In this document: in pieces, positions 1-64,000 of the stretch
Numbering within the stretch: position 1 is the stretch's first letter
Layout of the letters: the number at the start of each line of letters is the position of its first letter
Source of the DNA: a phage
Length of the DNA stretch: 64,000 nt
Strand: one strand, 5' to 3'
Assembly (NCBI GenBank): GCA_036252695.1
Contig: GCA_036252695.1_4122.1
Translations under genes and position numbers: made by a program
The notes under the pieces: model-generated
Seen by the model: the letters and a program-made list of their open reading frames with translations, nothing else
Database searches by the model: none
What the model was told of the DNA's origin: nothing

Positions 1-46
1 ACTGTATCATGTACTGTACCTAGCTTTCGTGTACTAAGAGAACAAT

Positions 47-232
47 ATGCATAAAGAATTCTACTTAAGCCATCTGGAACTAAACTCCCAAATGCTTATA
101 CCACTAAAACCAATAGATATCAAGGATAAGAAAAATACCAAACAATTCCACTACCACACACTATGTGCTATCAACCCAGATTATAATACATATAAACTGT
201 ACTACATTCTCGCCCTAATATATAGGTACTGA
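47..232 (+). CDS. small Tyr-rich protein, KE(F/Y)Y...LIYR tandem paralog 1
   Basis: ORF track; N-term MHKEFY, C-term LIYRY; no clear RBS. Confidence 0.3.
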   Translation: MHKEFYLSHLELNSQMLIPLKPIDIKDKKNTKQFHYHTLCAINPDYNTYKLYYILALIYRY

Positions 233-233
233 T

Positions 234-419
234 ATGCATAGAGAATACTATATACAATTTGTTAAAGGGAACTACAAACACGCCGTCCCCGTAAACCCCT
301 TAAATTCTAATGACCCAAGTACTATATTCTTGTTCCATGACGCAATACGTACAGTACTCAATACTAAAGATGAACAGGTGCAGTACGTATTCTTACTATT
401 ACTTATATACAGACACTAA
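234..419 (+). CDS. small Tyr-rich protein, tandem paralog 2
   Basis: MHREYY...LIYRH; paralog of neighbours. Confidence 0.3.
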   Translation: MHREYYIQFVKGNYKHAVPVNPLNSNDPSTIFLFHDAIRTVLNTKDEQVQYVFLLLLIYRH

Positions 420-424
420 CTAAT

Positions 425-634
425 ATGAATAAAGAACATAAAGAATTCTACTCCAAACACCTCAGCCCCTCAGAACAAATGTTTCTAAGGACTACAGCAC
501 CTTTAAGTACTGATACATATTTCGGCAGAGTATGCTACAATAATTGTATTCAAATGACTTTAAACGCAAACGCCAATAATAACAGTACTAATATGTACTC
601 CGGCATCATAGGTATACTATTTCTATATGAATAA
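425..634 (+). CDS. small Tyr-rich protein, tandem paralog 3
   Basis: MNKEHKEFY...; paralog. Confidence 0.3.
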   Translation: MNKEHKEFYSKHLSPSEQMFLRTTAPLSTDTYFGRVCYNNCIQMTLNANANNNSTNMYSGIIGILFLYE

Positions 635-809
635 AGAACATAAAGACTTCTACATAAGAAAACTAACATTCGTCCCCGTAAAAATATATAAAGAATGCGA
701 CCCAAGATTATACCTATGGCACTTCAATGAGTGCATAAAAGATTCTATATACCCTAAGAACTATAAAGAACAATTGTGCTCAGTACTAACACTAGTACTA
801 TCATATTAA
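627..809 (+). CDS. small Tyr-rich protein, tandem paralog 4
   Basis: MNKEHKDFY...LVLSY. Confidence 0.3.
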   Translation: MNKEHKDFYIRKLTFVPVKIYKECDPRLYLWHFNECIKDSIYPKNYKEQLCSVLTLVLSY

Positions 810-822
810 TAGAGATAATACT

Positions 823-1014
823 ATGCATAAAGACTATAAAGAGTACTATATAAGTAAACTAAAAGAAAACGAACAAGCATGGATTAACAATTTAATCCCC
901 CTGGCAATGACTCAATACGAATTTAATATGTGTACAAAGATTGTTTTAACTAGTAATGATATCTCTAATACGTACTACTTCCTATTAAGAGTACTATATG
1001 GTACTTTGAAATAA
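823..1014 (+). CDS. small Tyr-rich protein, tandem paralog 5
   Basis: MHKDYKEYYISKL...; shares EQAWI with paralog 6. Confidence 0.3.
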   Translation: MHKDYKEYYISKLKENEQAWINNLIPLAMTQYEFNMCTKIVLTSNDISNTYYFLLRVLYGTLK

Positions 1015-1025
1015 TAAGGTATACT

Positions 1026-1232
1026 ATGCAGAACATAAAAAACTATAAAGAGTACTATATAAGTAAACTACCACCGACTGACCAAGCATGGATTAGATCT
1101 ATAATAGTACTGGCATTTAATAGATATGCATTTAACAGATGCACAGAGATTGCTATAGACCCTTGTCCTATTAAAGAGAAGGCACAGTACAATCAGTACT
1201 ACTATATGTTAATGCTTATATATAGGAAGTAA
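1026..1232 (+). CDS. small Tyr-rich protein, tandem paralog 6
   Basis: KEYYISKLPPTDQAWI...LIYRK. Confidence 0.3.
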   Translation: MQNIKNYKEYYISKLPPTDQAWIRSIIVLAFNRYAFNRCTEIAIDPCPIKEKAQYNQYYYMLMLIYRK

Positions 1233-1299
1233 TTCAACATATAGACAGGGGAAGCTCCGTAGGGAAAGCATTGGACAGGCTTTAACATATGTTATATAT

Positions 1300-1346
1300 G
1301 TTAAAATTCAGCCTGCTCGACGTCTGAATTGTTAAAATTCAGCCTG
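1300..1346. repeat. direct repeat gttaaaattcagcctg x2
   Basis: Identical 16-mers at 1300-1315 and 1331-1346. Confidence 0.8.
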
Positions 1347-2359
1347 GACAAATGCGATCACTAGGATTCTCCCCAGGCTAAACCCCGTAATCATATGTAG
1401 TCATAAGTAATCATATATAAACATTTATATTAGCACCGTAGAATCACAGAATGATTATATATGATTCAGTACTGATTAGTATAGACAAGATTGCTCAAGA
1501 TTGCTCAAGAATGCTAGGGAAGGATTCAGTACTGCCCCAAAAGTATTCAGTACTGAAGGTGTCGATATCCCACTAAGTAGGCAGAGGAAGTCTGCCGTAC
1601 TTTGTAGTTTCCAAGCTCCTTTTCCATTTTGCAAATTACATCAAATGTAATCAAAAGTAATCACGCAATGATTAGTACTGAATTATTACTTTCACCTTAA
1701 TTACAATTACCCTTTTACCAGTCGGGGTAAAATTCAATTACCCCTTGAGGCTCCAGCAAAAAGTTGGTTAGTACTCCATCCTAAATCTCGATCCTAAAAA
1801 TTTTGGAGTACCTATGAAATAAAAGTTGGATCTTCGAAAGTTGAAATTTACGTTGGGACGTTTATGATTTGTGGGATATAATGATGTTTGTAGTCGGGTA
1901 GTTCTCAAGAATATCAGTACTGAAAGATGAAAGAAAGTTATTGACTTTATGATTCAGTACTGTATAATGTTCTACATAGCTTCAAGGGGTGATGAGTTGC
2001 TGCGAACAATTCATTTACTCTACCTACTGTCGTGAGACAGTACAGAAAAGATAGTTCCTCCTATTGGTGGTACATCTTTTTGAACCTCATATGAAAATCG
2101 TAATAACAGTACTGATATTAACAGAATGGTATCAGTACTGATTTTAATCTAAAGCATTATGCCACCAGCACAAGCTGGTGGATTCCCTCTAACAGTATTC
2201 AGTACTACATGATAGTCTTCATCCTCCTAGGGTAACATAGTGAGGGCTATGATGGCAGTACTGAATACTCCCTTTCAAAAGATAGATCTATGGTATAGTA
2301 CTGACGGATTTTGGGTGTAGTTACCCTGGGTGGATTTTGGACGTAGATATGTCTAGCCC

Positions 2360-2490
2360 TCCAGAAGTCTGGAAGTAAAGATGGCTATCCATCTAGACGG
2401 CTAAACGGCTAGATTTCTGGATGGCTAGACGTTTGGACGGCTAAACGGCTAGATGGTTACACGTCTGGAAGTATAGACGGCTAAATCAAA
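2360..2490. repeat. iteron-like interleaved direct repeats
   Basis: gacggctaaacggctagat at 2396-2414 and 2436-2454; agacggctaaatc 2475-2487; gtctggaagta 2367 and 2463. Confidence 0.7.
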
Positions 2491-3188
2491 ATTTTATTTT
2501 GTTTTTTCCAATAGTTCCCCTACCGCGTGGGGATAGTTTCCCCGCAGTATCTGGAGTTAGATTTTTCTGAATCTGGAATCATTATCTTATAAACTGGGGG
2601 CAATGTCAACGGCCTGGACGGATATTTTTAAAAATTTTTTTCAGTACTGAATTTTGGGCGTAACTATGCACCCGGTGGGCTTGAGTCTTTCTCGACTTGA
2701 TGGAACTATTATACAGTACTGAAAAAAATAAAGCAATACCCTGGAAGCAAAAAAGTTTTAATTAATTTGCTTGCTATCCTGGGCCGGACTATGGTACTAT
2801 ATTTCAGTACTGAGAAAGTGCGTTTACCTGCTAGGGTGCGGGAGTGTATCCTTTTTTTATATCTTGAATTTTGGGCGTAATTCCGCACCCTCTGGGGTTT
2901 CCGCTTTCTCGCGTCTATGTAGTAATTATACGCTTTTTCAGGATCAAGTCAATACCTAAAAACAAAATAATTGAAAATAATTTAACGCGTTTAAACGGCC
3001 CGTAAAGCCCTGGAATGATTGGAATGGTGCAAATGTATAGCTTAGGTGTATTAATGCGTTAGAATGCGTCTGAGGCCGTTTTATGGGGTGTAGTAGTGAT
3101 TTGGTTGATTCAGTACTGAATGATAGTACTGAATAATAGTTCCCCTATATAGAAAGAAAACTATTTTAAAAGTACATGTAGAAAGTAC

Positions 3189-3247
3189 TTGCAAACTATG
3201 TTTAAAGGCGTATAATGTTTTACATCGAGAGCGGGAACACTTCCCGC
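3189..3247 (+). promoter_or_regulatory. sigma70 promoter + 5' stem-loop cassette
   Basis: -35 TTGCAA 3189-3194, -10 TATAAT 3211-3216, hairpin gcgggaacacttcccgc 3231-3247. Confidence 0.75.
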
Positions 3248-3271
3248 TACACTTTAAAAGAGATTAATACG

Positions 3272-3634
3272 ATGGCGACCCAAATCAATAAAATTATTGC
3301 TAACCTGGTCAACTTCCGTGAAGAGATGAAAGGTCTTCCGGCTGAAACGGTAAAAATTCACATTTCAGCTTATCGGGAACTTATTACAATGTTGCCGCTT
3401 AAGCGTGAACAATACGCCGCTACCGTGATGCTTGATGCGATGATCCATAAGATGATCGCCAGTGATTTAACGATGGTTTATCAGTATATGGGCGAAAATT
3501 TCGCGGTGTATAGTAAACCAGTACCAGGAATGGAAAGTACAGAAGTATTACACGGTTTAAATTTAAAACAAGATGCATGGGATAATATGCCTCGTTTCCT
3601 GGTATGGGCTGACAGTGGCAAAATTTACGAATAA
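3272..3634 (+). CDS. hypothetical early protein
   Basis: ATG at 3272 downstream of promoter/hairpin; ORF track frame of 3215..3634. Confidence 0.65.
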   Translation: MATQINKIIANLVNFREEMKGLPAETVKIHISAYRELITMLPLKREQYAATVMLDAMIHKMIASDLTMVYQYMGENFAVYSKPVPGMESTEVLHGLNLKQDAWDNMPRFLVWADSGKIYE

Positions 3635-3648
3635 GTTTAATAAAGTAC

Positions 3649-3707
3649 TTGCAAACTAAGTTTAAAAGCGTATAATGTTTTACATCAGGTGGGGAATAGT
3701 TCCCCAC
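3649..3707 (+). promoter_or_regulatory. sigma70 promoter + 5' stem-loop cassette
   Basis: -35 TTGCAA 3649-3654, -10 TATAAT 3671-3676, hairpin gtggggaatagttccccac 3689-3707. Confidence 0.75.
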
Positions 3708-3727
3708 TATATAAGAGGATTAAAAAA

Positions 3728-3967
3728 ATGGCTAAATCAAAAATGTTCTTAGGTCACAAAAACAAAACTCATTGGAATGTAAGCCTTTGGATTAATAACG
3801 ATGAGGCATTGTATCGGCTGGCCCAGGACTTTATTGCCGCCAATACTAATCGTAATGATGCGGCCCGTCATATGATGCTATTTTTAGAACAGACTGGGCA
3901 AGATAAAACTCCAGACGGCTTTAAGTATAGCACTACTGCGATCCGTGCGGCGATGGTTGGAATGTAA
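3728..3967 (+). CDS. hypothetical early protein (paralog of 5770..6009)
   Basis: RBS aagagga; shares GHKNKTHWNVSLWINN and TPDGFKYSTTAIRAAMVGM with 5770 gene. Confidence 0.7.
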   Translation: MAKSKMFLGHKNKTHWNVSLWINNDEALYRLAQDFIAANTNRNDAARHMMLFLEQTGQDKTPDGFKYSTTAIRAAMVGM

Positions 3968-4055
3968 TAGAATAGAATTTATTTAAAGTACTATTGCACG
4001 GTGATAGTACTTTATAATAGTGTTTTATTCATACACCAACGATAAGGGCAACAGC

Positions 4056-4322
4056 ATGAATATTAAGTATTTTGCGACGCGTGAACAAGCTCGGATCGCC
4101 GCACGCCAGGACGGGGCAACGTTTAAAGATATGGGCGTACAATCGGAACGTGGTAAACGTTGGGCCATTGTAAAGCGTAGTACCGCCAGATCATTACAGT
4201 ACTGGTTAGCGGCCTTAAAAAGTCCCGATAGTGTATCGCGACGAGTGGTAGAAATAAAGCTCGACCGAAAGGGCAACCGCGTGACCGTGTACCGTACTAA
4301 AAAGATTGCAGTACTTGAATAA
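4056..4322 (+). CDS. hypothetical early protein (paralog of 17098..17493)
   Basis: FATREQARI...RKGNRVTVY shared with 17098 gene; upstream promoter has a 13-nt spacer (weak). Confidence 0.6.
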   Translation: MNIKYFATREQARIAARQDGATFKDMGVQSERGKRWAIVKRSTARSLQYWLAALKSPDSVSRRVVEIKLDRKGNRVTVYRTKKIAVLE

Positions 4323-4329
4323 AAAGTAC

Positions 4330-4388
4330 TTGCAAACTATGTTTAATGGCGTATAATGTTTTACATCGAGAGCGGGAACACTTCCCGC
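4330..4388 (+). promoter_or_regulatory. sigma70 promoter + 5' stem-loop cassette
   Basis: -35 TTGCAA 4330-4335, -10 TATAAT 4352-4357, hairpin gcgggaacacttcccgc. Confidence 0.75.
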
Positions 4389-4409
4389 CTATAACCTGGA
4401 GTAATAAAA

Positions 4410-4640
4410 ATGACTAATATGTATATGACTGAAGTTAAAACTGTAAAAGATACTACCACGAATAAAACTACTTACTTACAGCGGATCTGCGGTGTATGGC
4501 AACGTATCAGCAAATCAAAGTACTATAAATTAACATCATATGCAAACCGTTCGGATTCATTCAGTACTGAAATAAAAGGTAATAAAGTACACCAATACGG
4601 CACTTATTATTATTATAGCCTGGACGCGATTGCAGTATAA
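4410..4640 (+). CDS. hypothetical early protein
   Basis: RBS ctggagt; ORF track. Confidence 0.6.
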   Translation: MTNMYMTEVKTVKDTTTNKTTYLQRICGVWQRISKSKYYKLTSYANRSDSFSTEIKGNKVHQYGTYYYYSLDAIAV

Positions 4641-4887
4641 GCAGTTTACAAATCTTTACAATTGCCGGTATTGACTTATTTTGTCAGTACTGGCATAATG
4701 TATTCATTGGCAGATAAGCCGTAGCCCATAGGGTGCGGGAGTGTATCTATAGAAAAAGTAGTTTAGTATAGTTACAATTGTGCACCCGGTGGGTTAGCTG
4801 TTGTCATGGGGTATATTATGCCAGTACTTGATAATGCTGTCAATACTTTTTTAATATTCAGTACTGAAAACTATTTTTAAAAAGTAC

Positions 4888-4915
4888 TTGCAAACTATGT
4901 TTAAAGGCGTATAAT
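4888..4915 (+). promoter_or_regulatory. sigma70 promoter (upstream of conserved 80-nt leader)
   Basis: -35 TTGCAA 4888-4893, -10 TATAAT 4910-4915. Confidence 0.65.
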
Positions 4916-4921
4916 GTTTTA

Positions 4922-5000
4922 CATCAGGACGGGGAACGAAATAAGTAACTTCCCGTTAAGTAGCCCAGGAGTAAGGCACACGAAAAACTCCCCTGATAAA
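4922..5000 (+). ncRNA. candidate small RNA / structured leader, copy 1
   Basis: ~80 nt between two tandem promoters; near-identical copy at 15897-15976; no ORF. Confidence 0.25.
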
Positions 5001-5005
5001 ATAGT

Positions 5006-5035
5006 TTGACAAATGTTTTTTTAAAAGCGTATAAT
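5006..5035 (+). promoter_or_regulatory. sigma70 promoter
   Basis: -35 TTGACA 5006-5011, -10 TATAAT 5030-5035. Confidence 0.65.
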
Positions 5036-5067
5036 ACTTACATCAACTACTGAATGAGGGTTACAAA

Positions 5068-5679
5068 ATGAAAACTATCACTACTACTACTTATGTTATG
5101 GATTTTTCTGAATTGAACGCAGAACAAAAAACGTCAGCTATCGAACTGGTTCGGGATCGTGAGCGTTCATGCGGTGATTATTTCTTTTCTGAGGGCGTAT
5201 ACGAATACTATAAAGAAACAATTTTGCCGGAGTATGGCATTGATGACGCTGATTTGCAATTCAGTGGTTTTTGGTCGCAAGGTGACGGTGCATCAATTAG
5301 TACTGACCACGTTGACGCAGTGAAGTTTTTACGTAAGGTAAGAGCATTAACTAAGTATCGCTCAATCCGGCACCTGCTGAATGAAGATGATTTGGCGATG
5401 AGTGTAAAGCGTTATCACTACCACTACTCGCATGAGAATACTGTAAGCGGGTACATTGAATCGGCTTACACTGATTTAACCGCAAAACAAGAAACGTTAG
5501 TTAATGAGCTTGAGGAACTACTCACTGACACTATTCGTGAATTGTCCCGCAAGTTGTACCGTGATTTAGAGAATGCATATGAGGATCAATTCACTACTGA
5601 AAACATTACGGCACTGATTGAGGGTAACGAATATCAATTCAATGTTATTGATGGCGTAGTAGAATCAATCGAATATTAA
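5068..5679 (+). CDS. hypothetical acidic protein (203 aa)
   Basis: RBS gaggg; ORF track. Confidence 0.7.
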   Translation: MKTITTTTYVMDFSELNAEQKTSAIELVRDRERSCGDYFFSEGVYEYYKETILPEYGIDDADLQFSGFWSQGDGASISTDHVDAVKFLRKVRALTKYRSIRHLLNEDDLAMSVKRYHYHYSHENTVSGYIESAYTDLTAKQETLVNELEELLTDTIRELSRKLYRDLENAYEDQFTTENITALIEGNEYQFNVIDGVVESIEY

Positions 5680-5691
5680 TTTAAAAAGTAC

Positions 5692-5751
5692 TTGCAAACT
5701 AAGTTTAAAAGCGTATAATACTTTATATCGAGGCGGGGAGTGGTTCCCCGC
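5692..5751 (+). promoter_or_regulatory. sigma70 promoter + 5' stem-loop cassette
   Basis: -35 TTGCAA 5692-5697, -10 TATAAT 5714-5719, hairpin gcggggagtggttccccgc 5733-5751. Confidence 0.75.
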
Positions 5752-5769
5752 TCAAACGAGGATTTAAAA

Positions 5770-6009
5770 ATGGCTAGTACTAAAACTTACAACGGACACA
5801 AAAACAAAACTCATTGGAATGTAAGCCTTTGGATTAATAACGGTGAGTCATTGTATCGGCTTGCTCAAAGTTGCATCGCACAAAGTAGAACTAAAGATAT
5901 TGCAGCGGAATGTATGTACCGCAGATTAAAAGCCAACGGTACTACTACAACGCCGGACGGCTTTAAGTATAGCACTACTGCGATCCGTGCTGCAATGGTT
6001 GGAATGTAA
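5770..6009 (+). CDS. hypothetical early protein (paralog of 3728..3967)
   Basis: RBS gagga; identical C-terminal 19 aa to 3728 gene. Confidence 0.7.
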   Translation: MASTKTYNGHKNKTHWNVSLWINNGESLYRLAQSCIAQSRTKDIAAECMYRRLKANGTTTTPDGFKYSTTAIRAAMVGM

Positions 6010-6067
6010 TATTCAGTACTGTAACAATGGCGGGGAATGGTTCCCGCCTTTATTGAGGGTTTATCTA

Positions 6068-6328
6068 ATGAGTAAAGTAATTAACTATACAGTACTAAGC
6101 AAGTCATTATCTATCAGTCATTGCACCGATGGTTATTGGCTATTTGATGAAACGCGTGGCATGAATTTAGCTATGCGTGCAAAAACTGCTGAGGCGGCGT
6201 ATATTCAAGCACTGGAATACTACCAGGAACGTTTAAAGGAAGTAGAAGAAGATTATAAAAGCCTCAAAGCGAAAGTAGATCATTTCGTCGGTCAATTCAT
6301 CGAGGAAGACGACGACAAACAATATTGA
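6068..6328 (+). CDS. hypothetical early protein
   Basis: RBS tgagggt before ATG 6068; hairpin ggcggggaatggttcccgcc 6029-6048 upstream. Confidence 0.55.
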   Translation: MSKVINYTVLSKSLSISHCTDGYWLFDETRGMNLAMRAKTAEAAYIQALEYYQERLKEVEEDYKSLKAKVDHFVGQFIEEDDDKQY

Positions 6329-6336
6329 AAAAGTAC

Positions 6337-6396
6337 TTGCAATTAGTTTCAAGTACTGTATAATGGTTTACATCAAAGGGGGAAATGGTTCTCCCT
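6337..6396 (+). promoter_or_regulatory. sigma70 promoter + 5' stem-loop cassette
   Basis: -35 TTGCAA 6337-6342, -10 TATAAT 6359-6364, hairpin agggggaaatggttctccct. Confidence 0.75.
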
Positions 6397-6414
6397 GGTA
6401 ATGAGGAAAATAAA

Positions 6415-6636
6415 ATGGCTAATATCACTACTCTTTCCCAACTGGAAGCACTGGTTAAATCTATGCGGGAACATGCCGACAAAATCGGCGTACAAGATCC
6501 AGCCGTTTGCTTCTGCGACGAATTGAATGATGATACACTGGTAATAGCAGAAGTCCAGGACGTTTCTAACTATTCCTCGCGTTACACTGGCGGCGTAGCA
6601 AATAAAGGTGACTTCTGTTTATACCTTACAAAATAA
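6415..6636 (+). CDS. hypothetical early protein
   Basis: RBS gagga; ORF track frame. Confidence 0.65.
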   Translation: MANITTLSQLEALVKSMREHADKIGVQDPAVCFCDELNDDTLVIAEVQDVSNYSSRYTGGVANKGDFCLYLTK

Positions 6637-6640
6637 CAAC

Positions 6641-6671
6641 GCGGGGAGATAATAACTCCCCGTTACTTTTT
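6641..6671 (+). terminator. intrinsic terminator
   Basis: cggggag...ctccccg stem followed by ttacttttt. Confidence 0.55.
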
Positions 6672-6804
6672 CAGTACTGAATCATTTAATAGACGGATCT
6701 ATGCACCCGGTGGGTTAGTGACTGTTTCGTCTTGATGTAGTAATTATGCCAGTACTGGATGCACTTGTCAACAATTATTTTTCAAATACTTTTTATTAAA
6801 ATAC

Positions 6805-6859
6805 TTGCAATTAGTTTTTAAACGCGTATAATGTTTTGCATAGGGGGAGCGGTTCCCCT
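6805..6859 (+). promoter_or_regulatory. sigma70 promoter + 5' stem-loop cassette
   Basis: -35 TTGCAA 6805-6810, -10 TATAAT 6827-6832, hairpin gggggagcggttcccc. Confidence 0.75.
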
Positions 6860-6879
6860 GGTAACTAAGGAATAATAAA

Positions 6880-7137
6880 ATGCTTGAACAAATCAAATCA
6901 ACGTCTGCGAATGTAACGGGAACGGTAGCACACTTTACTAGTGATGAATCGCGGGGCGTTCCCTATTGTGCTGTACATGTAAACACTGAGGGTAACTACT
7001 GGTTTACGGTTTACGGATCATATTCATTTGGACGGCCAGGGCATCAAAAAATTCTGGATAAAGTACAACCAACGGGTAAAAATATCACTGCCGAAATGTT
7101 TTATAAAAATCATAAAGTACTTGATAATAGTTTTTAG
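6880..7137 (+). CDS. hypothetical early protein
   Basis: RBS aaggaa; ORF track. Confidence 0.65.
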   Translation: MLEQIKSTSANVTGTVAHFTSDESRGVPYCAVHVNTEGNYWFTVYGSYSFGRPGHQKILDKVQPTGKNITAEMFYKNHKVLDNSF

Positions 7138-7180
7138 TACTGTATAATATTTTACATCGCAAGGGGGAGCGGTTCCCCCT
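7121..7180 (+). promoter_or_regulatory. sigma70 promoter + 5' stem-loop cassette
   Basis: -35 TTGATA 7121-7126, -10 TATAAT 7143-7148, hairpin agggggagcggttccccct. Confidence 0.7.
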
Positions 7181-7199
7181 GGTAACTAAGGATAATCAA

Positions 7200-7499
7200 A
7201 TGAAAATTGCAATCATCGCCCTGGCTTTATCTGTTTCCTCTTTCGCTGTTAATGCGTCATTAGATGTAAGTAGTGAAAAATTCATTCAGTGCACTGTTGC
7301 AATGACCGATGAAAGAACTGGCGAGATTGTATTAAAGGATTTAGAGATCCAGCCAGAAGCATTTAAAAACGGGCCGTTCCATGAAGAAGACGAAAAAGGT
7401 AGCACGACAATTTATTACGATGCAAGTACTAAACGCGGTTCGGTCACTGTTATGGATACTGAGAAAGTAACTCATACTGGCGTTATTAATTGCCGTTGA
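7200..7499 (+). CDS. putative secreted/periplasmic protein with N-terminal signal peptide
   Basis: N-term MKIAIIALALSVSSFAVNA is signal-peptide-like (hydrophobic core, AxA-type cleavage site). Confidence 0.65.
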   Translation: MKIAIIALALSVSSFAVNASLDVSSEKFIQCTVAMTDERTGEIVLKDLEIQPEAFKNGPFHEEDEKGSTTIYYDASTKRGSVTVMDTEKVTHTGVINCR

Positions 7500-7520
7500 T
7501 AGATACTACGGGGTAACATC

Positions 7521-7751
7521 ATGACTAAGCGAATTGTTTTACTTAACGAAAGCAGTACTACACAACTACTTAACGCCGTGCATTATGATATTGAAACGAG
7601 CGTTAATCTTATCAGTACTGTAGTACTATTGGACACTGGAAAGGTCGCCAATGATAAAGCGATTGCAGGTATATTAACGGATCTTGAGCCTGGTAGCAGT
7701 GCACCAATAACGTTAAATGGTAAAGTGTTTAATATTTTACTCACTGATTAA
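7521..7751 (+). CDS. hypothetical early protein
   Basis: RBS gggg; ORF track. Confidence 0.55.
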   Translation: MTKRIVLLNESSTTQLLNAVHYDIETSVNLISTVVLLDTGKVANDKAIAGILTDLEPGSSAPITLNGKVFNILLTD

Positions 7752-7757
7752 GTACAT

Positions 7758-7786
7758 AGCCCACCTGGTGGGCTTTTTTGTTTTTG
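7758..7786 (+). terminator. intrinsic terminator
   Basis: agcccacctggtgggc hairpin + ttttttgtttttg. Confidence 0.8.
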
Positions 7787-7833
7787 TAGTATCGTAGTAC
7801 TGAGATACTTTAAAAATAGTTTTAAAAAAGTAG

Positions 7834-7861
7834 TTGACATTACCACAAAAAGGCGTAGAAT
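7834..7861 (+). promoter_or_regulatory. sigma70 promoter with ~120-nt leader
   Basis: -35 TTGACA 7834-7839, -10 TAGAAT 7856-7861; leader resembles the 4922 leader family. Confidence 0.65.
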
Positions 7862-7984
7862 GTATTACATCAAGACGGGGAGCACTAAGTAGACCGCCAG
7901 TAAGTCGAACGAAAAACTGGACACGTCGAGAAAACTTTGATACACTAATAAACGTAAACTAAACTTTAATTGAGGATTTATAAA

Positions 7985-8467
7985 ATGGCTAATGTAAAAT
8001 CATTCATCAAAGCACTGGTAGCAAATGAAACTAACGTAGCGGCAGAGATCCTGGCTGAACTGGATAACGATACCATGAAAGCGGTACGCAATAATTTTAA
8101 CATCGCTTACAGTACTGCGAAAGAACTACAAGCAAATAAAGCGGCAGAAATTGAAGCGGCAAAGGCGGCCCGTGAAGCAGAACTACAAGCAACAATTGAA
8201 AGTATCCAGGCGGCAGTAGTTGGATTGGATCTGGAAGTAGTTACAGAGATGGCACAAAAAGCCCTGGCGGTTAAGTATGGGGAAGACAAGCCAGAAGTAA
8301 AAGCCAAAAAATGGATTCAGGAACGCGTAGCGGTAGTACTGGACAACGGGGAAGAATATCTGATTCCGGTGCGTGGTAACTGCATTGCGGTAGTACTGGA
8401 TGCGATTAACTCCAGTGGTATGACTCGCGAGGAATGGATCGAAGCTCATCGCAAAGTGGAAGCATAA
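7985..8467 (+). CDS. hypothetical Ala/Glu-rich protein (160 aa, coiled-coil-like)
   Basis: RBS gagga; KAAEIEAAKAAREAELQA segment. Confidence 0.7.
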   Translation: MANVKSFIKALVANETNVAAEILAELDNDTMKAVRNNFNIAYSTAKELQANKAAEIEAAKAAREAELQATIESIQAAVVGLDLEVVTEMAQKALAVKYGEDKPEVKAKKWIQERVAVVLDNGEEYLIPVRGNCIAVVLDAINSSGMTREEWIEAHRKVEA

Positions 8468-8488
8468 CAATTAAAGTACTGAATCACT

Positions 8489-8516
8489 AGCCCACTGCAT
8501 AAGTGGGCTTTTTTGT
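8489..8516 (+). terminator. intrinsic terminator
   Basis: gcccact...agtgggc hairpin + tttttt. Confidence 0.8.
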
Positions 8517-8668
8517 GTTTATCGTTTACCAGGCCACCAGCACCGCCTAGAATCGATTCTAACGCATTAAACTGATTATCTGATGCATCGCCCTAGCTGG
8601 TGGCGTTAAGGTCGTTAGAATGCGATTGAGAGCGTTTAAAGTATTTTGCAAAAAGTAATAAAAAGTAC

Positions 8669-8727
8669 TTGCACGATTAAGAGATTAGCGTATAATGTTT
8701 TACATCGAGAGGGGGAAACGGTTCTCC
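8669..8727 (+). promoter_or_regulatory. sigma70 promoter + 5' stem-loop cassette
   Basis: -35 TTGCAC 8669-8674, -10 TATAAT 8691-8696, GC hairpin. Confidence 0.7.
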
Positions 8728-8751
8728 TTCCAAATCAAAGGAATTAAAACA

Positions 8752-8979
8752 ATGGCTATCGTAATCACTCGCGTAACTGGTACTACTGGCAATTCTTCTA
8801 CTGTTGCTGTAATTACTAATAAGAAAGGTGCGGAACTACATTTTGCAATGTATAACTGGTCAGTTGATGAGTTTGGTCAGTACGCTAGTGTAGAATACAT
8901 TGAAACCTATCAAGTGCCGTCGATTAGTTTAACTGATTTGGGCGTTGAGCGTATCCTTTGCCTGGATGAATTAAATTAA
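8752..8979 (+). CDS. hypothetical early protein
   Basis: RBS aaagga; ORF track frame. Confidence 0.65.
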   Translation: MAIVITRVTGTTGNSSTVAVITNKKGAELHFAMYNWSVDEFGQYASVEYIETYQVPSISLTDLGVERILCLDELN

Positions 8980-8987
8980 AAAAGTAC

Positions 8988-9047
8988 TTGCAAAGTAAAT
9001 CGAATAAAGTATAATACATTACATCAAGGGGAGAAATGGTTCTCCCT
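8988..9047 (+). promoter_or_regulatory. sigma70 promoter + 5' stem-loop cassette
   Basis: -35 TTGCAA 8988-8993, -10 TATAAT 9010-9015, hairpin ggggagaaatggttctccc. Confidence 0.75.
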
Positions 9048-9065
9048 GATAATGAGGAAACTAAT

Positions 9066-9209
9066 ATGAAAACTTGTCAATGTGGTAAAAAATCTATTAC
9101 TGGTTTAAAGCGGGGCGTTGCTCTTTGTCAGTACCATTATAATTTACAAGTATGGGGTAAAGAATGGGCCGACCAGGTGGAAGCAGCAAAGAAAGCAAAA
9201 AGTAAGTAA
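9066..9209 (+). CDS. small Cys-rich protein (47 aa; not in ORF track)
   Basis: RBS gagga; MKTCQCGKK...LCQYHYN; own promoter cassette. Confidence 0.5.
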   Translation: MKTCQCGKKSITGLKRGVALCQYHYNLQVWGKEWADQVEAAKKAKSK

Positions 9210-9288
9210 AAATATTATCACAGTACTATTGACATAGTTTGATAGTACTGACATAATAGATTTTATCAAGACAACTGAGGAAAATAAA
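9208..9288 (+). repeat. duplicated ~80-bp promoter module (copies at 9502-9590 and 12580-12662)
   Basis: aaatattatcacagtactattgacatagtttgatagtactg(a/g)cataata in all three copies. Confidence 0.85.
9229..9257 (+). promoter_or_regulatory. sigma70 promoter
   Basis: -35 TTGACA 9229-9234, 17-nt spacer, -10 CATAAT 9252-9257. Confidence 0.7.
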
Positions 9289-9501
9289 ATGGCTATCATC
9301 ACTAAAATCAAAGTAAGTAAAACCCTGGTTAAACTTGAACAAGTGAAAGCAGGTTATAAAGTATCTTGGTGCGGTATGTATCGGATGTTCGCAGATATTG
9401 ATGAAGCAATCAATTATTACAGCGACACGGTTAAAAACTTTGTTCGTGCTGATGTGGTTATGGCAGTGGCAACGCACAAAGCAGCGAAAGAAAGTAAGTA
9501 A
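9289..9501 (+). CDS. hypothetical early protein (MAII family; paralog of 12663..12842)
   Basis: RBS gagga; ORF track. Confidence 0.65.
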   Translation: MAIITKIKVSKTLVKLEQVKAGYKVSWCGMYRMFADIDEAINYYSDTVKNFVRADVVMAVATHKAAKESK

Positions 9502-9520
9502 AAATATTATCACAGTACTA

Positions 9521-9549
9521 TTGACATAGTTTGATAGTACTGGCATAAT
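9521..9549 (+). promoter_or_regulatory. sigma70 promoter
   Basis: -35 TTGACA 9521-9526, -10 CATAAT 9544-9549. Confidence 0.7.
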
Positions 9550-9590
9550 AGATTTTATCAAGACAACATATTAATTTAAGGAATACAAAA

Positions 9591-9914
9591 ATGGCTAAAA
9601 CTATCATTAACACCGTTTCCCTGGCTGCAATCCGTGCAATCAATGTTGACGGTAAACGTTGGACTGATTCATATGGCAATACTTATCATTCTTGTCATGT
9701 AAGCGTCGAACTGGATAACGGTTTGAATGATCTGGCGGTTGAATCATTTACTTATGGCTATGAAGATGCATATCAACAAACGGCGTTAGATCTATTAAAG
9801 GAATCAGTAGACGGGCTTAATACTGATGAAACCTCCCTTACTCGTTTGTGCAATGATCTTAATATCCCGTTGCATTGTACTGTACAGAATGTTAAACGCA
9901 AAAAAGATCTTTAA
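9591..9914 (+). CDS. hypothetical early protein (paralog of 16675..16998)
   Basis: Shares RWTDSxGNTYHSC...ETFTYGY...KRKKD with 16675 gene. Confidence 0.7.
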   Translation: MAKTIINTVSLAAIRAINVDGKRWTDSYGNTYHSCHVSVELDNGLNDLAVESFTYGYEDAYQQTALDLLKESVDGLNTDETSLTRLCNDLNIPLHCTVQNVKRKKDL

Positions 9915-9994
9915 TTAGCTTTACTTTATGCAGATACTTTGATATAGTGTCTGCATAGGGGAAAGAAATTAAATTAACTTAAGAGGAACGTATA

Positions 9995-10264
9995 ATGAAA
10001 AATATCAGTACTTTAATCGATGCAGGTACTCATGTTCGTCGGTCTATGGTTGCAACCAGTACTACAAAACAAGTAGCGAGCGGTTATCTTGTATTTGTGC
10101 ACGATGGTAAACTCCTGGAACGTTCAATCAATTTTGATGTTAAAAACAATTGCCGTTTTATTATCTTTAAGCGTGAACAATATAAAATTGATTTACCAGC
10201 GAAGCCCATAAGCGGGGCGTACAACGTGCAATCATTGTTTGAACGTCAACCATACACCTATTAA
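9995..10264 (+). CDS. hypothetical early protein
   Basis: RBS aagagga; ORF track. Confidence 0.6.
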   Translation: MKNISTLIDAGTHVRRSMVATSTTKQVASGYLVFVHDGKLLERSINFDVKNNCRFIIFKREQYKIDLPAKPISGAYNVQSLFERQPYTY

Positions 10265-10315
10265 TCAAAACATCGTTAGCGGTCGATTTAGGCCGCTTGT
10301 ATTGGGGATTATACC

Positions 10316-10486
10316 ATGAACGTTAATCAAGTACTGAATGAGATCGAAAGCATCATTAAACCAATGAAACGCATTGATGCTATGTTAACACCGGAAGAAT
10401 GCCGCCTTTATGAGCGTTACAGTGTGGAACAAGCCCAGGAAATGGCCCGTATCCGTCCGGTTGCCAGTACTGATAAGGCGGCGTAA
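10316..10486 (+). CDS. small hypothetical protein (56 aa; not in ORF track)
   Basis: RBS tggggatt; stop overlaps next start (TAATATG). Confidence 0.45.
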   Translation: MNVNQVLNEIESIIKPMKRIDAMLTPEECRLYERYSVEQAQEMARIRPVASTDKAA

Positions 10487-10487
10487 T

Positions 10488-10697
10488 ATGCTTACTGTAC
10501 AGGATAAGATCGACATCTTAAAGGTTAATATGTATGTGATTGATGCCGTACCTGGTAAAGTATTTGCATACGATGATTCTAATCGCAGTCCGTTTTATTG
10601 CAGTCATGTAGTTGGATACGTGCCGTTGGCGTATGTTATAGAAAGAGTGGTTGATGCAGCATACAAACATTTTTTAGAAAATAATACTTGCAATTAG
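10488..10697 (+). CDS. hypothetical early protein
   Basis: In-frame ATG at 10488 within ORF 10410..10697; coupled to upstream ORF. Confidence 0.5.
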   Translation: MLTVQDKIDILKVNMYVIDAVPGKVFAYDDSNRSPFYCSHVVGYVPLAYVIERVVDAAYKHFLENNTCN

Positions 10698-10746
10698 TTT
10701 TCAGTACTGTATAATGATTTACATCGAGAGCGGGAATAGTTCCCGC
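10688..10746 (+). promoter_or_regulatory. sigma70 promoter + 5' stem-loop cassette
   Basis: -35 TTGCAA 10688-10693, -10 TATAAT 10710-10715, hairpin gcgggaatagttcccgc. Confidence 0.75.
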
Positions 10747-10767
10747 CTCACTTTTAAGGAATATGAA

Positions 10768-10914
10768 ATGAAAGCATCAAAAAAGAGTAATACTAAGAAA
10801 GCATGTTCACCTTTCGCTGGGGTATTCCCTTTACGTTTTGTTGATGAAGTAGTTTCCTACCCGCCGGGCCTTACTCCTGAGATGGTAGAAAGTTTGCGTA
10901 AATCTAAAAAATAG
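10768..10914 (+). CDS. small hypothetical protein
   Basis: RBS aagga; ATG 10768. Confidence 0.55.
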   Translation: MKASKKSNTKKACSPFAGVFPLRFVDEVVSYPPGLTPEMVESLRKSKK

Positions 10915-10917
10915 TAC

Positions 10918-10974
10918 TTGCAATTAGTTTTTAGTACTGTATAATAGTTTACATGAAGGGGAAAACGTTCCCCT
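10918..10974 (+). promoter_or_regulatory. sigma70 promoter + 5' stem-loop cassette
   Basis: -35 TTGCAA 10918-10923, -10 TATAAT 10940-10945, hairpin aggggaaaacgttcccct. Confidence 0.75.
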
Positions 10975-10996
10975 TACACCTAACGAGGAAAGTATA

Positions 10997-11248
10997 ATGG
11001 AAACAATTTTAATCAAAGACACTGCTACTACTGTAACTTATGATAATGATTGCATTATCCCAGGGACTGAGTACGGCGAACGTGTACCCGTTCAAGTAGA
11101 GATTGATACCACATACATCGACAAGGCTGACCAGTGTATCACTATTGTAATTGGTGAATATCGTTTTCTACCAGAAGAGATCCAAAAATGGCAGAATATG
11201 ATTGACCGTGCGAAATTAGTCGCACAAAGTTTAAAATACAAAGTTTAA
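10997..11248 (+). CDS. hypothetical early protein
   Basis: RBS gaggaa; ORF track. Confidence 0.65.
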   Translation: METILIKDTATTVTYDNDCIIPGTEYGERVPVQVEIDTTYIDKADQCITIVIGEYRFLPEEIQKWQNMIDRAKLVAQSLKYKV

Positions 11249-11256
11249 AATAATAC

Positions 11257-11316
11257 TTGCAATTAGTTTTTAAACGCGTATAATGTTTTACATGAAGGGG
11301 AGAAATGATTCTCCCC
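11257..11316 (+). promoter_or_regulatory. sigma70 promoter + 5' stem-loop cassette
   Basis: -35 TTGCAA 11257-11262, -10 TATAAT 11279-11284, hairpin ggggagaaatgattctcccc. Confidence 0.75.
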
Positions 11317-11334
11317 AATAACAGGAGAAACAAA

Positions 11335-11487
11335 ATGAAACAATACAACGCTCGGTTTGATGTTACTATCGGTAACGGCAAAGGTCAATTCTCTTTCAGT
11401 ACTCGCAAAAGTTATACAGAAAACTTCCTGCGTAATTGTGCACTGACCGCCGCACAAATTAAACATTACTTTCAGGCTAAAAAATGA
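11335..11487 (+). CDS. small hypothetical protein
   Basis: RBS caggag; ATG 11335. Confidence 0.55.
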   Translation: MKQYNARFDVTIGNGKGQFSFSTRKSYTENFLRNCALTAAQIKHYFQAKK

Positions 11488-11573
11488 AATCATTAGCTTA
11501 TTACAGTTCGGCCCTGGTCGGTGCATTGATCGCGGCGTTGTTAGTAACCTATCTATTCTTTATGGTGATTTAA
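11484..11573 (+). CDS. 29-aa hydrophobic micropeptide (putative single transmembrane helix)
   Basis: ATGA overlap with upstream stop; MKSLAYYSSALVGALIAALLVTYLFFMVI. Confidence 0.35.
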   Translation: MKSLAYYSSALVGALIAALLVTYLFFMVI

Positions 11574-11717
11574 ATGAATCCAACAGGTTTAAACTATAAA
11601 AGTTGTTCGGCGTTTACGAAAGCAAATAAAGCGAATGCACGTAAAGCGAAAGTAAAGGAGTACATCAAGCAAGGCATGACGCGAAAGGCGGCGATTCTAA
11701 AAGCTAAAAATAAATGA
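11574..11717 (+). CDS. 47-aa basic micropeptide
   Basis: Starts immediately after stop of preceding micropeptide; Lys-rich. Confidence 0.3.
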   Translation: MNPTGLNYKSCSAFTKANKANARKAKVKEYIKQGMTRKAAILKAKNK

Positions 11718-11910
11718 AAAAAGTGGTTGACTCCGGTCAGCCATTTTGCTATTATATATTCATTGAGAGATAGCTCACTAGCCCACAGGGTGCATAAGTG
11801 TATCTATTATATAAGTATTGAGTACTGAAAACTATTTTAAAAAAGTACTTGCAAACTATCTCAATAAGCGTATAATGTTTTACATCGAAAGGGGAAACGG
11901 TTTCCCCTGG
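11717..11910 (+). repeat. dispersed ~190-bp intergenic module (hairpin/promoter + AGCCCAC box + promoter cassette)
   Basis: Near-identical to 19012-19205; contains TTGACT 11727-11732 / TATTAT 11750-11755 inside a hairpin, and agcccacagggtgc. Confidence 0.85.
11849..11908 (+). promoter_or_regulatory. sigma70 promoter + 5' stem-loop cassette
   Basis: -35 TTGCAA 11849-11854, -10 TATAAT 11871-11876, hairpin aggggaaacggtttcccct. Confidence 0.75.
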
Positions 11911-11927
11911 TAATAAGGAAACAAATC

Positions 11928-12269
11928 ATGACTATCTCAATTGCTCAATCTAACTTTGAAAACGAAATCATCGCCCAGGCACTGCGTTTAAATGATGGTC
12001 GGGCCGAAATTAATTACGGTTTCAATTCAGGCGGTTGTGAAAAATATCAGTACTTTGTAACGGCTGATGGCGGTGTCCTGGGTATCAATACAGTTATTGT
12101 AAACATCCAAAAAATTAATTTCAATGATCCAGACGATAGCCAGTTTTACATCACTGGCGTAGACGTGAACTATGAGGATGACTCACTAACTGATGATCAC
12201 ACTGGCGAGCGGTTAGAAAGTGCATACGGTGAAGATGATTATCAGTCCGGTCCAGAAGATTTCGAATAA
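11928..12269 (+). CDS. hypothetical acidic protein
   Basis: RBS aaggaa; ORF track. Confidence 0.65.
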   Translation: MTISIAQSNFENEIIAQALRLNDGRAEINYGFNSGGCEKYQYFVTADGGVLGINTVIVNIQKINFNDPDDSQFYITGVDVNYEDDSLTDDHTGERLESAYGEDDYQSGPEDFE

Positions 12270-12284
12270 TATAAAAAAAATAGT

Positions 12285-12344
12285 TTGACAATAGATTATA
12301 GTACTGTATAATAGTTTACATCAAGGGGAGAAAAACTTCTCCCC
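12285..12344 (+). promoter_or_regulatory. sigma70 promoter + 5' stem-loop cassette
   Basis: -35 TTGACA 12285-12290, -10 TATAAT 12307-12312, hairpin ggggagaaaaacttctcccc. Confidence 0.75.
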
Positions 12345-12366
12345 ACTAACAGAGAGAGAAAACAAA

Positions 12367-12579
12367 ATGGCTAATATCCGGTCGAAATTAAAAAATGCAA
12401 AACAAGTTTTATTTTCAGATCATGAATACTTTAATAAAGATATTACAGGAGTTACAAGTATCAAGGAAGTAAAAGAAAAAACCGGCGTTTTGTGTGATGT
12501 GCGATTAGTTGGGACATTTGGGAATAACGTGCTATATCGCTGCGGTGATTACAATTTTACACTGACTATCATTAACTAA
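12367..12579 (+). CDS. hypothetical early protein
   Basis: RBS agagaga; ORF track. Confidence 0.6.
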   Translation: MANIRSKLKNAKQVLFSDHEYFNKDITGVTSIKEVKEKTGVLCDVRLVGTFGNNVLYRCGDYNFTLTIIN

Positions 12580-12598
12580 AAATATTATCACAGTACTA

Positions 12599-12627
12599 TT
12601 GACATAGTTTGATAGTACTGACATAAT
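12599..12627 (+). promoter_or_regulatory. sigma70 promoter
   Basis: -35 TTGACA 12599-12604, -10 CATAAT 12622-12627 (third copy of the 9208 module). Confidence 0.7.
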
Positions 12628-12662
12628 AACTTTTATCAACTACACTACTAAGGAATTAAAAA

Positions 12663-12842
12663 ATGGCTATCATCGCAAAAACTGAAATCGTTGGTCTGGA
12701 TTCTATCATCATGACGTTTGAAGATCAAAAAGGTATGTATGTAGTTTCCTATGGTGATTATGTTCGGGAGTATGAAACGGTAGACGAAGCCTTTGAAAGT
12801 TATATTCGCCAGGTGAATAAAGCATACGACGACTACCGCTAA
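12663..12842 (+). CDS. small protein (59 aa; MAII family; not in ORF track)
   Basis: RBS aaggaa; MAIIAKTEIV... resembles 9289 gene N-terminus. Confidence 0.5.
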   Translation: MAIIAKTEIVGLDSIIMTFEDQKGMYVVSYGDYVREYETVDEAFESYIRQVNKAYDDYR

Positions 12843-12869
12843 AATATATTACCAGTACTATTAAATCTA

Positions 12870-12897
12870 TTGACAACGTTTGATAGTACTGTATAAT
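12870..12897 (+). promoter_or_regulatory. sigma70 promoter
   Basis: -35 TTGACA 12870-12875, -10 TATAAT 12892-12897. Confidence 0.7.
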
Positions 12898-12941
12898 AAG
12901 TTTTATAAACAGTAGTTAACTTAACCTAAGAGAGAAATAAA

Positions 12942-13085
12942 ATGATCGCACTGGATTCATTCATCGACGCAGTACTGGCAAAAACTGGCGAGGATCTGAC
13001 CGCAGAACAATACGCGATGATCGAGCAATGTCAGCAAAACGGTAAATCGGTGAAAGATACTGTTAAGATTATCCGCAAGATGTAA
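12942..13085 (+). CDS. small hypothetical protein (47 aa; not in ORF track)
   Basis: RBS aagagaga; terminator-like hairpin follows. Confidence 0.45.
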   Translation: MIALDSFIDAVLAKTGEDLTAEQYAMIEQCQQNGKSVKDTVKIIRKM

Positions 13086-13091
13086 GATTAT

Positions 13092-13125
13092 AGCCCACTG
13101 GTTAACGCTGGTGGGCTTTAATCAT
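13092..13125 (+). terminator. possible intrinsic terminator
   Basis: agcccactgg...ctggtgggct hairpin; weak T tract. Confidence 0.4.
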
Positions 13126-13190
13126 TTACCCTATACAATGCCAGTACTAAACCGTTTATCTCGTTAGAATGCGTTACAGGACGTTTAACA

Positions 13191-13388
13191 ATGATTAGCA
13201 TGAAATCAGTACAAAAACAAATAGAAACATTATCAAAAATTAAACGTAAACAATACTCCTTAGAATATACAATCAATGGTAACTATCATCTAATGAAAGA
13301 AAATAATTTTATAGTCATTGATGAATCATTGCAAATTATTAGTATAGTACTGAAAGCATTAATCAATGACAGAAAAAAATTAAAATAA
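13191..13388 (+). CDS. hypothetical AT-rich small protein
   Basis: ORF track; weak RBS; composition differs from neighbours. Confidence 0.35.
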   Translation: MISMKSVQKQIETLSKIKRKQYSLEYTINGNYHLMKENNFIVIDESLQIISIVLKALINDRKKLK

Positions 13389-13392
13389 TCTA

Positions 13393-13421
13393 TTGACAAT
13401 ATCCTCCAGTACTGGCATAAT
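13393..13421 (+). promoter_or_regulatory. sigma70 promoter with ~300-nt leader
   Basis: -35 TTGACA 13393-13398, -10 CATAAT 13416-13421. Confidence 0.6.
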
Positions 13422-13481
13422 ACTTACATCAAGACGAGAACGTCACTAACCCATAGGGTGCACAAATGTAACTATATAATA

Positions 13482-13558
13482 TCGATCAATAAATGATCAA
13501 AAAAGTACTGGATCAATTTAGCATAAGGAGTATAATTCTGATCAATTCTTGATCAAAG
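13482..13558. repeat. cluster of five GATCAA motifs (Dam-site cluster)
   Basis: GATCAA at 13484, 13495, 13511, 13540, 13551. Confidence 0.7.
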
Positions 13559-13717
13559 GCAATAAACGCAGTTGAATTTATATAGACAATACGAAGGCGT
13601 TACTATCCGTGGTAATGCTGGTGGATATGTAGTATCATGTGGTTTGAATAAGATTAGCACTAGTAGTATTATTGTAGCATTACAGTACTATAGTATTTTT
13701 ATAATGAGGTTAAAATA

Positions 13718-13975
13718 ATGGCTGTAGGATTTGCGAAGGACGGGGCCGAACAAGACGAGATTAACGCAGTGATTCAGGCCGCCGTAAACCACGCTAGAAA
13801 GCAAATTAACGCACAAATAGAATCACTGATACATTGCCTCGACTGTGGCGATAAAATCCCTGAGAATCGCCGCCAGGCTGTTAAGGGATGTAAGTACTGC
13901 ATAACTTGCCAGGAGGATCATGATAGTACTTTTAAAAGAGATCCGCGTAATTGTTGGCATAGATCTATGAGATAA
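13718..13975 (+). CDS. DksA/TraR-family C4 zinc-finger protein
   Basis: CLDCGDKIPENRRQAVKGCKYCITCQ fits the C-x2-C-x17-C-x2-C TraR/DksA zinc-finger pattern. Confidence 0.6.
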   Translation: MAVGFAKDGAEQDEINAVIQAAVNHARKQINAQIESLIHCLDCGDKIPENRRQAVKGCKYCITCQEDHDSTFKRDPRNCWHRSMR

Positions 13976-13981
13976 AAAGTA

Positions 13982-14009
13982 TTGACAGTACTGAAAGATA
14001 GTGTATAAT
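13982..14009 (+). promoter_or_regulatory. sigma70 promoter
   Basis: -35 TTGACA 13982-13987, -10 TATAAT 14004-14009. Confidence 0.7.
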
Positions 14010-14038
14010 ATTTTATATCTTAACTGAGGATAGTAATC

Positions 14039-14395
14039 ATGGGAATACAACATATCACGCGTACTACTGACAATGGTGAGATCACTGGCTATCAAGTACA
14101 GGGCAAAGTAGCACAATTGCAGTACTGGTTTGAAAAACGTGGAATCATTGCACCGGATCTTGATTATGACCGTGTAGCGTTTATTGATTCTCTTTATGTT
14201 GATCCTGATAGTCGGGGCAATGGTGAAGGTAACGAATTAATGAATGCCTTTATCGATGCCGCCGATGATTCAGATTGTATCATCTTAGAATGCGATACGG
14301 GAGAAGATAACGCCTTTAATCTTAAAGAATGGTACGAAGGTTTTGGATTCGAGGTACTGATCGATAGTGAATATCCTATCATGATTTTATCATAG
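14039..14395 (+). CDS. putative small GNAT-family acetyltransferase
   Basis: RGNGEGNELM (motif A-like R-G-x-G-x-G) and NAFNLKEWYEGFGF (motif B-like); 118 aa. Confidence 0.45.
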   Translation: MGIQHITRTTDNGEITGYQVQGKVAQLQYWFEKRGIIAPDLDYDRVAFIDSLYVDPDSRGNGEGNELMNAFIDAADDSDCIILECDTGEDNAFNLKEWYEGFGFEVLIDSEYPIMILS

Positions 14396-14398
14396 TAC

Positions 14399-14466
14399 TT
14401 GCATTTAGTTTTCAGTACTGTTATAGTACTTACATCAAGGGGAAACGTCTTCCCCTACTAAGAGGA
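14399..14466 (+). promoter_or_regulatory. sigma70 promoter + 5' stem-loop cassette
   Basis: -35 TTGCAT 14399-14404, -10 TTATAG 14421-14426, hairpin aggggaaacgtcttcccct. Confidence 0.6.
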
Positions 14467-14473
14467 AATGAAA

Positions 14474-14662
14474 ATGGAAAACTTATCAAGTATTTTAGTA
14501 CAAGATGATTTCGGTAATCCTGGAAGTGCTATCATAGTTCGGGGCAATAAAGCAACGTTTGTTCTTGCTGGTGGGCCAGTACAGCGTAGCATTAAAAATA
14601 ATGCTGTTACCATTAATAATGTACGCTATCGCTTAGATAAAGAATTAATTAAAAATATGTAA
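14474..14662 (+). CDS. small hypothetical protein
   Basis: RBS aagagga 8 nt upstream of ATG 14474. Confidence 0.55.
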   Translation: MENLSSILVQDDFGNPGSAIIVRGNKATFVLAGGPVQRSIKNNAVTINNVRYRLDKELIKNM

Positions 14663-14687
14663 TATTAACTCAATAGGAAAACGATAA

Positions 14688-15011
14688 ATGTATATTCACA
14701 CTACTATCACAAAAGAAGTCCGTTGTCAATTCGAAAGTATCCCAGGTGTATGTTTCATTACAGGCACTTTCTCACCTGGTGACCGTGATAATCCAGTACT
14801 GTTACAATTACGCCATCCATCATGGGATAAAGCATTTGATCTACCGTTGAATGAATTCGCAACTACTGCTGAAAAGTACATTAAAAATATTCGCGAGAAT
14901 GATCGACTATTCATTAATGCTTTCAGTGATTCCGCGTTAAGCGAGATTCATGCGGTACTAGTTGCAATCATGGAATCAATGCAGAAAACTAAATTCAAAC
15001 AAGGTGAATAA
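14688..15011 (+). CDS. hypothetical early protein
   Basis: RBS aggaaaa; ORF track. Confidence 0.6.
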   Translation: MYIHTTITKEVRCQFESIPGVCFITGTFSPGDRDNPVLLQLRHPSWDKAFDLPLNEFATTAEKYIKNIRENDRLFINAFSDSALSEIHAVLVAIMESMQKTKFKQGE

Positions 15012-15017
15012 AAACTA

Positions 15018-15076
15018 TTGACAATGCAATCCAGTACTGTATAATAAGTTACATGAAGGGGAGAAATGATTCTCCC
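15018..15076 (+). promoter_or_regulatory. sigma70 promoter + 5' stem-loop cassette
   Basis: -35 TTGACA 15018-15023, -10 TATAAT 15040-15045, hairpin ggggagaaatgattctcccc. Confidence 0.75.
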
Positions 15077-15095
15077 CAGTACTGAGGAAAGAAAA

Positions 15096-15308
15096 ATGCA
15101 AGGTCAACTAATCGTTCGTAAATGGTCTGATACTAACGCTAAACCGTGGGATGTACAATACATCGCCCCCAATGGTGAATCCAGATATCAACCAGGTGTA
15201 ACGCATAGTACTGAGCAATTTGCCGCCGCTCACCGTGAACGACTGTTACAATCCATGCAGCAAGGCTTCGGTGAAAAATTCATTCAGGATCATTGGCTGA
15301 AAGATTAA
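15096..15308 (+). CDS. hypothetical early protein
   Basis: RBS gaggaaa; ATG 15096. Confidence 0.6.
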   Translation: MQGQLIVRKWSDTNAKPWDVQYIAPNGESRYQPGVTHSTEQFAAAHRERLLQSMQQGFGEKFIQDHWLKD

Positions 15309-15315
15309 AAAGTAC

Positions 15316-15374
15316 TTGCACAGTACTGAATAAAGTGTATAATGTTTTATATCGAGAGGGGAACTATTCCCCTC
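15316..15374 (+). promoter_or_regulatory. sigma70 promoter + 5' stem-loop cassette
   Basis: -35 TTGCAC 15316-15321, -10 TATAAT 15338-15343, hairpin gaggggaactattcccctc. Confidence 0.7.
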
Positions 15375-15394
15375 CTAACAAAAAGGAAAGTATA

Positions 15395-15568
15395 ATGATC
15401 CAAGTAGAATTATCAGTACTGAAAGATCTATTTTATCGGTTAGGTACTAATGGCGAGTATCCTAAAAGTGATACCGCAAAACTTTTTGTATCACTCGACT
15501 TATGGCAACGCGAACAATTAGTAATGTCGTGGCGTAAAGGTAAAGCAGATCGCGAGGTGAAAGCATGA
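15395..15568 (+). CDS. small hypothetical protein
   Basis: RBS aaggaaa; ATG 15395. Confidence 0.55.
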   Translation: MIQVELSVLKDLFYRLGTNGEYPKSDTAKLFVSLDLWQREQLVMSWRKGKADREVKA

Positions 15569-15714
15569 AAGAATTCTTATTCGAAGTAGTGTTTCAAGGT
15601 GTCGGTAGTAACCAACTGATTCGCTCAAGTGGTTATAATGTTAACCAGGCATGGAATAACATTAAACAAATGTACCCGAACGCTATCACATATCGCAACC
15701 CGAAAGAAGTTTAA
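15565..15714 (+). CDS. small hypothetical protein (49 aa; not in ORF track)
   Basis: ATGA overlap with upstream stop; MKEFLFEVVFQGV... Confidence 0.35.
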   Translation: MKEFLFEVVFQGVGSNQLIRSSGYNVNQAWNNIKQMYPNAITYRNPKEV

Positions 15715-15724
15715 AAATAATTGA

Positions 15725-15900
15725 AAAAGGGATTGACTCCGGTCAATCCCTTTGCTATTATATACGCATAGAAACAAATTAGCCCACCGGGTGCATAAAT
15801 GTATCTATTGTTTGCTGGTGGCTAGTACTATCAAGTACTGAAAACTATTTTTAAAAAAGTACTTGCATTGTACTTAGAATCAAGTATAATGTTTTACATC
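15725..15900 (+). repeat. dispersed ~175-bp intergenic module (copy similar to 20941-21105)
   Basis: Perfect hairpin gggattgactccggtcaatccc with embedded TTGACT/TATTAT; agcccaccgggtgc box. Confidence 0.85.
15864..15890 (+). promoter_or_regulatory. sigma70 promoter (upstream of conserved leader copy 2)
   Basis: -35 TTGCAT 15864-15869, -10 TATAAT 15885-15890. Confidence 0.65.
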
Positions 15901-15976
15901 AGGACGGGGAACGAAATAAGTAACTTCCCGTTAAGTAGTCCAGGAGTAAGACATACGAAAAACTCCCCTGATAAAA
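15897..15976 (+). ncRNA. candidate small RNA / structured leader, copy 2
   Basis: Near-identical to 4922-5000 with a few substitutions; between tandem promoters. Confidence 0.25.
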
Positions 15977-15980
15977 TAGT

Positions 15981-16008
15981 TTGACAATAGAAATTAAACG
16001 AGTATAAT
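15981..16008 (+). promoter_or_regulatory. sigma70 promoter
   Basis: -35 TTGACA 15981-15986, -10 TATAAT 16003-16008. Confidence 0.7.
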
Positions 16009-16040
16009 ACTTACATCAACCACTGATAAGGAAACATAAA

Positions 16041-16316
16041 ATGCGGATTCTACTGACAGCTAACGAAATCGAACAAGTACTGACTACTAACCTGGAAGAC
16101 TGGAAACGTGAAGCAGATATCCAGTCGGTTCAATGGCTTAACGATAAGTTAACGCCGGATGACTTAAGCAAGATTGTAGATCCTCAATTCTACGAAGATA
16201 TCCACGACACCGCGTTAAGCGTCGAGGATGTACTAGATAAGCACTTTATTGATACAGATTTGCAGGTTTACGGTCGTAAAAACTTTATCACTATTCACGA
16301 CATTTACAATACTTAA
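16041..16316 (+). CDS. hypothetical acidic protein
   Basis: RBS aaggaaa; ORF track. Confidence 0.65.
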   Translation: MRILLTANEIEQVLTTNLEDWKREADIQSVQWLNDKLTPDDLSKIVDPQFYEDIHDTALSVEDVLDKHFIDTDLQVYGRKNFITIHDIYNT

Positions 16317-16319
16317 GTA

Positions 16320-16382
16320 TTGACAAAGTATCTTAGTACTGTATAATAGTTTACATCAAGTGAGGGGAAACGGTTCCCCTCC
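16320..16382 (+). promoter_or_regulatory. sigma70 promoter + 5' stem-loop cassette
   Basis: -35 TTGACA 16320-16325, -10 TATAAT 16342-16347, hairpin gaggggaaacggttcccctc; duplicated at 16591. Confidence 0.75.
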
Positions 16383-16404
16383 TAACAAAGAGAGAGAAAT
16401 AAAA

Positions 16405-16587
16405 ATGGCTAAGTGCACTATCTGCAAGAAAGAAATAGTATTAGTTCCAAGTGCCCGTGAACGTGCCGCTCGGTTTGGTGGCAAAGCGTCAGACTATACA
16501 AAAATGTTTACTGCCCATACAGCTTGCCAGGTAGCAAAACGTTCACAAGAAAGCGTAGAATTAATGCGTAAACTTTCCAAAAAATAA
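16405..16587 (+). CDS. small Cys-containing protein (possible zinc ribbon)
   Basis: MAKCTICKKE...HTACQ; RBS agagagaga. Confidence 0.55.
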   Translation: MAKCTICKKEIVLVPSARERAARFGGKASDYTKMFTAHTACQVAKRSQESVELMRKLSKK

Positions 16588-16590
16588 GTA

Positions 16591-16652
16591 TTGACAAAGT
16601 ATCTTAGTACTGTATAATAGTTTACATCAAGTGAGGGGAATGGTTCCCCTCC
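16591..16652 (+). promoter_or_regulatory. sigma70 promoter + 5' stem-loop cassette
   Basis: -35 TTGACA 16591-16596, -10 TATAAT 16613-16618, hairpin gaggggaatggttcccctc. Confidence 0.75.
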
Positions 16653-16674
16653 TAACAAAAAGAGAGAAATTAAA

Positions 16675-16998
16675 ATGACTATGATCCTTACCCAGAAAGT
16701 AGAAATGAAAATTGTAACTTCCTTTGACATTAAAGTTAATCGGTGGACTGATAGCCACGGCAATACTTACCACTCATGCTACGTGTCTGCATTGATTGGT
16801 GACCGCTGGGAAGACCTGGGACATGAAACCTTTACTTACGGTTACGGTACACAAGGCGAATACACGGGCTTGGAGATCATTAAAGAAACCGTTATAGGTT
16901 TCAACCCGAAAGAAAAAGTTATTCACCGCATCGAGGAAGAGATCAACAAAGAAATTACAGTTCGTTACTACGATGTAAAACGTAAGAAAGACATGTAA
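16675..16998 (+). CDS. hypothetical early protein (paralog of 9591..9914)
   Basis: NRWTDSHGNTYHSC...ETFTYGYG...VKRKKDM. Confidence 0.7.
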   Translation: MTMILTQKVEMKIVTSFDIKVNRWTDSHGNTYHSCYVSALIGDRWEDLGHETFTYGYGTQGEYTGLEIIKETVIGFNPKEKVIHRIEEEINKEITVRYYDVKRKKDM

Positions 16999-17020
16999 TA
17001 GAATCCATTTAAAGTACTAT

Positions 17021-17049
17021 TTGACATTGCCCAGATAGTACTTTATAAT
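17021..17049 (+). promoter_or_regulatory. sigma70 promoter
   Basis: -35 TTGACA 17021-17026, 17-nt spacer, -10 TATAAT 17044-17049. Confidence 0.7.
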
Positions 17050-17097
17050 AGACTCTAACTTGTAGTACTAATTAACTTAACTAATAGGATGTACACC

Positions 17098-17493
17098 ATG
17101 ATTACTAAATTCTTCGCTACCCGTGAACAAGCTCGCATCGTTGCCCGTGAAGAAGGTGAAACATTTAAAGACATGGGCAAAGATGCACCGAAAGGACAAC
17201 GCTGGGCGGTACAGTTCAAAGAGATCTCTGATATTGTGAATTCACCTGAACCAGTACTTACTGAAGCAGAACTGAAGAAAGCTCAAGAACTGGCTGAAGT
17301 ACTGAACGCTCAAGATGACTTCTTGAAAGGTTCTGATATTCAAGTACAAGTGAATAGTAATGCATGGACTCACGCGGATCACCTGGCAAACCTTAAGCGT
17401 CCAAGTGAACTGATTCGTAACCAGAAAGAGATTCGTCATGACCGTAAAGGAAACCGTGTAACAGTATACAGTAAACGCCGCCAGGTTATCTAA
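17098..17493 (+). CDS. hypothetical early protein (paralog of 4056..4322)
   Basis: FATREQARIVAREEGETFKDMG...RKGNRVTVY. Confidence 0.65.
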   Translation: MITKFFATREQARIVAREEGETFKDMGKDAPKGQRWAVQFKEISDIVNSPEPVLTEAELKKAQELAEVLNAQDDFLKGSDIQVQVNSNAWTHADHLANLKRPSELIRNQKEIRHDRKGNRVTVYSKRRQVI

Positions 17494-17516
17494 TAACTTT
17501 GCAGTACTAACAACAC

Positions 17517-17542
17517 GGCGGGAACTATTCCCGCCTTTTTTA
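17517..17542 (+). terminator. intrinsic terminator
   Basis: ggcgggaactattcccgcc + ttttttat. Confidence 0.7.
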
Positions 17543-17555
17543 TAGGATAAACAAA

Positions 17556-17810
17556 ATGATTAAGGTTCAACTATCAAACGATAATGTATTACGGGTACAC
17601 TATAAAGCCCCACAGAGAATCATCACAAAGGCCGTACAGCTTGCTAATGAGTTTATTAATGGTAGTCTATTGCCTAGGAAGTTAAGCAACGGGAAACTAC
17701 GTGTTATCGATGTAGACACTAACAATAGAATAGTGATCGAGAGTACTGGAAAAATTAATCTATATGAACACCAACAATACAATAAAAAAATAAAACTAAT
17801 ATCACGTTGA
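17556..17810 (+). CDS. hypothetical protein
   Basis: RBS aggataa; ORF track. Confidence 0.55.
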   Translation: MIKVQLSNDNVLRVHYKAPQRIITKAVQLANEFINGSLLPRKLSNGKLRVIDVDTNNRIVIESTGKINLYEHQQYNKKIKLISR

Positions 17811-17835
17811 CAGTACTCAAATGTTTTAGTATTAT
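17807..17835 (+). promoter_or_regulatory. sigma70 promoter
   Basis: -35 TTGACA 17807-17812, -10 TATTAT 17830-17835; module duplicated at 18088. Confidence 0.65.
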
Positions 17836-17868
17836 GTATCTATACCAACACAGAGAGAGAGAAACAAA

Positions 17869-18087
17869 ATGAAATTATCTAAAATCGAAAAGAAAACTAT
17901 TGATGAAGCAGTGAAGCACGGTTATACCTTTCGTAATGATTCACACTTCACTAGTTTTCAACAGGGAAACCGTACCATCAAAAAACTCATTGATAAAGGT
18001 TTACTCACTAAGGTTGATAACGGGAACGGTGTAGAATATCAACCGACAGAAGACGCATTATCACTAAAGAAATATTCTATTATCTAA
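17869..18087 (+). CDS. hypothetical protein
   Basis: RBS agagagaga; ORF track. Confidence 0.6.
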   Translation: MKLSKIEKKTIDEAVKHGYTFRNDSHFTSFQQGNRTIKKLIDKGLLTKVDNGNGVEYQPTEDALSLKKYSII

Positions 18088-18116
18088 TTGACAGTACTCA
18101 AATGTTTTAGTACTAT
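18088..18116 (+). promoter_or_regulatory. sigma70 promoter
   Basis: -35 TTGACA 18088-18093, -10 TACTAT 18111-18116. Confidence 0.6.
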
Positions 18117-18144
18117 GTACGCATACCAACACGGGGAAAACAAA

Positions 18145-18387
18145 ATGATTACTTTAGAAAAACGTATCAAAGAGACTACAACGCTGGTGGAACTGTTAAC
18201 CGTTCTTAAATGCCGGGTAACTCCATTCAGTACACCGGACTTTATCAACATGGTGGACGTTAACGGTCGATATCGTATTGCGGTCGAACAAGGTACGGCA
18301 AAAGTATTCAGTACTAAAAATACGCGTGAAGTATTCCACGCAGTTCAAGTAAAAAAAGTAGTTGCCATTGATAGTAAAGTACTGTAA
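18145..18387 (+). CDS. hypothetical protein
   Basis: ATG 18145 after acggggaaaacaaa RBS region. Confidence 0.55.
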   Translation: MITLEKRIKETTTLVELLTVLKCRVTPFSTPDFINMVDVNGRYRIAVEQGTAKVFSTKNTREVFHAVQVKKVVAIDSKVL

Positions 18388-18418
18388 TATAGTTTCATTA
18401 ACTCAAGGAGTCAACACA

Positions 18419-19003
18419 ATGCGTAACTATACTAAATTCATCCGTTCACTTCATGCAATGGAAACCAACAAAGAGATCCTTTCAGCTTGTCGGTTAGCTG
18501 GACTGGAGATCGTCGGTGCGGGTTCTTCCCGTATTGTATTCGCTTTAAATGATCGGTTAGTGATTAAGGTCGCGAATTGTGATGCGGGTGTAGAACAAAA
18601 TGAAACTGAATGTAAGGTATGGAATTTTTTAGATTATGACCGTCCGCACCTTAAACAGTACTTTGCTAAAGTGCATATGCATTTATGCGATCCTGATAAT
18701 CTGTTTATTGTTATGGATCGTTTGAGTACTGCAAGCAAAGGCAGTGTAAAGCATGTAAACGCGTGCAATGAGTTAAAGTACAATATTAAACGTAATACGG
18801 TAGAACGCCATCACCATTTCGCTGATGCTCTCAATCACGTTGATGATACATTATCCACACTAACGATAAGAGATATCAGAAAACAGAATATCGGCCAGGA
18901 TCGCAACGGCTTGATTAAAGTACTTGATTACGGTTTAACCCGCAATATCTGGAATCAGTACTATAAAAAACGTGATGTTAACGCGATAACTATAACACGA
19001 TAA
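18419..19003 (+). CDS. putative minimal Ser/Thr protein-kinase-like protein
   Basis: Gly-rich loop GAGSSRIVF, VIKV lysine, catalytic-loop-like IRDIRKQNI, DFG-like LDYG; RBS aaggag. Confidence 0.45.
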   Translation: MRNYTKFIRSLHAMETNKEILSACRLAGLEIVGAGSSRIVFALNDRLVIKVANCDAGVEQNETECKVWNFLDYDRPHLKQYFAKVHMHLCDPDNLFIVMDRLSTASKGSVKHVNACNELKYNIKRNTVERHHHFADALNHVDDTLSTLTIRDIRKQNIGQDRNGLIKVLDYGLTRNIWNQYYKKRDVNAITITR

Positions 19004-19011
19004 AAAAGATT

Positions 19012-19205
19012 AAAAAAGGGATTGACTCCAGTCAGTCCCTTTGCTATTATATATTCATTGAGAGATAACTCACTGACCCATAGGGTGCGGAAGTGTATCT
19101 ATTATATAAGTATTCAGTACTGAAAACTATTTTATAAAAAGTACTTGCAAACTATCTCAATGAGCGTATAATGTTTTATATCGAGAGGGGGAAATGGTTC
19201 TCCCT
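19012..19205 (+). repeat. dispersed ~190-bp intergenic module (near-identical to 11717-11910)
   Basis: Same hairpin/promoter, acccatagggtgcgg box and promoter cassette. Confidence 0.85.
19145..19205 (+). promoter_or_regulatory. sigma70 promoter + 5' stem-loop cassette
   Basis: -35 TTGCAA 19145-19150, -10 TATAAT 19167-19172, hairpin agggggaaatggttctccct. Confidence 0.75.
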
Positions 19206-19227
19206 GGTACTAAAAGGAATCAAGACG

Positions 19228-19449
19228 ATGACTACTATGACATGCGTTCACGCTTCAAATCTTCTGAATGATGCAGCATTTAAAGCAGGTGAAGAATATC
19301 AATGCTATCGGGATGAAAATAAAAAAGTTTTCGTCGTTGATGCTAACGGTTTCCATATTGAATTACAATCCGGCTTCACTGGTGTTGATGGTAAATCAGT
19401 ATGGGGCGTACAGGATGATAACGGTACATATCATTTTAAACGTAATTAA
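19228..19449 (+). CDS. hypothetical early protein
   Basis: RBS aaaagga; ATG 19228. Confidence 0.6.
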   Translation: MTTMTCVHASNLLNDAAFKAGEEYQCYRDENKKVFVVDANGFHIELQSGFTGVDGKSVWGVQDDNGTYHFKRN

Positions 19450-19452
19450 GTA

Positions 19453-19511
19453 TTGACAAAGTATATCAGTACTGTATAATAGTTTACATCAAGGGGAGAA
19501 TAGCTCTCCCC
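19453..19511 (+). promoter_or_regulatory. sigma70 promoter + 5' stem-loop cassette
   Basis: -35 TTGACA 19453-19458, -10 TATAAT 19475-19480, hairpin ggggagaatagctctcccc. Confidence 0.75.
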
Positions 19512-19533
19512 ACCAATAAAAGGAAACAAAATT

Positions 19534-19806
19534 ATGTCCAGCTACTCCGCTACTATGATTATTAAAGATATGAACGGTAATCCTACTTCTGCTGGTGGAT
19601 CATTTGGTAACATTAATTTAGATGGGCGGTTATCAATTGAATCAGCCATCAATGCAGCGAAAGAAGTTTTTAAGAATGAATGTACTGTAAGCAAACTGGA
19701 TTATATGGGCTTCGCTATCGAGAAAACTAATCGTTTTGTGGACTACAAAAAACCACTGATGATTGATACTAACCTGAAAGCAAACGAAGTGGAATACTTA
19801 TTATGA
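19534..19806 (+). CDS. hypothetical early protein
   Basis: RBS aaaggaaa; ORF track. Confidence 0.65.
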   Translation: MSSYSATMIIKDMNGNPTSAGGSFGNINLDGRLSIESAINAAKEVFKNECTVSKLDYMGFAIEKTNRFVDYKKPLMIDTNLKANEVEYLL

Positions 19807-19994
19807 CAGTAGAAGAAGTTAAAAAAGTACTGGCAGTACTACGCTATCATAATCATTGTAAGGTGAAGAATGATCCTGATTATCTTGATTCATCGCTGGA
19901 AGAGGATACACTACAAGCAATAAGCCATATGCAAAAAATGCTTAAGCGTATGACCGAAAAGAACAGGCCGGACTATATCGGAAATAAAATTTAA
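19803..19994 (+). CDS. hypothetical protein
   Basis: ATGA start/stop overlap with upstream gene. Confidence 0.5.
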   Translation: MTVEEVKKVLAVLRYHNHCKVKNDPDYLDSSLEEDTLQAISHMQKMLKRMTEKNRPDYIGNKI

Positions 19995-20001
19995 AAAGTA
20001 C

Positions 20002-20058
20002 TTGCATTGTAAGTAAAACAAAGTATAATGTTTTACATAGGGGGAGATATCCTCCCCC
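20002..20058 (+). promoter_or_regulatory. sigma70 promoter + 5' stem-loop cassette
   Basis: -35 TTGCAT 20002-20007, -10 TATAAT 20024-20029, hairpin gggggagatatcctccccc. Confidence 0.75.
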
Positions 20059-20077
20059 ACTAATAAGGAGTACTAAA

Positions 20078-20302
20078 ATGGCTAACTTTGATGAACTGAT
20101 GCGGGAAGTAGCTACCCTGGCAGAAGAGAAGAAATCATTTGATTCTATCTATAACACCGCTTACAGTGATTCAGTACTGGCATGTACTCAGGATCAAAAA
20201 GATGAACTGATCGCCACCTATCATGAAGCATGGAAGTATTACCGCCAATGGGAGAAAGAAGAAAGCGAGTCTACCATCAACGGCATCAATAATCTAATCT
20301 AA
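20078..20302 (+). CDS. hypothetical acidic protein
   Basis: RBS aaggag; ORF track. Confidence 0.65.
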   Translation: MANFDELMREVATLAEEKKSFDSIYNTAYSDSVLACTQDQKDELIATYHEAWKYYRQWEKEESESTINGINNLI

Positions 20303-20320
20303 AGTTTTATTTCAGTACTA

Positions 20321-20349
20321 TTGACAATGCGTGATAGTACTGATGTAAT
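20321..20349 (+). promoter_or_regulatory. sigma70 promoter
   Basis: -35 TTGACA 20321-20326, -10 TGTAAT 20344-20349. Confidence 0.55.
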
Positions 20350-20377
20350 AACTTTACTAACTACAAGGGGAAACATA

Positions 20378-20635
20378 ATGGAACAGTTCACACAATATCG
20401 GGTAAATCCTCAAGCTATGGCCTACGTAGAAGACCATAAAACATTACCAGTACAGACACCAATCAAAGGCCGTATCTATCGTGCTATGCAGTGGAATAAC
20501 GCCTATAATGGCTATAAAGCGGTAGCGGCTGCAATGTACTTAGGGGATGGCGAATGGTTTGATCCAAATAATCCTGGTGCACTAGATAGTACTGAACAAA
20601 TGACATGGGCCGACTATATCGAAGATATTTCATAA
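20378..20635 (+). CDS. hypothetical protein
   Basis: RBS aagggga; ATG 20378. Confidence 0.6.
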   Translation: MEQFTQYRVNPQAMAYVEDHKTLPVQTPIKGRIYRAMQWNNAYNGYKAVAAAMYLGDGEWFDPNNPGALDSTEQMTWADYIEDIS

Positions 20636-20642
20636 AAACTAT

Positions 20643-20703
20643 TTGACAGTACTACAAGATAATGTATAATGTTTTACATAGAGCGGGGGAATAGTTCTCC
20701 CGC
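20643..20703 (+). promoter_or_regulatory. sigma70 promoter + 5' stem-loop cassette
   Basis: -35 TTGACA 20643-20648, -10 TATAAT 20665-20670, hairpin gcgggggaatagttctcccgc. Confidence 0.75.
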
Positions 20704-20723
20704 ACCTTTAGGAGTAAAACATT

Positions 20724-20924
20724 ATGTCAATCGCTAACGAATTGGTTGCAGTACTGAATGAAGCAAAAGCCAACTGCATCGATGTACAGATCAAAGAGCT
20801 TGGCAATGGCTTGATCGGCTGTACTTGTACAGTGCAAACGGCTACCGATTATCGGGAAGTGGAATCACTCGAATCACTGGTACGGTATATTAAAATCCTG
20901 GTAGAAGATTGGAGAATCATCTAA
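20724..20924 (+). CDS. hypothetical protein
   Basis: RBS taggagt; ORF track. Confidence 0.6.
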   Translation: MSIANELVAVLNEAKANCIDVQIKELGNGLIGCTCTVQTATDYREVESLESLVRYIKILVEDWRII

Positions 20925-20940
20925 CAAAAAAGAATAAAAA

Positions 20941-21105
20941 AAAGGGATTGACTCCGGTCAGTCCCTTTGCTATTATATACGCATAGACAAAAACTAGCCC
21001 ACAGGGTGCAGAGAAGTATCTATAAGATAGTTAATAACGGTGAGTAACTATCTGCTGGTGGATGTAATGCCAGTACTCAAAACTATTTCAAAAAAAGTAT
21101 TGACA
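20941..21105 (+). repeat. dispersed intergenic module (copy similar to 15725-15900)
   Basis: aaagggattgactccggtcagtccctttgctattatatacgcatag + agcccacagggtgc. Confidence 0.85.
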
Positions 21106-21127
21106 AAGTATATCAGTACTGAGATAA
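21100..21127 (+). promoter_or_regulatory. sigma70 promoter
   Basis: -35 TTGACA 21100-21105, -10 GATAAT 21122-21127; module duplicated at 21417. Confidence 0.65.
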
Positions 21128-21182
21128 TGTATCTCGTAGGGCGGCAATAGTGCAGCCCACCTCCAAAAGAGCGAGATATAAA

Positions 21183-21398
21183 ATGGCGTTAACCAAACAA
21201 GAAATTATCGACCGTATCAAAGAGTCAACTGGCTGGTATGTTGGGGACCGTTTAATTGTTAAAGTTCTCGATTATTCAAATAATCCTCTTGCACCGGAAC
21301 CAGTGGCATACAAATTATCCTGGATATCTGCGTTTAGCGGTAAGCGTGAAAGATGTGTGTACTATCCGAACACAGTCGGGCTACAGTTCTGTAAATAA
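21183..21398 (+). CDS. hypothetical protein
   Basis: ATG 21183; ORF track frame. Confidence 0.55.
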   Translation: MALTKQEIIDRIKESTGWYVGDRLIVKVLDYSNNPLAPEPVAYKLSWISAFSGKRERCVYYPNTVGLQFCK

Positions 21399-21416
21399 AT
21401 TTTAATAGAAAAAGTA

Positions 21417-21445
21417 TTGACAAAGTATATCAGTACTGCAATAAT
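21417..21445 (+). promoter_or_regulatory. sigma70 promoter
   Basis: -35 TTGACA 21417-21422, -10 AATAAT 21440-21445. Confidence 0.6.
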
Positions 21446-21498
21446 GTATCTCGTAGGGCGGCAATGGTGCGACGGCCCACAAAGTTAGGAGATTCACC

Positions 21499-21825
21499 AT
21501 GAGTACTTCAATCGCTATCGTTAAAGCTTTCATCCGTACCAATTTCGACCGCATTACTGTTGATGGTAATGATCGGGAAGTAGAATACTCTTTCATTGTT
21601 GCACAAACCGCAAACGGTGCACGCTATATCTTAAACGATAGTGAAGCTAACCACTACTTCTATAATAAAGGATTACACTACATCCCTAGCGAAGTAGTCT
21701 ACAGTAAGATGAATAAGCTGGTAGACAAGATTAACGCTAAAGGTACTATCGATTTACAGTACTGGACCGAAACCGATCCAGAATACGGATCACATCGTTA
21801 CCTGAATCCAGGAATTAAAATGTAA
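21499..21825 (+). CDS. hypothetical protein
   Basis: RBS taggaga; ORF track. Confidence 0.65.
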   Translation: MSTSIAIVKAFIRTNFDRITVDGNDREVEYSFIVAQTANGARYILNDSEANHYFYNKGLHYIPSEVVYSKMNKLVDKINAKGTIDLQYWTETDPEYGSHRYLNPGIKM

Positions 21826-21833
21826 AAAGTACT

Positions 21834-21894
21834 TGCATTGTACTTAGAATCAAGTATAATGTTTTACATAGAGAGGGGGAAATGGTTCTCCCTC
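21834..21894 (+). promoter_or_regulatory. sigma70 promoter + 5' stem-loop cassette
   Basis: -35 TTGCAT 21834-21839, -10 TATAAT 21855-21860, hairpin gagggggaaatggttctccctc; same promoter sequence as 15864. Confidence 0.75.
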
Positions 21895-21914
21895 CTAAAT
21901 TAAGGAGTTTTATC

Positions 21915-22316
21915 ATGACCTTCTCAATCACTTCCTTCGCTGACGTTTTAGTACTGGCTCGGACTTTTGGTAAAGATGCACTGGAGTACGCTGTAAGTAA
22001 TGGCACTCTCCAACCGGAACAATGCCGCATCATTGGAAACTGCAAACGTTGGGCGGTATCCAATACTATTGCACTAGAAAACTTCAACGATGGTAACAAT
22101 GAGTATTCAGTTGATGCAGTATTCGAAGCCGTTGATCTTGGCGGTATCTATAACACTAACCTAAATGATGTGCGTATCGTTCGCACGGGGTTCGGTGCTT
22201 ATGATGTATCTATCCGTGAAGCTATGAACACCGGATACATTAGTAAGGACTTACTTGCTCACATCATGCAGCTATGGACGGAACGTAACGAAGCACGCAC
22301 TATCTTAGGGCTGTAA
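21915..22316 (+). CDS. hypothetical protein (133 aa)
   Basis: RBS taaggag; ATG 21915. Confidence 0.65.
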   Translation: MTFSITSFADVLVLARTFGKDALEYAVSNGTLQPEQCRIIGNCKRWAVSNTIALENFNDGNNEYSVDAVFEAVDLGGIYNTNLNDVRIVRTGFGAYDVSIREAMNTGYISKDLLAHIMQLWTERNEARTILGL

Positions 22317-22340
22317 GCATTACACATCACCAAACATCAT

Positions 22341-22360
22341 AGGCCGCTCTCTAGCGGCCT
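22341..22360 (+). terminator. hairpin, possible weak terminator
   Basis: aggccgctctctagcggcct; no T tract. Confidence 0.3.
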
Positions 22361-22384
22361 TAACTATATCAGGAGGGCATACAT

Positions 22385-22594
22385 ATGTTCTATACAGTAT
22401 ACAGCGTTCTAGGTACTATTGCTGGCGTACATGATAACGTCAGTGATGCTATGCGTACAGTACTGCAACAGGTTCCACTAAAGCCTAAGACTGTTAAGCA
22501 GATGACAGCACGACTAACCAGGGCGACGGATGGCGTGGAAGTATGGCAGGACTACGGGGATACACAGATAATCGTTAGCGTAACGAAGGATTAA
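22385..22594 (+). CDS. hypothetical protein
   Basis: RBS aggaggg; ORF track. Confidence 0.6.
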   Translation: MFYTVYSVLGTIAGVHDNVSDAMRTVLQQVPLKPKTVKQMTARLTRATDGVEVWQDYGDTQIIVSVTKD

Positions 22595-22625
22595 TGCGTA
22601 AAGGGATCTAGTACTGATTCAGAAA

Positions 22626-22690
22626 AAAGTCAAGGCGTTTTTAAAATAATGCGTTAAAAAAATGCATAGGTAATCCCTTGACTTTTTTAA
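22626..22690. repeat. inverted repeat at the compositional boundary
   Basis: aaaaagtcaagg 22626.. and reverse complement ccttgacttttt ..22690, ~35-nt loop. Confidence 0.6.
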
Positions 22691-22785
22691 AATAAAAGGG
22701 ATTGGACTATGGCAAAATGCGTAGGGGGCTAAAGGGCGGGTAACCTTAGCGACTTCGATAAAGGGGTATTACGAATAAAATGTTA

Positions 22786-22813
22786 TTGACTTTTTATACA
22801 ATTCATATATTAT
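22786..22813 (+). promoter_or_regulatory. sigma70 promoter at head of the LGTNYQ-family array
   Basis: -35 TTGACT 22786-22791, -10 TATTAT 22808-22813. Confidence 0.55.
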
Positions 22814-22843
22814 ATGATTGATATTATTTTCAAGGGAGTCCCT

Positions 22844-23041
22844 ATGCGTATTTTAACTCAAGCAGAACACCACGAAAGACTTATCAATAACATGGCTATG
22901 ATAATGTATAAGTCACATGACCGTGGTATTGCCTATAAGCGTGAATTAATTATGGCACTATTCATTGGGACTAACTATCAGGAAAGGTATGTCAAGGATT
23001 GGATTTGGTATTTAATTGAAGATGTAACGAGTAAACTATGA
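22844..23041 (+). CDS. LGTNYQ-family small protein (A1)
   Basis: RBS caaggga; motif FIGTNYQERYV. Confidence 0.6.
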   Translation: MRILTQAEHHERLINNMAMIMYKSHDRGIAYKRELIMALFIGTNYQERYVKDWIWYLIEDVTSKL

Positions 23042-23238
23042 AAATGCGTAAATTAACCGAAAAAGAATATCAAGCACTGTTACGTAAAAACTTCACAAAG
23101 ATTTATAATACAGACTCACACGTAGAACGAATGGAGTTATACCTTTTGATTACATTGGGAACTAACTATCAGGATGCATGGGTAACGAAATATGTGGATA
23201 CATTGAAAAATGAAATTTTGTCCACGAGGAAACAATGA
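23038..23238 (+). CDS. LGTNYQ-family small protein (A2)
   Basis: ATGA coupling; TLGTNYQDAWV. Confidence 0.6.
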   Translation: MKMRKLTEKEYQALLRKNFTKIYNTDSHVERMELYLLITLGTNYQDAWVTKYVDTLKNEILSTRKQ

Positions 23239-23444
23239 AAACTATAACACGAACCCAATCATACGGTCTTATCTTGAAATACATGGACTTAATGGTGGAT
23301 ATCAGCAAAGACCTTCCTAAAACTGAAATTGAAGTTGCAAGAGCAGAGATCCGTATGTTGGCTGTACTGAACACAAACCATCAGGAAGAGTATGTTCAAG
23401 ATTGGATTCGATTTTTAATAGAAGATATTAAGAGTAAACTATGA
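23235..23444 (+). CDS. LGTNYQ-family small protein (A3)
   Basis: ATGA coupling; VLNTNHQEEYV. Confidence 0.6.
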   Translation: MKTITRTQSYGLILKYMDLMVDISKDLPKTEIEVARAEIRMLAVLNTNHQEEYVQDWIRFLIEDIKSKL

Positions 23445-23653
23445 TTATATTAACACCTGAAGAATATAAGAAACGTTTTAAATCTGTCCAGGCTGAAATA
23501 TTACTTATATACCTTTCAAATGCAGATCTTAACTTATCAAGGGTAATGGAGAAGGATTTACTTATGGGTGCATTTTTGGATACAGACTTTCAGGAGTATT
23601 ATGTAGGAGAATACTTTATTGCACTTCAGAACCACATTAAGAGTAAACTATGA
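23441..23653 (+). CDS. LGTNYQ-family small protein (A4)
   Basis: ATGA coupling; FLDTDFQEYYV. Confidence 0.6.
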   Translation: MIILTPEEYKKRFKSVQAEILLIYLSNADLNLSRVMEKDLLMGAFLDTDFQEYYVGEYFIALQNHIKSKL

Positions 23654-23865
23654 TTATTCTAGAAAAATCATATCAATATACTGAACGCATCGCTGCCAGA
23701 CAACTTGAAATCCTCATAATATACGAAGAGACTTCTGATTTAAACTTAGCCGAGGTATTGGAAAATGAAATACTTTTGGGTGCATTCTTGGGAACAGACT
23801 ATCAGGAGTATTATGAGGAAAAGTATTTGTCATCTCTTGAGAAATACGTCAGGAGCAAACTATGA
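23650..23865 (+). CDS. LGTNYQ-family small protein (A5)
   Basis: ATGA coupling; FLGTDYQEYYE. Confidence 0.6.
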   Translation: MIILEKSYQYTERIAARQLEILIIYEETSDLNLAEVLENEILLGAFLGTDYQEYYEEKYLSSLEKYVRSKL

Positions 23866-24089
23866 AACATTTAAGTAATATAGAGAAGAATAAAATTATC
23901 ATTGCTGTAATAAACAAATATTTTACACTTCCACAAAAAGAATGTTTATCTATAAGGGAACACAGGATAAACACCACCGAGATTCGCATGTTGGCTGTAC
24001 TGGGGACTAACTTCCAAGAAGGCTATGTTCATGAGCACATCGTTGCACTCACTAATTACATAATGGACAAATGTAATGAACATCATTAA
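23862..24089 (+). CDS. LGTNYQ-family small protein (A6)
   Basis: ATGA coupling; VLGTNFQEGYV. Confidence 0.6.
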   Translation: MKHLSNIEKNKIIIAVINKYFTLPQKECLSIREHRINTTEIRMLAVLGTNFQEGYVHEHIVALTNYIMDKCNEHH

Positions 24090-24300
24090 TAACTTTGAAT
24101 ACGAGGCCCGTGCTAAGAGTGCCAGAAAAAAAGAGAACACCATTTACTTCACTATGATGTACTTACAATGGACTGAAATTGAAGAAAAGGTTGCTGAAGT
24201 ATGGATGTTGGAATTCATGGGGACGCAGTATCAGAATAGGTTTGCGGGTGAGTATATCAATGTTCTTATGAAACAAATAGAAAGAAAGGAAAAGAACTAA
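24076..24300 (+). CDS. LGTNYQ-family small protein (A7)
   Basis: FMGTQYQNRFA. Confidence 0.55.
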   Translation: MNIINNFEYEARAKSARKKENTIYFTMMYLQWTEIEEKVAEVWMLEFMGTQYQNRFAGEYINVLMKQIERKEKN

Positions 24301-24458
24301 TGGTTTTCATTAACATATCTGACCAACTCGATACTAAACTAAAAGTCGAGCAGAGTGAGGGATGGATGCTGTACTTTCTTGGAACTTCTCATCAGAATTT
24401 TTATGTCCATGAACACATAGTTGCACTCACAAATCTAATAAGGGATAAATGTAAATGA
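24300..24458 (+). CDS. LGTNYQ-family small protein (A8, 52 aa; not in ORF track)
   Basis: TAATG overlap; FLGTSHQNFYVHEHIVALTNLI. Confidence 0.5.
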   Translation: MVFINISDQLDTKLKVEQSEGWMLYFLGTSHQNFYVHEHIVALTNLIRDKCK

Positions 24459-24712
24459 AACACTTGACGAACGATGAATATTCACTTAGAATTCGAAAGC
24501 TCACCCCAGAAGCAAGACTAATCTACGATGACGGTGAACTTTCATGGAACGAGATGAAAGTTAAAGTTCATGAGCTATGGTTGCTGTACTTTGTGGGAAC
24601 CCAATATCAAGAGAAATATTGTACCGATTATCTTGAACAACTAATGGATCTTATACAGATAAAACTAAATGAACGAATTGTGGAAAAATATGAAGACTTT
24701 ATCAAGCACTGA
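24455..24712 (+). CDS. LGTNYQ-family small protein (A9)
   Basis: ATGA coupling; FVGTQYQEKYC. Confidence 0.55.
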   Translation: MKHLTNDEYSLRIRKLTPEARLIYDDGELSWNEMKVKVHELWLLYFVGTQYQEKYCTDYLEQLMDLIQIKLNERIVEKYEDFIKH

Positions 24713-24941
24713 GTATCAGACTGCCCTCTTCTCTCTTCTTAACACCCTTAGAAAAAACTATGCATTACATGGTGCACCTGAATTGGATGTTATCAACGGT
24801 GATGTTTATCTTATGAAATTCATTGGAACAAACTATCAAGAACTGTTCACTCAACGATATATCTCTGCACTGAGAAACGAAATATCAGATAAAACCCGCC
24901 AAGCCCAAAGAGAATGGAAGAGACAATGCAACAAAGACTAA
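24690..24941 (+). CDS. LGTNYQ-family small protein (A10)
   Basis: FIGTNYQELFT; start uncertain (24669 or 24690). Confidence 0.5.
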   Translation: MKTLSSTEYQTALFSLLNTLRKNYALHGAPELDVINGDVYLMKFIGTNYQELFTQRYISALRNEISDKTRQAQREWKRQCNKD

Positions 24942-25177
24942 ATCACAAAATGTATTTTAAACTATTACAGAATCTAGGACAAAAACACTATGATACAGTA
25001 TCTGAAATATTACCCTATGATATCATGCGTTTAATTCATAGTGAGGCAGAGATGCTTGTACTGATGACAGGCACTGATAAAACAGCAATTACCAAATCTA
25101 TAGATATGTTCATCGATGCACACTGCCAACACATTAGAACCGAGATATGGAGACGTGAGAATGAAAATCCTGACTGA
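24926..25177 (+). CDS. divergent member of the small-protein array (A11)
   Basis: LMTGTDKTAIT degenerate motif; start uncertain. Confidence 0.4.
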   Translation: MQQRLNHKMYFKLLQNLGQKHYDTVSEILPYDIMRLIHSEAEMLVLMTGTDKTAITKSIDMFIDAHCQHIRTEIWRRENENPD

Positions 25178-25376
25178 GCATGAGTATTACAATAGGTTAA
25201 GAACTATACAAGGAAAAGTCTCGTGGACTTTTTTAGATAATTCTATTGCAGAAGCGGACCGATGTGTTATAATAGCTGAAATGAAGCTATTACTCTTCAT
25301 TGGGACAAACTATCAAAGTATCTACATAGACGCATGGTTAAGCAGCTTACGTCTGAAGTCGGTGAGTTTAAAATGA
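25161..25376 (+). CDS. LGTNYQ-family small protein (A12)
   Basis: RBS ggagacg; FIGTNYQSIYI. Confidence 0.55.
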   Translation: MKILTEHEYYNRLRTIQGKVSWTFLDNSIAEADRCVIIAEMKLLLFIGTNYQSIYIDAWLSSLRLKSVSLK

Positions 25377-25591
25377 GAAAATTAATAGGTTTCGAATATG
25401 TTAAGCTTCTACAAACCTGTGGAATCAGAAGGAGAATGATTCAAAAGGATAAAAGAATTGCCGAAGAACGAAAGTATATAATGATAACTGAACTTTATGT
25501 CTTAACACTCTTAGGCACAAACTATCAACACACTTATGTAGACCTATGGATCGATGCACTACAGAAAGAGGTTAAAAGTAAATGCAAATGA
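25373..25591 (+). CDS. LGTNYQ-family small protein (A13)
   Basis: ATGA coupling; LLGTNYQHTYV. Confidence 0.6.
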   Translation: MRKLIGFEYVKLLQTCGIRRRMIQKDKRIAEERKYIMITELYVLTLLGTNYQHTYVDLWIDALQKEVKSKCK

Positions 25592-25800
25592 TTAATTTAA
25601 GTAAAGACGAATTTTATGTTATACTGGCGAAAACTTATCCAGCACGTAAGGCCGTTTATGATAGTCACATTATTGAACCCTCAAAGAAGTTGATTTTAGT
25701 AAATGAGATAAAGATGCTTTCAGTCTTAGGAACAAACTATCAAGAGAATGCTGTACTGTTGTTAATTGATGCCCTCAAGAGAGAGATACAAAGTAAATGA
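25582..25800 (+). CDS. LGTNYQ-family small protein (A14)
   Basis: VLGTNYQENAV. Confidence 0.6.
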   Translation: MQMINLSKDEFYVILAKTYPARKAVYDSHIIEPSKKLILVNEIKMLSVLGTNYQENAVLLLIDALKREIQSK

Positions 25801-26021
25801 TTAATTTAACTTACCATGAATATCAAAAACGTTTAAATGCATCCAGAGATATAAGGATTCAAATATTCAATAACAAAAGATTGAAGCCTGATATCAGGAA
25901 AATCAAAATCATAGAAGCAGAGTTGTGCAACTTTCTAGGGACGAACTATCAGGCAGGTAAGGTAAAAAACTATCTTAAAGAACTCATGAATAGTATTGAA
26001 AATAAATGTAAGGGTAATTAA
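25797..26021 (+). CDS. LGTNYQ-family small protein (A15)
   Basis: ATGA coupling; FLGTNYQAGKV. Confidence 0.6.
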   Translation: MINLTYHEYQKRLNASRDIRIQIFNNKRLKPDIRKIKIIEAELCNFLGTNYQAGKVKNYLKELMNSIENKCKGN

Positions 26022-26022
26022 C

Positions 26023-26289
26023 ATGAAAATGATCAATTTAAGTAAAGATGAATATAACGAGCGACGTGCAAAAATCTCAACTAAACGCACCGAAATCTAT
26101 TACAGCGAAGAAATCAAACACGACAAGAAGATGATTATGATACGTGAGTTGATAATGGGTGCTATGCTAGGAACTAACTATCAAGAACAAGAGGTACAAC
26201 TCGTATTAAATGAATTACTAATGGAAATCAGAGGTAAGCTGTACTTTCATCAAATGACCCGCCCACTAAGGTGTACTAGGAATGATTAA
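26023..26289 (+). CDS. LGTNYQ-family small protein (A16)
   Basis: MLGTNYQEQEV. Confidence 0.55.
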   Translation: MKMINLSKDEYNERRAKISTKRTEIYYSEEIKHDKKMIMIRELIMGAMLGTNYQEQEVQLVLNELLMEIRGKLYFHQMTRPLRCTRND

Positions 26290-26497
26290 CATCACATTAC
26301 AAGAAAGGTTCATACGCATCAACTATGCAATTTCCAAATTAGATGCTACAATAGGATTTCAAAGTCTACCATACAAAACCAGATTGTTATTAGAGTGTGA
26401 AGCTAAGTTGGGTGTACTGTTAGGGACGCAACACCAACAACGATATGTGGAAATCTGGATTGACCTTTTAACCCAAAATATATATGAGAGAATGTAA
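26282..26497 (+). CDS. LGTNYQ-family small protein (A17)
   Basis: LLGTQHQQRYV. Confidence 0.55.
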   Translation: MINITLQERFIRINYAISKLDATIGFQSLPYKTRLLLECEAKLGVLLGTQHQQRYVEIWIDLLTQNIYERM

Positions 26498-26728
26498 ATG
26501 CAAAATGAAATGATATACATAACGAATGAAGAATTTCAAGAGAAGATGTTAAAAACAAAAAACATTAATCTTAAGTTCGTTCCAAATCAATCAATATATG
26601 AAGTATCTGCAAATGTATTGTTTCAGAAGTTACCATACGTTCTTGGAACTGATAAACAAGAATTTATGGTTCAAAATATGATTGAACATCTTATGATGAG
26701 TATTAAGGAAAAAGTAAATGCAAAATGA
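26498..26728 (+). CDS. LGT..Q-family small protein (A18)
   Basis: YVLGTDKQEFMV; N-term MQNEMIY shared with A19. Confidence 0.55.
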   Translation: MQNEMIYITNEEFQEKMLKTKNINLKFVPNQSIYEVSANVLFQKLPYVLGTDKQEFMVQNMIEHLMMSIKEKVNAK

Positions 26729-26963
26729 AATGATATACTTAACATATAATGAATACGTCGAGAGATTAGTTAGTGCCAAGAGATATACAAATCAACTTCC
26801 TCACAACCCAAACCAAACCCCAGAGGAAAAGAATGCGGAAGCTCTATTCCAAGCACTACCATACCTTCTTGGAACTGATAGGCAGGAGTATCACGTTGAA
26901 CGTATAATTAAATCTCTTAAAATCACTATTAAGGAAAAGATACATGAAACACTTGACAGATGA
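26718..26963 (+). CDS. LGT..Q-family small protein (A19)
   Basis: YLLGTDRQEYHV. Confidence 0.55.
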   Translation: MQNEMIYLTYNEYVERLVSAKRYTNQLPHNPNQTPEEKNAEALFQALPYLLGTDRQEYHVERIIKSLKITIKEKIHETLDR

Positions 26964-27174
26964 TGAACATGGGCTTATAGTAATGGATGTAATCAACATC
27001 GAATACAAAAAGTTGATACGCTATCGTTGTTATGAAGATAAGCAACTAGTTCTAGCAGAACAGAAGTTGTTTCGACTCTTAAACACAAACTACCAAGCAC
27101 AATACGAAGAATCGTATATGTACCTTTTGGCGAGGAAAGCAAAAAGAGATTATGAAAATTTTAAGCAAAGGTGA
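26944..27174 (+). CDS. LGTNYQ-family small protein (A20)
   Basis: LLNTNYQAQYE. Confidence 0.55.
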   Translation: MKHLTDDEHGLIVMDVINIEYKKLIRYRCYEDKQLVLAEQKLFRLLNTNYQAQYEESYMYLLARKAKRDYENFKQR

Positions 27175-27373
27175 TTCAGTAATATTACTTATAGAGAGTT
27201 CAAGTAAATTCTTAAACATAACACTGTCTGATATAGATGAAGATGATAAAGAAGTACTGAGAGCAGATTTAAGAGTACTGTTACATCTCGGAACAAACCT
27301 ACAAGAAGAATATGTAGAGTACTACATTGATGAACTTAAAGAATCAGTACTGAGAAGATGCAAATGCGAATGA
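27152..27373 (+). CDS. LGTNYQ-family small protein (A21)
   Basis: HLGTNLQEEYV. Confidence 0.55.
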   Translation: MKILSKGDSVILLIESSSKFLNITLSDIDEDDKEVLRADLRVLLHLGTNLQEEYVEYYIDELKESVLRRCKCE

Positions 27374-27585
27374 TTACCGACGAAGAATACCTAACAATTA
27401 TAAATGGATTGTTTTTGAAGTTGTTTGTTATTAACACATCAGATATACCAGATATGGATAAAATTATTAAGAGAAATGAAATCTATGTTCAAGCTACACT
27501 AGGGACTAACTATCAAGAATGCAATATTAATGATTATATTAATACACTTAAACGAGCGATTGAACTAAAATGCCAAAACCACTAG
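27358..27585 (+). CDS. LGTNYQ-family small protein (A22)
   Basis: TLGTNYQECNI. Confidence 0.55.
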   Translation: MQMRMITDEEYLTIINGLFLKLFVINTSDIPDMDKIIKRNEIYVQATLGTNYQECNINDYINTLKRAIELKCQNH

Positions 27586-27785
27586 GAACAGCAGAATACA
27601 TTGAACTCATGGGATTACACTTCTCATCCTTTCAGAAACTTATGCGAGAATCAAAGAATGATTTAGAATATACCATCAGAGGTTCAGAATTAAGAATGCT
27701 TCTCACCCTAGACACAGATTCCCAAGAGAGATTTGTCAATGAGCATATTAGAGCACTTTTAATGGAAATTCAAAGTAAACTATGA
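27570..27785 (+). CDS. LGTNYQ-family small protein (A23)
   Basis: TLDTDSQERFV. Confidence 0.55.
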   Translation: MPKPLGTAEYIELMGLHFSSFQKLMRESKNDLEYTIRGSELRMLLTLDTDSQERFVNEHIRALLMEIQSKL

Positions 27786-27997
27786 AGATAATATCAAATC
27801 AAGAGTACTTGGCACTATTCAGGAAGAATAATCACAAATATATGGCACTTGATTCAAGAACTGATATAAGTGAACTTGAAAAAAATCTTTTGCGTTCAGA
27901 GATGATAGTACTGACACTCTTAGGAACACAGCATCAAGAAAGAACTGTTAATTCACACATAGAAATACTTAAGAAGCTTATACAGGAAAAGTTATGA
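27782..27997 (+). CDS. LGTNYQ-family small protein (A24)
   Basis: ATGA coupling; LLGTQHQERTV. Confidence 0.6.
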   Translation: MKIISNQEYLALFRKNNHKYMALDSRTDISELEKNLLRSEMIVLTLLGTQHQERTVNSHIEILKKLIQEKL

Positions 27998-28215
27998 GAA
28001 TCATAACACAACAAGATATGTTTAAGTTCACAAGGGATTATGCATCTGAATTTGATGCTATATTATCAAAAAGTTACAACAACCCTTATACAGAAGATGT
28101 ACACTACAATGAATTATGGGTGTATATACTTTTAGGTACAGATCATCAAGAGCAAGCCGTACAGAGGTATTTGAGTGCTTTAAGTACTGCTACTGCTAAT
28201 GGAGTATGTGTTTAA
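27994..28215 (+). CDS. LGTNYQ-family small protein (A25)
   Basis: ATGA coupling; LLGTDHQEQAV. Confidence 0.6.
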   Translation: MRIITQQDMFKFTRDYASEFDAILSKSYNNPYTEDVHYNELWVYILLGTDHQEQAVQRYLSALSTATANGVCV

Positions 28216-28216
28216 T

Positions 28217-28459
28217 ATGAAAGTACTGACAGAATTAGAAATGTATCATAGATTTAATAAGTACTATCATTTACTTAAACCTATACAGAGGATTAAGTGT
28301 CCCTTTGTAGTGAAACAGGTATTAATTTATGAGCATAAGTTATTTGTATCATTAGGTACGAATGAACAAGATTATTATTTGAAGTTGTACTTAATTACTT
28401 TAATTGAATTGATTAATTCCAAAACTCAGAAAGCGAAGAAATATAAAAATGAAAACTAA
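28217..28459 (+). CDS. LGTNYQ-family small protein (A26)
   Basis: RBS ggag; SLGTNEQDYYL. Confidence 0.55.
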   Translation: MKVLTELEMYHRFNKYYHLLKPIQRIKCPFVVKQVLIYEHKLFVSLGTNEQDYYLKLYLITLIELINSKTQKAKKYKNEN

Positions 28460-28790
28460 AATTCAACTCAGGGTATACATATCGTATGAAAATATATACG
28501 TTAAAAGTAGTCTATGTAAAGATGTAATGGACTACAAAGGTAAACCATTCACAGTTACTTACAGTTTAACAGGAGGTTTATATATCTCTTTTGCTAATTA
28601 CGAAAATAATATGTACGAACACATTGACATTGAAGATTTAAGTACTTTATCACCAGAGGAATACTTCCAGGAATCATTAGTATGGGATTTAGAGTTCCCT
28701 ATGCCATTAGTACATAAGATGATAGTACTAATGAAAGAATCTAAACAGGAGCCTAATGGTGATTATGAAGAACACATTATTGAGTATTAA
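28449..28790 (+). CDS. FQ-motif family protein (B)
   Basis: motif PEEYFQESLVWD. Confidence 0.55.
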   Translation: MKTKIQLRVYISYENIYVKSSLCKDVMDYKGKPFTVTYSLTGGLYISFANYENNMYEHIDIEDLSTLSPEEYFQESLVWDLEFPMPLVHKMIVLMKESKQEPNGDYEEHIIEY

Positions 28791-28880
28791 GAGTTCTGAT
28801 AGTACTGAGAGTACAAATGTTCTTGACAGTACTTTTCATTACTGATATAGTGCACCAACGTTAATCATAGGGTACAGATT

Positions 28881-29126
28881 ATGTTGAATTTTTTAAATTT
28901 CCTTATCGTCTTGTGTATTGTTCTTGGGATTGCACCATTTGTATTGTATTTCATGGATTCAGATGAAATGCAGAAGATGAATTGCACAAGGACAGGACAG
29001 AGTAGAGTAGAGACGATTCTTATGCCTGTTACGGTTATTGTTAACAACATGCCAATTACGAACATGGTCCCTACCCTAACGACAACGTACCAGTACTCTT
29101 GTACAGACGGAGTGAGGTGGAGATAA
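28881..29126 (+). CDS. hypothetical hydrophobic protein (possible membrane protein)
   Basis: N-term MLNFLNFLIVLCIVLGIAPFVLYF; promoter-like TTGACA at ~28825. Confidence 0.4.
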   Translation: MLNFLNFLIVLCIVLGIAPFVLYFMDSDEMQKMNCTRTGQSRVETILMPVTVIVNNMPITNMVPTLTTTYQYSCTDGVRWR

Positions 29127-29449
29127 TGCGTAAATTCAATTGTATTGTACGTAAGAATTCATGTTACATTGTAGTAGCTGATTTTAATACGGGTTCTGGG
29201 TTGAAGATATTTGAGTACAGAAAATGTAATAATTCTTTTCATTGGAAATTAGGTGCAAGAAAAACAAATACAATTTCAGTACCGAATTTATGTTCTATCT
29301 CTGAAGAAGAAGAGTTTCAGTACATGTTAGTACACGATGATTCTTTAGGTTTTACATTAGAAGATATGAAGAAAGTGCAACAGCAGATGATTGCACATTG
29401 TCATCTTCCAAAGAATTTTGTTCAACACGTATGTGAATTCCACATATAA
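29126..29449 (+). CDS. FQ-motif family protein (B)
   Basis: RBS ggaggtggag; motif EEEEFQYMLVHD. Confidence 0.55.
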   Translation: MRKFNCIVRKNSCYIVVADFNTGSGLKIFEYRKCNNSFHWKLGARKTNTISVPNLCSISEEEEFQYMLVHDDSLGFTLEDMKKVQQQMIAHCHLPKNFVQHVCEFHI

Positions 29450-29557
29450 GAGAAGAATATGAAATTTAATATTCACAGAATGAAGATCAATGTTGACACT
29501 CCATTTGAATAGTGTTAACATGTTTACCTATTCAATTTTAAGATAAGGTACAATGAT

Positions 29558-30367
29558 ATGAAATTTTTAACAGAATCTGAAGCAACCAATTTGATTATGA
29601 AAAAATTTAGTTCTGGTGATTTAAAGAAATCAGCATCTTACAAAGGTTCAGTTGCCTTGAGTTTATATCTTGGTACAAATTATCAGGAAGCAGCACAAGA
29701 GCAATATATTAATGCATTAAAGGAAGAGATTCGAGAAAAAATTAAAATTAATAAAGATTGCAGTACTGATTTTTCAATTGAAAAGTTATTGAATATGTTT
29801 GTCAATACAACAGAGACACCAAGAAAAGAAGATGTTGGTTTAGGTCATGTAAGTGATTTTATGTACGCAGCATATGAATCTTTAGTACAGACTGGGATTG
29901 CTAAATCTGTAATTGAAGTGCATCGTAAATTTGAAGAAGGTGATGAAATTAGACAATTAGTTAAAGATAAAGAAAATAAGATTGGTCGTTTATTTGTTAT
30001 TAAGGACAATGATAGTTCTTCATATATTTTGATTAATACAGATAAGACATTCAATTATTACAAGGATTTACATTATTATATGATTACCAATTACGGAATA
30101 TCCTATTTAAGAAGTAATTGGGAAGTTGAATATGTATTTTATTTTAACAAACATTCGCATGGTTCAACAAGAACAAAAGATTTATATGAGCAAGCATTAA
30201 TGATTGCTACGCCTAATGAAAATGGCATTTTCAGTAAAGATTACGATAAGGTATTGGAACGTTTAAAACACAGAGCTTCGTGCGGGACAATGCCGTGTGA
30301 TTATAGTATTACACAATACAATAAAAATTATCATTGTGGTGTTTTTAAGGAACAATATAAATCATGA
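29558..30367 (+). CDS. two-domain protein: N-terminal LGTNYQ module + ~200-aa C-terminal domain
   Basis: SLYLGTNYQEAAQEQYINALKEEIREKIK at residues ~35-65; 269 aa. Confidence 0.65.
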   Translation: MKFLTESEATNLIMKKFSSGDLKKSASYKGSVALSLYLGTNYQEAAQEQYINALKEEIREKIKINKDCSTDFSIEKLLNMFVNTTETPRKEDVGLGHVSDFMYAAYESLVQTGIAKSVIEVHRKFEEGDEIRQLVKDKENKIGRLFVIKDNDSSSYILINTDKTFNYYKDLHYYMITNYGISYLRSNWEVEYVFYFNKHSHGSTRTKDLYEQALMIATPNENGIFSKDYDKVLERLKHRASCGTMPCDYSITQYNKNYHCGVFKEQYKS

Positions 30368-30684
30368 AATTTAATATAGCAAAAACATCTAATGTATGTA
30401 TATTTGGTTATGCTGATGAGTTAGGTGATCTTGACATTCTATTGTACAAAAAGGATGGTGTTATGCATTTCAAGTACCAGGATGAAGAGGCAGACAATTA
30501 TCCTTTACCTAATTTAGTACAAATGCAGGAAGATGAATTATTCCAGTACAGCTTAGTATATGACATTGATATTTGCACGATGCCAGTACTAATTAATATT
30601 CAAAAAGTGATGCTCGATGTGTTTGATAGGCTAATACAAGGCACACAAGGAAGAACCATATATGTCAATGTACAAGACAATTAA
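30364..30684 (+). CDS. FQ-motif family protein (B)
   Basis: ATGA coupling; EDELFQYSLVYD. Confidence 0.55.
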   Translation: MKFNIAKTSNVCIFGYADELGDLDILLYKKDGVMHFKYQDEEADNYPLPNLVQMQEDELFQYSLVYDIDICTMPVLINIQKVMLDVFDRLIQGTQGRTIYVNVQDN

Positions 30685-30877
30685 TCAAGAATGGAAGACC
30701 CAAAAGTACAGGGAATTCAGTACTAGTTTAACAAAAGATGCATTGAATTTAAAAAGAACAGAGTTTGATATGTTTATTTTTCTTGGAACACGTTCACAGG
30801 AACAATACATTCATTATTATATAAGTTCATTGCGAACGGAGATCGTATGCAAAACACAGGGTATTATAAAAAAGTAA
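30662..30877 (+). CDS. LGT..Q-family small protein (A-like)
   Basis: FLGTRSQEQYI. Confidence 0.5.
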   Translation: MSMYKTINQEWKTQKYREFSTSLTKDALNLKRTEFDMFIFLGTRSQEQYIHYYISSLRTEIVCKTQGIIKK

Positions 30878-31113
30878 ACCAATATTTGTACGCTACAAAG
30901 TACAGGGATTTTTGTTTAAAGGGTGGTGATGAAGATTTTTCTTTGCGATTATCAGAATTTAATCTGTTATTTTATCTTGGTACATCGGAACAAGAAGAAA
31001 TGGCACAGAAATTTATCAAGCACCTTGAACAAAAAATTCATATGCAAATTTTGATGCTTAAGGTACATAATGAGATAAACAAATATGAACCCAACAATAG
31101 TACAGGATCTTAA
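30847..31113 (+). CDS. LGT..Q-family small protein (A-like)
   Basis: YLGTSEQEEMA. Confidence 0.5.
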   Translation: MQNTGYYKKVNQYLYATKYRDFCLKGGDEDFSLRLSEFNLLFYLGTSEQEEMAQKFIKHLEQKIHMQILMLKVHNEINKYEPNNSTGS

Positions 31114-31471
31114 ACAAGTAATATTCCTTTTGAATACAAGAAGTGAAATGTATACAGAGTTTAAAGAGATTAATGCATTTTATCAGAATTTTGTAATTCA
31201 AGAGTTCAGTGATTTAATTACAGATGCATTATTTGAATTATCGGAAAAATACAAAGGATCAGAGTTCAGTGTTAAGAATGTTATTCGTCCAATTACAAGG
31301 AAAATTATATTATCACATTTTACATTTGACAATAAAGATTTATTCAGTCATAATCCAAGTACAGCTTTATATTTTATTCCTGATTCAGACAAAAATCATC
31401 CTATTCATTACGGATGGATTTTGTCGTACATAGTACAAGGAAAGGAGTATCCTATTAAATGGAACGATTAG
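31085..31471 (+). CDS. hypothetical protein
   Basis: ORF track; no family motif. Confidence 0.45.
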   Translation: MNPTIVQDLKQVIFLLNTRSEMYTEFKEINAFYQNFVIQEFSDLITDALFELSEKYKGSEFSVKNVIRPITRKIILSHFTFDNKDLFSHNPSTALYFIPDSDKNHPIHYGWILSYIVQGKEYPIKWND

Positions 31472-31819
31472 GGCGATTAGATTATTACACAATTAATACA
31501 AATTATTTGTTGCGTAATATAAAATCCGATTACAAAATATGGATAAAGAACAGAGATAGTATGTGTTATGAATTTTATTTAGATTATGCCATCAAACGCT
31601 TTTTAAGAGAAGAACATTAATGCACACACCGCACAAAGAGCACAAAAATACAAAAACGATAAATGTTTTAAATGATTCTTTATTGGTGAGTATAAATTTA
31701 TATTATAAAATTCATTTAAATGGTGGTATTGAAAATTTTAGTTATTATTTGAGTACAATATCGCAAGAGCATTTAATATACCAAGATCATTTATTGCACC
31801 CGAATCCATAAGGCGAATT

Positions 31820-32365
31820 ATGAATGAGATAGAATTATTAGCACACAAGATTAGTACAATAATGCTTATCCTAAATAACAACCATCCTATATCGCAGATA
31901 GATGGAATCCTGAGTCAGAGGACAGGTGGTAGTTTATATTTGACATTAACAGAGGTTATCGCAAGGAATTACATTGATATTGAAATCGAGAACAGTGATG
32001 CATCAGGAAAGGTTGATGTAGGTGCATTAATCAGTTCAAATCCAGTATCAGCATCCCCATTGACCAAAGGTGTTAGTACAGGATTCGAAGGGTATTTGTG
32101 GTACAATACCAATGATGATTATTTTATATATCAGCATTCCAATACAAATTATGATGAAGACAAATTTCAGTTCATAGACCCTTATGATGAAGCTGAAGTA
32201 TTTCAAAAATCATTAATCACAAAACCGCATGAGATGATGTATCTAATGTTATTCAGTACAATGCATTTGAATCCATTAATTAAAGGTTTAAAATTTTATA
32301 TTCAATTGAATTTAGTCCATGTAGTTTATGATTTATTAATGCAAGGATATAGTTATGAAGTATAA
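31820..32365 (+). CDS. FQ-motif family protein (B-like)
   Basis: EAEVFQKSLITK. Confidence 0.5.
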   Translation: MNEIELLAHKISTIMLILNNNHPISQIDGILSQRTGGSLYLTLTEVIARNYIDIEIENSDASGKVDVGALISSNPVSASPLTKGVSTGFEGYLWYNTNDDYFIYQHSNTNYDEDKFQFIDPYDEAEVFQKSLITKPHEMMYLMLFSTMHLNPLIKGLKFYIQLNLVHVVYDLLMQGYSYEV

Positions 32366-32672
32366 AATGCTTAATACAGTATCAGGGGTATATGTAGAAT
32401 TAGAATCCGATTATTCAGATGGATGGAATTTTATTAAACGACACGATAGAAATACATGGTACATGGCACATTTGGATAATGACGTAATAATAGATAATTT
32501 TGTCGATTTTAATACATTATCAGAAGAAGAATTTTTCCAAATGCAATTTGTGCTTGATACAAATGGATTTGATTTGCTATTATTAAGGAATATTCAGAAA
32601 GCGGTTAATGAATTCATAATCCAAAATAATTCAGGTAAAATGGGGATGTTCCATGATCTGGAAGTACAATGA
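32355..32672 (+). CDS. FQ-motif family protein (B)
   Basis: EEEFFQMQFVLD. Confidence 0.55.
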   Translation: MKYKMLNTVSGVYVELESDYSDGWNFIKRHDRNTWYMAHLDNDVIIDNFVDFNTLSEEEFFQMQFVLDTNGFDLLLLRNIQKAVNEFIIQNNSGKMGMFHDLEVQ

Positions 32673-33210
32673 AATTCAGTACACCTACGCTAATGCAATC
32701 CTTATGGGACAAAAGTTAGCTTGTATTGTTGCAGCCTTATATAATGCACAGAAAGATTACAAGCGTCATATTCACAAATATATTGGTATTATTCCATCGA
32801 AGTACAATACATATATTGCGTGCACGAGTCATTTTGATAAACGATTCAATACACCTGATACCCCAAATGCCAGTAGTGTTATTGGTCTTTTGGATTTCGC
32901 ACCTGGTGCTGTTATTGGAAAGAATGATTTAGAGTACACATGGTATAATAAAAATGCCCCGTTAGTAATGGTAAAATATGATACAGAAACGAATAAAACA
33001 ATAGAGTACAATACATATAAATCAGAGGAAGAATTTTTCCAAGGTTCATTGCTTGTGCCAGTGCGTTTGTTGTTTTATAATGTCCTTATTAGTACAGTAC
33101 ACAATAGTCCATTACACAAGAATCACAAAATTAATTTCAATTTTTGTGCTTATGCGATTGATGGTGTGTATGAGTGTTTAATGGAGGTATTGAGTTATGA
33201 AGCTGAATAA
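32653..33210 (+). CDS. FQ-motif family protein (B)
   Basis: EEEFFQGSLLVP. Confidence 0.55.
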   Translation: MIWKYNEIQYTYANAILMGQKLACIVAALYNAQKDYKRHIHKYIGIIPSKYNTYIACTSHFDKRFNTPDTPNASSVIGLLDFAPGAVIGKNDLEYTWYNKNAPLVMVKYDTETNKTIEYNTYKSEEEFFQGSLLVPVRLLFYNVLISTVHNSPLHKNHKINFNFCAYAIDGVYECLMEVLSYEAE

Positions 33211-33538
33211 TACATTTGATATTAATAAGTTAAGAGAATGGTTTTATAGTATTGAAATTGAAGCCATCCCATATCATAGATATGAACAATATAATTTAAC
33301 CAGTATTGATATCAGTGAGTTGTACGCGTATTATCAAAGTGCATTAGAGATGCATAAGTTATTTTTGAGTACAGATTTTGTTCTAAATTACAATTTTGAG
33401 GAATTTAATAATTATAATTTAGTACAGAAATATGTAGTAGCAAAGTATATGTACCTTCAAGGAATTACAAGTAATTTGGAATTCAATACAGTCCTTGCTT
33501 TAGTTGAGGTAATTTTATGCAGTACATGTATGATTTAG
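33197..33538 (+). CDS. hypothetical protein
   Basis: ORF track; no family motif. Confidence 0.45.
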   Translation: MKLNNTFDINKLREWFYSIEIEAIPYHRYEQYNLTSIDISELYAYYQSALEMHKLFLSTDFVLNYNFEEFNNYNLVQKYVVAKYMYLQGITSNLEFNTVLALVEVILCSTCMI

Positions 33539-34023
33539 AGTTCAGCTTAGATGCTGCCTTTAAATTTGTTCACAAGATAGAAACAATATACAGTACATTA
33601 TGTGCAATAAAATCAGTAACAGAAGAGCTTGATGTTGGTGAAAAATATCAGGTATGGAATAATACATTTCTAAACAAAGAACGTTGCTCTACGGGGTTTA
33701 ATATTTTAACATTTAATCCCAGCAATTGTTACCCAGAGAAGCATGAACGTTATCCGAATGACGACATGTGGTTTGATTACACAAAAGATGGTGATATGTC
33801 ATCCCTTGTAGTTCCTGATGATTTTAATGCCGAAGATTTAACGGAAGAGTGGTGGTTTCAACAGAATTTAGTCCATGATGATATTGATTTATTTTTTTAT
33901 GTAGTATTTAAAATGCTTTATCACAACAATATATTAAAAGATAGTGTGTTTTTTTCATGTCTATATATTGATGATTTGTACAATGAAATCCAAATCAACA
34001 TTCCCAGCACGCCTGTATCGTAA
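33517..34023 (+). CDS. FQ-motif family protein (B)
   Basis: EEWWFQQNLVHD. Confidence 0.55.
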   Translation: MQYMYDLEFSLDAAFKFVHKIETIYSTLCAIKSVTEELDVGEKYQVWNNTFLNKERCSTGFNILTFNPSNCYPEKHERYPNDDMWFDYTKDGDMSSLVVPDDFNAEDLTEEWWFQQNLVHDDIDLFFYVVFKMLYHNNILKDSVFFSCLYIDDLYNEIQINIPSTPVS

Positions 34024-34048
34024 GATATGGGCTTTTTTCGTTTTGGTA

Positions 34049-34077
34049 TTGACAAAGAAGTGCAAAGCTGTTATCAT
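34049..34077 (+). promoter_or_regulatory. sigma70 promoter internal to the array
   Basis: -35 TTGACA 34049-34054, 17-nt spacer, -10 TATCAT 34072-34077. Confidence 0.55.
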
Positions 34078-34105
34078 GTGTAATCATTTTAAAGGAGAAC
34101 ATATA

Positions 34106-34618
34106 GTGAGTTTCATAATCCCAAGTACATACGAAGATGCATCAAGTGCAGTTCATAAGATTCATTATATTTTTAATTTAATTATTAGATCTGCAAAAAA
34201 TAAAATGTATGCACCTCTTGTGGAATACGATAAAAATGAGGAAATTTTTGTTAGCACAGACCAAATTATTTTTCCATATTTCAATGAAGATAGATTGTGG
34301 TTCATGCATTTAGCTGCATTACAAAAATATAAAATGTCAATTCGTAATAATTTGGATATACCGTTATATCATCCTGATATTGGAGAGGATGAATATTTTC
34401 AGTACAGTACAGTACACCGCCATGAAGATATCTTTGTTGCTATGCTTATTGCTAAATTGAATACCGTTGATTTGGAGCAGTACAAATACAATAATAAATC
34501 ATGTAAGATCATAATCCCTGCATTCATAGCTCTTTATGATTATGTGGTGCATAACAAAAAAGATGATACATATGCTTTCAATGAAGAGTATTTGAATTTT
34601 TTTAAGGAGAACATATGA
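34106..34618 (+). CDS. FQ-motif family protein (B), GTG start
   Basis: RBS aaaggag 8 nt before GTG 34106; ORF-track ATG 33944 lies upstream of the promoter; EDEYFQYSTVHR. Confidence 0.5.
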   Translation: MSFIIPSTYEDASSAVHKIHYIFNLIIRSAKNKMYAPLVEYDKNEEIFVSTDQIIFPYFNEDRLWFMHLAALQKYKMSIRNNLDIPLYHPDIGEDEYFQYSTVHRHEDIFVAMLIAKLNTVDLEQYKYNNKSCKIIIPAFIALYDYVVHNKKDDTYAFNEEYLNFFKENI

Positions 34619-35142
34619 GCAGTGACGTGCAGAAATCAATGACATTCAATGAAATTGGTGCATTTAAAGATAAGATCATTGATTGTCTTGAATACATGAT
34701 TTGTAGTAATATCGAAAGTATCGAGATATTTAACAAGACAAATCGCTCTTACCATATGATGTACATTGCAAACAATAATGGTATCATTCCATTTATTTCG
34801 GATAGTACAATATGGTACGCATGTGATACGAAAAAAACCACAATAGGTTTACATTTATTTGAGACACATTATGATCTAATTATTCCTGAACATTGTATGC
34901 AAGAAGAAGAATATTTTCAAATGCAATGTATACATTCACCATTAGTGTTGTTTAGTTTATATATTATACCTTATATCACCAAATGTGTTCATGAGAATAA
35001 AGCTCCGTGGAATCATGAATTTGTATCGTTGAAGTTATTGTATAATGTATTAGTAGAATATTATGATTACAGGCACAATGGTACAATCAGTGATGTATGG
35101 GATTTTGAATCGCTAAGGGTGAAAACATACACAGGTGAATGA
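34615..35142 (+). CDS. FQ-motif family protein (B)
   Basis: ATGA coupling; EEEYFQMQCIHS. Confidence 0.55.
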   Translation: MSSDVQKSMTFNEIGAFKDKIIDCLEYMICSNIESIEIFNKTNRSYHMMYIANNNGIIPFISDSTIWYACDTKKTTIGLHLFETHYDLIIPEHCMQEEEYFQMQCIHSPLVLFSLYIIPYITKCVHENKAPWNHEFVSLKLLYNVLVEYYDYRHNGTISDVWDFESLRVKTYTGE

Positions 35143-35758
35143 TATGACCAGAATTAAAATGTATGATTTGATGCAGTACAGTAAAATTGCCATTCCGGTG
35201 CTTAATAAAGTGCTGGATGCATTCATTGCCAAATACCCTGAGAATTCAGTGTTATGTATTCCATTTAGTGTTCCAGATAAAGATGATATATTTCAAGTGA
35301 ATGTCAGTACACGTGGTATTACATTGCAGCAGAAATACATGGATACGGAATATTATGGAATAAAGTTGGATTCAGTACAGGGTTCTAAATCAGCCTATGA
35401 TTTTTTTGTTCCTAATAACATCGAGTCATGGGAAACAAACATTTCAAAGAAAGATGAAAATGATGTTCCTATTAGTGGTGTGTTCAACAATAAAGTTTTT
35501 TATTATTACGAAACCGACAAATTCCCTGAAGAGTTATATTACAATTCAGAAATGAATGAAGATGTAGATGCATTCATGTTTCAATTATCTTTAGTACATG
35601 ATATCATTGATGTTCAAGAGTTAAGAGCAGAAATCAATTTAGCTAAAGAGTTATCGGACATGCTCCCACCGTTTAGTATGCTTTTTTGTGAAGGAGGTTA
35701 TTTTTCAAAAGAAGTGTTTGAACATTTCGTAGATGTTGTAAAAGGGTTGGATATATAG
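35135..35758 (+). CDS. FQ-motif family protein (B)
   Basis: DAFMFQLSLVHD. Confidence 0.55.
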   Translation: MNDMTRIKMYDLMQYSKIAIPVLNKVLDAFIAKYPENSVLCIPFSVPDKDDIFQVNVSTRGITLQQKYMDTEYYGIKLDSVQGSKSAYDFFVPNNIESWETNISKKDENDVPISGVFNNKVFYYYETDKFPEELYYNSEMNEDVDAFMFQLSLVHDIIDVQELRAEINLAKELSDMLPPFSMLFCEGGYFSKEVFEHFVDVVKGLDI

Positions 35759-35759
35759 T

Positions 35760-35954
35760 ATGCTTATAATTGATATTAAACAAAAATACCGTAAGTTTGA
35801 TTGGTTCACCGATAGTTTCCAGCTTGAATTATTACATATGAATATCAGTGAAACATTATGTGCAGAAACACAAGATGAATTTGATGATAGAGTGATGAAC
35901 ATAGTAATGCTTTCTTGCTTTAAACATTTTGGTTATTTTTTCGGACAGAATTGA
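35760..35954 (+). CDS. hypothetical small protein
   Basis: ORF track. Confidence 0.4.
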   Translation: MLIIDIKQKYRKFDWFTDSFQLELLHMNISETLCAETQDEFDDRVMNIVMLSCFKHFGYFFGQN

Positions 35955-35962
35955 GGTAAAAA

Positions 35963-36478
35963 ATGCATCAACACAAGCATCATTCATATGATTTTGCAAT
36001 TAACATTATGAAGTTTATTCGAGCGTTGGAGGATGGGAAGCTTAGTCATAAGTACAGGAAAGAGGGTAACAATTGGTTCAGAAATGATTCCGAGTTCAGT
36101 TGTCATAAAATCGTGTATAGTAATCAGTACAGTGCCAATTACCTACAAGATGTAGTGATGTGTTTTGAATACGTGTTGCAGTTCAGGGGTTCAATCCAAG
36201 ATGAGTTGATGGAGAACATGTACATCCGATACCTTCCAATGCTCAAAGATGAAAATGTATTATTAAATTCAATATACCAACGAGTTCGTGAAATTGAGTG
36301 CAGGGATATATTAGATACAGAAGAATCGTATTTCCAGCAATCCCTGATTTATTCACCTGATTTATTACAGGTACATAATTTGTTTAATACATTACGTCAG
36401 AACATCAGTACAGACATATTTTTGTCATTATCGGATTATGATACATTTGTCAAAGATTTAGAGGAAATAGGTTTATGA
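35963..36478 (+). CDS. FQ-motif family protein (B)
   Basis: RBS gaggtaaaaa; EESYFQQSLIYS. Confidence 0.55.
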   Translation: MHQHKHHSYDFAINIMKFIRALEDGKLSHKYRKEGNNWFRNDSEFSCHKIVYSNQYSANYLQDVVMCFEYVLQFRGSIQDELMENMYIRYLPMLKDENVLLNSIYQRVREIECRDILDTEESYFQQSLIYSPDLLQVHNLFNTLRQNISTDIFLSLSDYDTFVKDLEEIGL

Positions 36479-36816
36479 GTCGATTTTCGGTTTGTGTGGT
36501 AAACATAAAAAGTGATGGTAGTTTAATTGAATTAGATGTATATGATGATGATAATGCATATGGTATTAAAGTACAGGACAATGATGTGCAGTTCAGTTCA
36601 AGAACAAATTTTGAAAATCCAGTCCAAGTTCCTAATTTCATAGAAGATGAAGCAGCACGTTTCCAATACGAAACGGCATATGACAATGTACATATGCATA
36701 TTATTATGCAACAAAGTTTAGTTCAATTAGTTCCTTTGTTCAGACAAAATATATATGTACATGAATTGTCGATCAATGACGTTCGCAGTTCCGTATTGTT
36801 CGATACAAATATGTAA
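36475..36816 (+). CDS. FQ-motif family protein (B-like)
   Basis: ATGA coupling; EAARFQYETAYD. Confidence 0.5.
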   Translation: MSRFSVCVVNIKSDGSLIELDVYDDDNAYGIKVQDNDVQFSSRTNFENPVQVPNFIEDEAARFQYETAYDNVHMHIIMQQSLVQLVPLFRQNIYVHELSINDVRSSVLFDTNM

Positions 36817-36826
36817 GGAAAGTACA

Positions 36827-37378
36827 ATGAGTTCAATGAGTTTATTAGATACATTAGAAAAAGACAGAAGTGCAATTAAGCGTTTAAAAGAGCAAGTACA
36901 AAAGATTGTATACAACGTTGATAAGTTTGAGGTTCCCGGAAGATTTGGTGATATTTCCCATACGGAGATCAAATCCCTTAAGTCAGATTTGTTGATTAAA
37001 AATAAAAATGGGTTGATTTTAGTTTTGAGTTCAGATATGATGGGGGCAACACATAGTTATAATGCAGTATCGGTGCGTTCCGAGTGTGAAGGTATATATC
37101 TATCACAGGGTTTCAATAGCGAGACACAGGTTTGTTTTTGTGATGCAGTACATGACCCTATGAAGTTCACGAGAAGTGAAGCCCAAGCGTTATTAGAGCT
37201 ATCAGACGAGAGTTTGTTTCAGTACAGTACAATGTATGACAATGATAAGCTTCGTTGTATGTACGCTGTAAAGCATTATACACAGGAGTTCTCTGGATTT
37301 GCATACCTTTTAGTTAGAACCAATACCAGATATATTGATATGTTAGAAGATTACATCGATAAAGTTGTTAATGTATGA
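36827..37378 (+). CDS. FQ-motif family protein (B)
   Basis: RBS aaggaaag; DESLFQYSTMYD. Confidence 0.55.
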   Translation: MSSMSLLDTLEKDRSAIKRLKEQVQKIVYNVDKFEVPGRFGDISHTEIKSLKSDLLIKNKNGLILVLSSDMMGATHSYNAVSVRSECEGIYLSQGFNSETQVCFCDAVHDPMKFTRSEAQALLELSDESLFQYSTMYDNDKLRCMYAVKHYTQEFSGFAYLLVRTNTRYIDMLEDYIDKVVNV

Positions 37379-37553
37379 TTTTGTGATGGGATGATGCTAA
37401 TGAAAGAGTTATTTGAAGATCAGTTCAATACATATGTGGATAATATTCTTTATTCCAGTCGTGCCAGTCAACGAGGAAATCGTGCTTACAATATTGATTA
37501 CCTATTGGTGGTGCTGAGTTCACAGTACACCAATGCGGTACAAAGGGTTTATT

Positions 37554-37763
37554 ATGAAAAGTGCAAGTAATAGTGATATTGCAAAGGAGAAGTTTAAGTG
37601 CAGTTTAGATTACGGTTTAAATGATTTTCTTACATGCACAATGTACAGGAATGATGATTATGAACAATCCGTAATTTCGTTGCATCGATATTTCGAAATA
37701 ATTTACGCAAGATATCTTAGAAGGTTAGAGGGAATAGGGGATTGGTATTATGATTACGTTTGA
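37554..37763 (+). CDS. hypothetical small protein
   Basis: ORF track frame; start uncertain. Confidence 0.3.
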   Translation: MKSASNSDIAKEKFKCSLDYGLNDFLTCTMYRNDDYEQSVISLHRYFEIIYARYLRRLEGIGDWYYDYV

Positions 37764-37986
37764 AGAACCAGAAACAATGAGTCCATATACGATGAAAGGT
37801 TTTGAATTCATGATGGATTCGATTTTGAAGAGTTCGTGTTTAGTACACAATCCTGAGCGTGCAACAGTGAGGGAATATCAGGACAATGCATTACAGCGTG
37901 TAATGAATATGTACAGGAATACGAGTCGCAAGCTTTGTGCGTTGAAAAGGATTGAAGAAATCAAGGTTTCTAGGCTGAATAAATAG
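37750..37986 (+). CDS. hypothetical small protein
   Basis: ORF track. Confidence 0.4.
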   Translation: MITFEEPETMSPYTMKGFEFMMDSILKSSCLVHNPERATVREYQDNALQRVMNMYRNTSRKLCALKRIEEIKVSRLNK

Positions 37987-38191
37987 AGACGTTTCATTTT
38001 GACAGGCCGCTGGAGGGGGTCAAAAAAATTTCCGCTGAAAAACATGCTAAGGTATATGTTTAATATAAAGTTTTATATTGTGTTTTTCAGAGTACAGTTC
38101 ATGTTTCCTTAAACAAAAAAATACCCCGCCACCGAACGTGCTCCTTATATTGGAGTTTACCTTATTAATTATAGTAGAGACTACAATTGAA

Positions 38192-38575
38192 ATGAAGATG
38201 CAAATAAAATATAATGAATTTTGTGCAAGGACATGGATGTACACTGGTGAGTTAGTTACGCACTCTAACTTATACAAGGGTGATTTAAACTACGCTAGGG
38301 ACAAGATTTTAAAGTACTGGAATGCTGACTTTTATTTGATGGATTTTAGTACTGGGTTTAGGGGTAAAGCAACCGAGATGTTGGACTATACAGTACTTGA
38401 TGATGCTGCACTGTTTCAGGAGGCATTAGTATTTGATAAGAAGTACATCTGTACATTAGAAGAGATGATTGAATTACAGCGTAGAATTAAATGTATTCAC
38501 AGGGAATGTATAGATATCTGGTGCAGTACTGGTGAAGATGATTTTTGTAATCATTTCAATCTAGGGGAAGTGTGA
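38192..38575 (+). CDS. FQ-motif family protein (subtype C, LFQEALVFDKKY)
   Basis: DYTVLDDAALFQEALVFDKKYICT. Confidence 0.55.
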   Translation: MKMQIKYNEFCARTWMYTGELVTHSNLYKGDLNYARDKILKYWNADFYLMDFSTGFRGKATEMLDYTVLDDAALFQEALVFDKKYICTLEEMIELQRRIKCIHRECIDIWCSTGEDDFCNHFNLGEV

Positions 38576-38799
38576 TGGAATTTGATTTTTTAATATCAGT
38601 ACATACGGTCAAGGGTGCACCTCAGTACCTTTGTAATTTAAACAAAGGTGATTTGATTATGGATACAGATACAGAAGTTGTATACAGTTCTAATGTTCTG
38701 TGCAAGGAATTTCAGAATTCGAAAATGCTTGAGTTATTGTGCATTGCTGATTGTAATATTCTGTACAAATTCAGTACTAATCTGAAGGAGATTTTATGA
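38572..38799 (+). CDS. truncated subtype-C paralog (N-terminal part only)
   Basis: MMEFDFLISVHTVKG...CNLNKGDL matches N-terminus of 39164 gene; no FQ motif. Confidence 0.45.
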   Translation: MMEFDFLISVHTVKGAPQYLCNLNKGDLIMDTDTEVVYSSNVLCKEFQNSKMLELLCIADCNILYKFSTNLKEIL

Positions 38800-39164
38800 A
38801 AAAAGAAATTAGAATCCAATTCGGTATGAGGAAAAAAGAGGTCATCTGTACACTGAATCATGCGGACGTGGAAATGGGTGGTGCATTACAAAAATTCTCA
38901 CATTTTGTTCTTGTACTATATGAAAATGGGTCTTTTAAAATCTTCACATATGATGATTCAAAAAATTACCGTAATGATTTTGTAAATCTTACAGTACTGT
39001 CAGAAGAGGAATTCTTTCAGGAAAGTACTGTCTGGAATTTACAAGGAGCACCAATTGAATACGTCCGTGCTACACAGGTAGAGATGATCAAAACAATGCA
39101 GAACTATCCAGAAGATTATATGACTAAGTTTCCTGAATCTTTTAATGTAGAGGTTGAGTACTGA
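38796..39164 (+). CDS. FQ-motif family protein (B)
   Basis: EEEFFQESTVWN. Confidence 0.55.
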   Translation: MKKEIRIQFGMRKKEVICTLNHADVEMGGALQKFSHFVLVLYENGSFKIFTYDDSKNYRNDFVNLTVLSEEEFFQESTVWNLQGAPIEYVRATQVEMIKTMQNYPEDYMTKFPESFNVEVEY

Positions 39165-39520
39165 TGGAATTTGATTTTTTAATATCAGTACATTCTTTTA
39201 AGCACAGTTTTCAGTACTTTTGTAATTTAAACAAAGGTGATTTAATGCACAGTGCGAATGAGTATATTCATTTTACTGATGGTAAATTCTCATTTATTGA
39301 TTACAGTTCATTAGATTTTCCATACACTGATATGCCGGACTATACATTGATGGATGCTGGTGAACTATTTCAAGCTGCATTAGTATTTGACAAGAAGTAC
39401 ATCTGTACATTTGAAGAAGTAATTACTATACAAAATGAAATGAAGGTGTATGCATCGTTGAATAAACCTAATGAATGTATTAATCAAGAATACAAATTCA
39501 ATATAGGAATTCCAAAATGA
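39164..39520 (+). CDS. FQ-motif family protein (subtype C)
   Basis: DYTLMDAGELFQAALVFDKKYICT. Confidence 0.55.
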   Translation: MEFDFLISVHSFKHSFQYFCNLNKGDLMHSANEYIHFTDGKFSFIDYSSLDFPYTDMPDYTLMDAGELFQAALVFDKKYICTFEEVITIQNEMKVYASLNKPNECINQEYKFNIGIPK

Positions 39521-39876
39521 CATATGATTATTCTATGTATTATTATAAGTTACCTAAAGGATGGGACTTGTGCTGTAATCTTATTAAGGGAGACTCGGAA
39601 CATGAGTTGAGTTTATATATGCACTACAAAGATTCTTGTTTTAAATTTATTCATGTATTACATGATGGCTATGACTATGAATCTGAGAGTCTTATAGATT
39701 ATACAGTACTGGACGATGGTGAACTATTTCAGGAAGCATTAGTGTTTGATAAGAATAAGTACTCCTGTACATTTGAAGAAATGGTTTCTTTGCAAAATGA
39801 AATGAAGAGATTTGAAAAAGAAAACGTATTTAATCCATCCCCATCAAGAACGAATAATTATTATTTCAATATATGA
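39517..39876 (+). CDS. FQ-motif family protein (subtype C)
   Basis: DYTVLDDGELFQEALVFDKNKYSCT. Confidence 0.55.
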   Translation: MTYDYSMYYYKLPKGWDLCCNLIKGDSEHELSLYMHYKDSCFKFIHVLHDGYDYESESLIDYTVLDDGELFQEALVFDKNKYSCTFEEMVSLQNEMKRFEKENVFNPSPSRTNNYYFNI

Positions 39877-39885
39877 GATTATAAA

Positions 39886-40356
39886 ATGACATTACAGAGT
39901 TCATTGGAAAAAGCAAAGAAGATTCATGAGTACATGAATATGGCAAAAGAAGGTTCAGTTTACGGTGTTTTCAAAGACACAAGTACTCAATATTATGTGC
40001 CGGATAACCTCCTTTATAATGACTGCTCAGATACAGAAACGTGCGTACTGGATACCGACCCTAATGATTATGAATGCTTCATTAATATGCATAATGAGTA
40101 CATGGTCTATATTAATGATACAGATACCATCTACAGTACTGATAGCGATTCCGATGACATTATAATTCCGAGTGAAGTACTGGAAGGTCCGTGGGATAGT
40201 GAAGAGTATTACTTCCAACAAAGTACTGTATACGATAATGAAGTACTTGATGTTATTATAATTATGTGGTACTTTAAAAGTATTGGTTCTGGGAACTTCT
40301 ATTTCGATTACAAATACGTAAAGAAAACTGTAGATAACGGTATTAACAGGGGTTAA
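39886..40356 (+). CDS. FQ-motif family protein (subtype D, EEYYFQ...WYFK)
   Basis: VLEGPWDSEEYYFQQSTVYD...IMWYFKS...FYFD. Confidence 0.6.
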   Translation: MTLQSSLEKAKKIHEYMNMAKEGSVYGVFKDTSTQYYVPDNLLYNDCSDTETCVLDTDPNDYECFINMHNEYMVYINDTDTIYSTDSDSDDIIIPSEVLEGPWDSEEYYFQQSTVYDNEVLDVIIIMWYFKSIGSGNFYFDYKYVKKTVDNGINRG

Positions 40357-40357
40357 A

Positions 40358-40828
40358 ATGAGTTTAGAAAGAGCATTAGAGATTGCGAAGTTAATTGATT
40401 TATGCAGCAAAGAAATTGTAGCAAATTGTCTCAATGGATATCTATTCAAGGAAGGTAAATCTTATTGTCGAATGAGATACGATGACAGTAGTGAGTACAT
40501 TCACATGTATGAAGAAAACTTAGATTCTTCTGAAACAACACTCAATGGGTGTGATGTTAATTTGGAAGATAATTACATGTACTTCTGTCGTGATGCTGAT
40601 ATTTTAATACAAGATTCTGACATTATATCTGGTGCAGCAGAGAAACATCTTCCGTATTCAGTACTGGATAATGACTGGGGAAGTGAAGAGTACTACTTCC
40701 AGCAGAATACGATCTACGCAGAAGATGTACTTGACAAGCTTGTCATTCTGTGGTACTTTAATAATACAGATTGTCCTAGCTTCTATTTGGACTTGGATCT
40801 ACTACGAGTTATTAAAGAGGATATATGA
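40358..40828 (+). CDS. FQ-motif family protein (subtype D)
   Basis: VLDNDWGSEEYYFQQNTIYA...LWYFNN. Confidence 0.6.
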   Translation: MSLERALEIAKLIDLCSKEIVANCLNGYLFKEGKSYCRMRYDDSSEYIHMYEENLDSSETTLNGCDVNLEDNYMYFCRDADILIQDSDIISGAAEKHLPYSVLDNDWGSEEYYFQQNTIYAEDVLDKLVILWYFNNTDCPSFYLDLDLLRVIKEDI

Positions 40829-41268
40829 GTTTAGCAAGTGCACTTGAACTAGCACACAGAATACATCACTTCCACGATAACATAAAAAGTGGGTTCTATG
40901 GTGATAAAGTAAGTGCATTTGGTGATGAGTATTATCTATCAGGTATAAAGACATACTCTGATGATATTTTACTTATGGGACAGGATAAAGACAATACTAT
41001 ACAGTACTCTTCATGTAGTCAATATACTAATTTTTTTGTATATATTCCAGGTACTAAGATTACTTTTGACACAACAAATACACCTGTTGACTTCGGGGTA
41101 CTTGATGGCCCGTGGGGTACTGAAGAGTATTACTTCCAACAGAGTCTCATTTTTAACCAAGAAATTCTTGATTCCTTGGTTGTGTTGTGGTACTTTAAGG
41201 AATTGAATTTTGAACCATTCTTTCTTGACTGGGGAGCATGTGAATATTTAAGTACAGGGGATTTGTAA
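40825..41268 (+). CDS. FQ-motif family protein (subtype D)
   Basis: VLDGPWGTEEYYFQQSLIFN...LWYFKE. Confidence 0.6.
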   Translation: MSLASALELAHRIHHFHDNIKSGFYGDKVSAFGDEYYLSGIKTYSDDILLMGQDKDNTIQYSSCSQYTNFFVYIPGTKITFDTTNTPVDFGVLDGPWGTEEYYFQQSLIFNQEILDSLVVLWYFKELNFEPFFLDWGACEYLSTGDL

Positions 41269-41756
41269 TGTCATTACAAAGTGCATTGAAAGAAGCAAAG
41301 AAGATTCATGAGTACATGATTATGGTACAGGAAGGTTCAGTACCAGGTGTATATAAAACATCTGATACTGAATTTTTTGTAAAAGACCGTGACGATTATG
41401 ACGAGTCCGAGATATGTGCAGAAACATTAGTACTGCACACTGATACTGGTGACAGTGATAACTGTGAATATCATATGTACAATCAGTACATTAGTTATTG
41501 TCGTAATGAAGATATTACCATCTACAACACAGATAGTGATGCTGATGACACTATCATTCCTTATTCAGTACTGGAAGGACCGTGGGATAGTGAAGAATAT
41601 TACTTCCAGAATAGTACGTTGTACAATGAAGAAGAATTAGATGTTATTGTAATTATGTGGTATTTCAAAAGTATTGACTCCAGTAGTTTCTATTTTGATT
41701 ATGAATATGTAGAGAATACTGTAGGAGAAGGTAATGTCATTACAAAGTGCTCTTGA
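41268..41756 (+). CDS. FQ-motif family protein (subtype D)
   Basis: VLEGPWDSEEYYFQNSTLYN...IMWYFKS. Confidence 0.6.
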   Translation: MSLQSALKEAKKIHEYMIMVQEGSVPGVYKTSDTEFFVKDRDDYDESEICAETLVLHTDTGDSDNCEYHMYNQYISYCRNEDITIYNTDSDADDTIIPYSVLEGPWDSEEYYFQNSTLYNEEELDVIVIMWYFKSIDSSSFYFDYEYVENTVGEGNVITKCS

Positions 41757-42186
41757 AAAAGCAAAAGAACTACATGGATACTTTGACGATATAAAGGCAG
41801 GAAAGTTCAAAGAAGTGTACAAAGCCGAGAACGGCAACTACTACAAGGATGAAATGTATAATAACTCCGTTGGTGTAAGGGTTATTCTTGGGTTGAATTC
41901 CAATAGTCCTATATCGTTTTCTGAATACAATAGAGATGCAGAATTTATTAGTTATGTTGAAAATGGTAGCATTCGTTTTATTAATCGCAAAAAACCATTA
42001 ATTTTGAATTATGAAGTACTGGAAGGTCCGTGGGATAGTGAAGAGTATTACTTCCAAAACAGTACTGTATACGATGATGAAGTACTTGAAGCATTAGTTA
42101 TTATGTGGTACTTCAAGAGTGTTAGCTGCCCTCGATTTTATTTGGATTTCGAAGAACTTCGTAAAGATCCAGAAGGTATAGAATGA
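41734..42186 (+). CDS. FQ-motif family protein (subtype D)
   Basis: VLEGPWDSEEYYFQNSTVYD...IMWYFKS. Confidence 0.6.
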   Translation: MSLQSALEKAKELHGYFDDIKAGKFKEVYKAENGNYYKDEMYNNSVGVRVILGLNSNSPISFSEYNRDAEFISYVENGSIRFINRKKPLILNYEVLEGPWDSEEYYFQNSTVYDDEVLEALVIMWYFKSVSCPRFYLDFEELRKDPEGIE

Positions 42187-42497
42187 AAAACTTATTCAGT
42201 GTTCAGTACGTTCCTGGTGAAATTGGTTTATTGTATCTATTTGACCATGATAATTCATTATTACTAGTAGTGAAGAAATGCCAAGCTAGTTCGTTTGTTG
42301 AATACATTCACGATAGTGAATACATTCCTGATTTCCTAGAGTGTGATTATCACGATGAACATGAATCATTTATTTTTCAGGAATCACTCGTATGGGATAA
42401 ATCGATCAACTTCTTTACGTTAATTGAATTACAAAAGCAGGTGAAGTATCATTGGGATTACTTAATTACACAGGATTACATTGAGATTGAAACATAA
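42183..42497 (+). CDS. FQ-motif family protein (B)
   Basis: HESFIFQESLVWD. Confidence 0.55.
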   Translation: MKNLFSVQYVPGEIGLLYLFDHDNSLLLVVKKCQASSFVEYIHDSEYIPDFLECDYHDEHESFIFQESLVWDKSINFFTLIELQKQVKYHWDYLITQDYIEIET

Positions 42498-42805
42498 TGA
42501 CAAAAAATGAATTTGATTCACTTTGTACGGTTTATAATTCATTGACAGAAATACCTGACTTTATTAATTACATTTCAGCTTTAAATCAAATTATGCATAG
42601 TTTTGAACAATCGTTTGAAGAGAAATATGCAGGTAGAAAAGTTCTATGTCATATGTCAATGTACTTAGGAGATGGTGAGCCTTACACTACCAGTACTACA
42701 TGTGAAATAAAAAAATATAATATATTATTGGGGACAATAGAATTCAAGGTATCCAATGGTGGTAGTTATATGTACTTTAGAGATGGAGTGGTTGAATTAT
42801 TATGA
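42497..42805 (+). CDS. hypothetical protein
   Basis: ORF track; no family motif. Confidence 0.45.
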   Translation: MTKNEFDSLCTVYNSLTEIPDFINYISALNQIMHSFEQSFEEKYAGRKVLCHMSMYLGDGEPYTTSTTCEIKKYNILLGTIEFKVSNGGSYMYFRDGVVELL

Positions 42806-43251
42806 GTTACGAAAGTGCAATCAAGAAAGCAAATGATATTCTAAAAGTTGTTCAGTTCTTCAAAGAAAATCCTGAATACCTAGATGATGAAAACCATGAT
42901 CACGATGAGAGATTGAGACGAAAAATTGTCGCTTTATTTGACACTAATGCGGATAATTATAGTCTAATTGAGTTAGCATACGATTATATTTCATTGAACC
43001 GAAACGGACATTTAGTTAATATAGAAAGACATGCGACTGAAGAATCTTTTAAAATTTCAGACATTTTATCCCTGAGTACTGAAGAAGGGTACTTCCAGGG
43101 TAGTACTGTTTATGAACAAGGAACGCTTGACAATCTATGCACATTTAGTGTAATATATCAGAAATCAGTACTGGATGTATTTTATCTTGACACTGCTGAA
43201 CTGGATACACTAATCAATTTTGTTACTACTGAAGAGGCCACATTTGAGTGA
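42802..43251 (+). CDS. FQ-motif family protein (D-like)
   Basis: TEEGYFQGSTVYE. Confidence 0.55.
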   Translation: MSYESAIKKANDILKVVQFFKENPEYLDDENHDHDERLRRKIVALFDTNADNYSLIELAYDYISLNRNGHLVNIERHATEESFKISDILSLSTEEGYFQGSTVYEQGTLDNLCTFSVIYQKSVLDVFYLDTAELDTLINFVTTEEATFE

Positions 43252-43784
43252 TGAAAGTTAACATCAATGACTTTGATGCATTACAAGATTTATCAAAAAA
43301 GATTCGTATCATCGTACCAGTACTCAAAAAATGCAGTACTGGTTTAATTGATCCTAGTACTGTTGTTAATGAGAAGTACAATTTTCATCGTGTATTACAG
43401 GGTACAGGTGCATTTCAGAAGTGTGATGTACGTGAGAAACACGTAATTGATACATCATTGTTTTCTATTGGTGCACCTGTGTCGAATAATTCTATTTTCC
43501 TGGATAACGCAGGAAATATTCAACAATTAACATTTAAGAAAAGGAAAAAGAACAATAACATTGGTGTGTACGCGATGAAGTGGGGGCAACCTGATTTGAA
43601 GCGTGAAATTCACATCCCTAAGTACAATTACAATGCATTCGACGAACAGTGTTTTCAACTATCGTGTACTGACCCTGACTATGCAATCATTCAGTTCTAT
43701 ATGGAATTGCAGATAGCATTTAACAGTAATTTGTATATTAACTTATTGGCAATGAACATCGATGAAGTATTCAAAAACATTTAA
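43248..43784 (+). CDS. FQ-motif family protein (B-like)
   Basis: DEQCFQLSCTDP. Confidence 0.45.
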   Translation: MMKVNINDFDALQDLSKKIRIIVPVLKKCSTGLIDPSTVVNEKYNFHRVLQGTGAFQKCDVREKHVIDTSLFSIGAPVSNNSIFLDNAGNIQQLTFKKRKKNNNIGVYAMKWGQPDLKREIHIPKYNYNAFDEQCFQLSCTDPDYAIIQFYMELQIAFNSNLYINLLAMNIDEVFKNI

Positions 43785-43980
43785 TCGAATTGAATACATG
43801 AGAACTGTGAGTGCAGTGTGGGACATATGGTTCACTACTAAACCAAAAATGGATTACCATGACTTTAAGCTCTTGTTCTTCGTTGGCTCTAACAAACAGG
43901 ATGTTGCAATGAAGGGTTATATTCAGCACTTACAGGAACTAATACAGAAGAGGGTTAATGAAAATAATAGACCAAGATGA
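43762..43980 (+). CDS. LGT..Q-family small protein (A-like)
   Basis: FVGSNKQDVAMKGYIQHLQELI. Confidence 0.45.
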   Translation: MKYSKTFNRIEYMRTVSAVWDIWFTTKPKMDYHDFKLLFFVGSNKQDVAMKGYIQHLQELIQKRVNENNRPR

Positions 43981-44149
43981 TATTGCTAAACTATTCAATA
44001 TATATTCTACTAGAATGATGCAAACAGACTCATATAGTACTGAATTCAAAGAGTTGAAAGTACTGATGTACTTGGGAACCCAATATCAGGAACAAGTTAT
44101 TTTGGAATATATTAATTCGTTGAAGAAGGATATCCGTTATGTACGATGA
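43958..44149 (+). CDS. LGTNYQ-family small protein (A)
   Basis: YLGTQYQEQVI. Confidence 0.5.
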   Translation: MKIIDQDDIAKLFNIYSTRMMQTDSYSTEFKELKVLMYLGTQYQEQVILEYINSLKKDIRYVR

Positions 44150-44699
44150 TTTAGATCTTGCGTTTGAACGTATGGTAATTTTAATGCAATGTGCAGAAAT
44201 GCATGAAACAATCCGTCGCACCAAAGGGATTGAATATACAAGTAAACTATTCTCATACGAAAGTCGTCGAGGGATGGATCATTTTTACTGCACTGATTGT
44301 TCAAAGTTTTCAGTACTGAAATATTATCATCCTACTGTTTCCAATAATAGTTTAATATCCACATATGACGGTGATCTGTTTAGTGTAATGTATGACACAT
44401 TACATCCATCAATTTCAATCTATAAAGATTGCGATAGTAGTTTATCGTATATAATTGAAGATTACTTATCTCCTAATACTGAAGAGAATATTTTTCAGAA
44501 CAGTGTGTTGCATGATGAATTAAGTATAAAATGCATCTATATGTTCAATAAGTTAAAACAGTACGCCGATAATAATTACTTAATTGATAAGTTAGCAGTA
44601 TTGTCTGTTTCCGTTTTTAATACAAATGACATTGATATGAAATACTATAATGAGATTTGTAAAGTACATCATATGTATAAGGAACTATTATGTCAATAA
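44139..44699 (+). CDS. FQ-motif family protein (B)
   Basis: EENIFQNSVLHD. Confidence 0.55.
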   Translation: MYDDLDLAFERMVILMQCAEMHETIRRTKGIEYTSKLFSYESRRGMDHFYCTDCSKFSVLKYYHPTVSNNSLISTYDGDLFSVMYDTLHPSISIYKDCDSSLSYIIEDYLSPNTEENIFQNSVLHDELSIKCIYMFNKLKQYADNNYLIDKLAVLSVSVFNTNDIDMKYYNEICKVHHMYKELLCQ

Positions 44700-45292
44700 A
44701 TGCAAATAAATGTTGTAGTGCAGATGTGCATTTGTTTTTTAAGAAATTAGCAAATGATATTATATATATGCAGGAAATGATTTATCACAAACGAGCGGAT
44801 TTAGAAAAAGCATTAGTACAGTTCTCATTTATGCTTGATGGTGATATATTTCTAGAGAGTGATGCATTGCGAATAGTATTAGACAAAAATGCTAAAAGAT
44901 TTTTATTTCATATAGATAATAAATTATGTTCCTCCGTATGTCGTACTTTTTATAATCGTGATTCGGACTTATATCAATTCCTTTATTCCAAAGGTGCAGT
45001 AGAAGCATCATATGGTGATGGTTATGCCCTAGGAAAGAGTATTCCATTTATGAAATCATTTAAAATAGAACACATCAGTACTGATGAAGATGCAATGTTC
45101 ACAAATGATATAACTATGGGACGTGAAGATGCAATGCGATATATTACAAATTCTATGCATACATTCTTTCAACGAACAGAATTTGATAATGTATATATAT
45201 CAAATGTAAATATTTTCAATGACCTGTGTCAGTACTTGAGAAGTGTTTGTGACTTCGATGAAAGTTATTGTAAGCTATACACTGAGGTATAA
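44690..45292 (+). CDS. hypothetical protein (200 aa)
   Basis: ORF track; no clear family motif. Confidence 0.45.
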   Translation: MSINANKCCSADVHLFFKKLANDIIYMQEMIYHKRADLEKALVQFSFMLDGDIFLESDALRIVLDKNAKRFLFHIDNKLCSSVCRTFYNRDSDLYQFLYSKGAVEASYGDGYALGKSIPFMKSFKIEHISTDEDAMFTNDITMGREDAMRYITNSMHTFFQRTEFDNVYISNVNIFNDLCQYLRSVCDFDESYCKLYTEV

Positions 45293-45297
45293 AACAA

Positions 45298-45660
45298 ATG
45301 AACACATTAAGTATTACATACTATACAACTAAAAAATTAGTTACTTGTTTAATATCTTTGAAGACAAACCATGATGATATGTTTGATATGGCTGCATATG
45401 AATTAGAATTATCAGAAGATGGCTTCAAGAGCTATGAAGTATATAGCTATGTCCGTGAAGATGTAATTGACACTACACTAATGCAAGAGGATGAGTTATT
45501 CCAAGAAAGTTTAGTATGGGATAATAAGTACGATTGTAACTTTGATTTCTTATGTTTAATCCAGAAAGAAATGAAAAGAATCTTTGATAATTATCCAATC
45601 AAACGTTTCAGTACTGCACCTGAGCAATATAAAAGGATTATATTCACCTATGAAGATTGA
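45298..45660 (+). CDS. FQ-motif family protein (B)
   Basis: EDELFQESLVWD. Confidence 0.55.
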   Translation: MNTLSITYYTTKKLVTCLISLKTNHDDMFDMAAYELELSEDGFKSYEVYSYVREDVIDTTLMQEDELFQESLVWDNKYDCNFDFLCLIQKEMKRIFDNYPIKRFSTAPEQYKRIIFTYED

Positions 45661-46027
45661 ATTTGAAGTTATTACATATAGTATAGGTGATGGTATCCGT
45701 TGCTATGTACAAGCAAGGCATATGGTTCCTGATGATAAACTGTCACCCAAAAGCTTCTGTATCACACAAGATCTCTTAGATATCAACGGAGAGTACAAGT
45801 ACATATATTATCTTACTAAGGGTTATTGTAGTACACGTGGTTTTAATATTGTAGCTGTTTCTAGAGATGAAATTGATGATTTAACTGAGTACGGGGAAGA
45901 AGAGATGTTCCAGTACAGTACTGTTTTTAATGAACTGGATGTGTTTCTGTTACGAAAAATACAACACATTATGCAAGAATGTTTGCATCATAAGAGAGGT
46001 ATTGTATGCGACGTGAATCTGAATTAG
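45650..46027 (+). CDS. FQ-motif family protein (B)
   Basis: EEEMFQYSTVFN; ATG 45650. Confidence 0.5.
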   Translation: MKIEFEVITYSIGDGIRCYVQARHMVPDDKLSPKSFCITQDLLDINGEYKYIYYLTKGYCSTRGFNIVAVSRDEIDDLTEYGEEEMFQYSTVFNELDVFLLRKIQHIMQECLHHKRGIVCDVNLN

Positions 46028-46347
46028 TTAAAGTAATGTACGCTACTCATATTAAACTACTACTTGTTAAATTTGATTATAATAAAAAACATAATGATTT
46101 CTATACTTTAATTCGTGATGAAAATACATTCTCCTTGCGATGCAACAATATACCCTTGAAGATAAATGATTTTACTTCACTTGACGAGGGGGAATTATTT
46201 CAAGAATCATTAGTTTTTAATAGTAATATAAAAATTGATATAGAAGTTATTAAAAAATACCAGATTCTATTGAACAAAATTATGAATTGTTATCCATGTG
46301 AAATAGGTGGTCATATGCAGTTCAAATCAAAAATGTATGAATTATGA
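46006..46347 (+). CDS. FQ-motif family protein (B)
   Basis: EGELFQESLVFN. Confidence 0.55.
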   Translation: MRRESELVKVMYATHIKLLLVKFDYNKKHNDFYTLIRDENTFSLRCNNIPLKINDFTSLDEGELFQESLVFNSNIKIDIEVIKKYQILLNKIMNCYPCEIGGHMQFKSKMYEL

Positions 46348-46354
46348 GGTTTAT

Positions 46355-46891
46355 ATGTTAGATAAAAAAATGAACTCTGGAACCCAATATAATCATCTTA
46401 AGTTGGATACATTCGAATCAGCTATCAGTACAGCACAAGATATAATTGATATTATCAAGTTCATTAAAGAAGATAAGTTCAAATGTGTGAAAATACTAAA
46501 TCGTTCAATGTACCGTGATAAAAATATTCATGTATCAGTACGTAGACCGAAAGATCAAGAAAGTGGGAGAGATTTCTATAACAACAGTGAGCAGTTCGAA
46601 TGTGAATATGATCCAGAATTTAGAGGTGGTTTCATGTGTTACAGTATGAAGGATACCTCACACATTGAGATACGTTCATCGAAAGGTGGCATACGTACAT
46701 TAGAGTTTATTGATATAGTTTTAAATCAGGAATACTACTTTCAACTATCATTATTGTTTCCTGCATACGATTTAGGAGTTCTATTCATGTATAAGTACTT
46801 TCATGAGCACTGGAATGAAGACTTCTATCTGGACTTAGAAGATTACCAATTAGTTTGGGAAGAAATGGTAGAACTTCGCAACCACTCTTGA
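46355..46891 (+). CDS. FQ-motif family protein (D-like)
   Basis: RBS tgaggt; NQEYYFQLSLLFP...FYLDLEDY. Confidence 0.55.
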   Translation: MLDKKMNSGTQYNHLKLDTFESAISTAQDIIDIIKFIKEDKFKCVKILNRSMYRDKNIHVSVRRPKDQESGRDFYNNSEQFECEYDPEFRGGFMCYSMKDTSHIEIRSSKGGIRTLEFIDIVLNQEYYFQLSLLFPAYDLGVLFMYKYFHEHWNEDFYLDLEDYQLVWEEMVELRNHS

Positions 46892-46917
46892 CACCCACCG
46901 ATTTTTTGTGATATAAT
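46888..46917 (+). promoter_or_regulatory. sigma70 promoter internal to the array
   Basis: -35 TTGACA 46888-46893, 18-nt spacer, -10 TATAAT 46912-46917. Confidence 0.6.
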
Positions 46918-46950
46918 CCCTTTATATTAATTGTAAAGGGTTATAACACA

Positions 46951-47427
46951 ATGTCCAAAGACCTATCATTTAGCAATGCACAAAAAATAGCAAAAGACAT
47001 TATCAGGGTTTATAAATTCCTTGCGAATGTTACTGAAGATTTTTTAATTGATAAAAATAAAGTTATTAAACGAAATGGATATCTTTCCTTTATGGATGGG
47101 TTACTCTATAGCTCAGATGAATCAACTTGTAGTATTAGAGTGCTTGATGAAGTACCAAGTGGTGATTTTATTTCATACCATTTCCCAAGTTCAGATAATT
47201 TCAAATACTACAATCATCTTCTTATAAATGAAGCATTTGATACGATTGTAATTAACACTGAAGAAGAGTTCTTCCAGTACAGTACTGTGTATCCAGAGAG
47301 GATTGTTTTCAGTTCAGTGATTTTAACAGCCCTTAAAAATGAACTAAATTCCGATAGTGATCATTTCTACTTGGACCTGAACAATGTCGATTGTATTATT
47401 GAGTACCTGGAGAAAAATGGTTTATGA
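46951..47427 (+). CDS. FQ-motif family protein (D-like)
   Basis: EEEFFQYSTVYP...FYLDLNNV. Confidence 0.55.
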   Translation: MSKDLSFSNAQKIAKDIIRVYKFLANVTEDFLIDKNKVIKRNGYLSFMDGLLYSSDESTCSIRVLDEVPSGDFISYHFPSSDNFKYYNHLLINEAFDTIVINTEEEFFQYSTVYPERIVFSSVILTALKNELNSDSDHFYLDLNNVDCIIEYLEKNGL

Positions 47428-47909
47428 TTACTACAGAATATGATTACTATGGTGTTTTAGAATTTACAGAAAATATCTATCGCATTGCAAAGGAGTTCAG
47501 AAGTCCTAAGCCTTTTGGTGGAATGCCTTTTGGTGGTATGTTTCAATACGATGAGTTCAGTTCATCTAAAGGAAGACTAGCATTTACTAATGGTAGAGGT
47601 AATCAAATCTACGCGGAGTACTTTGATGATAATGACTTTCATTACAAAGCCGAATACATTTCATATTGCCCTGGGTCTGATTTGAAGATTAATATTGATA
47701 CATTTAGAGAAGCAGTATTTGTTCCGTATAATGATTTAGTCTTCATGTCAGAGGAAATGTACTTTCAGGGTTCTTGTATTCATGATGTAAAAGTACTTAA
47801 TGCTATGTTATTTTATGGTGCACTACTTAATCATTACAAATACAATCAACGATTCTTTTTAGATTTAGCAGTCTACTATAAATGCGTGGATTATTTGAAT
47901 GCAAAATAA
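47424..47909 (+). CDS. FQ-motif family protein (D-like)
   Basis: ATGA coupling; EEMYFQGSCIHD. Confidence 0.55.
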   Translation: MITTEYDYYGVLEFTENIYRIAKEFRSPKPFGGMPFGGMFQYDEFSSSKGRLAFTNGRGNQIYAEYFDDNDFHYKAEYISYCPGSDLKINIDTFREAVFVPYNDLVFMSEEMYFQGSCIHDVKVLNAMLFYGALLNHYKYNQRFFLDLAVYYKCVDYLNAK

Positions 47910-48261
47910 GAAAACAATTCAGTACATGACTGATGGTTCTGAATACTTTGTTTCAAGATATGTAATCAACTACAACCATTATGTAACCTATATTCCAGAG
48001 TACAATCAATTTTATATTCAGATTTATCAAAATAATGGAAAGATAAATGATATATATTCAGAAATAAAAATCCCTGATTATAGTACTTTATCAGAAGAGG
48101 AATTGTTTCAGGAGAACACTATAAGTACTGAAGATGTGTACGAAATAATGGAATACCAAAAGGTACTTAAACATTTTCATGAAGCAAATGATATACAAAT
48201 AGATATTGTTAAACCGTGGTGTTACAATACATATGAGGTAAATTATGTTAGAAATGATTAA
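47899..48261 (+). CDS. FQ-motif family protein (B)
   Basis: EEELFQENTIST. Confidence 0.55.
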   Translation: MQNKKTIQYMTDGSEYFVSRYVINYNHYVTYIPEYNQFYIQIYQNNGKINDIYSEIKIPDYSTLSEEELFQENTISTEDVYEIMEYQKVLKHFHEANDIQIDIVKPWCYNTYEVNYVRND

Positions 48262-48658
48262 AATTATGCAACGCTGTCTTGTTGATCAACACGGGGTATA
48301 TGGATATCGTTTAAGTGCTCCTATTGACAAAAATAAAACAACCTATGTAAGCTATAATGCTGTACATGGATTTGATATATTCATTGATGCCAACAATAAA
48401 ATCAAACAAGCTAAGGATGTGTCTATAATGACCCCTGATGAGTTATTCCAGTACAGCTTAGTTCTTCCTACATGTATCGATTTACAACGTCTAGGAGCGA
48501 TACAGAAGGTTTTACGCGAACATAAAGTACAACCCAATAAAGTCACACACATTCCAGAAACAATCTTCAAAACCATAGAAGTAGAAACTCCTGATTATAT
48601 GTTAAGTGATGATGAGTACTACGAAAAACACTTCCCTGGTAAAGTTTGGAGAGACTAA
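48245..48658 (+). CDS. FQ-motif family protein (B)
   Basis: PDELFQYSLVLP. Confidence 0.55.
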   Translation: MLEMIKIMQRCLVDQHGVYGYRLSAPIDKNKTTYVSYNAVHGFDIFIDANNKIKQAKDVSIMTPDELFQYSLVLPTCIDLQRLGAIQKVLREHKVQPNKVTHIPETIFKTIEVETPDYMLSDDEYYEKHFPGKVWRD

Positions 48659-49149
48659 TGAACCGAAAGTACAGAGAAACTATGAAGTTCGCTAAGGAGT
48701 GTTTAGAAGTGTTTGAGTTCATCAATGCTCATAAAGATTTACTCCATAGATACATTGCAATCAGTGAGACAGATGACCATAGGTACATATGTTCTCGAAT
48801 TCAAGATAAGATATATAAGATTGTGTTCTCGGAAACATACACAGATACATCTAATTCACTATATGATTTTGCACGTACTGATTACGTTTCATACAAATCT
48901 TGGTCTGATAGTATTAAAATTGTGCACAAGCAAAATACATTTTATTCTTTTCTTACGGACATTTCCGAAGAAAGTTACTTTCAAAACAGTTTAATTTATA
49001 CAGAAAAAGAACTCAAAATGTTATATATTATGTCGTACTTTAAAAAGTACTGCAAATTTAATACATTATCTTTTGAGATTTCTGCAATGAAAGTATTCAT
49101 TAAAAATGTAAAAGAATTAAAGAGGGCTTTTAATGTACATAGAAAATGA
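48646..49149 (+). CDS. FQ-motif family protein (D-like)
   Basis: EESYFQNSLIYT. Confidence 0.55.
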   Translation: MERLMNRKYRETMKFAKECLEVFEFINAHKDLLHRYIAISETDDHRYICSRIQDKIYKIVFSETYTDTSNSLYDFARTDYVSYKSWSDSIKIVHKQNTFYSFLTDISEESYFQNSLIYTEKELKMLYIMSYFKKYCKFNTLSFEISAMKVFIKNVKELKRAFNVHRK

Positions 49150-49675
49150 GAATGTAAAATGCATTACTGAAATTTGTATAAAATTAATGAAAATTTTCAT
49201 TAACCCAAAATACAAAAAACGTTCATTACATCATAATATTGATGAGCATTGTACCATTAATATACTAGGTAGTATTCTTGATGTAAAATATGATGGTAGA
49301 ATGTTATTTGGCATAAGAGAAGAGAAAATAGATGATGCATTCTTTTCCTGTAAAGATAAATTTGAACCTTCTGATTATAAAGTAATTATTCGTGATGATA
49401 GCATCTACATTAGTAGTGATTATTCAAATTACTTCGATAAAATATACAATGAAAACGTTGACTACCATTATGAAATGATAGATTTACCAGTAACAGACAT
49501 TGATATGGAGAGAATCAAATTTTCATTATCAGATAATGAGTACTTAGGTATACAAACATATTATTCACTACAAGGAAAGATTCCACCTGCTATGTATATA
49601 AGGATTGAGATTGGTAATGTATTCAATGATAAGGTTATATCTATTGCTGATAAAATATTGAGGGTTGAATTATGA
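49133..49675 (+). CDS. hypothetical protein (180 aa)
   Basis: ORF track; no clear family motif. Confidence 0.45.
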   Translation: MYIENENVKCITEICIKLMKIFINPKYKKRSLHHNIDEHCTINILGSILDVKYDGRMLFGIREEKIDDAFFSCKDKFEPSDYKVIIRDDSIYISSDYSNYFDKIYNENVDYHYEMIDLPVTDIDMERIKFSLSDNEYLGIQTYYSLQGKIPPAMYIRIEIGNVFNDKVISIADKILRVEL

Positions 49676-50235
49676 ATATCAATGATTACCAATTTCATAG
49701 GCTTGAATTTCGTCATTGTGTTGCATTTGCAAAAACATTGATGTGCATCATTGACACTCTTTCATCCAAACAATTTCGTAAGGATAATGATTTATTTCTG
49801 AAAAAAGGTCGTGTAACATCAACCGATATCGGTATTGAACTATTTGTTGATATCAGTGTTGATACCGGAGACAGTACAAGGGTTGGTTGTATAGGTCATA
49901 TTGGTACACATTGCTTCACATGGAATCCAAATACAAGTCAAGTACGAATTGATTATAGAAATTCACGTTGGGTTGATCTTAGTACTGAATCAGATTTAGA
50001 ATCAGCTATGTTCCAGCTAAGTTTAATTCACAATCCTAATGAACTTCTTTACATTATTACTTTCAGTTATCTGTTACAAAACTACGATAATCCATCAGGA
50101 TTTTTCATAGAATCAGATATAGATGAAATTATGGAAGAGATTCCAAGTTTAAAGAATATTCTCGAAGAAAAAGATTTCTATGAAGACTTCAGAGATTTAT
50201 ACGACATGCACTTGGAGTTATTTAAGAATGGATAA
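49672..50235 (+). CDS. FQ-motif family protein
   Basis: ATGA coupling; ESAMFQLSLIHN. Confidence 0.55.
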   Translation: MNINDYQFHRLEFRHCVAFAKTLMCIIDTLSSKQFRKDNDLFLKKGRVTSTDIGIELFVDISVDTGDSTRVGCIGHIGTHCFTWNPNTSQVRIDYRNSRWVDLSTESDLESAMFQLSLIHNPNELLYIITFSYLLQNYDNPSGFFIESDIDEIMEEIPSLKNILEEKDFYEDFRDLYDMHLELFKNG

Positions 50236-50746
50236 AGATGATATTCTAATTAGACTAATTAATAGTTTAATAAAGTTCTCAAATAATGATGTCGATACAT
50301 ACAAAGTGGGGGATATTGAATTTAAATCATTTGGTATGTACGGTGAGGATAAAACATATTATGCGTCAATGAAATTTCAAGATTTTCACGAGATGTTAAT
50401 ATCGTTATCATATGAAGATGTTGATCCAAGATGGAGTTCCAGTATTTCACTATCGAGAATGGTAATTCGTAGTAAGCATCGTTATATTTCGTCAAAGAAT
50501 ACTCCTAACTTGATTAATATTGTGTTGAATGAAAATACAAATCCCCTATCTAAACATGATATCGTACCGTTAACCGATGAAGTTATTTTTCAATTGAGTA
50601 CCATTTGTGATGAAGATGTGATATCATGTATGAAAATTTATGAGAAGGTTGGGAGTGATATTCCCATGAACTATTACCTAACTATAGATGGAACGTACCT
50701 TCGAGATGAGGTTCTAGCGTACATCGACAGTGTTTTACCAAAATAA
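50228..50746 (+). CDS. FQ-motif family protein
   Basis: DEVIFQLSTICD; ATG 50228. Confidence 0.5.
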   Translation: MDKDDILIRLINSLIKFSNNDVDTYKVGDIEFKSFGMYGEDKTYYASMKFQDFHEMLISLSYEDVDPRWSSSISLSRMVIRSKHRYISSKNTPNLINIVLNENTNPLSKHDIVPLTDEVIFQLSTICDEDVISCMKIYEKVGSDIPMNYYLTIDGTYLRDEVLAYIDSVLPK

Positions 50747-50772
50747 AGACCCGTATGGGTCTTTTTGTGTTT
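50747..50772 (+). terminator. intrinsic terminator
   Basis: agacccgtatgggtct hairpin + ttttgtgttt. Confidence 0.8.
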
Positions 50773-50833
50773 ATGGCTTTACAAGAGCATTCAGGTGTGT
50801 TATACTTGATTTTAACTAGAGTTGGAGGAATCT

Positions 50834-51400
50834 ATGAGTACTGAATTAATTAAAGAAGTCACATTACTTCTGAAGCATTGTTTTAAGTTCATTCCTGATA
50901 CTGGCTCACGCCAGTACATTAAAGTTAATGAGAAATATAACATCAATATCCTTGTATCTGAAACTGCGAGCAGTTATGCAAACATTGAGTTGGATTCTGA
51001 AGAAAAATATACAGTATTACAAATCATAGCAGATGTACAACGTAAACAAGATTATCGTTCTTCATTTTACAACGATCATCTGTGTGTTTGCTCAAACTTC
51101 AGTGAGAATAAAATTGTGTATAAGAATTTATACACACATGAAGTGATTGATACATATAATTATAAAATTTCATCTGATGAATACAATGTTCTAATGTTCA
51201 ACGCAAACCTTTTGTATGATGCCAGTACTGTACGCTGTTTAGAGTTAGCATATAAAATTCCAAAGATCATGGAAAGAAAAGATTTGATTCACTTTAAAAC
51301 TATTTTAAAATACAGTACAAAAGAATTAGAGGATTTAGTACAGGCTCTTAAGAATTTCATTAATGAACATGTACCTGTTAAATTCGAGGATGCACAATGA
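50834..51400 (+). CDS. hypothetical protein (189 aa)
   Basis: RBS ggagga before ATG 50834. Confidence 0.55.
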   Translation: MSTELIKEVTLLLKHCFKFIPDTGSRQYIKVNEKYNINILVSETASSYANIELDSEEKYTVLQIIADVQRKQDYRSSFYNDHLCVCSNFSENKIVYKNLYTHEVIDTYNYKISSDEYNVLMFNANLLYDASTVRCLELAYKIPKIMERKDLIHFKTILKYSTKELEDLVQALKNFINEHVPVKFEDAQ

Positions 51401-51981
51401 ACCATATCAGAACTAAAATTTTGAGACTCATGCATGACATTGCAGAACTTTCAGAGATTCATGACATTACAGAAATTGTTGAATTTGATGATTATCGACT
51501 GAAAATTGAAAACAAATCCAAACATCGTTTTGGATCAGTTCAGTTGGATGTATATAAAACTTATGAATTTTCTAAAAAAATTAAAAGTTCATGGGATACG
51601 ATTACTATGTACATTCGCACATCCAGAAATCGTGAACGTATTGGTTCTATTTCTTCTAATATGGTATTTGCGAATGCATTACATGAAAAAATGAATAAAA
51701 TTGTAGAATCTAATTTCAGTGAAGATGATGGATTTATTGGGTTGGATGTTCCACCAGAATTAGACCAAAGTGAAGATATTCGAGATGCATTCATTTTCCA
51801 GAAATCCTTGTTGGACAATTACAAAGAATTCGAGTACTTAATGCTTTGTTACGATACTGCAAAAATTCTTGATTGTGGTGAACTAGTTATGTACAATGAT
51901 TTTATCAATTGCAAGACTGATGTTCTGAATACACTACTTCAAAATATAGAATCTGTTAAGGAAAAATATGAACGCTTATAG
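51397..51981 (+). CDS. FQ-motif family protein (B-like)
   Basis: ATGA coupling; RDAFIFQKSLLD. Confidence 0.5.
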   Translation: MNHIRTKILRLMHDIAELSEIHDITEIVEFDDYRLKIENKSKHRFGSVQLDVYKTYEFSKKIKSSWDTITMYIRTSRNRERIGSISSNMVFANALHEKMNKIVESNFSEDDGFIGLDVPPELDQSEDIRDAFIFQKSLLDNYKEFEYLMLCYDTAKILDCGELVMYNDFINCKTDVLNTLLQNIESVKEKYERL

Positions 51982-52546
51982 TTATATGACAGAACGCCAT
52001 CAGTTATTATATGATATCAGTAAAAAAATGCTATCAATTGTTGGTAGTGCGAAAGAAATTGAAAAACAATATCTCATCCGTGATGTATCAATTTCATCCA
52101 AATGTTGGTCAAATGAATATTACGACCACGGTATTCTTACTATTTCTGGGGCCAGAAATATTTGTATTGTAAAAAATAAAAGTAAAAGTAATGAAGAGTG
52201 TGAGATTAGAACCGATATACAAATTAAGGATGATGGAAGTTTTTCACACCACCCATTCCATATTAGTACTGTTGGTGTTTTATATAATATTAAAGTACTA
52301 TTCGGTGATGAAGAGTATGTGTTAAAATCTATCAATCCAGATTCAAGTACAGTTGAAGAAGAACTGTTCCAGATGAGCACTGTTATACCTGAAGAGGTTC
52401 TTAGTACTATTATTTTTTGTAGTTTAATTTATCATGAATACAAAAAGAACCAGTTCGATTTCCACATGTTAGGAACGTACATCTTCAATAATTTGAATGT
52501 AGATCGTTTAAAAGCATTAAATGCAGCAATGGATAAGGTTATATAA
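51968..52546 (+). CDS. FQ-motif family protein
   Basis: EEELFQMSTVIP. Confidence 0.55.
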   Translation: MNAYSYMTERHQLLYDISKKMLSIVGSAKEIEKQYLIRDVSISSKCWSNEYYDHGILTISGARNICIVKNKSKSNEECEIRTDIQIKDDGSFSHHPFHISTVGVLYNIKVLFGDEEYVLKSINPDSSTVEEELFQMSTVIPEEVLSTIIFCSLIYHEYKKNQFDFHMLGTYIFNNLNVDRLKALNAAMDKVI

Positions 52547-52974
52547 TGACAAGAGATGATTGTTTGTACATATGGGATATAATTGAAACTACACTTTCAA
52601 ATCCAGAAAATTATAAAACAAAAAAAAGACAACGACACAAAATATGGATAGATTTGTTCGTTGAGGGCATACACGCAGTGACTATTTGGGATTCACCGAG
52701 GGCATCAGCATCTACTCTATTGGACAATGAATGCATTGATTGTATTAATTCCACTTTTCATCTCTACGGTACTACATTTTTCGGTACATTTCTGGATATT
52801 GAAAGTAAAGATGATATTGATTCACTTGCGTTACAATACCAAGTACTGTATAATACTAAATTAATTTACGATTTAGTACTAGCTTCTTATGTGTATAAAT
52901 TAATGATGAAATATAATCATATTTCAGTTTCAGTTTATACTAAGGATATTCTTTCATTAAGAGACAAAACATGA
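52546..52974 (+). CDS. hypothetical protein
   Basis: ORF track; TAATG coupling. Confidence 0.45.
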   Translation: MTRDDCLYIWDIIETTLSNPENYKTKKRQRHKIWIDLFVEGIHAVTIWDSPRASASTLLDNECIDCINSTFHLYGTTFFGTFLDIESKDDIDSLALQYQVLYNTKLIYDLVLASYVYKLMMKYNHISVSVYTKDILSLRDKT

Positions 52975-53480
52975 GTTTATTAAATGCACGCGAATTAGTT
53001 GAGATGTATGAGATTTTGTCTTCATATAAAAATTCTCATGGAGATGTGATTCTCGACAAAAAGTTCCATGTCAGTGTTGAACATATATCAAATATAGATA
53101 TGATTTCTTTGGTGGAAAGTAATAAGTCAGGTCTTGAACGCGATATCATGCGTTTGATTTATATTCCCAAACCATCATATACTAATGATAGTTCAATTAG
53201 TAATGAGACATTCATGTATAGTCCTGGTACGGATTCTACTATAGTATCGCTGTCCAATAAATCAATGGGTACTTTCCAATTCATCTATACCAGTACTGAT
53301 AACATTGAAGAAATTGAATTTCAAAACAATACATTAAGTCCATGTAGTAGTGTTATAACCTTTATGTCATATCTATGGTCAACTAAAACAAGTGCTGTTG
53401 TATATAGTTCAAATTATACACAAGATAGTATTGTTGAATCATATAAAGTTCTAAAGGAATACTATGAAAATAACAAATGA
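52971..53480 (+). CDS. FQ-motif family protein (divergent)
   Basis: ATGA coupling; EEIEFQNNTLSP. Confidence 0.5.
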   Translation: MSLLNARELVEMYEILSSYKNSHGDVILDKKFHVSVEHISNIDMISLVESNKSGLERDIMRLIYIPKPSYTNDSSISNETFMYSPGTDSTIVSLSNKSMGTFQFIYTSTDNIEEIEFQNNTLSPCSSVITFMSYLWSTKTSAVVYSSNYTQDSIVESYKVLKEYYENNK

Positions 53481-54045
53481 TTTTATTAAAAGTGTAGTAC
53501 ACCCTATGCTTAGTATTATGAAAAAAATACAGAATCTACCGGAAGATAACGATTACAAGTTTAATCGTTTTGATTCAGATGTGTTTTGTATTGAAATTGA
53601 AATTAATAACAATCGCAATTTACATTTAAAATTCAAAGAATCGTCAAGTCCGTACTACAACTTTGATATGAATTTTAAAATAGATACTGACATTGAAGAA
53701 AACGTAATATCAAATCATACTAGCAAAAATGGTTTTATGCATAGAACTACTATGTACAATAATAAAAATAGTATTATATCTAAATGGAATCATCAATTCA
53801 CTAAAATTTGTGAAATTGAATATAGTGATTTTGGTGAAGAGCATTACTTTCAGTTAAGTACAATTCATGAACTTCCACCGTATGATTATGTTAAAACATG
53901 GTTTGATATTCATAATATAATTGATGATGCAATCAAACTTCCATTTGGTGTGTCAATATCATATACTGCTCCTAAAACATTTGTTTTTACTGAAGATATG
54001 ATTATGAAAAAGATATGGGCAATTATCCCACTTATGACGGATTAA
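53464..54045 (+). CDS. FQ-motif family protein
   Basis: EEHYFQLSTIHE. Confidence 0.55.
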   Translation: MKITNDFIKSVVHPMLSIMKKIQNLPEDNDYKFNRFDSDVFCIEIEINNNRNLHLKFKESSSPYYNFDMNFKIDTDIEENVISNHTSKNGFMHRTTMYNNKNSIISKWNHQFTKICEIEYSDFGEEHYFQLSTIHELPPYDYVKTWFDIHNIIDDAIKLPFGVSISYTAPKTFVFTEDMIMKKIWAIIPLMTD

Positions 54046-54050
54046 ATTCG

Positions 54051-54077
54051 TACCAGGGGTTGACTCTGGTATTTTTG
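54051..54077 (+). terminator. intrinsic terminator
   Basis: taccag...ctggta hairpin + tttttgt. Confidence 0.55.
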
Positions 54078-54106
54078 TATGATACATTGTCCTAAAGGAG
54101 AATTTT

Positions 54107-54658
54107 ATGAACTACAATCATGATCTTTTTACATTATGTGCATCCAAATGTGTTGATGGATGGACAGATAAAATCAATACCATAATTCATCGATATCTGG
54201 TCTTTAGTTCTCGTGCACGAAGTGAGGGGGCTATGGATTTCAAATATACACTATCTATTGATGGTGTAACTATCCATGCAGACGAAGAACGTCTGAGCAT
54301 TAATTTGTATGATTCCTGTGTATTTGCTATTCACCAAAAGATGGGGAAAGGATGGGGTTGTAATAACATTAACTCAAAAGCTATCTTTTGGGTTGGTCAC
54401 CACCAGACAGTACTTGATCCTTCAATCAAATCTAATCTTTTATCCGATAATATGGTTTATGATTTATTGTACTCCGAAGAACAACATTTTCAGTTAAGTA
54501 CATTACATGATCTGGCACAGTACGAGGATTGTTACAAAACATTAGAACTATGCCATTCCCTTGAACTTAAAGATAAATTGATACAAGTTTACCCTTCATT
54601 CTTTCATGAAGAAGTACAAAGTACACTAGATCATATTTTATATGGATACGATAAATGA
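54107..54658 (+). CDS. FQ-motif family protein
   Basis: RBS aaggagaa; EEQHFQLSTLHD. Confidence 0.55.
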   Translation: MNYNHDLFTLCASKCVDGWTDKINTIIHRYLVFSSRARSEGAMDFKYTLSIDGVTIHADEERLSINLYDSCVFAIHQKMGKGWGCNNINSKAIFWVGHHQTVLDPSIKSNLLSDNMVYDLLYSEEQHFQLSTLHDLAQYEDCYKTLELCHSLELKDKLIQVYPSFFHEEVQSTLDHILYGYDK

Positions 54659-55257
54659 GAAAAAGTTATCAAGAAGCTATTGACTTAATTCGTGAAGTTA
54701 TCAAGGTGGCTCCTGCTGCTATTGAGTTCAAGAAGTCCATATACAAGAAGTATGGTTCAATGTCGAGTATGTGCTTTCAAAAGAAACGTAGAGCATTCAC
54801 TACCCAGTACTGGAATGATTCTATCATCCTGAGCAATGAGACTCAGCGTATTTTAACACTAGAATCTGAACCTAATGAGTACGGGGAAGGGAACATTTGT
54901 GTACCTGATTATGATGAAATTAACTTCAACTGCGGTGATTTTGAAACAACATTATTACTTCATGAGGGTTATCCAGAAGGTGATGTATTAGCTGAGTACA
55001 ATCCAAAAACTAAAATTCTCAAAAGAGGAATCCAGTTCACTATTAATAACAAAGATGATGTTCAAGCAGCACTGATGCAACTGAGTACAAGTGAACCTAT
55101 CACTATTAGTGTAGAAGAGTTATGGGGAATTATTTCAGTACTCAATGAGTGCTACAAAGTAAAATCATTGCGTAAACACAGCATTATATTACATACCAAT
55201 ATGGCAAATATAAAATGTAAGCACATTCAAGAAATGGTGGTTCCAGATGGACTTTAA
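54655..55257 (+). CDS. FQ-motif family protein (divergent, MQ variant)
   Basis: ATGA coupling; QAALMQLSTSEP. Confidence 0.45.
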   Translation: MRKSYQEAIDLIREVIKVAPAAIEFKKSIYKKYGSMSSMCFQKKRRAFTTQYWNDSIILSNETQRILTLESEPNEYGEGNICVPDYDEINFNCGDFETTLLLHEGYPEGDVLAEYNPKTKILKRGIQFTINNKDDVQAALMQLSTSEPITISVEELWGIISVLNECYKVKSLRKHSIILHTNMANIKCKHIQEMVVPDGL

Positions 55258-55831
55258 AGAAATTGAAAGTAAATTAAAGTACTTCAAAGATATCAAACTT
55301 CTTTGGAAAAAGTATAAAGTTGATTACAATTTCAGTGATGATGAGACAATAAAATACATTGAGATTAATATCAAAATCAAGTTCAAGAATAATAATTATG
55401 GTGAAGTAAGCTTAAATCATACTGGTATATCACTCAAGGACTATGATGGTACAACACTCGCATATTTCGACTTCACACCAGAACCAGGTGAAACACTACT
55501 TAGTGAGATAAATTCCTATGACATGGAAGTGTTCGGCGGGAATCCGTTACTGTTCCGACTTTCTGAAGAGTGGAGTGAAGAGTACTACACTTACAAAGAT
55601 GGTGTAGTACTTGACATTCATGGAGAAGTTGTGAATGACTTGGAAGAACGTTTGTTCCAAGAATTGTGTGTTTCAAATACTTCATATGCATACAATCATA
55701 TCCTTGACATGTTTGATTTATATAATAAAATAGATGCTGAAATGAATGCACATGGTATTCATTACCTTACAATTAACGACTATGCTCAACTCGAAACCGC
55801 TGTGAAAGCATTGACTAAAGTACTGAAATAG
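55247..55831 (+). CDS. FQ-motif family protein (divergent)
   Basis: EERLFQELCVSN. Confidence 0.45.
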   Translation: MDFKEIESKLKYFKDIKLLWKKYKVDYNFSDDETIKYIEINIKIKFKNNNYGEVSLNHTGISLKDYDGTTLAYFDFTPEPGETLLSEINSYDMEVFGGNPLLFRLSEEWSEEYYTYKDGVVLDIHGEVVNDLEERLFQELCVSNTSYAYNHILDMFDLYNKIDAEMNAHGIHYLTINDYAQLETAVKALTKVLK

Positions 55832-55840
55832 GAATGAAAT

Positions 55841-56254
55841 ATGAAACTGTATCATGCGAGTACTGTAAAAATTGATAACTTTTATATCCCGTATGGTGGT
55901 CTTCATATGGGAGGTAAACACAGTGCTTTGGAAGCTGCATTACGCAAGCTGAGAAGCCCACTGAACGTAGTAGACGCATGTACAGTATACTTGCATACCT
56001 TAGAAGTTGATGTTGATAACGTGCTTCTGTGTGAAGATTTAGGTAGTGATGATGAGTGGCGTGCACTAATTGAACATTGTATTTCGAAAGGTTACGATGC
56101 TGTTCAGTACAAAAATGACTACGAGCCTGATAATGTTCCTAGTTATATGATTTGGGATGCATCTAAAGTTCGCATCATTGAAGTTGATGCTATGCATATG
56201 GATGAAGCTGAAATGATTATCGAAGATTTTCTTGATGAATATGAAGGTGTATAA
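55841..56254 (+). CDS. hypothetical protein (137 aa)
   Basis: RBS aggaatgaaat; ORF track. Confidence 0.5.
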   Translation: MKLYHASTVKIDNFYIPYGGLHMGGKHSALEAALRKLRSPLNVVDACTVYLHTLEVDVDNVLLCEDLGSDDEWRALIEHCISKGYDAVQYKNDYEPDNVPSYMIWDASKVRIIEVDAMHMDEAEMIIEDFLDEYEGV

Positions 56255-56790
56255 TGACTGACCCGATGGTAGCACTGGCACGTACAAAATTACTATTAAA
56301 GATTGGTGAGATTTTTACGGTTCTTCTGTCCAATAATATTGATATCACTGAGCTAGATATTAGGCAACCGTGGGAAGTGACTATGTTCTCGGCGTTCCAC
56401 CGATTGTCATATAAAGGTGAAAGTGTTCTTGATTTTAACCCTAAAGCAAAATTCATAGATTATGCTGCGTTGTACAGAGAGTTGCACCGAAATATTTATT
56501 CCGGTTGTATAACCAATAACTTTGACCGAATTCAAGTTCAAACTGCATCACATGAGTTCAATGATTTACTTTATCCAGAATTTAATCTAACTGAAGAATT
56601 ACTCTTTCAGTACTCGTTAATTCTCACAAATCTCGAAACGCTAGAGTACTACAAAGAGTTAGTAGATATTTTTATGAATACACGACTTTCAAAAGATATT
56701 GTGATATTCTGGTATACAGAGCATGTTACGGAGGAATTGCTTACTGAATTTCTTCTAAATATGACAGCTATAAAGGAGAAGTTATGTTAG
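56254..56790 (+). CDS. FQ-motif family protein
   Basis: TAATG coupling; EELLFQYSLILT. Confidence 0.55.
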   Translation: MTDPMVALARTKLLLKIGEIFTVLLSNNIDITELDIRQPWEVTMFSAFHRLSYKGESVLDFNPKAKFIDYAALYRELHRNIYSGCITNNFDRIQVQTASHEFNDLLYPEFNLTEELLFQYSLILTNLETLEYYKELVDIFMNTRLSKDIVIFWYTEHVTEELLTEFLLNMTAIKEKLC

Positions 56791-57257
56791 ATATTTTAGG
56801 AAACATCGATACTGCAAATTATTTTATCCAGGACGCACTGTTCAATACAGTTCAACAAGGATTAGAAGTTCGTCATAACGTTTACCAAGGTGATGGTTAT
56901 TTCGTTGATATTGTTGAGGCACGAAAGAATACGTTTAATGTTAACATTACAACACTGGGTAGACAGAACATTGCACGAATTTTAGTAAGTAAAGATGAAA
57001 TTGTATTGAGATACAGTGCTAAGTTTATGTTGACTTATAAGAAAAAAACTGATATGTTCAGTACTAATTTATTTGATGAACCATTTGACCTTGATGATAT
57101 TGAAGCTACTTTCTTTACTCAAAGTACTATGGTAAAATACACTGATGTTCAATTTTCTGCTGATGTAATGTCAGAAACATTACAAATGATCAAGGTATTA
57201 TTTTATGCATTTGAGCAATTTAGAGAAGAAAGAAACAAGGTTAACAACCACAGATGA
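56784..57257 (+). CDS. FQ-motif family protein (divergent)
   Basis: EATFFTQSTMVK. Confidence 0.45.
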   Translation: MLDILGNIDTANYFIQDALFNTVQQGLEVRHNVYQGDGYFVDIVEARKNTFNVNITTLGRQNIARILVSKDEIVLRYSAKFMLTYKKKTDMFSTNLFDEPFDLDDIEATFFTQSTMVKYTDVQFSADVMSETLQMIKVLFYAFEQFREERNKVNNHR

Positions 57258-57618
57258 ACTAATAGAGGCGATCACTAAGGAGTCAAAATACCACAAAGGG
57301 ATTCGTCTATATTTTATAGATATTGGTTCAATGGAAGGCATATACATTTATGGTTCACAATCTTTATCTTATGATGTAATGCCAAAAAAACACGTAAAAA
57401 TCTTTTTAGGTTCAGATAAAAAAACTTTCTTGACAATTAATGATAAAAACGTTATTATGAATTCGTTGGGTCATGATAAGGTGGAAATTGATCTAAACAC
57501 GCTTGAGGATATTGATTTTTTTCAATACGAGTGTTTAGGTGTTGACTTACATGGCATTAGTAGCGATAAGATAAAATCATTAATCAAATATTTCGAAGGT
57601 GTTCATAAATGTATCTAA
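57205..57618 (+). CDS. FQ-motif family protein (divergent)
   Basis: DIDFFQYECLGV; start uncertain. Confidence 0.4.
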   Translation: MHLSNLEKKETRLTTTDELIEAITKESKYHKGIRLYFIDIGSMEGIYIYGSQSLSYDVMPKKHVKIFLGSDKKTFLTINDKNVIMNSLGHDKVEIDLNTLEDIDFFQYECLGVDLHGISSDKIKSLIKYFEGVHKCI

Positions 57619-58106
57619 CTAAATCAATGAAAAATTCATTTGATAAAATCAAGAGTTGTCTTGATGGGGAAAATATTACAAGTGTTACACAAACTGCTGA
57701 CCAAATTCAAAGCAGTTCAAGTGATTGTACTGTTATTTTAGGTTTACATAGTCTACGTTTATCAATAGTAAATAATATTGACAACACTGCTATTGTAATC
57801 ACACCATGCAATATTCAAAATGAGAATGGTGTATATCTTCATCACATGGGAACAGTATTTCATATTTTCAATACAAACGAAAACATTGTTAAGGAATACA
57901 AATCTCTTAATATTGATTCAGGTGAATTATTTCAAATGAGTACTTTGTACTCATGTAATTTCACAGATACTTCATGCATTTTGCCATTTTTCTTGGAAAT
58001 TATTAAGAAAATGGAAAATTTAAAACGTGAATACAATAAAGAAATGGTTCCTGAAGCTATATTAAATATTACTAATGCTATAGAGAAGTATAATGCAGTG
58101 ACTTAA
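57609..58106 (+). CDS. FQ-motif family protein
   Basis: SGELFQMSTLYS. Confidence 0.55.
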   Translation: MYLTKSMKNSFDKIKSCLDGENITSVTQTADQIQSSSSDCTVILGLHSLRLSIVNNIDNTAIVITPCNIQNENGVYLHHMGTVFHIFNTNENIVKEYKSLNIDSGELFQMSTLYSCNFTDTSCILPFFLEIIKKMENLKREYNKEMVPEAILNITNAIEKYNAVT

Positions 58107-58148
58107 TAAAAACGCACATGGAGTGCATTAGAAGATCAAGGATAGATC

Positions 58149-58622
58149 ATGGAGATTAAAACTGTTGAAAATGGGAAAATTGATGACATTTTAGAGTTGG
58201 ACGCATTCAAAGTTCATGATATAATGTTTAATGTGAAGGACATTATTCAATGTCTATTTTTGTGTAGCAAGACAATGCATGATTTTTTTCACAACCCAAA
58301 TACTAACGTTTTTATACTAACAATCAGTACTGAAAACTCGTTTATCATGGGTATGCCTATGAGTACAAATGAACAATATATTGATTGTGTTATTCGTAAT
58401 AACGATAGTATTACGCCACAATCTGAAGTACGTAAAAAGAAAAACACCTACACAATCAAAGATGATAAAATTATGATGTGCTGTAGTAAAGGGTTTATAT
58501 TAGATAATTTTATCGTCAAAGACAGTTATCACGACTTTAAAGTGTCTGAAAATCAATCCAATGTAGTTCTTTATGCGAGTGACATAGAAAGTCTAACAGT
58601 TAAAGATCCCAGTTTGGAGTAA
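58149..58622 (+). CDS. hypothetical protein (157 aa)
   Basis: ORF track; RBS aaggatagatc. Confidence 0.5.
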   Translation: MEIKTVENGKIDDILELDAFKVHDIMFNVKDIIQCLFLCSKTMHDFFHNPNTNVFILTISTENSFIMGMPMSTNEQYIDCVIRNNDSITPQSEVRKKKNTYTIKDDKIMMCCSKGFILDNFIVKDSYHDFKVSENQSNVVLYASDIESLTVKDPSLE

Positions 58623-58624
58623 GT

Positions 58625-58756
58625 ATGGCTAAGAAAGTAAACAATTTCGTACAGAAACACATGAATGAGTTTAACAAGCCTCAGACACATGTGGATCGTA
58701 AAAAAGAAATGAAAAATGGTAAAGTAAAACACAAGTCGAGATTTATTCTCGACTAA
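58625..58756 (+). CDS. 43-aa basic micropeptide (not in ORF track)
   Basis: RBS ggagtaagt; MAKKVNNFVQKHMNEF... Confidence 0.3.
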   Translation: MAKKVNNFVQKHMNEFNKPQTHVDRKKEMKNGKVKHKSRFILD

Positions 58757-58785
58757 TTTTTTGTCTAAATTTATGAGGATTGTAT

Positions 58786-59634
58786 ATGTTAGATATTTCA
58801 GATTTTCTTAATTTTAAAAAGTATTCAGTACTTGAACATATCAACGAATTTCTGAATTCTACTACACCATTTGGTATCAGTACATCAGATGCATACGATG
58901 GATATACAATCTTCCCATACAATGACTTTCAAATTTCCGTCAAAAAAGGTTTTACAAAAGAAGTTGCAATTCGTGATGTAGTAATGTATAGCGATTCTTC
59001 TATTTCTTACTGTCATGACGTGAACAAGTTTGAATCTCTTTCAACACCTAATTGTTCATACTACAAATCCCATGACACGATGATGTATAAAGAACAACAT
59101 ATTAATGGTGTTTCGTTCTATAAAACTAGCAGTGATAAATCATATACATCTAGAGATGATTTTGGAAAATACACATGTACTATGCACACGGATAATGAAA
59201 AAACAAATTACACTCATTCATTCGAGTCCAAATTCCAAGAGAGTGAAGTTTCAAATATCACTATACAAGAACAGGTTTCAGAAGGCATTGTATATCGTAG
59301 TACTGCATTCTTTCGCATGAAAGATATTGCCACAGGCAGACCAATGATGTACAATATTGACATATACATGAAAGGTGATATATCCGAAGTAGTGATTAGT
59401 ACTGGTTATCGTGAAAAATATACAGTTACAATGGAATCACCAGATGCATCATTAGTTCACCTCTTTAACAATTTATATACATTCCAATTCGAACTTAGTT
59501 TCGATCCAAATGAATATCAAATATTTGATATATTAAAAAGTAATATTATTAATAAGTTAGAATATTACTACAAGTTAGGTGGTAAGATGTGCATAGTTAA
59601 TACTATGTTACATAACATAAAAGAAACATTATAA
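58786..59634 (+). CDS. hypothetical protein (282 aa)
   Basis: RBS gagga before ATG 58786. Confidence 0.6.
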   Translation: MLDISDFLNFKKYSVLEHINEFLNSTTPFGISTSDAYDGYTIFPYNDFQISVKKGFTKEVAIRDVVMYSDSSISYCHDVNKFESLSTPNCSYYKSHDTMMYKEQHINGVSFYKTSSDKSYTSRDDFGKYTCTMHTDNEKTNYTHSFESKFQESEVSNITIQEQVSEGIVYRSTAFFRMKDIATGRPMMYNIDIYMKGDISEVVISTGYREKYTVTMESPDASLVHLFNNLYTFQFELSFDPNEYQIFDILKSNIINKLEYYYKLGGKMCIVNTMLHNIKETL

Positions 59635-59650
59635 ATCTGGAGGATTTGGT

Positions 59651-59944
59651 ATGGATACTAAATTCAAAATTATTTTTAAAACTAAGCCGTATATTCCACA
59701 TACAGCAGAACGTTTTATACCACATGGTGCTGAGGAAATTATTCACCAAGATGGTACTAAGTTATACCTTGTTCCTTGTTCTTATGAACGTGCAGTAGAA
59801 ATGTTACTAATGAATGCTAGACTATGCAAAAACAAGTACATTAGTTACCTATACAATGAACATATTTTAGATTTCAATGATGAAAATATGTTCATTCTAG
59901 CAATTGAGGATTTTGATAACTGGTACAATATTATTAAAATCTAA
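59651..59944 (+). CDS. hypothetical protein
   Basis: RBS tggagga; ORF track. Confidence 0.6.
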   Translation: MDTKFKIIFKTKPYIPHTAERFIPHGAEEIIHQDGTKLYLVPCSYERAVEMLLMNARLCKNKYISYLYNEHILDFNDENMFILAIEDFDNWYNIIKI

Positions 59945-59953
59945 TGAAAATAA

Positions 59954-60000
59954 TGTGAACATATTAGATTCTTGTGATATAATGTTCACATCTTTTTTTT
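59954..60000 (+). terminator. terminator hairpin overlapping a -10-like element
   Basis: tgtgaacat...atgttcaca stem + tctttttttt; loop contains tgtgatataat. Confidence 0.55.
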
Positions 60001-60016
60001 GATAACGGAGATATAG

Positions 60017-60403
60017 ATGAATACAAGTTCAGTCCTAAAAGCAATTGGTGGTGTTTTACTCATTGAAGTAAAAGGTGAGCCAAAGCTATGCTGTTTAGAA
60101 GATATGAAGAATACAAAACACTTCAGTACTGGTCAGATTTTCAATGCCATTCGTATTCTAAATGACAAATCCATTGCTGATTATGGAAAAGTTTGGCCTG
60201 TATATCAAAATGCTGATGGTGATATCAGTACTGATTGGAAAACAATTGAGGCGGTACGACAAAGTTGTGAGAGTGATTGGGACTTCATTGTTGAAGTTTG
60301 TGATCAACTACAAGAAGATGTTCCAGAAATTGTTGAACGAAAAGAAGTTCTAGCACGACTTGAAAAATTCCGTCACGGAACACTACAGTATGACACAATC
60401 TAA
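60017..60403 (+). CDS. hypothetical protein (128 aa)
   Basis: RBS acggaga; ORF track. Confidence 0.6.
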   Translation: MNTSSVLKAIGGVLLIEVKGEPKLCCLEDMKNTKHFSTGQIFNAIRILNDKSIADYGKVWPVYQNADGDISTDWKTIEAVRQSCESDWDFIVEVCDQLQEDVPEIVERKEVLARLEKFRHGTLQYDTI

Positions 60404-60452
60404 TCTGCTTATTAAAAATATCTAATTAACATTATATAAAAGGAATTTAAAA

Positions 60453-60758
60453 ATGGAAGACAATGGAATGAAATTTGATATGTTTGAAGGTGTACCAGAG
60501 TTCGATTTCAACAAACTTGAAGAAGGTGAGGAATCAGAACTAGTTAGTGTTACACTTAAAGCAGATTCTAAAAAGAAATATTCATCATCAGTACGTTCAC
60601 GTTCACAAGAAGAATACGAAACATTTATTGAAAGTATTCATTATGAAACATTCCATCACGCAGATGGAACTCCATATGAAGTACGTGTAACAGTACTGAA
60701 GCCTGAAGTAAATCCAATGGAAAATCTACGTCCTGTTTACTGCTGGGCAAGTCACTAA
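60453..60758 (+). CDS. hypothetical acidic protein
   Basis: RBS aaaaggaa; ORF track. Confidence 0.6.
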   Translation: MEDNGMKFDMFEGVPEFDFNKLEEGEESELVSVTLKADSKKKYSSSVRSRSQEEYETFIESIHYETFHHADGTPYEVRVTVLKPEVNPMENLRPVYCWASH

Positions 60759-60766
60759 TAAACCAA

Positions 60767-60798
60767 AGGACGGGATTTGTTATCTCGTCCTTTTTTTT
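60767..60798 (+). terminator. intrinsic terminator
   Basis: aggacgggat...atctcgtcct hairpin + tttttttt. Confidence 0.8.
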
Positions 60799-60810
60799 GT
60801 CTGGAGATGT

Positions 60811-61665
60811 ATGAAACTTTATCTAATCGTTGACTACAATAAGGATTATGCTGGTAACTTCACCGAAGATTCGGATGGATATTGCACATCGACTAATGTC
60901 AATGTACGTAGCAGTAGTGCTCATGAACATGAATCTTGTAAAAATCTAAAAGATTTTATCGCATACCGAGCATTTGAAAAGAACTTCTGCCGCAGTAGAT
61001 ATTCGAAGTTTGAGTACCCGTTAATTGATGTTCCTGATGATTTAATGTTCCAGTTAATGCTGACTGGAGTTCAAGATTATGATTACATAGCGTATAATCA
61101 TATTACTAAGAAAATTTATATTGGTACATCATCACATGACACTTCTATGTATGCATCATGCCCAGATGATCGAATGAATGATAGAAAATCATACTATAGT
61201 GGGTCAGTTGGTTTAAATGATTCATTAAATAAAAATTCATTCTTTGAGTATGTTTATGATTACCATCATGAGAAAAAAGAACGTGAAGATTACTGTATAG
61301 CAATTGATAGTACTAATGGTTATGAAGACGTGAAAGAAGCACTTATGCCTTACATTATTGAAAAGTACTACAAAGATTTTCAGTACTGTAGTAATTTTCT
61401 AATCAGAAATTCTATTATAATCGGTCGCCAATCTAGTGCATACTCTCAGTACTACAACGATTCACCAGTAGCATCGGCAAATGAAATGTGTGATATTTTA
61501 CAAATTCCACGTGAAGATATGACATTTATTTTTACGTCTTTTATTGAAGATGATGAGTTGTATATTAAAAATAAACATCGTTTCATGCCAAGCAGGATTG
61601 AGGTTATTCGAAGTTTTAGTGTTGATATACTAACAAATTTCACAGAAAAAACCGAATATAACTGA
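60811..61665 (+). CDS. hypothetical protein (284 aa), possible distant FQ-family relative
   Basis: RBS tctggaga; contains PDDLMFQLMLTG. Confidence 0.6.
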   Translation: MKLYLIVDYNKDYAGNFTEDSDGYCTSTNVNVRSSSAHEHESCKNLKDFIAYRAFEKNFCRSRYSKFEYPLIDVPDDLMFQLMLTGVQDYDYIAYNHITKKIYIGTSSHDTSMYASCPDDRMNDRKSYYSGSVGLNDSLNKNSFFEYVYDYHHEKKEREDYCIAIDSTNGYEDVKEALMPYIIEKYYKDFQYCSNFLIRNSIIIGRQSSAYSQYYNDSPVASANEMCDILQIPREDMTFIFTSFIEDDELYIKNKHRFMPSRIEVIRSFSVDILTNFTEKTEYN

Positions 61666-61694
61666 GACAAATGATAAGTTAATGATATAATATA

Positions 61695-61729
61695 AGGTGA
61701 CAACATAATATGTTAGTCACCTTTTTTTA
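61695..61729 (+). terminator. intrinsic terminator
   Basis: aggtgac...gtcacct hairpin + ttttttt. Confidence 0.8.
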
Positions 61730-62270
61730 ATCCTGAAAGGTTCCCATAAGGAAATGATTAAAAGCCTAATCCACTCGAAAATGTAGAGGGTAGATGAGTA
61801 GTCCTTTCAGTACGAACAGCAGATGAAACCCGTTAGATGATGGCATAGTTTGAACCACTCACGGCAATGCGGCTGTATAAAGAACTCCAATAGGATAAAG
61901 AGAGTTCCTCGATAGACATATAAGGATCGCACCTTACCAATTATCTAAGGGAGATTTCATAAGAAATATGCGGTCGGAATTATACAATATAGTTGCGTCC
62001 AAATTTTGTGAAATCAAATACAAGTACTGGTCATATGGTATTTGTATTATGTGTCGGGATGTTTAAGACCGACGACCGTTGCTACAAGAACCGCGATAGA
62101 GAGAAACAGAGCAACCCGCTTTCGTCTCGTAAGAGAATTCGTGATATGAACTATGTGAAGGCCACCAGCGTCAAATTTTTTTGTTCTTTCCCCTGCGGGG
62201 GGATGAAATATGCTCAAGCAAACCCCGTCAATATTAATTAAAAGAAAATAGTACTTGTGTAGAATTAGAC
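61730..62270. other. GC-richer ORF-poor island with multiple hairpins (function unknown)
   Basis: No RBS-supported ORF; hairpins gtcgggatgtttaagaccgac, cccctgcgggggg, ctgaaagg...cctttcag; composition unlike flanks. Confidence 0.4.
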
Positions 62271-62345
62271 ATGCGTAGCATGATAATTCTACTGATGTTG
62301 ATGCAATCAACGTCACGTATATTCATTGATGTTTCCATAGGAATA

Positions 62346-62891
62346 ATGATGGCATTTATTAGAAAAGAAAAAACTGTTACTTATAAAACTTTGAATTTTG
62401 ATGATTGCATTAATCAATCACAAGACGAAGATATCTTTACTGGATATGTGGTTATTAAAGAAAAAGGATGCATTTCTTATATAAAGGAATTACAAAATGG
62501 AATTGAAGTAACTTCAGTTAAATTACTTCCTACTCAAAAACCAACAATATCAAAAGCCCAGTATGGTAATTATTTTGAAGAAAGATATAGTAATAATTCA
62601 ATAAGTGTTAAGGCTCATATTATTAAAGGAGAACTAGAAGGAGAATATAGAAAATACAACCCACAAGGAAAATGTGTTTGGGTTAAATACTTCAATTCAG
62701 GATATGATGTAACATCTGAAATTATAGAGTTCTTGGGTTTAAAATGTACCCCTGAGACTATTCATGATTACAAGTTCAATACTGAAGAAGAGTTTAATCT
62801 GATGATGCGTTACGGTTCACATTTTAAATTTTTATATGAATATAACATTGACAGTAGTACTTTTGATAAGATAGTACACAACTGTCTCTAA
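62346..62891 (+). CDS. hypothetical protein
   Basis: ORF-track ATG at 62271 lacks an RBS; ATG 62346 has agga upstream; start uncertain. Confidence 0.4.
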   Translation: MMAFIRKEKTVTYKTLNFDDCINQSQDEDIFTGYVVIKEKGCISYIKELQNGIEVTSVKLLPTQKPTISKAQYGNYFEERYSNNSISVKAHIIKGELEGEYRKYNPQGKCVWVKYFNSGYDVTSEIIEFLGLKCTPETIHDYKFNTEEEFNLMMRYGSHFKFLYEYNIDSSTFDKIVHNCL

Positions 62892-62907
62892 CAAAAGGAA
62901 TTATATA

Positions 62908-63429
62908 ATGTCGAAGAAGGATGCTTCGAAAAAACATTCAGTACATTTCAGTACTGGAAAAGATAACTGGACAACTCCCAAAGATTTCTTTGAAGATTTG
63001 GATGAGTTATGGGGATTTACACTTGATGCTGCTTGTGTTGATGAGACTGCATTGTGTGATAATTTTTTCACTCCAGAAGATGATTCACTATCACAGGATT
63101 GGGGAAATAATATAGTTTGGTTGAATCCACCATACAGTGACTTGAAAACTTGGTTATCTAAAGCAGTAGATGCATATAATAACGGGGCAACTGTAGTTAT
63201 TCTTGTACCCTCAAGAACCGACACAATTGCTTTTCAGGATTATGCTGCTAAAATATGTGATTGTATTTGTTTTATTAAGGGAAGATTACGATTTGGTATA
63301 CCAGAAGAACCCGATAAGAAAACAGATTCAGCACCATTTCCTTCGTGTCTGATAGTACTGGATAAGTACTTAACCACTGCTAAAATCAATTATCTTAAAT
63401 CTCTTGGGTTGGTGATGAAGAATTTATGA
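62908..63429 (+). CDS. DNA N6-adenine methyltransferase (small phage Dam-like, NPPY motif)
   Basis: WTTPKDFFEDL...WLNPPYS; (D/N)PPY is catalytic motif IV of amino-methyltransferases; 173 aa. Confidence 0.65.
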   Translation: MSKKDASKKHSVHFSTGKDNWTTPKDFFEDLDELWGFTLDAACVDETALCDNFFTPEDDSLSQDWGNNIVWLNPPYSDLKTWLSKAVDAYNNGATVVILVPSRTDTIAFQDYAAKICDCICFIKGRLRFGIPEEPDKKTDSAPFPSCLIVLDKYLTTAKINYLKSLGLVMKNL

Positions 63430-63959
63430 AAGAAACATGTGTATTAACGTTTGGTCGTATTAATCCTGTACATCGTGGACATGGTTTAGTTTTTGAAAAG
63501 GCCAAAACATTACAAGAACAGTACAATGCTGATTTAAAAATATATCTAAGCACCAGTACTGACAATATAAAAAACCCACTCCCACCTGAACTAAAAATGT
63601 ATTATACAGAGGGATTCTATCCTTCAGTGCAAGAGAACATCTACACAGAAGACAATCTATTTGATATAATGAGAGAACTGGATGGAAAGTACTTAGATGT
63701 TCTTTTCATTTGTGGTTCTGACCGTATTGATTCTTTTCAAAAAACTCTTGACATGTACAATGGTAAGTTGTATAATTTTTGTAGTATAAAAGCAATTCAG
63801 GCAGGTATTGACCGTAATGTAAGTCAATATAGCTCAACACAAATGCGTAACTTCGCAAAAAATGAAGATTTTGATAGTTTTCGTGAGTTTTTACCTGGAA
63901 ATGACGAGGACTTAAAAATACAATTATTTGAAGACGTTATAAAATACATGAGGAAATAA
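63426..63959 (+). CDS. HxGH-type nucleotidyltransferase (NMN adenylyltransferase-like)
   Basis: FGRINPVHRGH (GxxxPxHxGH) and YSSTQMR (SxTxxR); ATGA coupling to the methyltransferase. Confidence 0.6.
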   Translation: MKETCVLTFGRINPVHRGHGLVFEKAKTLQEQYNADLKIYLSTSTDNIKNPLPPELKMYYTEGFYPSVQENIYTEDNLFDIMRELDGKYLDVLFICGSDRIDSFQKTLDMYNGKLYNFCSIKAIQAGIDRNVSQYSSTQMRNFAKNEDFDSFREFLPGNDEDLKIQLFEDVIKYMRK

Positions 63960-63961
63960 TT

Positions 63962-64000
63962 ATGTCAGTACTGTTCAAAACCAATCCAGTACTTTGGGAT
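63962..64000 (+). CDS. hypothetical protein, 5' end only (runs off window)
   Basis: ATG 63962 directly after upstream stop; MSVLFKTNPVLWD... Confidence 0.3.
   Translation, partial: MSVLFKTNPVLWD

Follow-up and report, generated by a model that had tools for sequence, protein, structure and literature searches.

Why does a phage place a promoter followed by a stem-loop, time and again, in front of small + strand genes, and what does the stem-loop do? The question is raised by positions 3189-21894 of the 64,000-nucleotide stretch analysed here (the window). The window comes from a 121Q/PBECO4-like jumbo coliphage, an Asteriusvirus, of whose genome it forms the left end; Asteriusvirus genomes match it at 94-97% identity. 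The phage is Rak2-like, not T4-type in the sense used in the papers on promoter-early-stem-loop (PeSL) elements. The repeated composite, hereafter the cassette, lies within one large feature:

1576..22762, + strand: direct terminal repeat (DTR), about 21.2 kb, its coding part filled by the cassette array

The left edge is given by the BF17 and fEgEco12 records, which begin at window position 1576, and the right edge by the end of BF17 and SD-1_S14 homology at 22758-22762. The DTR of fEgEco12 measures 20,993 bp, as confirmed by restriction digests (PMC13070987), and the vB_Ec-M-J record annotates its DTR as 1-21525. The coding part holds about 54 small genes, most of them orphans.

Between 3.0 and 22.8 kb, the + strand carries about 45 sigma70-like promoters (at least 10 of 12 matches), compared with 5 on the - strand. 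Chance was excluded, as 44 + strand matches compare with 7.1 in mononucleotide shuffles of the region. About 40 of the genes have their own promoter, while the remainder lie in short operons. The -10 element of the canonical cassettes is TATAAT, except for TATAGT in the copy at 14399; the G at -13 is invariant, and an A-tract spans -45 to -37. The near-consensus sigma70-type promoters reported upstream of the hairpins in the initial annotation were confirmed. In the related phage PA5oct, terminal-repeat genes are highly transcribed early by the host RNA polymerase, and rifampicin blocks infection (PMC7318152). Taken together with these data and with the coincidence of the interval with the DTR, a one-stranded series of promoters serving individual genes is what an early module would show, and we read the coding part, with the same middling confidence as the whole explanation given below, as an array of early (host-takeover) genes. 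Our literature search turned up neither mapped transcription starts nor measurements of mRNA half-life or termination for this phage group. Some of the promoters lack a hairpin:

9217..9291, + strand: hairpin-less promoter, TTGACA-17-CATAAT
9521 and 12599, + strand: hairpin-less promoters like that at 9217, with a similar one at 20321
5006, 12870, 13982, 15981, 17021, 17807 and 18088, + strand: further hairpin-less promoters

The cassette itself is about 95 nt long and consists of an UP-like A-tract, AGTACT, TTGCAA or TTGACA, 16 nt, G-TATAAT, the conserved initial transcribed sequence GTTTTACATCGA, a G-rich hairpin of 7-9 bp, a Shine-Dalgarno sequence and ATG. A profile-free, rule-based detector (-35 TTGnnn, spacer 16-18 nt, at least 5 of 6 positions of TATAAT; loop 3-6, closed by 6 or more base pairs, of which 4 or more are G-C, with the stem beginning 6-17 nt past the -10) found exactly 24 copies, all on the + strand within 3150-22300, and none in the rest of the 64 kb or on the - strand. 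An nhmmer profile recovered 26 copies over their full length, with E values between 1e-8 and 1e-21, again on the + strand throughout. With about five variants, namely two long-loop copies (4888, 15863), one degenerate copy (7834) and two with a GGGCGGCA-type hairpin (21100, 21417), the total is about 29, all on the + strand within 3.18-21.9 kb. The earlier figure of more than 35 copies is therefore too high for the composite, and 35-45 fits the promoters alone; about half of the genes have a cassette. The proposed 16-17 nt spacer was borne out at 16 nt, the length in every canonical copy, and not at 17, and the stem, placed about 10 nt downstream at first, starts 8-14 nt (mode 12) past the -10 hexamer. 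The hairpin types quoted there, such as GCGGGAAcacTTCCCGC and GGGGAGAAatgaTTCTCCCC, are present. The canonical cassettes are given here with the variants and hairpin-only copies:

3177..3274, + strand: canonical cassette; -35 TTGCAA 3189, -10 TATAAT 3211, hairpin 3230-3248 AGCGGGAAcacTTCCCGCT, ATG 3272
3637..3730, + strand: canonical; -35 3649, hairpin 3688-3708 GGTGGGGAAtagTTCCCCACT, ATG 3728
4318..4412, + strand: canonical; -35 4330, hairpin 4372-4388 GCGGGAAcacTTCCCGC, ATG 4410
4876..5005, + strand: long-loop variant; -35 4888, GGGAA-13 nt-TTCCC, structured leader of about 75 nt without ORF, then a second promoter at 5006
5680..5772, + strand: canonical; -35 5692, hairpin 5732-5752, ATG 5770
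6029..6048, + strand: hairpin-only copy GGCGGGGAAtggTTCCCGCC with T-rich tail, upstream of gene 6068; the orthologous 121Q site is a full cassette
6325..6417, + strand: canonical; -35 6337, hairpin 6377-6396, ATG 6415
6793..6882, + strand: canonical; -35 6805, hairpin 6841-6860, ATG 6880
7109..7202, + strand: canonical; -35 TTGATA 7121, hairpin 7162-7180, ATG 7200
7822..7987, + strand: degenerate relative; TTGACA-16-TAGAAT at 7834, partial hairpin, 120-nt leader, ATG 7985
8657..8754, + strand: canonical; -35 TTGCAC 8669, hairpin 8709-8730, ATG 8752
8976..9068, + strand: canonical; -35 8988, hairpin 9028-9047, ATG 9066
10676..10770, + strand: canonical; -35 10688, hairpin 10730-10746 (T-rich tail, the sole canonical case), ATG 10763/10768
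10906..10999, + strand: canonical; -35 10918, hairpin 10956-10975, ATG 10997
11245..11337, + strand: canonical; -35 11257, hairpin 11297-11316 GGGGAGAAatgaTTCTCCCC, ATG 11335
11837..11930, + strand: canonical; -35 11849, hairpin 11890-11908, ATG 11928
12273..12369, + strand: canonical; -35 TTGACA 12285, hairpin 12325-12344, ATG 12367
14387..14476, + strand: canonical; -35 TTGCAT 14399, -10 TATAGT, hairpin 14438-14456, ATG 14468/14474
15006..15098, + strand: canonical; -35 TTGACA 15018, hairpin 15058-15077, ATG 15096
15304..15397, + strand: canonical; -35 TTGCAC 15316, hairpin 15356-15374, ATG 15395
15851..15980, + strand: second long-loop variant; -35 15863, structured leader without ORF, then promoter 15981
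16308..16407, + strand: canonical; -35 TTGACA 16320, hairpin 16362-16381, ATG 16405
16579..16677, + strand: canonical; -35 TTGACA 16591, hairpin 16633-16651, ATG 16675
17517..17541, + strand: hairpin-only copy GGCGGGAActaTTCCCGCC + TTTTTT, the cassette hairpin type as a likely intrinsic terminator
19133..19230, + strand: canonical; -35 19145, hairpin 19186-19205, ATG 19228
19441..19536, + strand: canonical; -35 TTGACA 19453, hairpin 19493-19511, ATG 19534
19990..20080, + strand: canonical; -35 TTGCAT 20002, hairpin 20040-20058 GGGGGAGatatcCTCCCCC, ATG 20078
20631..20726, + strand: canonical; -35 TTGACA 20643, hairpin 20683-20703, ATG 20724
21088..21186, + strand: variant; TTGACA-17-GATAAT at 21100, imperfect GGGCGGCA...TGCAGCCC hairpin, a type common in phAPEC8/phi92-like phages
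21405..21501, + strand: variant; TTGACA-17-AATAAT at 21417, imperfect hairpin related to that of 21100
21821..21917, + strand: last canonical cassette; -35 TTGCAT 21833, hairpin 21873-21894, ATG 21915

Sequence comparison shows that the hairpin is maintained as a + strand RNA structure. Counting outwards from the loop, each of pairs 1-7 obeys Watson-Crick rules in 50-55 of the 55 distinct copies, and pairing collapses at positions 9-10; controls slid along the sequence paired at 51-70%. Paired cells make up 96.7%, compared with 83.0% in shuffles, and compensatory cells number 35 against 9.9 (0/500 in both cases), with five of the eight pairs covarying, although the copies are partly orthologous and these events are therefore not independent. 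The same dependence applies to the non-Watson-Crick juxtapositions, 21 G·T against 4 A·C/C·A, an excess that fits selection on the + strand RNA and in which many cases belong to a single recurrent stem type (GGGGGAA/TTCTCCC). The predicted stem probability is 0.93 in monocistronic and read-through contexts alike, and the diverged cassettes of ESCO32 and ASO2A retain the promoter-hairpin-SD geometry. We also considered whether the hairpin has no function of its own and is a relic of one ancestral promoter region, duplicated and hitch-hiking, since all copies are clearly homologous and share polarity and core sequence. This is very improbable: compensatory changes hold the pairing, which ends sharply past 7-8 bp, the geometry survives in other phage families, whose cassettes have diverged strongly, and whole-unit duplication is not the source, given that the cassettes precede unrelated ORFs.

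A terminator scan found a T-rich tail in only one of the 24 canonical hairpins (10730), which argues for a 5'-leader structure and supports the initial description of hairpins without T tracts downstream of promoters. The two promoter-less copies (6029, 17517) both carry such a tail. At the level of sequence, then, the canonical hairpin is not an intrinsic terminator. It might still belong to a terminator/promoter composite that attenuates or terminates upstream transcription and leaves each gene to its own promoter, on the model of the RB49/phi1 PeSLs, where such action was shown. G...C-rich PeSL stem-loops cut downstream lacZ as strongly as rrnB T1, and terminator activity was demonstrated for the RB49 stem-loop (PMC2839356); moreover, the annotation of the phAPEC8-like phage ASO2A lists homologous hairpins as rho-independent terminators (WebGeSTer; some TransTermHP), and the T-tailed copies at 6029 and 17517 speak for this reading too. 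We regard this possibility as unlikely, because the hairpin lies past the cassette's own predicted start, where a terminator would abort the cassette's own transcripts too, and is placed relative to the -10 (8-14 nt) and not to the upstream stop codon. The region also contains true PeSL-like elements, separate from the cassettes:

11720, 15726, 19015 and 20941: hairpin encloses the -35, then TTTGC

The RB49 PeSLs carry their stem-loop over the -10 or in the gap separating it from the -35, so that it is absent from that promoter's own transcript, whereas the cassette hairpin is downstream of the -10. The cassette profile had no match in the RB49 hyperplastic region (E > 0.5). The suggested relatedness to described PeSLs was accordingly not upheld, the phage being no T4-type either: the analogy holds in part, and the cassette is a PeSL-like analogue rather than a member.

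The explanation we favour, though with no more than middling confidence, is a DTR early array with standard expression cassettes, in which the hairpin is a 5' stabiliser and the cassettes double as module-exchange patches. Host sigma70 RNA polymerase would start about 6-8 nt past the -10, so that some 2-8 nt would separate the hairpin from the 5' end of the primary transcript. The hairpin's likeliest role would be that of a 5'-proximal stabiliser, limiting the degradation that RppH, RNase E and RNase G initiate from the 5' end; where transcription reads through from the unit upstream, it could act against 3' exonucleases as well. Each early gene would thereby receive a strong, autonomous burst of expression. 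Precedent exists in T4 gene 32, where a 5' hairpin stabilises phage mRNA (PMC8948821), and RNase E/G prefer a 5'-monophosphate (PMC3014915). With a start at the 7th nt past the -10, the mean length of the single-stranded 5' tail is 6 nt (range 2-8). From work on ompA, 5' protection reportedly needs at most about 2-4 unpaired nt, and the stabilisation may therefore be weak.

The invariant polarity of the G-rich 5' arm could reflect common descent or protein recognition and not just stability. In the case of recognition, a phage or host protein would bind either the GGGGAA...UUCCCC hairpin in RNA or the palindrome in DNA (+10 to +27) and turn all the early genes off or on at once. Such a regulon would work post-transcriptionally or by roadblock, with a loose parallel in the control of T4 early mRNAs by RegA/RegB. 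Pairing alone would not require the invariance seen in the G-rich arm, in its polarity and in the A-U closing pairs; the geometry is conserved across phage families, and in T4 an RNase with sequence specificity shuts early mRNAs off by acting within translation initiation regions (PMC3014915). We nevertheless find such a regulator site improbable, as the loops vary (CAC, TAG, TGG, ATGG, ACGG, AAAC, ATATC), the outer stem pairs covary freely, the bias of G·T over A·C is not expected of a DNA operator, and no candidate binding protein was identified.

The exchange part of the favoured explanation draws on relatives. EC22.5-2, the closest, has 27 cassettes in its whole 352-kb genome, all confined to a single interval of 18.7 kb and absent from the remaining 333 kb, and six relatives have 20-27 copies apiece, all inside the terminal-repeat equivalent. 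Mean pairwise identity is 63% for the cassettes and 33% for the ORF starts behind them; being alike in front of unrelated ORFs, the cassettes may also serve as homology patches, through which ORF modules would be gained, lost or replaced among relatives, some of them common to Stephanstirmvirinae (phi92-like and phAPEC8-like phages). Consistently, 15 of 31 breakpoint clusters against the six relatives fall in cassettes (12.6% expected, p ~1e-6), in support of the proposed link to modular shuffling; within intergenic DNA alone, the figure is 11 of 18 against 41% expected and is not significant (p = 0.067). Gene-sized indels end between genes in any case. Only three paralogue pairs were found among the genes tested. 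Nine to ten terminal-repeat genes have homologues in ESCO32 and ASO2A (36-96% amino-acid identity), in a different order and with cassettes bounding the nucleotide homology; the module of the 4318 cassette, from -10 through stop codon, is 89% identical to ESCO32. Overall, phi92-like and phAPEC8-like phages share about ten of the small genes, likewise arranged in another order and preceded by a promoter and hairpin of this geometry. Relatives and unrelated coliphages thus appear to swap genes at cassettes, a correlation from which we infer the mechanism of exchange.

A more specific proposal is that the inverted repeat is a dedicated recombination site, extruded as cruciform or hairpin DNA and cut by a structure-specific nuclease, which would make the cassette a true mobile-element end with secondary effects on expression. 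Modules are present in unrelated phage families, several junctions with relatives lie exactly at the hairpin 5' edge, and an RB49 minicircle crossover was mapped within the loop of a stem-loop, with a targeted recombinase considered (PMC2839356). Other junctions, however, lie at the -35/AGTACT end, and all are explicable by ordinary homologous recombination between 95-nt patches of 60-90% identity. Stems of 7-9 bp closed by loops of 3-5 nt are poor candidates for cruciform extrusion, and the bias towards G·T indicates RNA, not DNA, making this proposal quite unlikely. In alignments across the junctions, homology changes over at the 5' arm of the hairpin or at AGTACTTGCAA: the 5680 cassette is identical to fEgEco12 over the promoter and initial transcribed sequence and diverges from the 5' arm onwards, and at the 6325 cassette fEgEco12 homology restarts at AGTACTTGCAA.

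The interval 3189-21894 proved to be the coding part of a direct terminal repeat (DTR), since both ends of the repeat could be mapped with relatives. A megablast search with window 3000-12000 returned 94-97% identity to Escherichia phages of ~350-385 kb in the genus Asteriusvirus (EC22.5-2, Turkey3, BF17, phAPEC6 and 121Q). In collinear BLAST chains, the BF17 and fEgEco12 records start at window position 1576, and homology to BF17 and SD-1_S14 stops at 22758-22762. The DTR of the relative vB_Ec-M-J is annotated at 1-21525, and that of fEgEco12 is 20,993 bp long, as confirmed by restriction digests (PMC13070987). Collinear blocks shared with Turkey3, BF17, 121Q and fEgEco12 are 88-98% identical and end at 1576 and 22762; by collinear identity and common boundaries, the region belongs to the Asteriusvirus DTR early regions. 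Inside the DTR the genes are separated by ~90-nt spacers with promoters, and beyond 22.8 kb they overlap or abut without promoters. Two DTR gene products, a GNAT acetyltransferase and a DksA/TraR zinc-finger protein, score above the Pfam cut-offs, a kinase-like protein has a weak Pfam match and the remaining genes are orphans, a content that fits a takeover module. Rfam gathering and tRNA scans of the window gave no match.

The flanks of the repeat differ in organization. From 22814 onwards, genes for products of ~60-75 aa stand in tandem, abutting or overlapping, with no promoters between them. The same kind of run occupies window 1-1232, where the products are paralogous and start with MHKEFY... 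or MNKEHKEFY...; the assembly is collapsed, and this stretch is the right-hand end of the unique genome. It is followed by ~2 kb of non-coding DNA (1232-3188) across the genome terminus at 1576, with many short direct repeats (e.g. ggctaaacggctagat... at 2390-2480), several AGTACT copies and at least three promoter-like sites; this is likely the packaging/terminus region.

The initial annotation had described more than 35 copies of a promoter plus 5' stem-loop cassette in front of the small genes. A profile built from 25 seed copies found 26 full-length cassettes with E values of 1e-8 to 1e-21, all on the + strand. A rule-based, profile-free detector returned exactly 24, all within 3150-22300, and 0 in the other 45 kb of the window or on the - strand. 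A consensus scan gave about 45 + strand promoters at 9-12/12 matches, compared with five - strand promoters at 10 or more. These three independent approaches agree, confirming that the repeated promoter-hairpin cassette is real and highly non-random. The earlier figure, however, was an over-count for the composite unit, whose total is about 29: 24 canonical copies plus two with a long loop, one degenerate and two with an imperfect hairpin. A dedicated promoter precedes roughly 40 of the ~54 genes.

Non-canonical cassettes, by window position
4888, + strand: long-loop variant with a 13-nt loop
7834, + strand: degenerate copy
15863, + strand: long-loop variant with a 13-nt loop
21100, + strand: imperfect hairpin of the GGGCGGCA type
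21417, + strand: imperfect hairpin of the GGGCGGCA type

In the aligned copies, the canonical consensus reads AaAaAgtacTTGcaA, 16 nt, TATAAT with an invariant G directly 5' of it, and then gtTTTACATcgA. TATAAT is invariant, the -35 element is TTGCAA or TTGACA, and an A-tract at -45 to -37 is present in 23/23 aligned copies. A canonical extended -10 element (TGn) is ruled out, as the invariant G is at -13 and not at -14. The stem, of 7-9 bp with a GGGG/CCCC core, begins 8-14 nt past the -10 element (mode 12) and encloses a loop of 3-5 nt, and the ATG of canonical copies follows 40-57 nt after the -10. Mechanical ORF calls at 3215-3634 and 21882-22316 take as their start an ATG within the cassette, either in the TATAATG of the -10 or in the hairpin loop, and so do the 420-nt CDSs that Turkey3, fEgEco12 and SD-1_S14 have annotated at the homologous site; for these two ORFs, starts with a Shine-Dalgarno sequence are at 3272 and 21915. 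At 4916-5005 and 15891-15980, the two cassettes with a 13-nt loop are each followed by a ~75-nt ORF-less leader whose ends pair (CAUCAGG...CCUGAU, about -19 kcal/mol), and the next gene is served by a second promoter.

The hairpin is predicted to lie in the transcript. With the start site, whose position we infer, taken as the 7th nucleotide after the -10 (conserved ...TTTACAT), the unpaired 5' tail would be 6 nt long on average (range 2-8), and the predicted stem probability is 0.93 whether the RNA is monocistronic or carries 150 nt of read-through from upstream. The observation in the initial annotation that the hairpins lack T tracts was borne out by a terminator scan: only one of the 24 cassette hairpins, that at 10730, has a T-rich tail, and the other 23 do not combine a G+C-rich hairpin with a direct U tract as an intrinsic terminator does. 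The scan was passed by 7758, 8489, 17517 and 6029, of which 6029 and 17517 are promoter-less copies of the cassette hairpin with T tails and look like true terminators.

We examined stem conservation in 188 cassettes, 141 of them unique, taken from the window and from six relatives. When 59 leaders were aligned with MAFFT, RNAalifold gave no consensus structure because the variable loop and stem lengths break the register, and loop-anchored equal-length sets were used in its place. Among 55 distinct hairpins counted from the loop, Watson-Crick pairs occur in 50-55 at pairs 1-7, and pairing drops sharply further out (10/55 and 9/55 at pairs 9 and 10). In 30 equal-length sequences, 96.7% of cells were paired versus 83.0% in column shuffles (0/500), and there were 35 compensatory cells versus 9.9 in shuffles (0/500), the copies being partly orthologous and the events thus not independent. 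Five of the eight pairs vary in both partners (GC/CG, GC/AU/UA). Slid controls gave 51-70%. Non-Watson-Crick juxtapositions within stems were G·T in 21 cases versus A·C or C·A in 4, an excess that fits a + strand RNA and not a DNA palindrome, with the same non-independence and with many G·T cases coming from one recurrent stem type. The pairing is therefore under selection and carries a + strand RNA signature. An RNase III site or a boxB/nut-like antiterminator was rejected on the familiar anatomy of such elements, the stems being only 7-9 bp long and the loops variable. Nor is a role as an insulator, keeping the ribosome site open in read-through RNA, supported, as predicted accessibility of the ribosome-binding site was 0.55 in native and 0.57 in shuffled leaders (p = 0.1).

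By analogy, the hairpin may serve as a 5'-proximal stabiliser and as a barrier to 3' exonucleases. Stabilising hairpins of the ompA type sit within a few unpaired nucleotides of the primary 5' end, and their removal shortens the half-life. Short stable hairpins near the mRNA 5' end, upstream of an unstructured ribosome-binding site, are found in the E. coli ompA leader and the T7 phi10 leader of pET vectors, which are analogues for such a role, although the reported optimum for the unpaired 5' tail of ompA is shorter than the ~2-8 nt predicted here. These leaders and that of T4 gene 32 are single, experimentally tested cases, whereas the cassette is present in 24-29 copies per repeat and its role is predicted. 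The analogy is based on the gene 32 leader, with a short stable near-5' hairpin upstream of an unstructured ribosome-binding site (cited in PMC8948821), and on the 5'-end dependence of RNase E/G (PMC3014915). Host sigma70 RNA polymerase would transcribe the cassette genes immediately after injection, as suggested by the promoter quality, by the DTR genes of PA5oct, which are highly transcribed early and rifampicin-sensitive (PMC7318152), and by the early region of CBB, whose promoters are RpoD-like and have UP-like elements (PMC5259590). No start-site data for jumbo coliphages or the Asteriusvirus group were found in the searchable literature.

The initial annotation further proposed that the cassettes supply homology for modular gene shuffling. 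Using breakpoints from collinear chains against six relatives within 3150-22300, we found 15 of 31 breakpoint clusters in canonical cassettes versus 12.6% expected (p ~1e-6, whole-region null), and 19 of 31 in any promoter element versus 20.6% expected. Breakpoints are themselves concentrated in intergenic DNA (18/31 versus 28% expected, p = 5e-4), which is the fair null for this enrichment. Under the intergenic-only null, 11 of 18 fell in cassettes versus 41% expected (p = 0.067), so the enrichment over any spacer is only suggestive. The junction alignments are more telling. Compared with fEgEco12, the window is identical through the upstream gene, the promoter and the initial transcribed sequence, and divergence sets in with the 5' arm of the hairpin; past the replaced segment, the two sequences match again from AGTACTTGCAA. 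In 121Q, a full cassette corresponds to the hairpin-only element at 6029. Since the cassettes all resemble one another, homology extends across the entire unit, and only selected pairwise junctions are informative for mapping crossovers inside it. This similarity is not a by-product of gene duplication, as only three paralogous pairs exist among the genes tested and cassettes are 63% identical pairwise versus 33% for ORF starts. Cassettes and junctions thus coincide, and the alignments are consistent with cassettes as marks of insertion, deletion and replacement between close relatives.

Relatedness to the promoter-early stem-loops (PeSLs) of T4-type phages had also been raised. In RB49/phi1, PST/T4 and nt-1/KVP40 (Arbiol et al. 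2010, PMC2839356; Comeau et al. 2014, PMC4122927), PeSLs combine a sigma70-like early promoter and an AT-rich upstream region with a stem-loop of variable position within or against the promoter, the positions covered being upstream of the -35, over the -35, between the boxes, over the -10 and before the start site. The stem-loop is an effective terminator, and PeSL-PeSL recombination yields indels and encapsidated minicircles (PMC2839356; PMC4122927). The cassette resembles PeSLs in its sigma70-like early promoter (invariant TATAAT, TTGCAA/TTGACA, A-tract), its AT-rich upstream region, its adjacent stable G/C-rich stem-loop, for which GGGG...CCCC is typical of PeSLs, and its Shine-Dalgarno sequence. 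Like them it stands in front of small orphan genes, on a single strand of a plastic genome region, and it may likewise mark indel or replacement junctions between close relatives. However, the RB49 stem (GGGGATC...GATCCCC) lies between -35 and -10, or a stem covers the -10 (sequence inspected; also PMC2839356), so that it is absent from the promoter's own transcript. The RB49 stem-loop terminates (PMC2839356), whereas the cassette hairpin, 8-14 nt past the -10 and beyond the predicted start, belongs to the leader and lacks a T tract. Searched with nhmmer, the 95-135 kb region of RB49 yielded no match to the cassette profile (E > 0.5). The carriers also differ, being Rak2-like jumbo Asteriusvirus phages and not T4-type phages (Straboviridae), with the array confined to the DTR. 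Sequence comparison, stem-loop position and host lineage all speak against relatedness. The most fitting description of the cassette is a PeSL-like analogue whose stem-loop has shifted into the 5' leader, sharing the PeSL idea but not its grammar, sequence or lineage.

A PeSL layout does occur in four copies of AAAGGGATTGACTCCGGTCAATCCCTTTGCTATTAT (11720-11755, 15726-15761, 19015-19050 and 20941-20976), in which the -35 of a TTGACT-17-TATTAT promoter lies inside a 12-bp hairpin and a T-rich stretch comes after the hairpin. Each of these terminator/promoter composites drives an ORF-less unit. Promoter-driven units of this family, each with AGCCCAYMGGGTGC, occupy 4671-4775, 11727-11830, 13393-13500, 15733-15840, 19022-19125 and 20948-21075 on the + strand, and - strand promoters of the family are at 4843 and 6771. 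Most lie directly upstream of 'tattcagtactgaaaactatttt' plus a canonical cassette. Two of them, the one driven by the - strand promoter at 4843 and the + strand unit at 4671, are convergent. The units may be small RNAs; they had no Rfam match, and their predicted structures are modest.

In the complete EC22.5-2 genome (351,992 bp), all 27 full-length cassettes are in 31,395-50,105 and none in the remaining 333 kb, and the other relatives have 20-27 copies each, confined to the DTR equivalent. The cassette had no match in 5,426 complete E. coli genomes, which argues against a host or prophage origin within that set, and a pattern scan of IMG/VR matched only three contigs of ~350 kb. A single 87-nt cassette query returned 155 phage records, many of them belonging to phages of 130-152 kb in the phAPEC8, phi92 and related groups. 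Nearly every small-gene spacer in two such regions contains TTGACA, 16-17 nt, a -10 element, ~10 nt, a GGGCGGGAA...TTTCCCGCC hairpin, a Shine-Dalgarno sequence and ATG, and the geometry is thus the same in Stephanstirmvirinae (ASO2A, MZ726793; ESCO32, OM386658). One ESCO32 cassette is ~86-87% identical to window 3179-3276. Nine to ten small DTR genes have homologues there, at 36-96% amino-acid identity and in a different order, and nucleotide homology to the phAPEC8-/phi92-like phages starts and stops in cassettes. These phages differ in their weaker -10 elements (TAAGAT, TAAACT), longer stems, ~150-kb genomes and unrelated core genes. Their records label the hairpins as rho-independent terminators and do not join them with the promoter as a unit; the ASO2A annotation repeatedly lists 'promoter', ~10 nt on 'rho-independent terminator', and then a CDS. 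The cassette therefore fills the terminal-repeat early region of Asteriusvirus phages, which share it with Stephanstirmvirinae. Papers on the Asteriusvirus, rV5, phi92 and phAPEC8 groups list promoters and terminators separately, and we found no earlier description of the composite unit for these groups in the openly searchable literature. Three 'Campylobacter phage' records of 146-151 kb (MG065639, MG065689 and MG065650) contain the coliphage cassette at 84-88% identity; their size matches the cassette-carrying phAPEC8/phi92-like records, and the host label is probably wrong.

Among known early modules, the PA5oct DTR likewise consists of many small genes of unknown function with close, strong host-RNA-polymerase promoters on one strand of a terminal repeat, and the SPO1 host-takeover module and the T5 pre-early region share these early-module traits. 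To our knowledge, no conserved promoter-coupled 5' hairpin has been described in any of the three, and the cassette has no sequence relationship to them.

The cross-family distribution points to an early-gene pool common to phage families without core genes in common. A broader reading, which we regard as improbable, is that the cassette is a portable early-gene expression standard of unrelated virulent coliphages, doubling as an adaptor for ORFan exchange between families; the phages concerned would, just as tentatively, be Asteriusvirus, the phi92-/phAPEC8-like Stephanstirmvirinae and possibly others. The promoter and 5' hairpin would make any inserted ORF immediately expressible at a high level, and the units would act as adaptors for swapping host-takeover or anti-defence ORFans during co-infection, functionally like an integrase-free gene-cassette system and possibly aided by a structure-specific activity at the hairpin. 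If so, the terminal repeat of a giant phage would be a plug-and-play early-gene rack with a common promoter and leader per ORF and the units as swap sites. The PeSL idea would then extend past T4-type phages with another grammar, the hairpin being in the transcript and not in the promoter, and the 'terminators' annotated directly after promoters in phAPEC8-like genomes would be accounted for. The cassettes are ready-made strong promoter/leader parts and obvious targets for early-transcription mapping in jumbo coliphages.

The palindrome AGTACT is strongly over-represented throughout the window, and its density is highest in the DTR. Against first-order Markov expectations, the DTR has 133 copies versus 6.7 and the interval 22763-64000 has 108 versus 10.3, while CAGTACTG occurs 38 times in the DTR versus 0.2 expected. 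The 352-kb EC22.5-2 genome contains 919 copies of AGTACT versus ~119 expected from base composition, and no other palindromic hexamer comes near it in over-representation. Copies of AGTACT lie in coding as well as non-coding DNA, and the cassette itself incorporates the motif (AAAGTACTTGCAA; cAGTACTGTATAAT).

Follow-up and report, generated by a model that had tools for sequence, protein, structure and literature searches.

The phage DNA analysed here (a window of 64,000 nucleotides) carries, among its early genes, small open reading frames that resemble one another in pairs, which raises the question of whether gene duplication is still going on in this region or whether the resemblances are of older and different origin. 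The original prediction, made from the sequence, had named four such pairs (3728/5770, 4056/17098, 9591/16675 and 9289/12663, each gene being designated by its first position and the pairs here called families 1 to 4) and, together with duplicated promoter modules, had taken them as a sign of ongoing duplication and divergence. The source phage is an Escherichia coli jumbo phage of the Asteriusvirus type (PBECO4/121Q/fEgEco12 group), and positions ~1576-22750 of the window correspond to the direct terminal repeat, ~21 kb long, that Asteriusviruses carry: base 1 of fEgEco12 aligns with position 1576, and the terminal repeat of fEgEco12, 20,993 bp long (PMC13070987), maps to about position 22,750. 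Phage records that contain both copies of the repeat give a doubled count of gene places.

This early region (1576-22750, plus strand) contains approximately 50 small plus-strand genes, many of which begin with MA. All eight members of the four pairs are among them, and their reading frames were confirmed at the predicted positions on that strand. About 40 modules with strong sigma-70-type promoters, one before each of ~40 small genes, occupy nearly all of its intergenic DNA, and promoter-like sites are more numerous than in shuffled sequences (103 observed vs 58.6 ± 8.1). Promoter sequence and location suggest that the eight genes are expressed early in infection. Hairpins of -14 to -16 kcal/mol lie upstream of three of the eight genes (3728, 5770 and 16675) and hairpins are present at most other modules too; folding of the leaders of the other five genes gave no stable 5' hairpin. 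A second type of element has TTGACT within a 12-bp hairpin. Reading frames that run through the promoter modules generate spurious matches, such as the MFYIESG... starts of 3215, 8695, 10714 and 19171.

Family 1 is composed of 3728 (3728-3967, plus strand, PHROG 871) and 5770 (5770-6009, plus strand), two proteins of 79 aa that belong to Pfam DUF7249 (PF23907; 45.5 and 50.7 bits, respectively, for a gathering score of 27 bits), a domain that is carried by all 253 database homologs of the family and is also found in T7-like and cyanobacterial phages. The AF2 model of 3728 is a small helical bundle (pLDDT 88.7). As had been claimed, both proteins contain GHKNKTHWNVSLWINN and an identical stretch of 19 final residues, and they are 66% identical over their full length (BLASTP E 1e-35, Smith-Waterman z = 55). 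DNA similarity (77% between 3628-3969 and 5670-6011) includes the promoters, the modules being paralogous: that of 3728 (3628-3727, plus strand) has TTGCAA-16-TATAAT at 3649-3676, a 5' leader that contains a GC hairpin (-14.2 kcal/mol) and a ribosome binding site, and that of 5770 (5670-5769, plus strand) shares the spacer ACTAAGTTTAAAAGCG in its promoter (5692-5719) and has a hairpin of -15.6 kcal/mol. Nucleotide identity between the two genes is a mosaic, with 93-100% at the gene ends and ~43% in the centre, and whether a serine of the N-terminal block is encoded by AGC or by TCN is independent of gene type. Both features argue for recombination inside family 1 genes.

The distribution of the two types crosses phage subfamilies. 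3728 is 97-99% identical to its counterparts in 121Q, PBECO4 and fEgEco12 and 95% identical to that of Phapecoctavirus nieznany. 5770 is missing from 121Q and fEgEco12 by ortholog comparison, is 100% identical in Turkey3 and in Ecwhy_1 (listed in the species cluster of fEgEco12) and 95% identical in PBECO4, and has its closest relatives outside the genus (91-94% aa) in ~145-150-kb Vequintavirinae and related coliphages, such as A7_1 (Vequintavirinae; 91% aa, 89% nt) and the ~150-kb phage 118_SA_NWU (94%). In a neighbour-joining tree each type has members from Asteriusvirus and from Vequintavirinae/Stephanstirmvirinae, and each is closer to genes of those other subfamilies than to the second type of its own genome. 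The ~145-150-kb phages have a single family 1 locus that holds either the 3728 type (nieznany) or the 5770 type (118_SA_NWU), suggesting that there the two types behave like alleles.

Family 2 consists of a short copy, 4056 (4056-4322, plus strand, 88 aa), and a long one, 17098 (17098-17493, plus strand, 131 aa), both in PHROG 8127 (BLASTP E 4e-18, Smith-Waterman z = 28). The predicted motifs FATREQARI and (D)RKGNRVTVY are present in both, and 17098 has ~45 extra central residues. The upstream region of 4056 (3971-4055, plus strand), which has neither a stable fold nor a 5' hairpin, is paralogous to that of 17098 (16997-17097, plus strand), which has TTGACA-17-TATAAT at 17021-17049 without a hairpin (69% DNA identity between 3971-4136 and 16997-17178). 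4056 is 90-100% identical in other Asteriusviruses, its slot in EJP2 is occupied by a 125-aa long form, and both family 2 clades of the neighbour-joining tree include EJP2. In RaK2 there is only one copy, a long one (ORF353, 44% identity), which lies between the counterparts of 16041 and 17556 of the window, the same neighbours as 17098, and therefore the position of 17098 would be the ancestral one, with 4056 apparently a derived duplicate that later lost the ~45 central residues.

In family 3, 9591 (9591-9914, plus strand) and 16675 (16675-16998, plus strand, directly upstream of 17098) encode proteins of 107 aa in PHROG 6246 that are 37% identical over their whole length (BLASTP E 3e-26, Smith-Waterman z = 38). 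The homology proposed for them holds, with a correction to one of the quoted motifs, since ETFTYGY is exact only in 16675 and reads ESFTYGY in 9591. The AF2 model of 9591 has a beta-beta-beta-alpha-beta-alpha-beta topology (pLDDT 85.3). Membership in the RNase H-like nucleases, which would call for that fold and a set of catalytic carboxylates at canonical positions, was considered for family 3. Comparison of upstream DNA revealed no promoter common to the two genes; the module of 16675 (16574-16674, plus strand; TTGACA-16-TATAAT at 16591-16618, 5' hairpin of -13.9 kcal/mol) is 89% identical to another one at 16303-16378. 9591 is 94-100% identical in other Asteriusviruses and 36% identical to phi92 gp231. 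EJP2 has a family 3 gene (4944-5276) followed by a family 2 gene (5358-5654), the order of 16675 and 17098, and this single family 3 copy is 9591-like in sequence and 16675-like in position. Families 2 and 3 look like old duplications within the Asteriusvirus lineage.

Family 4 is the most divergent case. 9289 (9289-9501, plus strand, 70 aa) and 12663 (12663-12842, plus strand, 59 aa) had been paired by their MAII start, which both have but which is weak evidence of homology when taken alone, because ATGGCTATCATC is part of a promoter/start module that precedes both genes with 87% identity and because an MA start is common among early genes of the region. It could then be proposed that the likeness is partly artefactual, MAII, like other N-terminal matches of the region, being no more than a translated or shared promoter-start module and the two proteins being unrelated. 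DNA identity between 9203-9307 and 12573-12681 (87%) does end 19 nt into the coding sequence, PHROG assignment separates the proteins (35559 and 9374), no match between them emerged from BLASTP at E <= 0.01, and frames running through promoter modules are a source of false matches in this region, as noted above. This explanation is nonetheless improbable, given that the match survives removal of the start. The Smith-Waterman z score is 5.9, and 4.3 without MAII; profile-profile comparison gives P 6.9e-5, and hhalign P 9e-9 (95.7%) once intermediates found by an exhaustive HMM search are added to the profiles; and with the first 6 residues trimmed P is 4.8e-6, the best of 50 control early-gene families reaching 0.011, and the match is reciprocal best. 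In addition, intermediates P0142-P0144 and P0147 connect the motifs YKVSY.G.YREF and (I/V)D.A..Y of the two genes, Klebsiella phage KP13-7 matches both, and the two types fill one slot in different phages: downstream of gene 12367 or its homolog, this slot holds 12663 in the window and the 9289 type in A7_1. 12663 is thus best regarded as a distant homolog of 9289.

9289 is present in 21 phage records at at least 80% coverage, with its closest relatives outside the genus in ~145-150-kb Vequintavirinae and related coliphages (A7_1, of the Vequintavirinae, 83% aa), and it is 51% identical to a gene of KP13-7. 12663 is 97-100% identical in the four PBECO4-like Asteriusviruses; identity is 75% in EJP2, which is more distant, as well as in rV5 and Phapecoctavirus, and 46% in RaK2. 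9289 is flanked by two 77-nt direct repeats of family D11 that are 99% identical to each other: the left one (9199-9275, plus strand) takes in the final codons of gene 9036 and continues through TTGACA-17-CATAAT at 9229-9257, without a hairpin, and the right one (9491-9567, plus strand) is the promoter of 9591. A third copy (12569-12645, plus strand, 87% identity) is the promoter of 12663. In fEgEco12, where ortholog and block comparison found 9289 to be missing, there is one hybrid copy of the repeat, that is, an empty site. Beyond the repeat that comes after 9289, the next gene is 9591 in the window and one of the 5770 type in A7_1.

All four pairs are therefore related beyond chance, three by BLASTP and the fourth by profiles, and none fell below significance when properly scored; the members of pairs 1 to 3 fall in one PHROG per pair over their full length (E 6e-29 to 7e-41). 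Their age is another matter. Every copy has orthologs in other Asteriusviruses that are 83-100% identical in amino acids and under purifying selection (dN/dS 0.03-0.27), whereas paralogs within the genome are only 32-66% identical, with dS of 0.69 in family 1 and saturated in the others. Paralogs being far more diverged than orthologs, the splits are older than the separation of the sampled genomes, and no recent duplicates were found. This is hard to reconcile with a duplication process that is still going on and is followed by gradual divergence, promoter modules included, in spite of several observations that agree with it: DNA similarity reaches into the upstream promoter in three of the four pairs, families 2 and 3 are two-copy only in Asteriusviruses (RaK2 has one family 2 gene and EJP2 one family 3 gene), and the repeats around 9289 are nearly identical. 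Family 1 and 4 types are common to other phage subfamilies at 83-95% identity, where they act as alternative alleles, the family 1 pair has diverged in a mosaic and non-uniform way, and close relatives differ by the presence or absence of whole cassettes. Ongoing duplication is largely contradicted for families 1 and 4, and we regard it as unlikely overall. The trees used for the preferred explanation are neighbour-joining ones of proteins of 59-131 aa. The duplicated modules are real, as their similarity in three pairs indicates, and are not evidence that duplication continues.

What does vary among close relatives is the presence of 5770 and 9289. Blocks collinear with fEgEco12 and 121Q end at 5762-5772 and 5677-5681, at the module of 5770, and in comparison with four close relatives, which are not independent of one another, 23 of the 42 unique block ends fall inside promoter modules (21% expected, binomial p 2e-6), an excess in which breakpoints at modules are inseparable from breakpoints that survive by leaving genes intact, modules being confounded with intergenic DNA. 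The remaining ~19 lie beyond the module definition, and some of them correspond to small hypervariable patches. These data suggest that the ongoing process is the gain, loss and exchange of whole cassettes, for which recombination at promoter repeats would be the cause.

The most probable explanation is therefore that the pairs are old paralogs carried in promoter-gene cassettes that have been shuffled within the genome and between coliphage groups. In each cassette a strong sigma-70 promoter would precede a ribosome binding site and a single small gene, in many cases with a GC hairpin at the transcript's 5' end, and the eight genes would represent four small-protein families in an early region, the ~21-kb terminal repeat, driven by host-type promoters. 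The repeated modules would provide short stretches of homology at which recombination inserts, deletes, duplicates or swaps cassettes within a genome and also with coliphages that infect the same cell and have modules of a similar kind (Vequintavirinae and Stephanstirmvirinae). Families 2 and 3 would come from old duplications within the lineage, with 17098 at the ancestral site and 4056 shortened later, families 1 and 4 would be two diverged types kept in one genome that are alternatives in the same slot of other phages, and the extra copies 5770 and 9289 would be accessory cassettes gained or lost recently. Keeping two diverged copies may widen the range of host or defence targets.

This pattern resembles a familiar kind, and what is new is the phage group that shows it. 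Cassettes of the PeSL type (promoter-early stem-loop) and their modular shuffling are known from phages of the T4 type (Arbiol et al. 2010, PMC2839356; Comeau et al. 2014, PMC4122927); such cassettes are defined by a repeated sigma-70-like early promoter, AT-rich upstream, before small variable-region genes of no assigned function (PMC2839356). The modules of the window are likewise repeated, strong and sigma-70-like, with an AT-rich upstream stretch, precede small genes of a variable region and mostly have a GC stem-loop, and insertions, deletions and replacements between close relatives stop at them, as the block ends (with the confounding mentioned) and the empty site of 9289 indicate. The location of 9289 between direct promoter repeats is, as far as sequence can tell, the geometry that yields PeSL mini-circles. 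On the other hand, the cassettes are here carried by a jumbo phage, an Asteriusvirus, in its terminal repeat, the stem-loop comes directly after the -10 box within the transcript leader and mostly has no U-tract behind it, a class of modules (9229, 9521 and 12599) has no stem-loop, and exchange spans phage subfamilies at 83-95% aa identity. Transcription termination in the PeSL manner may thus be absent, and the leader stem-loop may serve mRNA stabilisation instead.

Early clusters of rV5-like and phi92-like coliphages (e.g. phi92 gp231-gp235 and rV5 gp169) contain homologs of all four families in the same promoter-hairpin-ribosome-binding-site layout, although Vequintavirinae and Stephanstirmvirinae, with genomes of ~140-150 kb, are otherwise unrelated to Asteriusvirus. 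They have one copy per family, except for A7_1 and A5-4 (two of family 1) and A7_1 again (two of family 4), and their family 2 relative is a 55-aa protein with the N-terminal motif only (hhalign P 4e-5 over 16 columns). In phiWec190 and nieznany, 12663-like, 9591-like and 3728-like genes are mutually adjacent, and the Phapecoctavirus order (family 4, family 3, family 1, family 2-like) has pairwise adjacencies that are kept in Asteriusviruses. It is conceivable, and we put it forward tentatively, that promoter-hairpin cassettes are an exchange format shared by the early-gene pool of unrelated coliphages (Asteriusvirus, Vequintavirinae, Stephanstirmvirinae), and that the four families form one linked set whose two versions cover variant host or defence targets. 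The region may also be likened to the pre-early genes of T5, small host-takeover genes with host-type promoters in a long direct terminal repeat that enter first and in double dose; to our knowledge, no two-step entry of DNA has been described in Asteriusviruses.

A set of look-alike reading frames thus leads to a model in which the host-takeover region of a jumbo phage would evolve by promoter-delimited cassettes that are kept, lost and traded, the trading partners being unrelated phages on the same host, and modular shuffling of the PeSL type would extend past T4-like phages. Annotation of the region calls for caution, since several N-terminal likenesses stem from translated promoter sequence, not from homologous proteins. 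The four widespread small-protein families are candidates for the study of early infection or counter-defence.

Genes 3728 and 5770 of the window (named, like the others here, by the start coordinate of their ORFs on the + strand; family 1) code for proteins that are 66% identical over 79 aa (BLASTP E 1e-35; Smith-Waterman z 55), belong to the same PHROG (871) and score above the gathering score of the Pfam family DUF7249 (PF23907), for which no paper was found in a literature search. The products of 4056 and 17098 (family 2) share 36% identity in a 125-column alignment (BLASTP E 4e-18, z 28, both in PHROG 8127), and those of 9591 and 16675 (family 3) share 37% over 107 aa (BLASTP E 3e-26, z 38, both in PHROG 6246). 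The fourth pair, 9289 and 12663 (family 4), is 32% identical over 47 columns, gives no BLASTP match at E 0.01, has a z of 5.9 (4.3 without the initial MAII) and is split between PHROGs 35559 and 9374; all z values come from 2000 shuffles. The four similar pairs of the original prediction are therefore real: the quoted motifs are present and the alignments are significant, by BLASTP and z for the first three pairs and by profile comparison for the fourth, with one correction, since in family 3 the motif proposed as ETFTYGY in both genes actually reads E(S/T)FTYGY. No Pfam match was obtained for families 2, 3 and 4; the profiles of families 1 and 3 retrieved nothing meaningful from PDB sequences, and a BFVD search with family 3 returned solely uncharacterised phage proteins. 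A word-indexed protein search yielded only six relatives of 9591, which leaves the family 3 model with eight sequences.

The common MAII start is an insufficient basis for pairing 9289 with 12663: its codons are part of a promoter/start module that precedes both genes with 87% identity, and similarity at the DNA level ends 19 nt inside the coding sequence. Their paralogy was, nevertheless, supported by profile comparison. Ortholog profiles match with an hhalign P of 6.9e-5, and one protein of Klebsiella phage KP13-7 matches both genes. The 9289 profile, used in an exhaustive HMM search, provided four intermediates (P0142-P0144 and P0147); adding them lowers the P to 9e-9 (95.7%), and trimming the first six residues gives 4.8e-6, against 0.011 for the best among 50 further early-gene families. 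Both families are reciprocal best matches, and we consider 9289 and 12663 homologous with little doubt. A third member was sought at 20078-20302, which has a weak tblastn match and a promoter repeat nearby, but its hhalign P of 0.03-0.05 led to its rejection.

Bases 3000-18000 of the window match about 200 phage records by megablast. The best match is to Escherichia phage fEgEco12, at 94% identity and 76% coverage; next come other PBECO4/121Q-like members of the jumbo-phage genus Asteriusvirus, and no record reaches 80% query coverage. Base 1 of fEgEco12 aligns to window base 1576 and its direct terminal repeat has been physically mapped as 20,993 bp (PMC13070987), which places the repeat at approximately 1576-22750 in the window; all eight genes of the four pairs lie within it. 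In records deposited with both copies of the repeat, the number of matches is doubled.

The age of the pairs was analyzed against five Asteriusviruses (fEgEco12, PBECO4, 121Q, Turkey3 and the more distant EJP2), two Alcyoneusviruses (RaK2 and KP13-7) and five coliphages of ~140-150 kb (phiWec190, nieznany, phi92, rV5 and A7_1). Wherever a window copy has its counterpart in one of the four PBECO4-like Asteriusviruses, the two are 83-100% identical, whereas the paralogs within the window are 32-66% identical to each other. No pair is a recent duplicate, and the proposal of ongoing duplication and divergence holds for the existence of paralogs and is not supported as to duplication being recent or ongoing. 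Ortholog dN/dS is 0.03-0.27, so all copies are real genes under purifying selection. The paralogs of pair 1 have a dS of 0.69; in pairs 2-4 dS between paralogs is saturated or undefined, which makes dN/dS uninformative there.

The origins of the families are mixed. The family 1 tree has two clades, both of which contain genes from Asteriusvirus as well as from Vequintavirinae/Stephanstirmvirinae; 3728 shares 95% identity with its counterpart in Phapecoctavirus nieznany, and 5770 is 91% (aa) and 89% (nt) identical to that of A7_1 and 94% identical to those of three ~150-kb phages with a single family 1 locus. Because of these cross-subfamily clades and close matches, 3728 and 5770 behave as alternative alleles of what is elsewhere one locus. 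Gene 5770 is missing from 121Q and fEgEco12 and is 100% identical in Ecwhy_1, which is assigned to the same species cluster as fEgEco12 (PMC13070987). Nucleotides 31-90 and 181-237 of both genes are 93-100% identical, with only ~43% identity in the centre, and the choice of serine codon in the conserved block (AGC or TCN) is independent of gene type in the phages compared; this mosaic pattern points to recombination inside the family 1 genes.

Both family 2 genes are present in all Asteriusviruses sampled, and their upstream regions are also paralogous. RaK2 has a single long copy between its 16041 and 17556 homologs, the position of 17098, and in EJP2 the 4056 slot holds the long form, indicating that 17098 is ancestral and 4056 an old duplicate that lost ~45 central residues. 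Both family 3 genes are found in PBECO4-like phages and one copy in EJP2, with phi92 gp231 as outgroup (31-36% identity); the promoters upstream of 9591 and 16675 differ. This distribution indicates that family 3 is in all probability an old within-lineage duplication. In family 4, 12663 is present in 5/5 Asteriusviruses sampled, in RaK2 (46% identity) and in rV5/Phapecoctavirus (75%), and 9289 in ~21 records; the latter gene is missing from fEgEco12 and 83% identical to that of A7_1, where the 9289 type follows the 12367 homolog, the slot held by 12663 in the window.

The terminal-repeat region contains ~40 strong sigma-70-type promoters on the + strand, each followed by a small gene (103 promoter-like sites against 58.6 +/- 8.1 in shuffles). 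The main module is composed of TTG(C/A)(A/C)A-16-TATAAT, an ACATC motif, a GC hairpin, a ribosome binding site and the ATG, with predicted folds of -14 to -16 kcal/mol at 3728, 5770 and 16675. A second class without hairpin (TTGACA-17-CATAAT) is found at 9229, 9521 and 12599, and the promoter-hairpin-ribosome binding site layout also occurs in ~145-150-kb phages. The longest ORFs at 3215, 8695, 10714 and 19171 start within the module, so that TATAATGTTTTACATCGAGAGCGGG is read as MFYIE(S/R)G and unrelated genes match one another spuriously by BLASTP (E 1e-3 to 1e-7); the hairpin is likewise the source of the MILP/MVLP..N.. starts at 6385, 9036, 11305 and 15066.

ORF-free gaps at 11720-11817, 15724-15808, 19013-19112 and 20939-21033 carry a repeated non-coding element, with related copies at 4671-4760 and 13393-13485 and reverse-complement copies at 2635-2714, 2852-2931 and 6670-6749. 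It opens with a 12-bp hairpin (AAAGGGATTGAC-TCCG-GTCAATCCCTTT) in which a TTGACT -35 box is embedded, followed 17 nt later by a TATTAT box and then by the CCCAYNGGGTGC motif, which is conserved. The element had no match in Rfam and could be either a small RNA gene or a terminator combined with a promoter. A 139-nt repeat (4874-5012 and 15849-15987, 89% identical; similar at 7834-7925), whose core is 89-92% identical to Vequintavirinae phage A7_1 (2871-2957 of the fetched region), consists of a strong promoter and an ORF-free leader of ~100 nt that contains an extended hairpin, a second promoter lying directly after it, and may code for a small RNA. Over the whole window, neither the Rfam nor the tRNA scan gave a match.

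Tandem paralogs also occur outside the repeat. Upstream of its boundary, at 47-1232, there are two small sets, 47-232/234-419 and 425-634/823-1014/1026-1232 (823-1014 and 1026-1232 are 47% identical, E 4e-16). Directly beyond it, 22786-31113 (and also 43762-44149) holds a long array of ~35 genes for ~63-97-aa proteins, a single diverged family (pairwise identity 25-59%, E down to 1e-21), and more arrays follow at 38078-49149: a ~110-165-aa family at 38078-39876, whose weaker relatives extend to 49 kb, and five adjacent ~150-aa genes at 39886-42186, 30-59% identical. Two members tested from the ~35-gene array and two from the arrays at 38078-49149 had no Pfam match.

Family 2 proteins are basic (pI 9.3-11) and those of 12663 and 9591 acidic. 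Promoter type and location suggest early expression and a putative role in host takeover or counter-defence. In Phapecoctavirus, 12663-like, 9591-like and 3728-like genes are consecutive, and two genes beyond there is a 55-aa protein with the FATRE.AR motif of family 2; in the window, 9289 adjoins 9591 (9289-9914), 16675 adjoins 17098 (16675-17493) and 3728 adjoins 4056 (3728-4322). These neighbour relations, kept across phage groups (2700-3671, 2497-3468 and 2800-3493 in the fetched regions L002, L009 and L003), suggest that the four families may be functionally linked. Among nearby genes, 18419-19003 codes for an early 194-aa protein with weak Pfam protein-kinase matches below cut-offs (E 1.5e-3 and 2.8e-3), annotated as serine/threonine kinase in related phages, and 7200-7499 for a 99-aa protein with a signal-peptide-like N-terminus (MKIAIIALALSVSSFAVNA), whose fEgEco12 ortholog carries the annotation 'protein spackle'. 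In T4, spackle is a superinfection-exclusion lysozyme inhibitor.

The collinear blocks that the window shares with its close relatives have their ends at promoter modules: of 42 unique breakpoints, 23 lie inside modules, which make up 21% of the region (p 2e-6), an excess not separable from breakpoints merely leaving genes intact, as modules fill nearly all intergenic DNA. The 9289 cassette (module plus small gene) is flanked by 77-nt direct repeats (9199-9275 and 9491-9567, 99% identical), and fEgEco12 has one hybrid repeat, whose left flank is that of the first copy and whose right flank is that of the second. The gene behind this promoter repeat differs between phages, being 9591 in the window and of the 5770 type in A7_1. 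A metagenomic protein of 83 aa (P0141) combines an N-terminal part like the product of 5068 with the C-terminal 26 residues of a 9289-type protein, and in KP13-7 a 9289-like gene lies directly after the 5068 homolog; P0141 looks like a fusion of two neighbouring cassette genes by deletion.

This cassette pattern matches the modular shuffling mediated by promoter-early stem-loops (PeSL) in T4-type phages (PMC2839356; PMC4122927), although it occurs here in another phage group and the stem-loop, which has no U-tract, lies 3' of the -10 box, its terminator role being putative. Promoters and paralogs are unmentioned in the fEgEco12 and Sharanji genome papers, and the genes themselves already appear as hypothetical proteins in dozens of deposited genomes and have been assigned to PHROGs and Pfam. 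The interpretation initially given to the pairs is partly supported, and their evolutionary pattern adds another case to a known kind.

Follow-up and report, generated by a model that had tools for sequence, protein, structure and literature searches.

The window analyzed here, a 64,000-nt stretch of phage DNA, contained at ~2–22 kb a dense run of early-gene cassettes with dozens of near-identical sigma70 promoters (AAAAAGTACTTGCAA-N17-TATAATGTTTTACATC). An ordinary cassette consisted of a promoter, a short G+C hairpin at approximately the 5' end of the transcript, a ribosome-binding site, and a small ORF, followed by the next promoter. Among these dozens of early promoters there were three copies, referred to as A, B, and C, of a structured element (Table 1). 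The region around the element was ~95% identical to the Asteriusvirus jumbo coliphages PBECO4, G17, and Sharanji and also matched 121Q, and in related records copy A lay inside an annotated direct terminal repeat, ~3.4–3.8 kb from the left end. A preliminary description of this DNA had proposed two copies of a conserved segment of ~80 nt, each lying between two promoters. This was borne out by repeat analysis of the window, which detected a direct repeat of 139 nt with 89% identity (4874–5012 and 15849–15987), and by a promoter P2 with a 12/12 consensus at both loci; the consensus given for the segment was also correct, the element proper being the 75 nt listed in Table 1. The related leader that had been noticed after the promoter at 7834 proved to be real, since 7886–7904 in the copy C leader matched the pattern TAAGTAGNCCNNNAGTAAG, which occurred three times in the window against 0.08 expected (0/100 shuffles). 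When a covariance model of the 39-nt core (model R1) was applied to the 64-kb window in both orientations with the filters disabled, there were exactly three hits, at 15930–15968 (58.7 bits, E = 2e-11), 4955–4993 (55.4 bits), and 7884–7922 (53.8 bits), and the next-best score was 8 bits.

Table 1. Positions of the three copies of the element, their promoters, helices, and following genes in the window.
Feature	Position	Strand	Description
Copy A promoter P1	4888–4915	+	TTGCAA (4888–4893)-N16-TATAAT (4910–4915), 10/12, A/T-rich upstream region
Copy A structured RNA element	4923–4997	+	75 nt; MFE fold z = -2.4; model R1 55.4 bits; covariation
Copy A helix P1 (closing)	4923–4928 with 4992–4997	+	AUCAGG with CCUGAU; fold
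Copy A hairpin P2	4929–4935 with 4950–4956	+	fold
Copy A junction J	4957–4962	+	UAAGUA
Copy A pseudoknot helix S1	4963–4965 with 4975–4977	+	GCC with GGC
Copy A stem P3	4968–4971 with 4988–4991	+	GGAG with CUCC
Copy A loop L3	4978–4987	+	A-rich
Copy A promoter P2	5006–5035	+	TTGACA-N18-TATAAT, 12/12; following leader without hairpin
Gene after copy A	5068–5679	+	203 aa, phrog_5162
Copy C promoter	7834–7861	+	TTGACA-N16-TAGAAT, 11/12
Copy C rearranged element	7869–7941	+	model R1 53.8 bits; 5' UTR of next gene
Copy C outer helix	7869–7874 with 7936–7941	+	AUCAAG with UUUGAU
Copy C short helix	7875–7877 with 7924–7926	+	ACG with CGU
Copy C UAAGUAG	7886–7892	+	
Copy C helix S1	7892–7894 with 7904–7906	+	GAC with GUC
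Copy C stem P3	7897–7900 with 7917–7920	+	CCAG with CUGG
Weak promoter-like site in/after copy C	7918–7946		
Gene after copy C	7985–8467	+	160 aa, phrog_27871
Copy B promoter P1	15863–15890	+	TTGCAT (15863–15868)-N16-TATAAT (15885–15890)
Copy B structured RNA element	15898–15972	+	75 nt; MFE fold z = -2.6; model R1 58.7 bits
Copy B helix P1	15898–15903 with 15967–15972	+	
Copy B UAAGUAG	15932–15938	+	
Copy B helix S1	15938–15940 with 15950–15952	+	GUC with GAC
Copy B stem P3	15943–15946 with 15963–15966	+	GGAG with CUCC
Copy B promoter P2	15981–16008	+	TTGACA-N16-TATAAT, 12/12
Gene after copy B	16041–16316	+	91 aa, phrog_14947

The thermodynamic fold of copies A and B was a three-way junction, in which copy A formed the closing helix P1 (AUCAGG/CCUGAU), hairpin P2 (ACGGGGA/UUCCCGU, the second strand being UCCCCGU in relatives), and stem P3 (GGAG/CUCC); the differences between copies A and B were confined to positions unpaired in this fold. 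Copy C, in which the distal half of hairpin P2 was missing, retained UAAGUAG and the P3 loop, with CCAG/CUGG in place of GGAG/CUCC and the outer helix AUCAAG/UUUGAU in place of AUCAGG/CCUGAU, both replacements being compensatory. The internal complementarity mentioned in the preliminary description extended further than it had suggested, because beyond two hairpins the conserved core was an H-type pseudoknot. This pseudoknot consisted of a 3-bp helix S1, in which G-N-C paired with G-N'-C inside the P3 loop, a P3 of 4–5 bp, loop L2 (UAA), and an A-rich loop L3 (NNAYGAAMAA). S1 first became visible in the alignment, where the nucleotide after UAAGUAG covaried with the nucleotide after UAAG in the P3 loop and the flanking G and C were invariant. 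All three copies in the window had (N)RAGUAG directly 5' of the G-N-C that pairs with G-N'-C (GCC/GGC, GUC/GAC, and GAC/GUC in copies A, B, and C, respectively) and a P3 of 4–5 bp around a 16–17-nt loop, (A)UAA-GN'C-NNAYGAAMAA, with R1 scores of 53.8–58.7 bits. The element was in the sense orientation and no more than ~55 nt downstream of a predicted early sigma70 start site, as judged from sequence-predicted promoters, from annotated promoters in T7, EcoDS1, and LIMEzero, and from the promoter sequences read in the loci of other lineages.

The sole ORF running through the element (4914–5009) began inside the -10 box, and in phage A7_1 a 1-nt length difference in the hairpin brought in an in-frame stop codon. 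A coding function was rejected on these grounds, in agreement with the earlier view that the segment is non-coding. In the alignments, all helices covaried and G.U pairs were seen on the + strand only. Read on the + strand, the ~75-nt segment specifies a folded RNA domain. This domain is made up of hairpin P2, a single-stranded UAAGUAG that is invariant, the H-type pseudoknot, and a closing helix whose start is at approximately the transcript's 5' end. The earlier idea that the first promoter produces a small RNA or a regulatory leader was partly supported, in that a folded RNA on the + strand was upheld by covariation and by the G.U pairs. For a discrete small RNA, there was no intrinsic terminator after the element in the window, nor any terminator-like site between the element and promoter P2; the lack of a terminator or other defined 3' end weighed against such an RNA, and a terminated small-RNA gene was rejected. 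As for a stand-alone small RNA, the element had its own predicted promoter and a closing helix that joins the 5' end to the 3' boundary of the domain, an arrangement that is compatible with a processed stable RNA and is no proof of one. Copy C and the elements of LIMEzero-type phages formed the first part of an mRNA 5' UTR. The transcription start sites, RNA ends, and stability referred to here are predicted. It is plausible from the sequence that promoter P2 drives the downstream gene, because it is a 12/12 promoter and because that gene is found elsewhere behind a single promoter, without the element.

A BLAST search with the 83-nt element detected sequences of ~90% identity in unrelated phages, including the Stephanstirmvirinae muut, outra, and EmilieFrey and the Vequintavirinae A73, W70, A7_1, and A5-4; homologues occurred in a few rV5-like and phi92-like phages, and the order promoter P1, element, promoter P2 was found in all three records inspected (muut, A73, and A7_1). 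Divergent copies were added by relaxed pattern scans of metagenomes and IMG/VR, the first IMG/VR pattern having been over-strict and matching nothing. The element was also present in Pantoea phage LIMEzero and in RaK2-like jumbo phages (related to Munch, 7t3, fENko-Kae01, and K64-1), where it lay 2.7–4.4 kb from the left end; two of the RaK2-like records annotate a terminal repeat at the position of the element. The record of phage CMSTMSU (L005) was left out of the alignments because it was flagged UNVERIFIED and contained many indels. One contig obtained in the pattern scans (L015) resembled a T7-type early region, and T7 itself was therefore read. The T7 segment at nt 536–599, between the annotated E. 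coli promoters A1 (+1 at 498) and A2 (+1 at 626), reads CCGGGGUCAACCGG-A-UAAGUAG-ACAG-CCUG-AUAAGUCGCACGAAAAA-CAGG-UA-UUGAC, and its core (nt 549–588, between A1 and A2) was ~85% identical to the core of copy C. R1 gave a single hit in T7, behind A1 only, and the A2 and A3 transcripts were without the core. The T7 segment matched 491 Autographiviridae records with one match each, including T3, phages of Yersinia, Klebsiella, and Salmonella, Kayfunavirus, and Drulisvirus, and among the matches listed from these 491 records none carried a functional annotation under the segment. In most lineages a -35 hexamer followed the element at a distance of 2–42 nt (spacings of 2, 14, 24, 29, 34, and 42 nt), and no -35-like hexamer was found within 60 nt after the element in L069 or LIMEzero. 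Members of the family are located in the earliest transcripts that the host polymerase makes from many virulent enterobacterial phages. Part of the sharing across phage families reflects recent horizontal transfer, and much of it may do so, as the copies of muut and A73 were ~90% identical to the jumbo-phage copies, and such transfer would inflate the apparent conservation.

Covariation was analyzed in alignments of 29–45 distinct sequences each, and every helix was supported. In 29 sequences covering all lineages, S1 and P3 were 100% paired, the middle pair of S1 occurred as all four Watson–Crick types (AU in 15, UA in 10, CG in 3, and GC in 1), and three of the four P3 pairs showed changes on both sides. 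The covariation score was 0.548, as compared with 0.139 ± 0.025 in shuffles (0/500 reached 0.548) and with no more than 0.139 in slid-partner controls. When only the 41 sequences of the T7 type were considered, covariation was found in P2, in S1, and in P3, which has 5 bp there. Thirty-six unique cores passed the pairing filters, and they contained six different P3 stems: CCUG/CAGG, CCAG/CUGG, GGAG/CUCC, GGUG/CACC, CUUG/CAAG, and CCUG/CGGG. A further helix of the T7 type, P4, was formed by the P2 loop and 5–6 nt beginning exactly 2 nt after P3. Changes on both sides were observed in 6/6 pairs of P4, the five core pairs were 98–100% paired, and seven complementary combinations of P2 loop and tail occurred (GUCAA/UUGAC, GUCAC/GUGAC, GUCAUC/GAUGAC, GUCAGA/UCUGAC, GUCGGU/ACCGAC, GUCAAG/CUUGAC, and UCAAC/GUUGA). 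The P4 tail is part of the -35 hexamer of A2 in T7, T3, and Drulisvirus. In the Kayfunavirus EcoDS1, the tail was separate from and upstream of the annotated second promoter and was not a real -35, yet it still covaried with the P2 loop, which indicated that the constraint on the P4 tail is RNA pairing. The partner of this tail was a different one in the jumbo, RaK2-like, and LIMEzero types, namely the 5' end of the transcript, with pairings such as AUCAGG/CCUGAU, GCGGCG/UGUCGC, UCAACGAAG/UUUCGUUGG, and AUCGAAG/UUUCGGU. Since the tail was always paired, either with the P2 loop or with the 5' end, we regard the core of the family as UAAGUAG plus the H-type pseudoknot with its A-rich third loop, held in a closed domain.

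The genes following the element belonged to unrelated families. Homologues of phrog_27871 followed it in the RaK2-like contigs L048 and L125 and in an unplaced metagenome contig (L011), and a downstream gene family was shared only by copy C and these three contigs; in the phi92-like phage muut, a phrog_14947 gene, as after copy B, also followed the element. The gene at 8752–8979 of the window was preceded by an ordinary promoter, and its 93%-identical homologue in A73 was preceded by promoter P1, the element, and promoter P2, as was the homologue in EJP2 that has the N-terminus in common with it. Phage 121Q and the window had the element and promoter P2 in common and differed in the genes after them. 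The unit of promoter plus element is separable from the downstream genes, and a link to a specific gene was rejected because the downstream proteins are of unrelated families.

Comparison with Rfam 15 (4227 families, including pistol, preQ1, and riboswitch classes) gave nothing at gathering score in the window; there were only chance-level matches at E ≤ 10 for positions 4850–5080 around copy A, and nothing at E ≤ 1 for the loci of T7, T3, Kpp-9, EcoDS1, and L011. In the open-access literature we found neither a description of the family, which older subscription papers could hold, nor an assigned function for the ~130-nt A1–A2 spacer of T7. The T7 core sequence itself occurs in three papers that, judging from their titles and abstracts, deal with other topics. 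BLAST gave no match in 5,426 complete E. coli genomes, a search to which complementarity below ~11 nt is invisible, and a host copy or antisense target was rejected with this limit. Two pattern scans of 185,579 bacterial and archaeal species genomes yielded a single match, a 2.7-kb T3-like, phage-like contig, so that a bacterial or prophage counterpart was also rejected. Resemblance to 16S rRNA was seen between nt 871–885 and the stretch from the junction to P3 (13/15) and between nt 54–73 and the loop (14–15/20), with ~0.04 such matches expected per query; mimicry was rejected and the resemblance judged to be chance because the identity vanished wherever P3 covaried. No complementarity to or mimicry of a partner survived testing. 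A boxA or nut-type site was rejected as well, as there was no boxA in the early region of the window, and in T7-like and LIMEzero-type phages the boxA was a separate sequence downstream of the element. We judged the element to be a new RNA family of a known general kind, without an entry in Rfam.

Our tentative interpretation, held with less than even confidence, is that promoter P1 and the element form an early cassette without an ORF, the product of which is the RNA itself, binding a host factor. If the grammar of the early region is promoter, 5' structure, ribosome-binding site with ORF, and next promoter, the absence of an ORF from the promoter P1 cassette suggests that its product is RNA. 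This RNA would be made by the sigma70 RNA polymerase in the first minute of infection, promoter P2 would be the resident promoter of the next cassette, and the near-identical flanking promoters could serve as recombination arms by which the unit moves through homologous recombination, as in the PeSL cassettes of T4-type phages (PMC2839356). Most probably the RNA binds a conserved host component, for which the transcription, RNA-decay, and translation machineries are candidates. It would do so as an aptamer or decoy, whether released by processing or still part of the leader; it would not be a regulator of the particular downstream gene. We infer from the combination of invariant loops and freely covarying stems the pattern of a specific binding pocket. 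Together with the single match per T7-like record (three in the window) and the independence from downstream genes, this pattern fits a pocket for a host factor better than a need in cis of all early mRNAs, and the low copy number, with three copies in the window and one behind A1 only in T7, is likewise easier to reconcile with an RNA product than with a function in cis that all early mRNAs need. The position of the element as the 5' part of a leader in copy C and in the LIMEzero type weighs against an RNA product. The near-universal proximity to a downstream -35 could also reflect a link in cis to that promoter rather than cassette grammar, P4 of the T7 type including part of the hexamer. 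A broader proposal, which we put forward as speculative, is that the family is an undescribed class of phage RNA, a singly or doubly pseudoknotted domain of ~40–63 nt that serves as an RNA-only host-takeover factor and went unnoticed in T7. In this view, T7-like, RaK2-like jumbo, rV5-like, and phi92-like phages would transcribe the RNA from their strongest early promoters in the opening seconds of infection, and it would attach to a conserved host machine and divert it; RNA polymerase, the degradosome, the ribosome, and a defence protein are examples.

An unlikely alternative is that the nascent pseudoknot acts in cis by binding its own RNA polymerase and confers resistance to pauses and terminators, as do putL and putR of HK022. 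In T7-like phages, early transcription by the host polymerase must be processive, as is known from entry of the T7 genome; in addition, the element heads transcription units that begin after terminators, and it is independent of the identity of the downstream gene. Its position and size class are those of putL, a ~70-nt structured RNA with tertiary structure that begins only a few nucleotides from an early sigma70 start (PMC9378689). However, only polymerases started at A1 in T7, and at 3 of dozens of promoters in the window, would be modified. The suppressors that make Gp2 dispensable are summarized as mapping to boxA and promoter A3, with no other sites named (PMC3709561), and the element-bearing units in the window are short, with strong terminators 0.6–1.6 kb downstream and next genes that have their own promoters. 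Neither the sequence nor the fold corresponds to put, as described below.

That the element is a structural 5' domain, namely a stabilizer or insulator that shields early mRNA from 5'-end-dependent attack or scanning by RNase E, seems distinctly improbable. In the jumbo, RaK2-like, and LIMEzero types, its closing helix begins at transcript position +1 to +3, approximately, all ordinary cassettes of the array have a simple 5' hairpin in the same place, and the copy C element is the 5' UTR of an ORF. However, this would leave the invariant single-stranded UAAGUAG, UAA, and GAA unaccounted for, since simple hairpins suffice in the other cassettes and stability therefore fails to explain invariant nucleotides. 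Moreover, the A2 and A3 transcripts have no element, and in T7 the element is off the 5' end, and RNase III removes it from the 0.3 mRNA at site R0.3.

We consider a small-molecule aptamer (riboswitch) or a new small self-cleaving ribozyme very unlikely, even though a compact, singly or doubly pseudoknotted fold of 40–63 nt with covarying stems and invariant junction and loop nucleotides is the pattern typical of both. The class of riboswitches was rejected because there is no expression platform, that is, neither a terminator nor an overlap with the ribosome-binding site, and downstream promoters bypass the element; the Rfam results given above for copy A and the T7-type loci argue against either kind. 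In vitro work has made use of T7 A1 transcripts for decades, and to our knowledge self-cleavage has not been reported. Small ribozymes are often phage-associated (PMC4604425), but the strand topology here, ( [ ) { < } > ], differs from the ( [ ) { ] < > } of pistol. A function at the DNA level only, as an UP element of the downstream promoter or as a functionless relic of cassette recombination, is extremely unlikely: the A-rich L3 lies at approximately -47 to -42 of T7 A2, the place expected for an UP proximal subsite, a -35 hexamer follows within 2–42 nt in most lineages, and in the jumbo type the first half of the element looks like the hairpin of an ordinary cassette, but the spacing to the -35 is variable and L069 and LIMEzero have no such hexamer, P2, S1, P3, and P4 are kept paired by compensatory changes with G.U on one strand, which duplex DNA does not require, the Kayfunavirus tail covaries with the P2 loop without being a real -35, and conservation in dozens of different sequences from several families of phage speaks against a relic.

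T7 is among the best-studied viruses, and its A1–A2 spacer holds a pseudoknot supported by covariation. The occurrence of the same pseudoknot in unrelated phage families, in which it moves as a cassette, points to a function at the RNA level when infection has only just begun. Should the RNA act on the host polymerase, on RNases, or on a defence system, it would join put, pseudo-ToxI, and RNA anti-CRISPRs on the short list of RNA-only devices for host takeover or against the host. The element is a new family that annotators can model for Rfam, and for engineers, who widely use the T7 A1 region, part of the -35 hexamer of A2 doubles as a strand of the RNA fold.

Among known RNAs, aptamers of the preQ1-I type are small H-type pseudoknots with an A-rich third loop, and the element resembles them in its ~35-nt core, two short helices, and an A-rich loop placed for the minor groove of the first helix. 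It differs in helix lengths and loop sequences, has no Rfam match or expression platform, and sits in a phage early leader. ToxI and pseudo-ToxI are small pseudoknotted RNAs, the latter expressed early by phages to neutralize a host protein; the element is likewise a small pseudoknotted early phage RNA, for which neutralization of a host protein would be an analogy. Membership of the ToxI-like class was rejected, as the copies are single and dispersed with no adjacent toxin gene, E. coli had no match, and the bacterial and archaeal scans gave one phage-like contig. In the pistol ribozyme, which is phage-associated, the loop of a 5' hairpin (P1) pairs with a downstream strand at the P2/P3 junction, and P2 and P3 lie on either side of a GU cleavage site (PMC4604425); the element shares this loop pairing, a size of ~50–60 nt, and the association with phages. 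In the element, however, the hairpin loop pairs with the 3'-most tail, the internal helices form a pseudoknot of their own, and there is no P2/P3/GU arrangement; identity with pistol was rejected from the order of strands (PMC4604425) and the lack of an Rfam match.

HK022 put is a highly structured RNA of ~70 nt just downstream of an early sigma70 promoter, and it needs no dedicated phage protein and works whatever genes come after it (PMC9378689). The element resembles it in size, in its place after an early sigma70 promoter, and in its independence of the following genes (PMC9378689). Whereas put is built of two stem-loops arranged as a V, with a minor-groove triplex in stem I, the element combines an H-type pseudoknot with a hairpin and with one more helix, which either closes the domain or forms a second pseudoknot, and R1 found nothing in HK022 nt 24000–38500 at E ≤ 1; membership was rejected from this lack of a match and the different fold. 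The put RNA binds the zinc-binding domain of the beta' subunit of RNA polymerase and counters pausing and termination; antitermination by the element would be hypothetical, T7 genetics point to boxA, and a minority of early promoters carry the element. In the PeSL (promoter-early stem-loop) system of T4-type phages, near-identical early promoters and stem-loops flank small variable ORFs and mediate modular shuffling (PMC2839356, PMC4122927). The stem-loop of a PeSL is a simple hairpin or terminator, whereas the element is a cassette without an ORF that has a conserved pseudoknot, and sequences and phage group differ as well, so that the element is not a member of that system. Its resemblance to a PeSL-type mobile cassette is one of behavior only: the early array of the window behaves in the same way, and the unit carrying the element has been swapped among genes and phage families.

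Several types of repeated promoter module were found in the window. Four conserved minus-strand mini-units lie in terminator-rich gaps, one of them directly upstream of copy A of the element (a pseudoknot RNA of ~75 nt), and each has the order TTGACA-N17-(G/C)ATAAT, then ACUACAUCAAG..CGAGAAAG..AACCCACCGGGUGCAUA.., then UUCAGUACUGAAAAA. None of the four contained a sizeable ORF, and the mini-units may represent short divergent non-coding transcripts. A second module consists of a 12-bp terminator hairpin (AAAGGGATTGACTCCGGTCAATCCCTTT) followed by GCCCACCGGGTGC, with a promoter-like site, TTGACT-N17-TGcTATTAT, inside the hairpin; modules of this type precede the 'CAGTACTGAAAACTATTTTTAAAAAGTACTTGCAA' promoters, among them P1 of copy B, the sigma70 promoter upstream of that copy. 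The promoter of a 77-nt repeat was of a distinct type, TTGACATAGTTTGATAGTACTG(A/G)CATAAT, without a 5' hairpin, and the copies at 9199–9275 and 9491–9567 showed 99% identity. Within coding sequence at 38372–42181 there were several diverged direct-repeat families (D6, D11, and D13), which indicate paralogous genes in tandem.

Repeated features of the window
Feature	Position	Strand	Basis
Conserved mini-units (n = 4)	about 4850->4690, 6778->6620, 2960->2800, 2745->2585	-	repeat family D17
Terminator-hairpin/promoter module	15724-15808, 19013-19097, 20939-21023, 11707-11844	+	repeat families D14/D16
77-nt repeat	9199-9275, 9491-9567; also 12569-12645, 20291-20367		repeat family D10
Chi sites	2162-21061 plus 62162	+ and - (2162-21061)	sequence count

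Chi (GCTGGTGG) occurred 12 times against 0.38 expected, a count reached in 0 of 100 shuffles. The early, terminal-repeat-side region (2–21 kb) held 11 of the 12 sites, nine of these 11 on the + strand, and two inverted pairs were present (2162/2174 and 8534/8596). The Chi at 15814–15821 lies 42 nt upstream of P1 of copy B, and in the RaK2-like contig L125 Chi adjoins the element as well. The clustering of Chi may serve in protection of the incoming DNA end against RecBCD.

At 7918–7946 there is a weak promoter-like sequence, TGGACA-N17-TGaTACACT, whose -10 is of the extended type; the 3' strand of the P3 helix of copy C, the rearranged copy, forms the start of this sequence. This site may be a decayed counterpart of P2, the promoter found 3' of the element elsewhere. 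The 160-aa product of the gene after copy C (7985–8467) was homologous to those of genes after the element in the RaK2-like contigs L048 and L125 and in the unplaced metagenome contig L011 (families phrog_27871 / phrog_20181). All of these genes have a T7-gene-10-like AACUUUAA leader, and their products have the motif RVAV..G..Y.MPTSGN...VLKDAM at the C terminus.

The sequence UUAAGCGCACCACGGCACAUAAGGUGAAACAAAACGG-UUGACA, located in the A2–A3 spacer of T7 (L017:626-720) and in T3 (L018:~480-570), is related to the element but degenerate. Pairing of P3 and of the pseudoknot helix S1 was not conserved in this second inter-promoter spacer of T7/T3, and the relative looks like a decayed tandem duplicate. 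Many ordinary early cassettes of the window (e.g. 8659–8745 and 19135–19221) have ACAUCGAGAGGGGG as the transcript start, which is the same as the initial transcribed sequence of T7 A1 (AUCGAGAGGG, L017:498-507), and a AAAGTACTTGC-type -35 region is common to Drulisvirus phage Kpp-9 and the jumbo phage. Because the T7 A1 start and the Kpp-9 -35 region match the jumbo-phage cassettes, different phage families appear to have early promoter cassettes in common.
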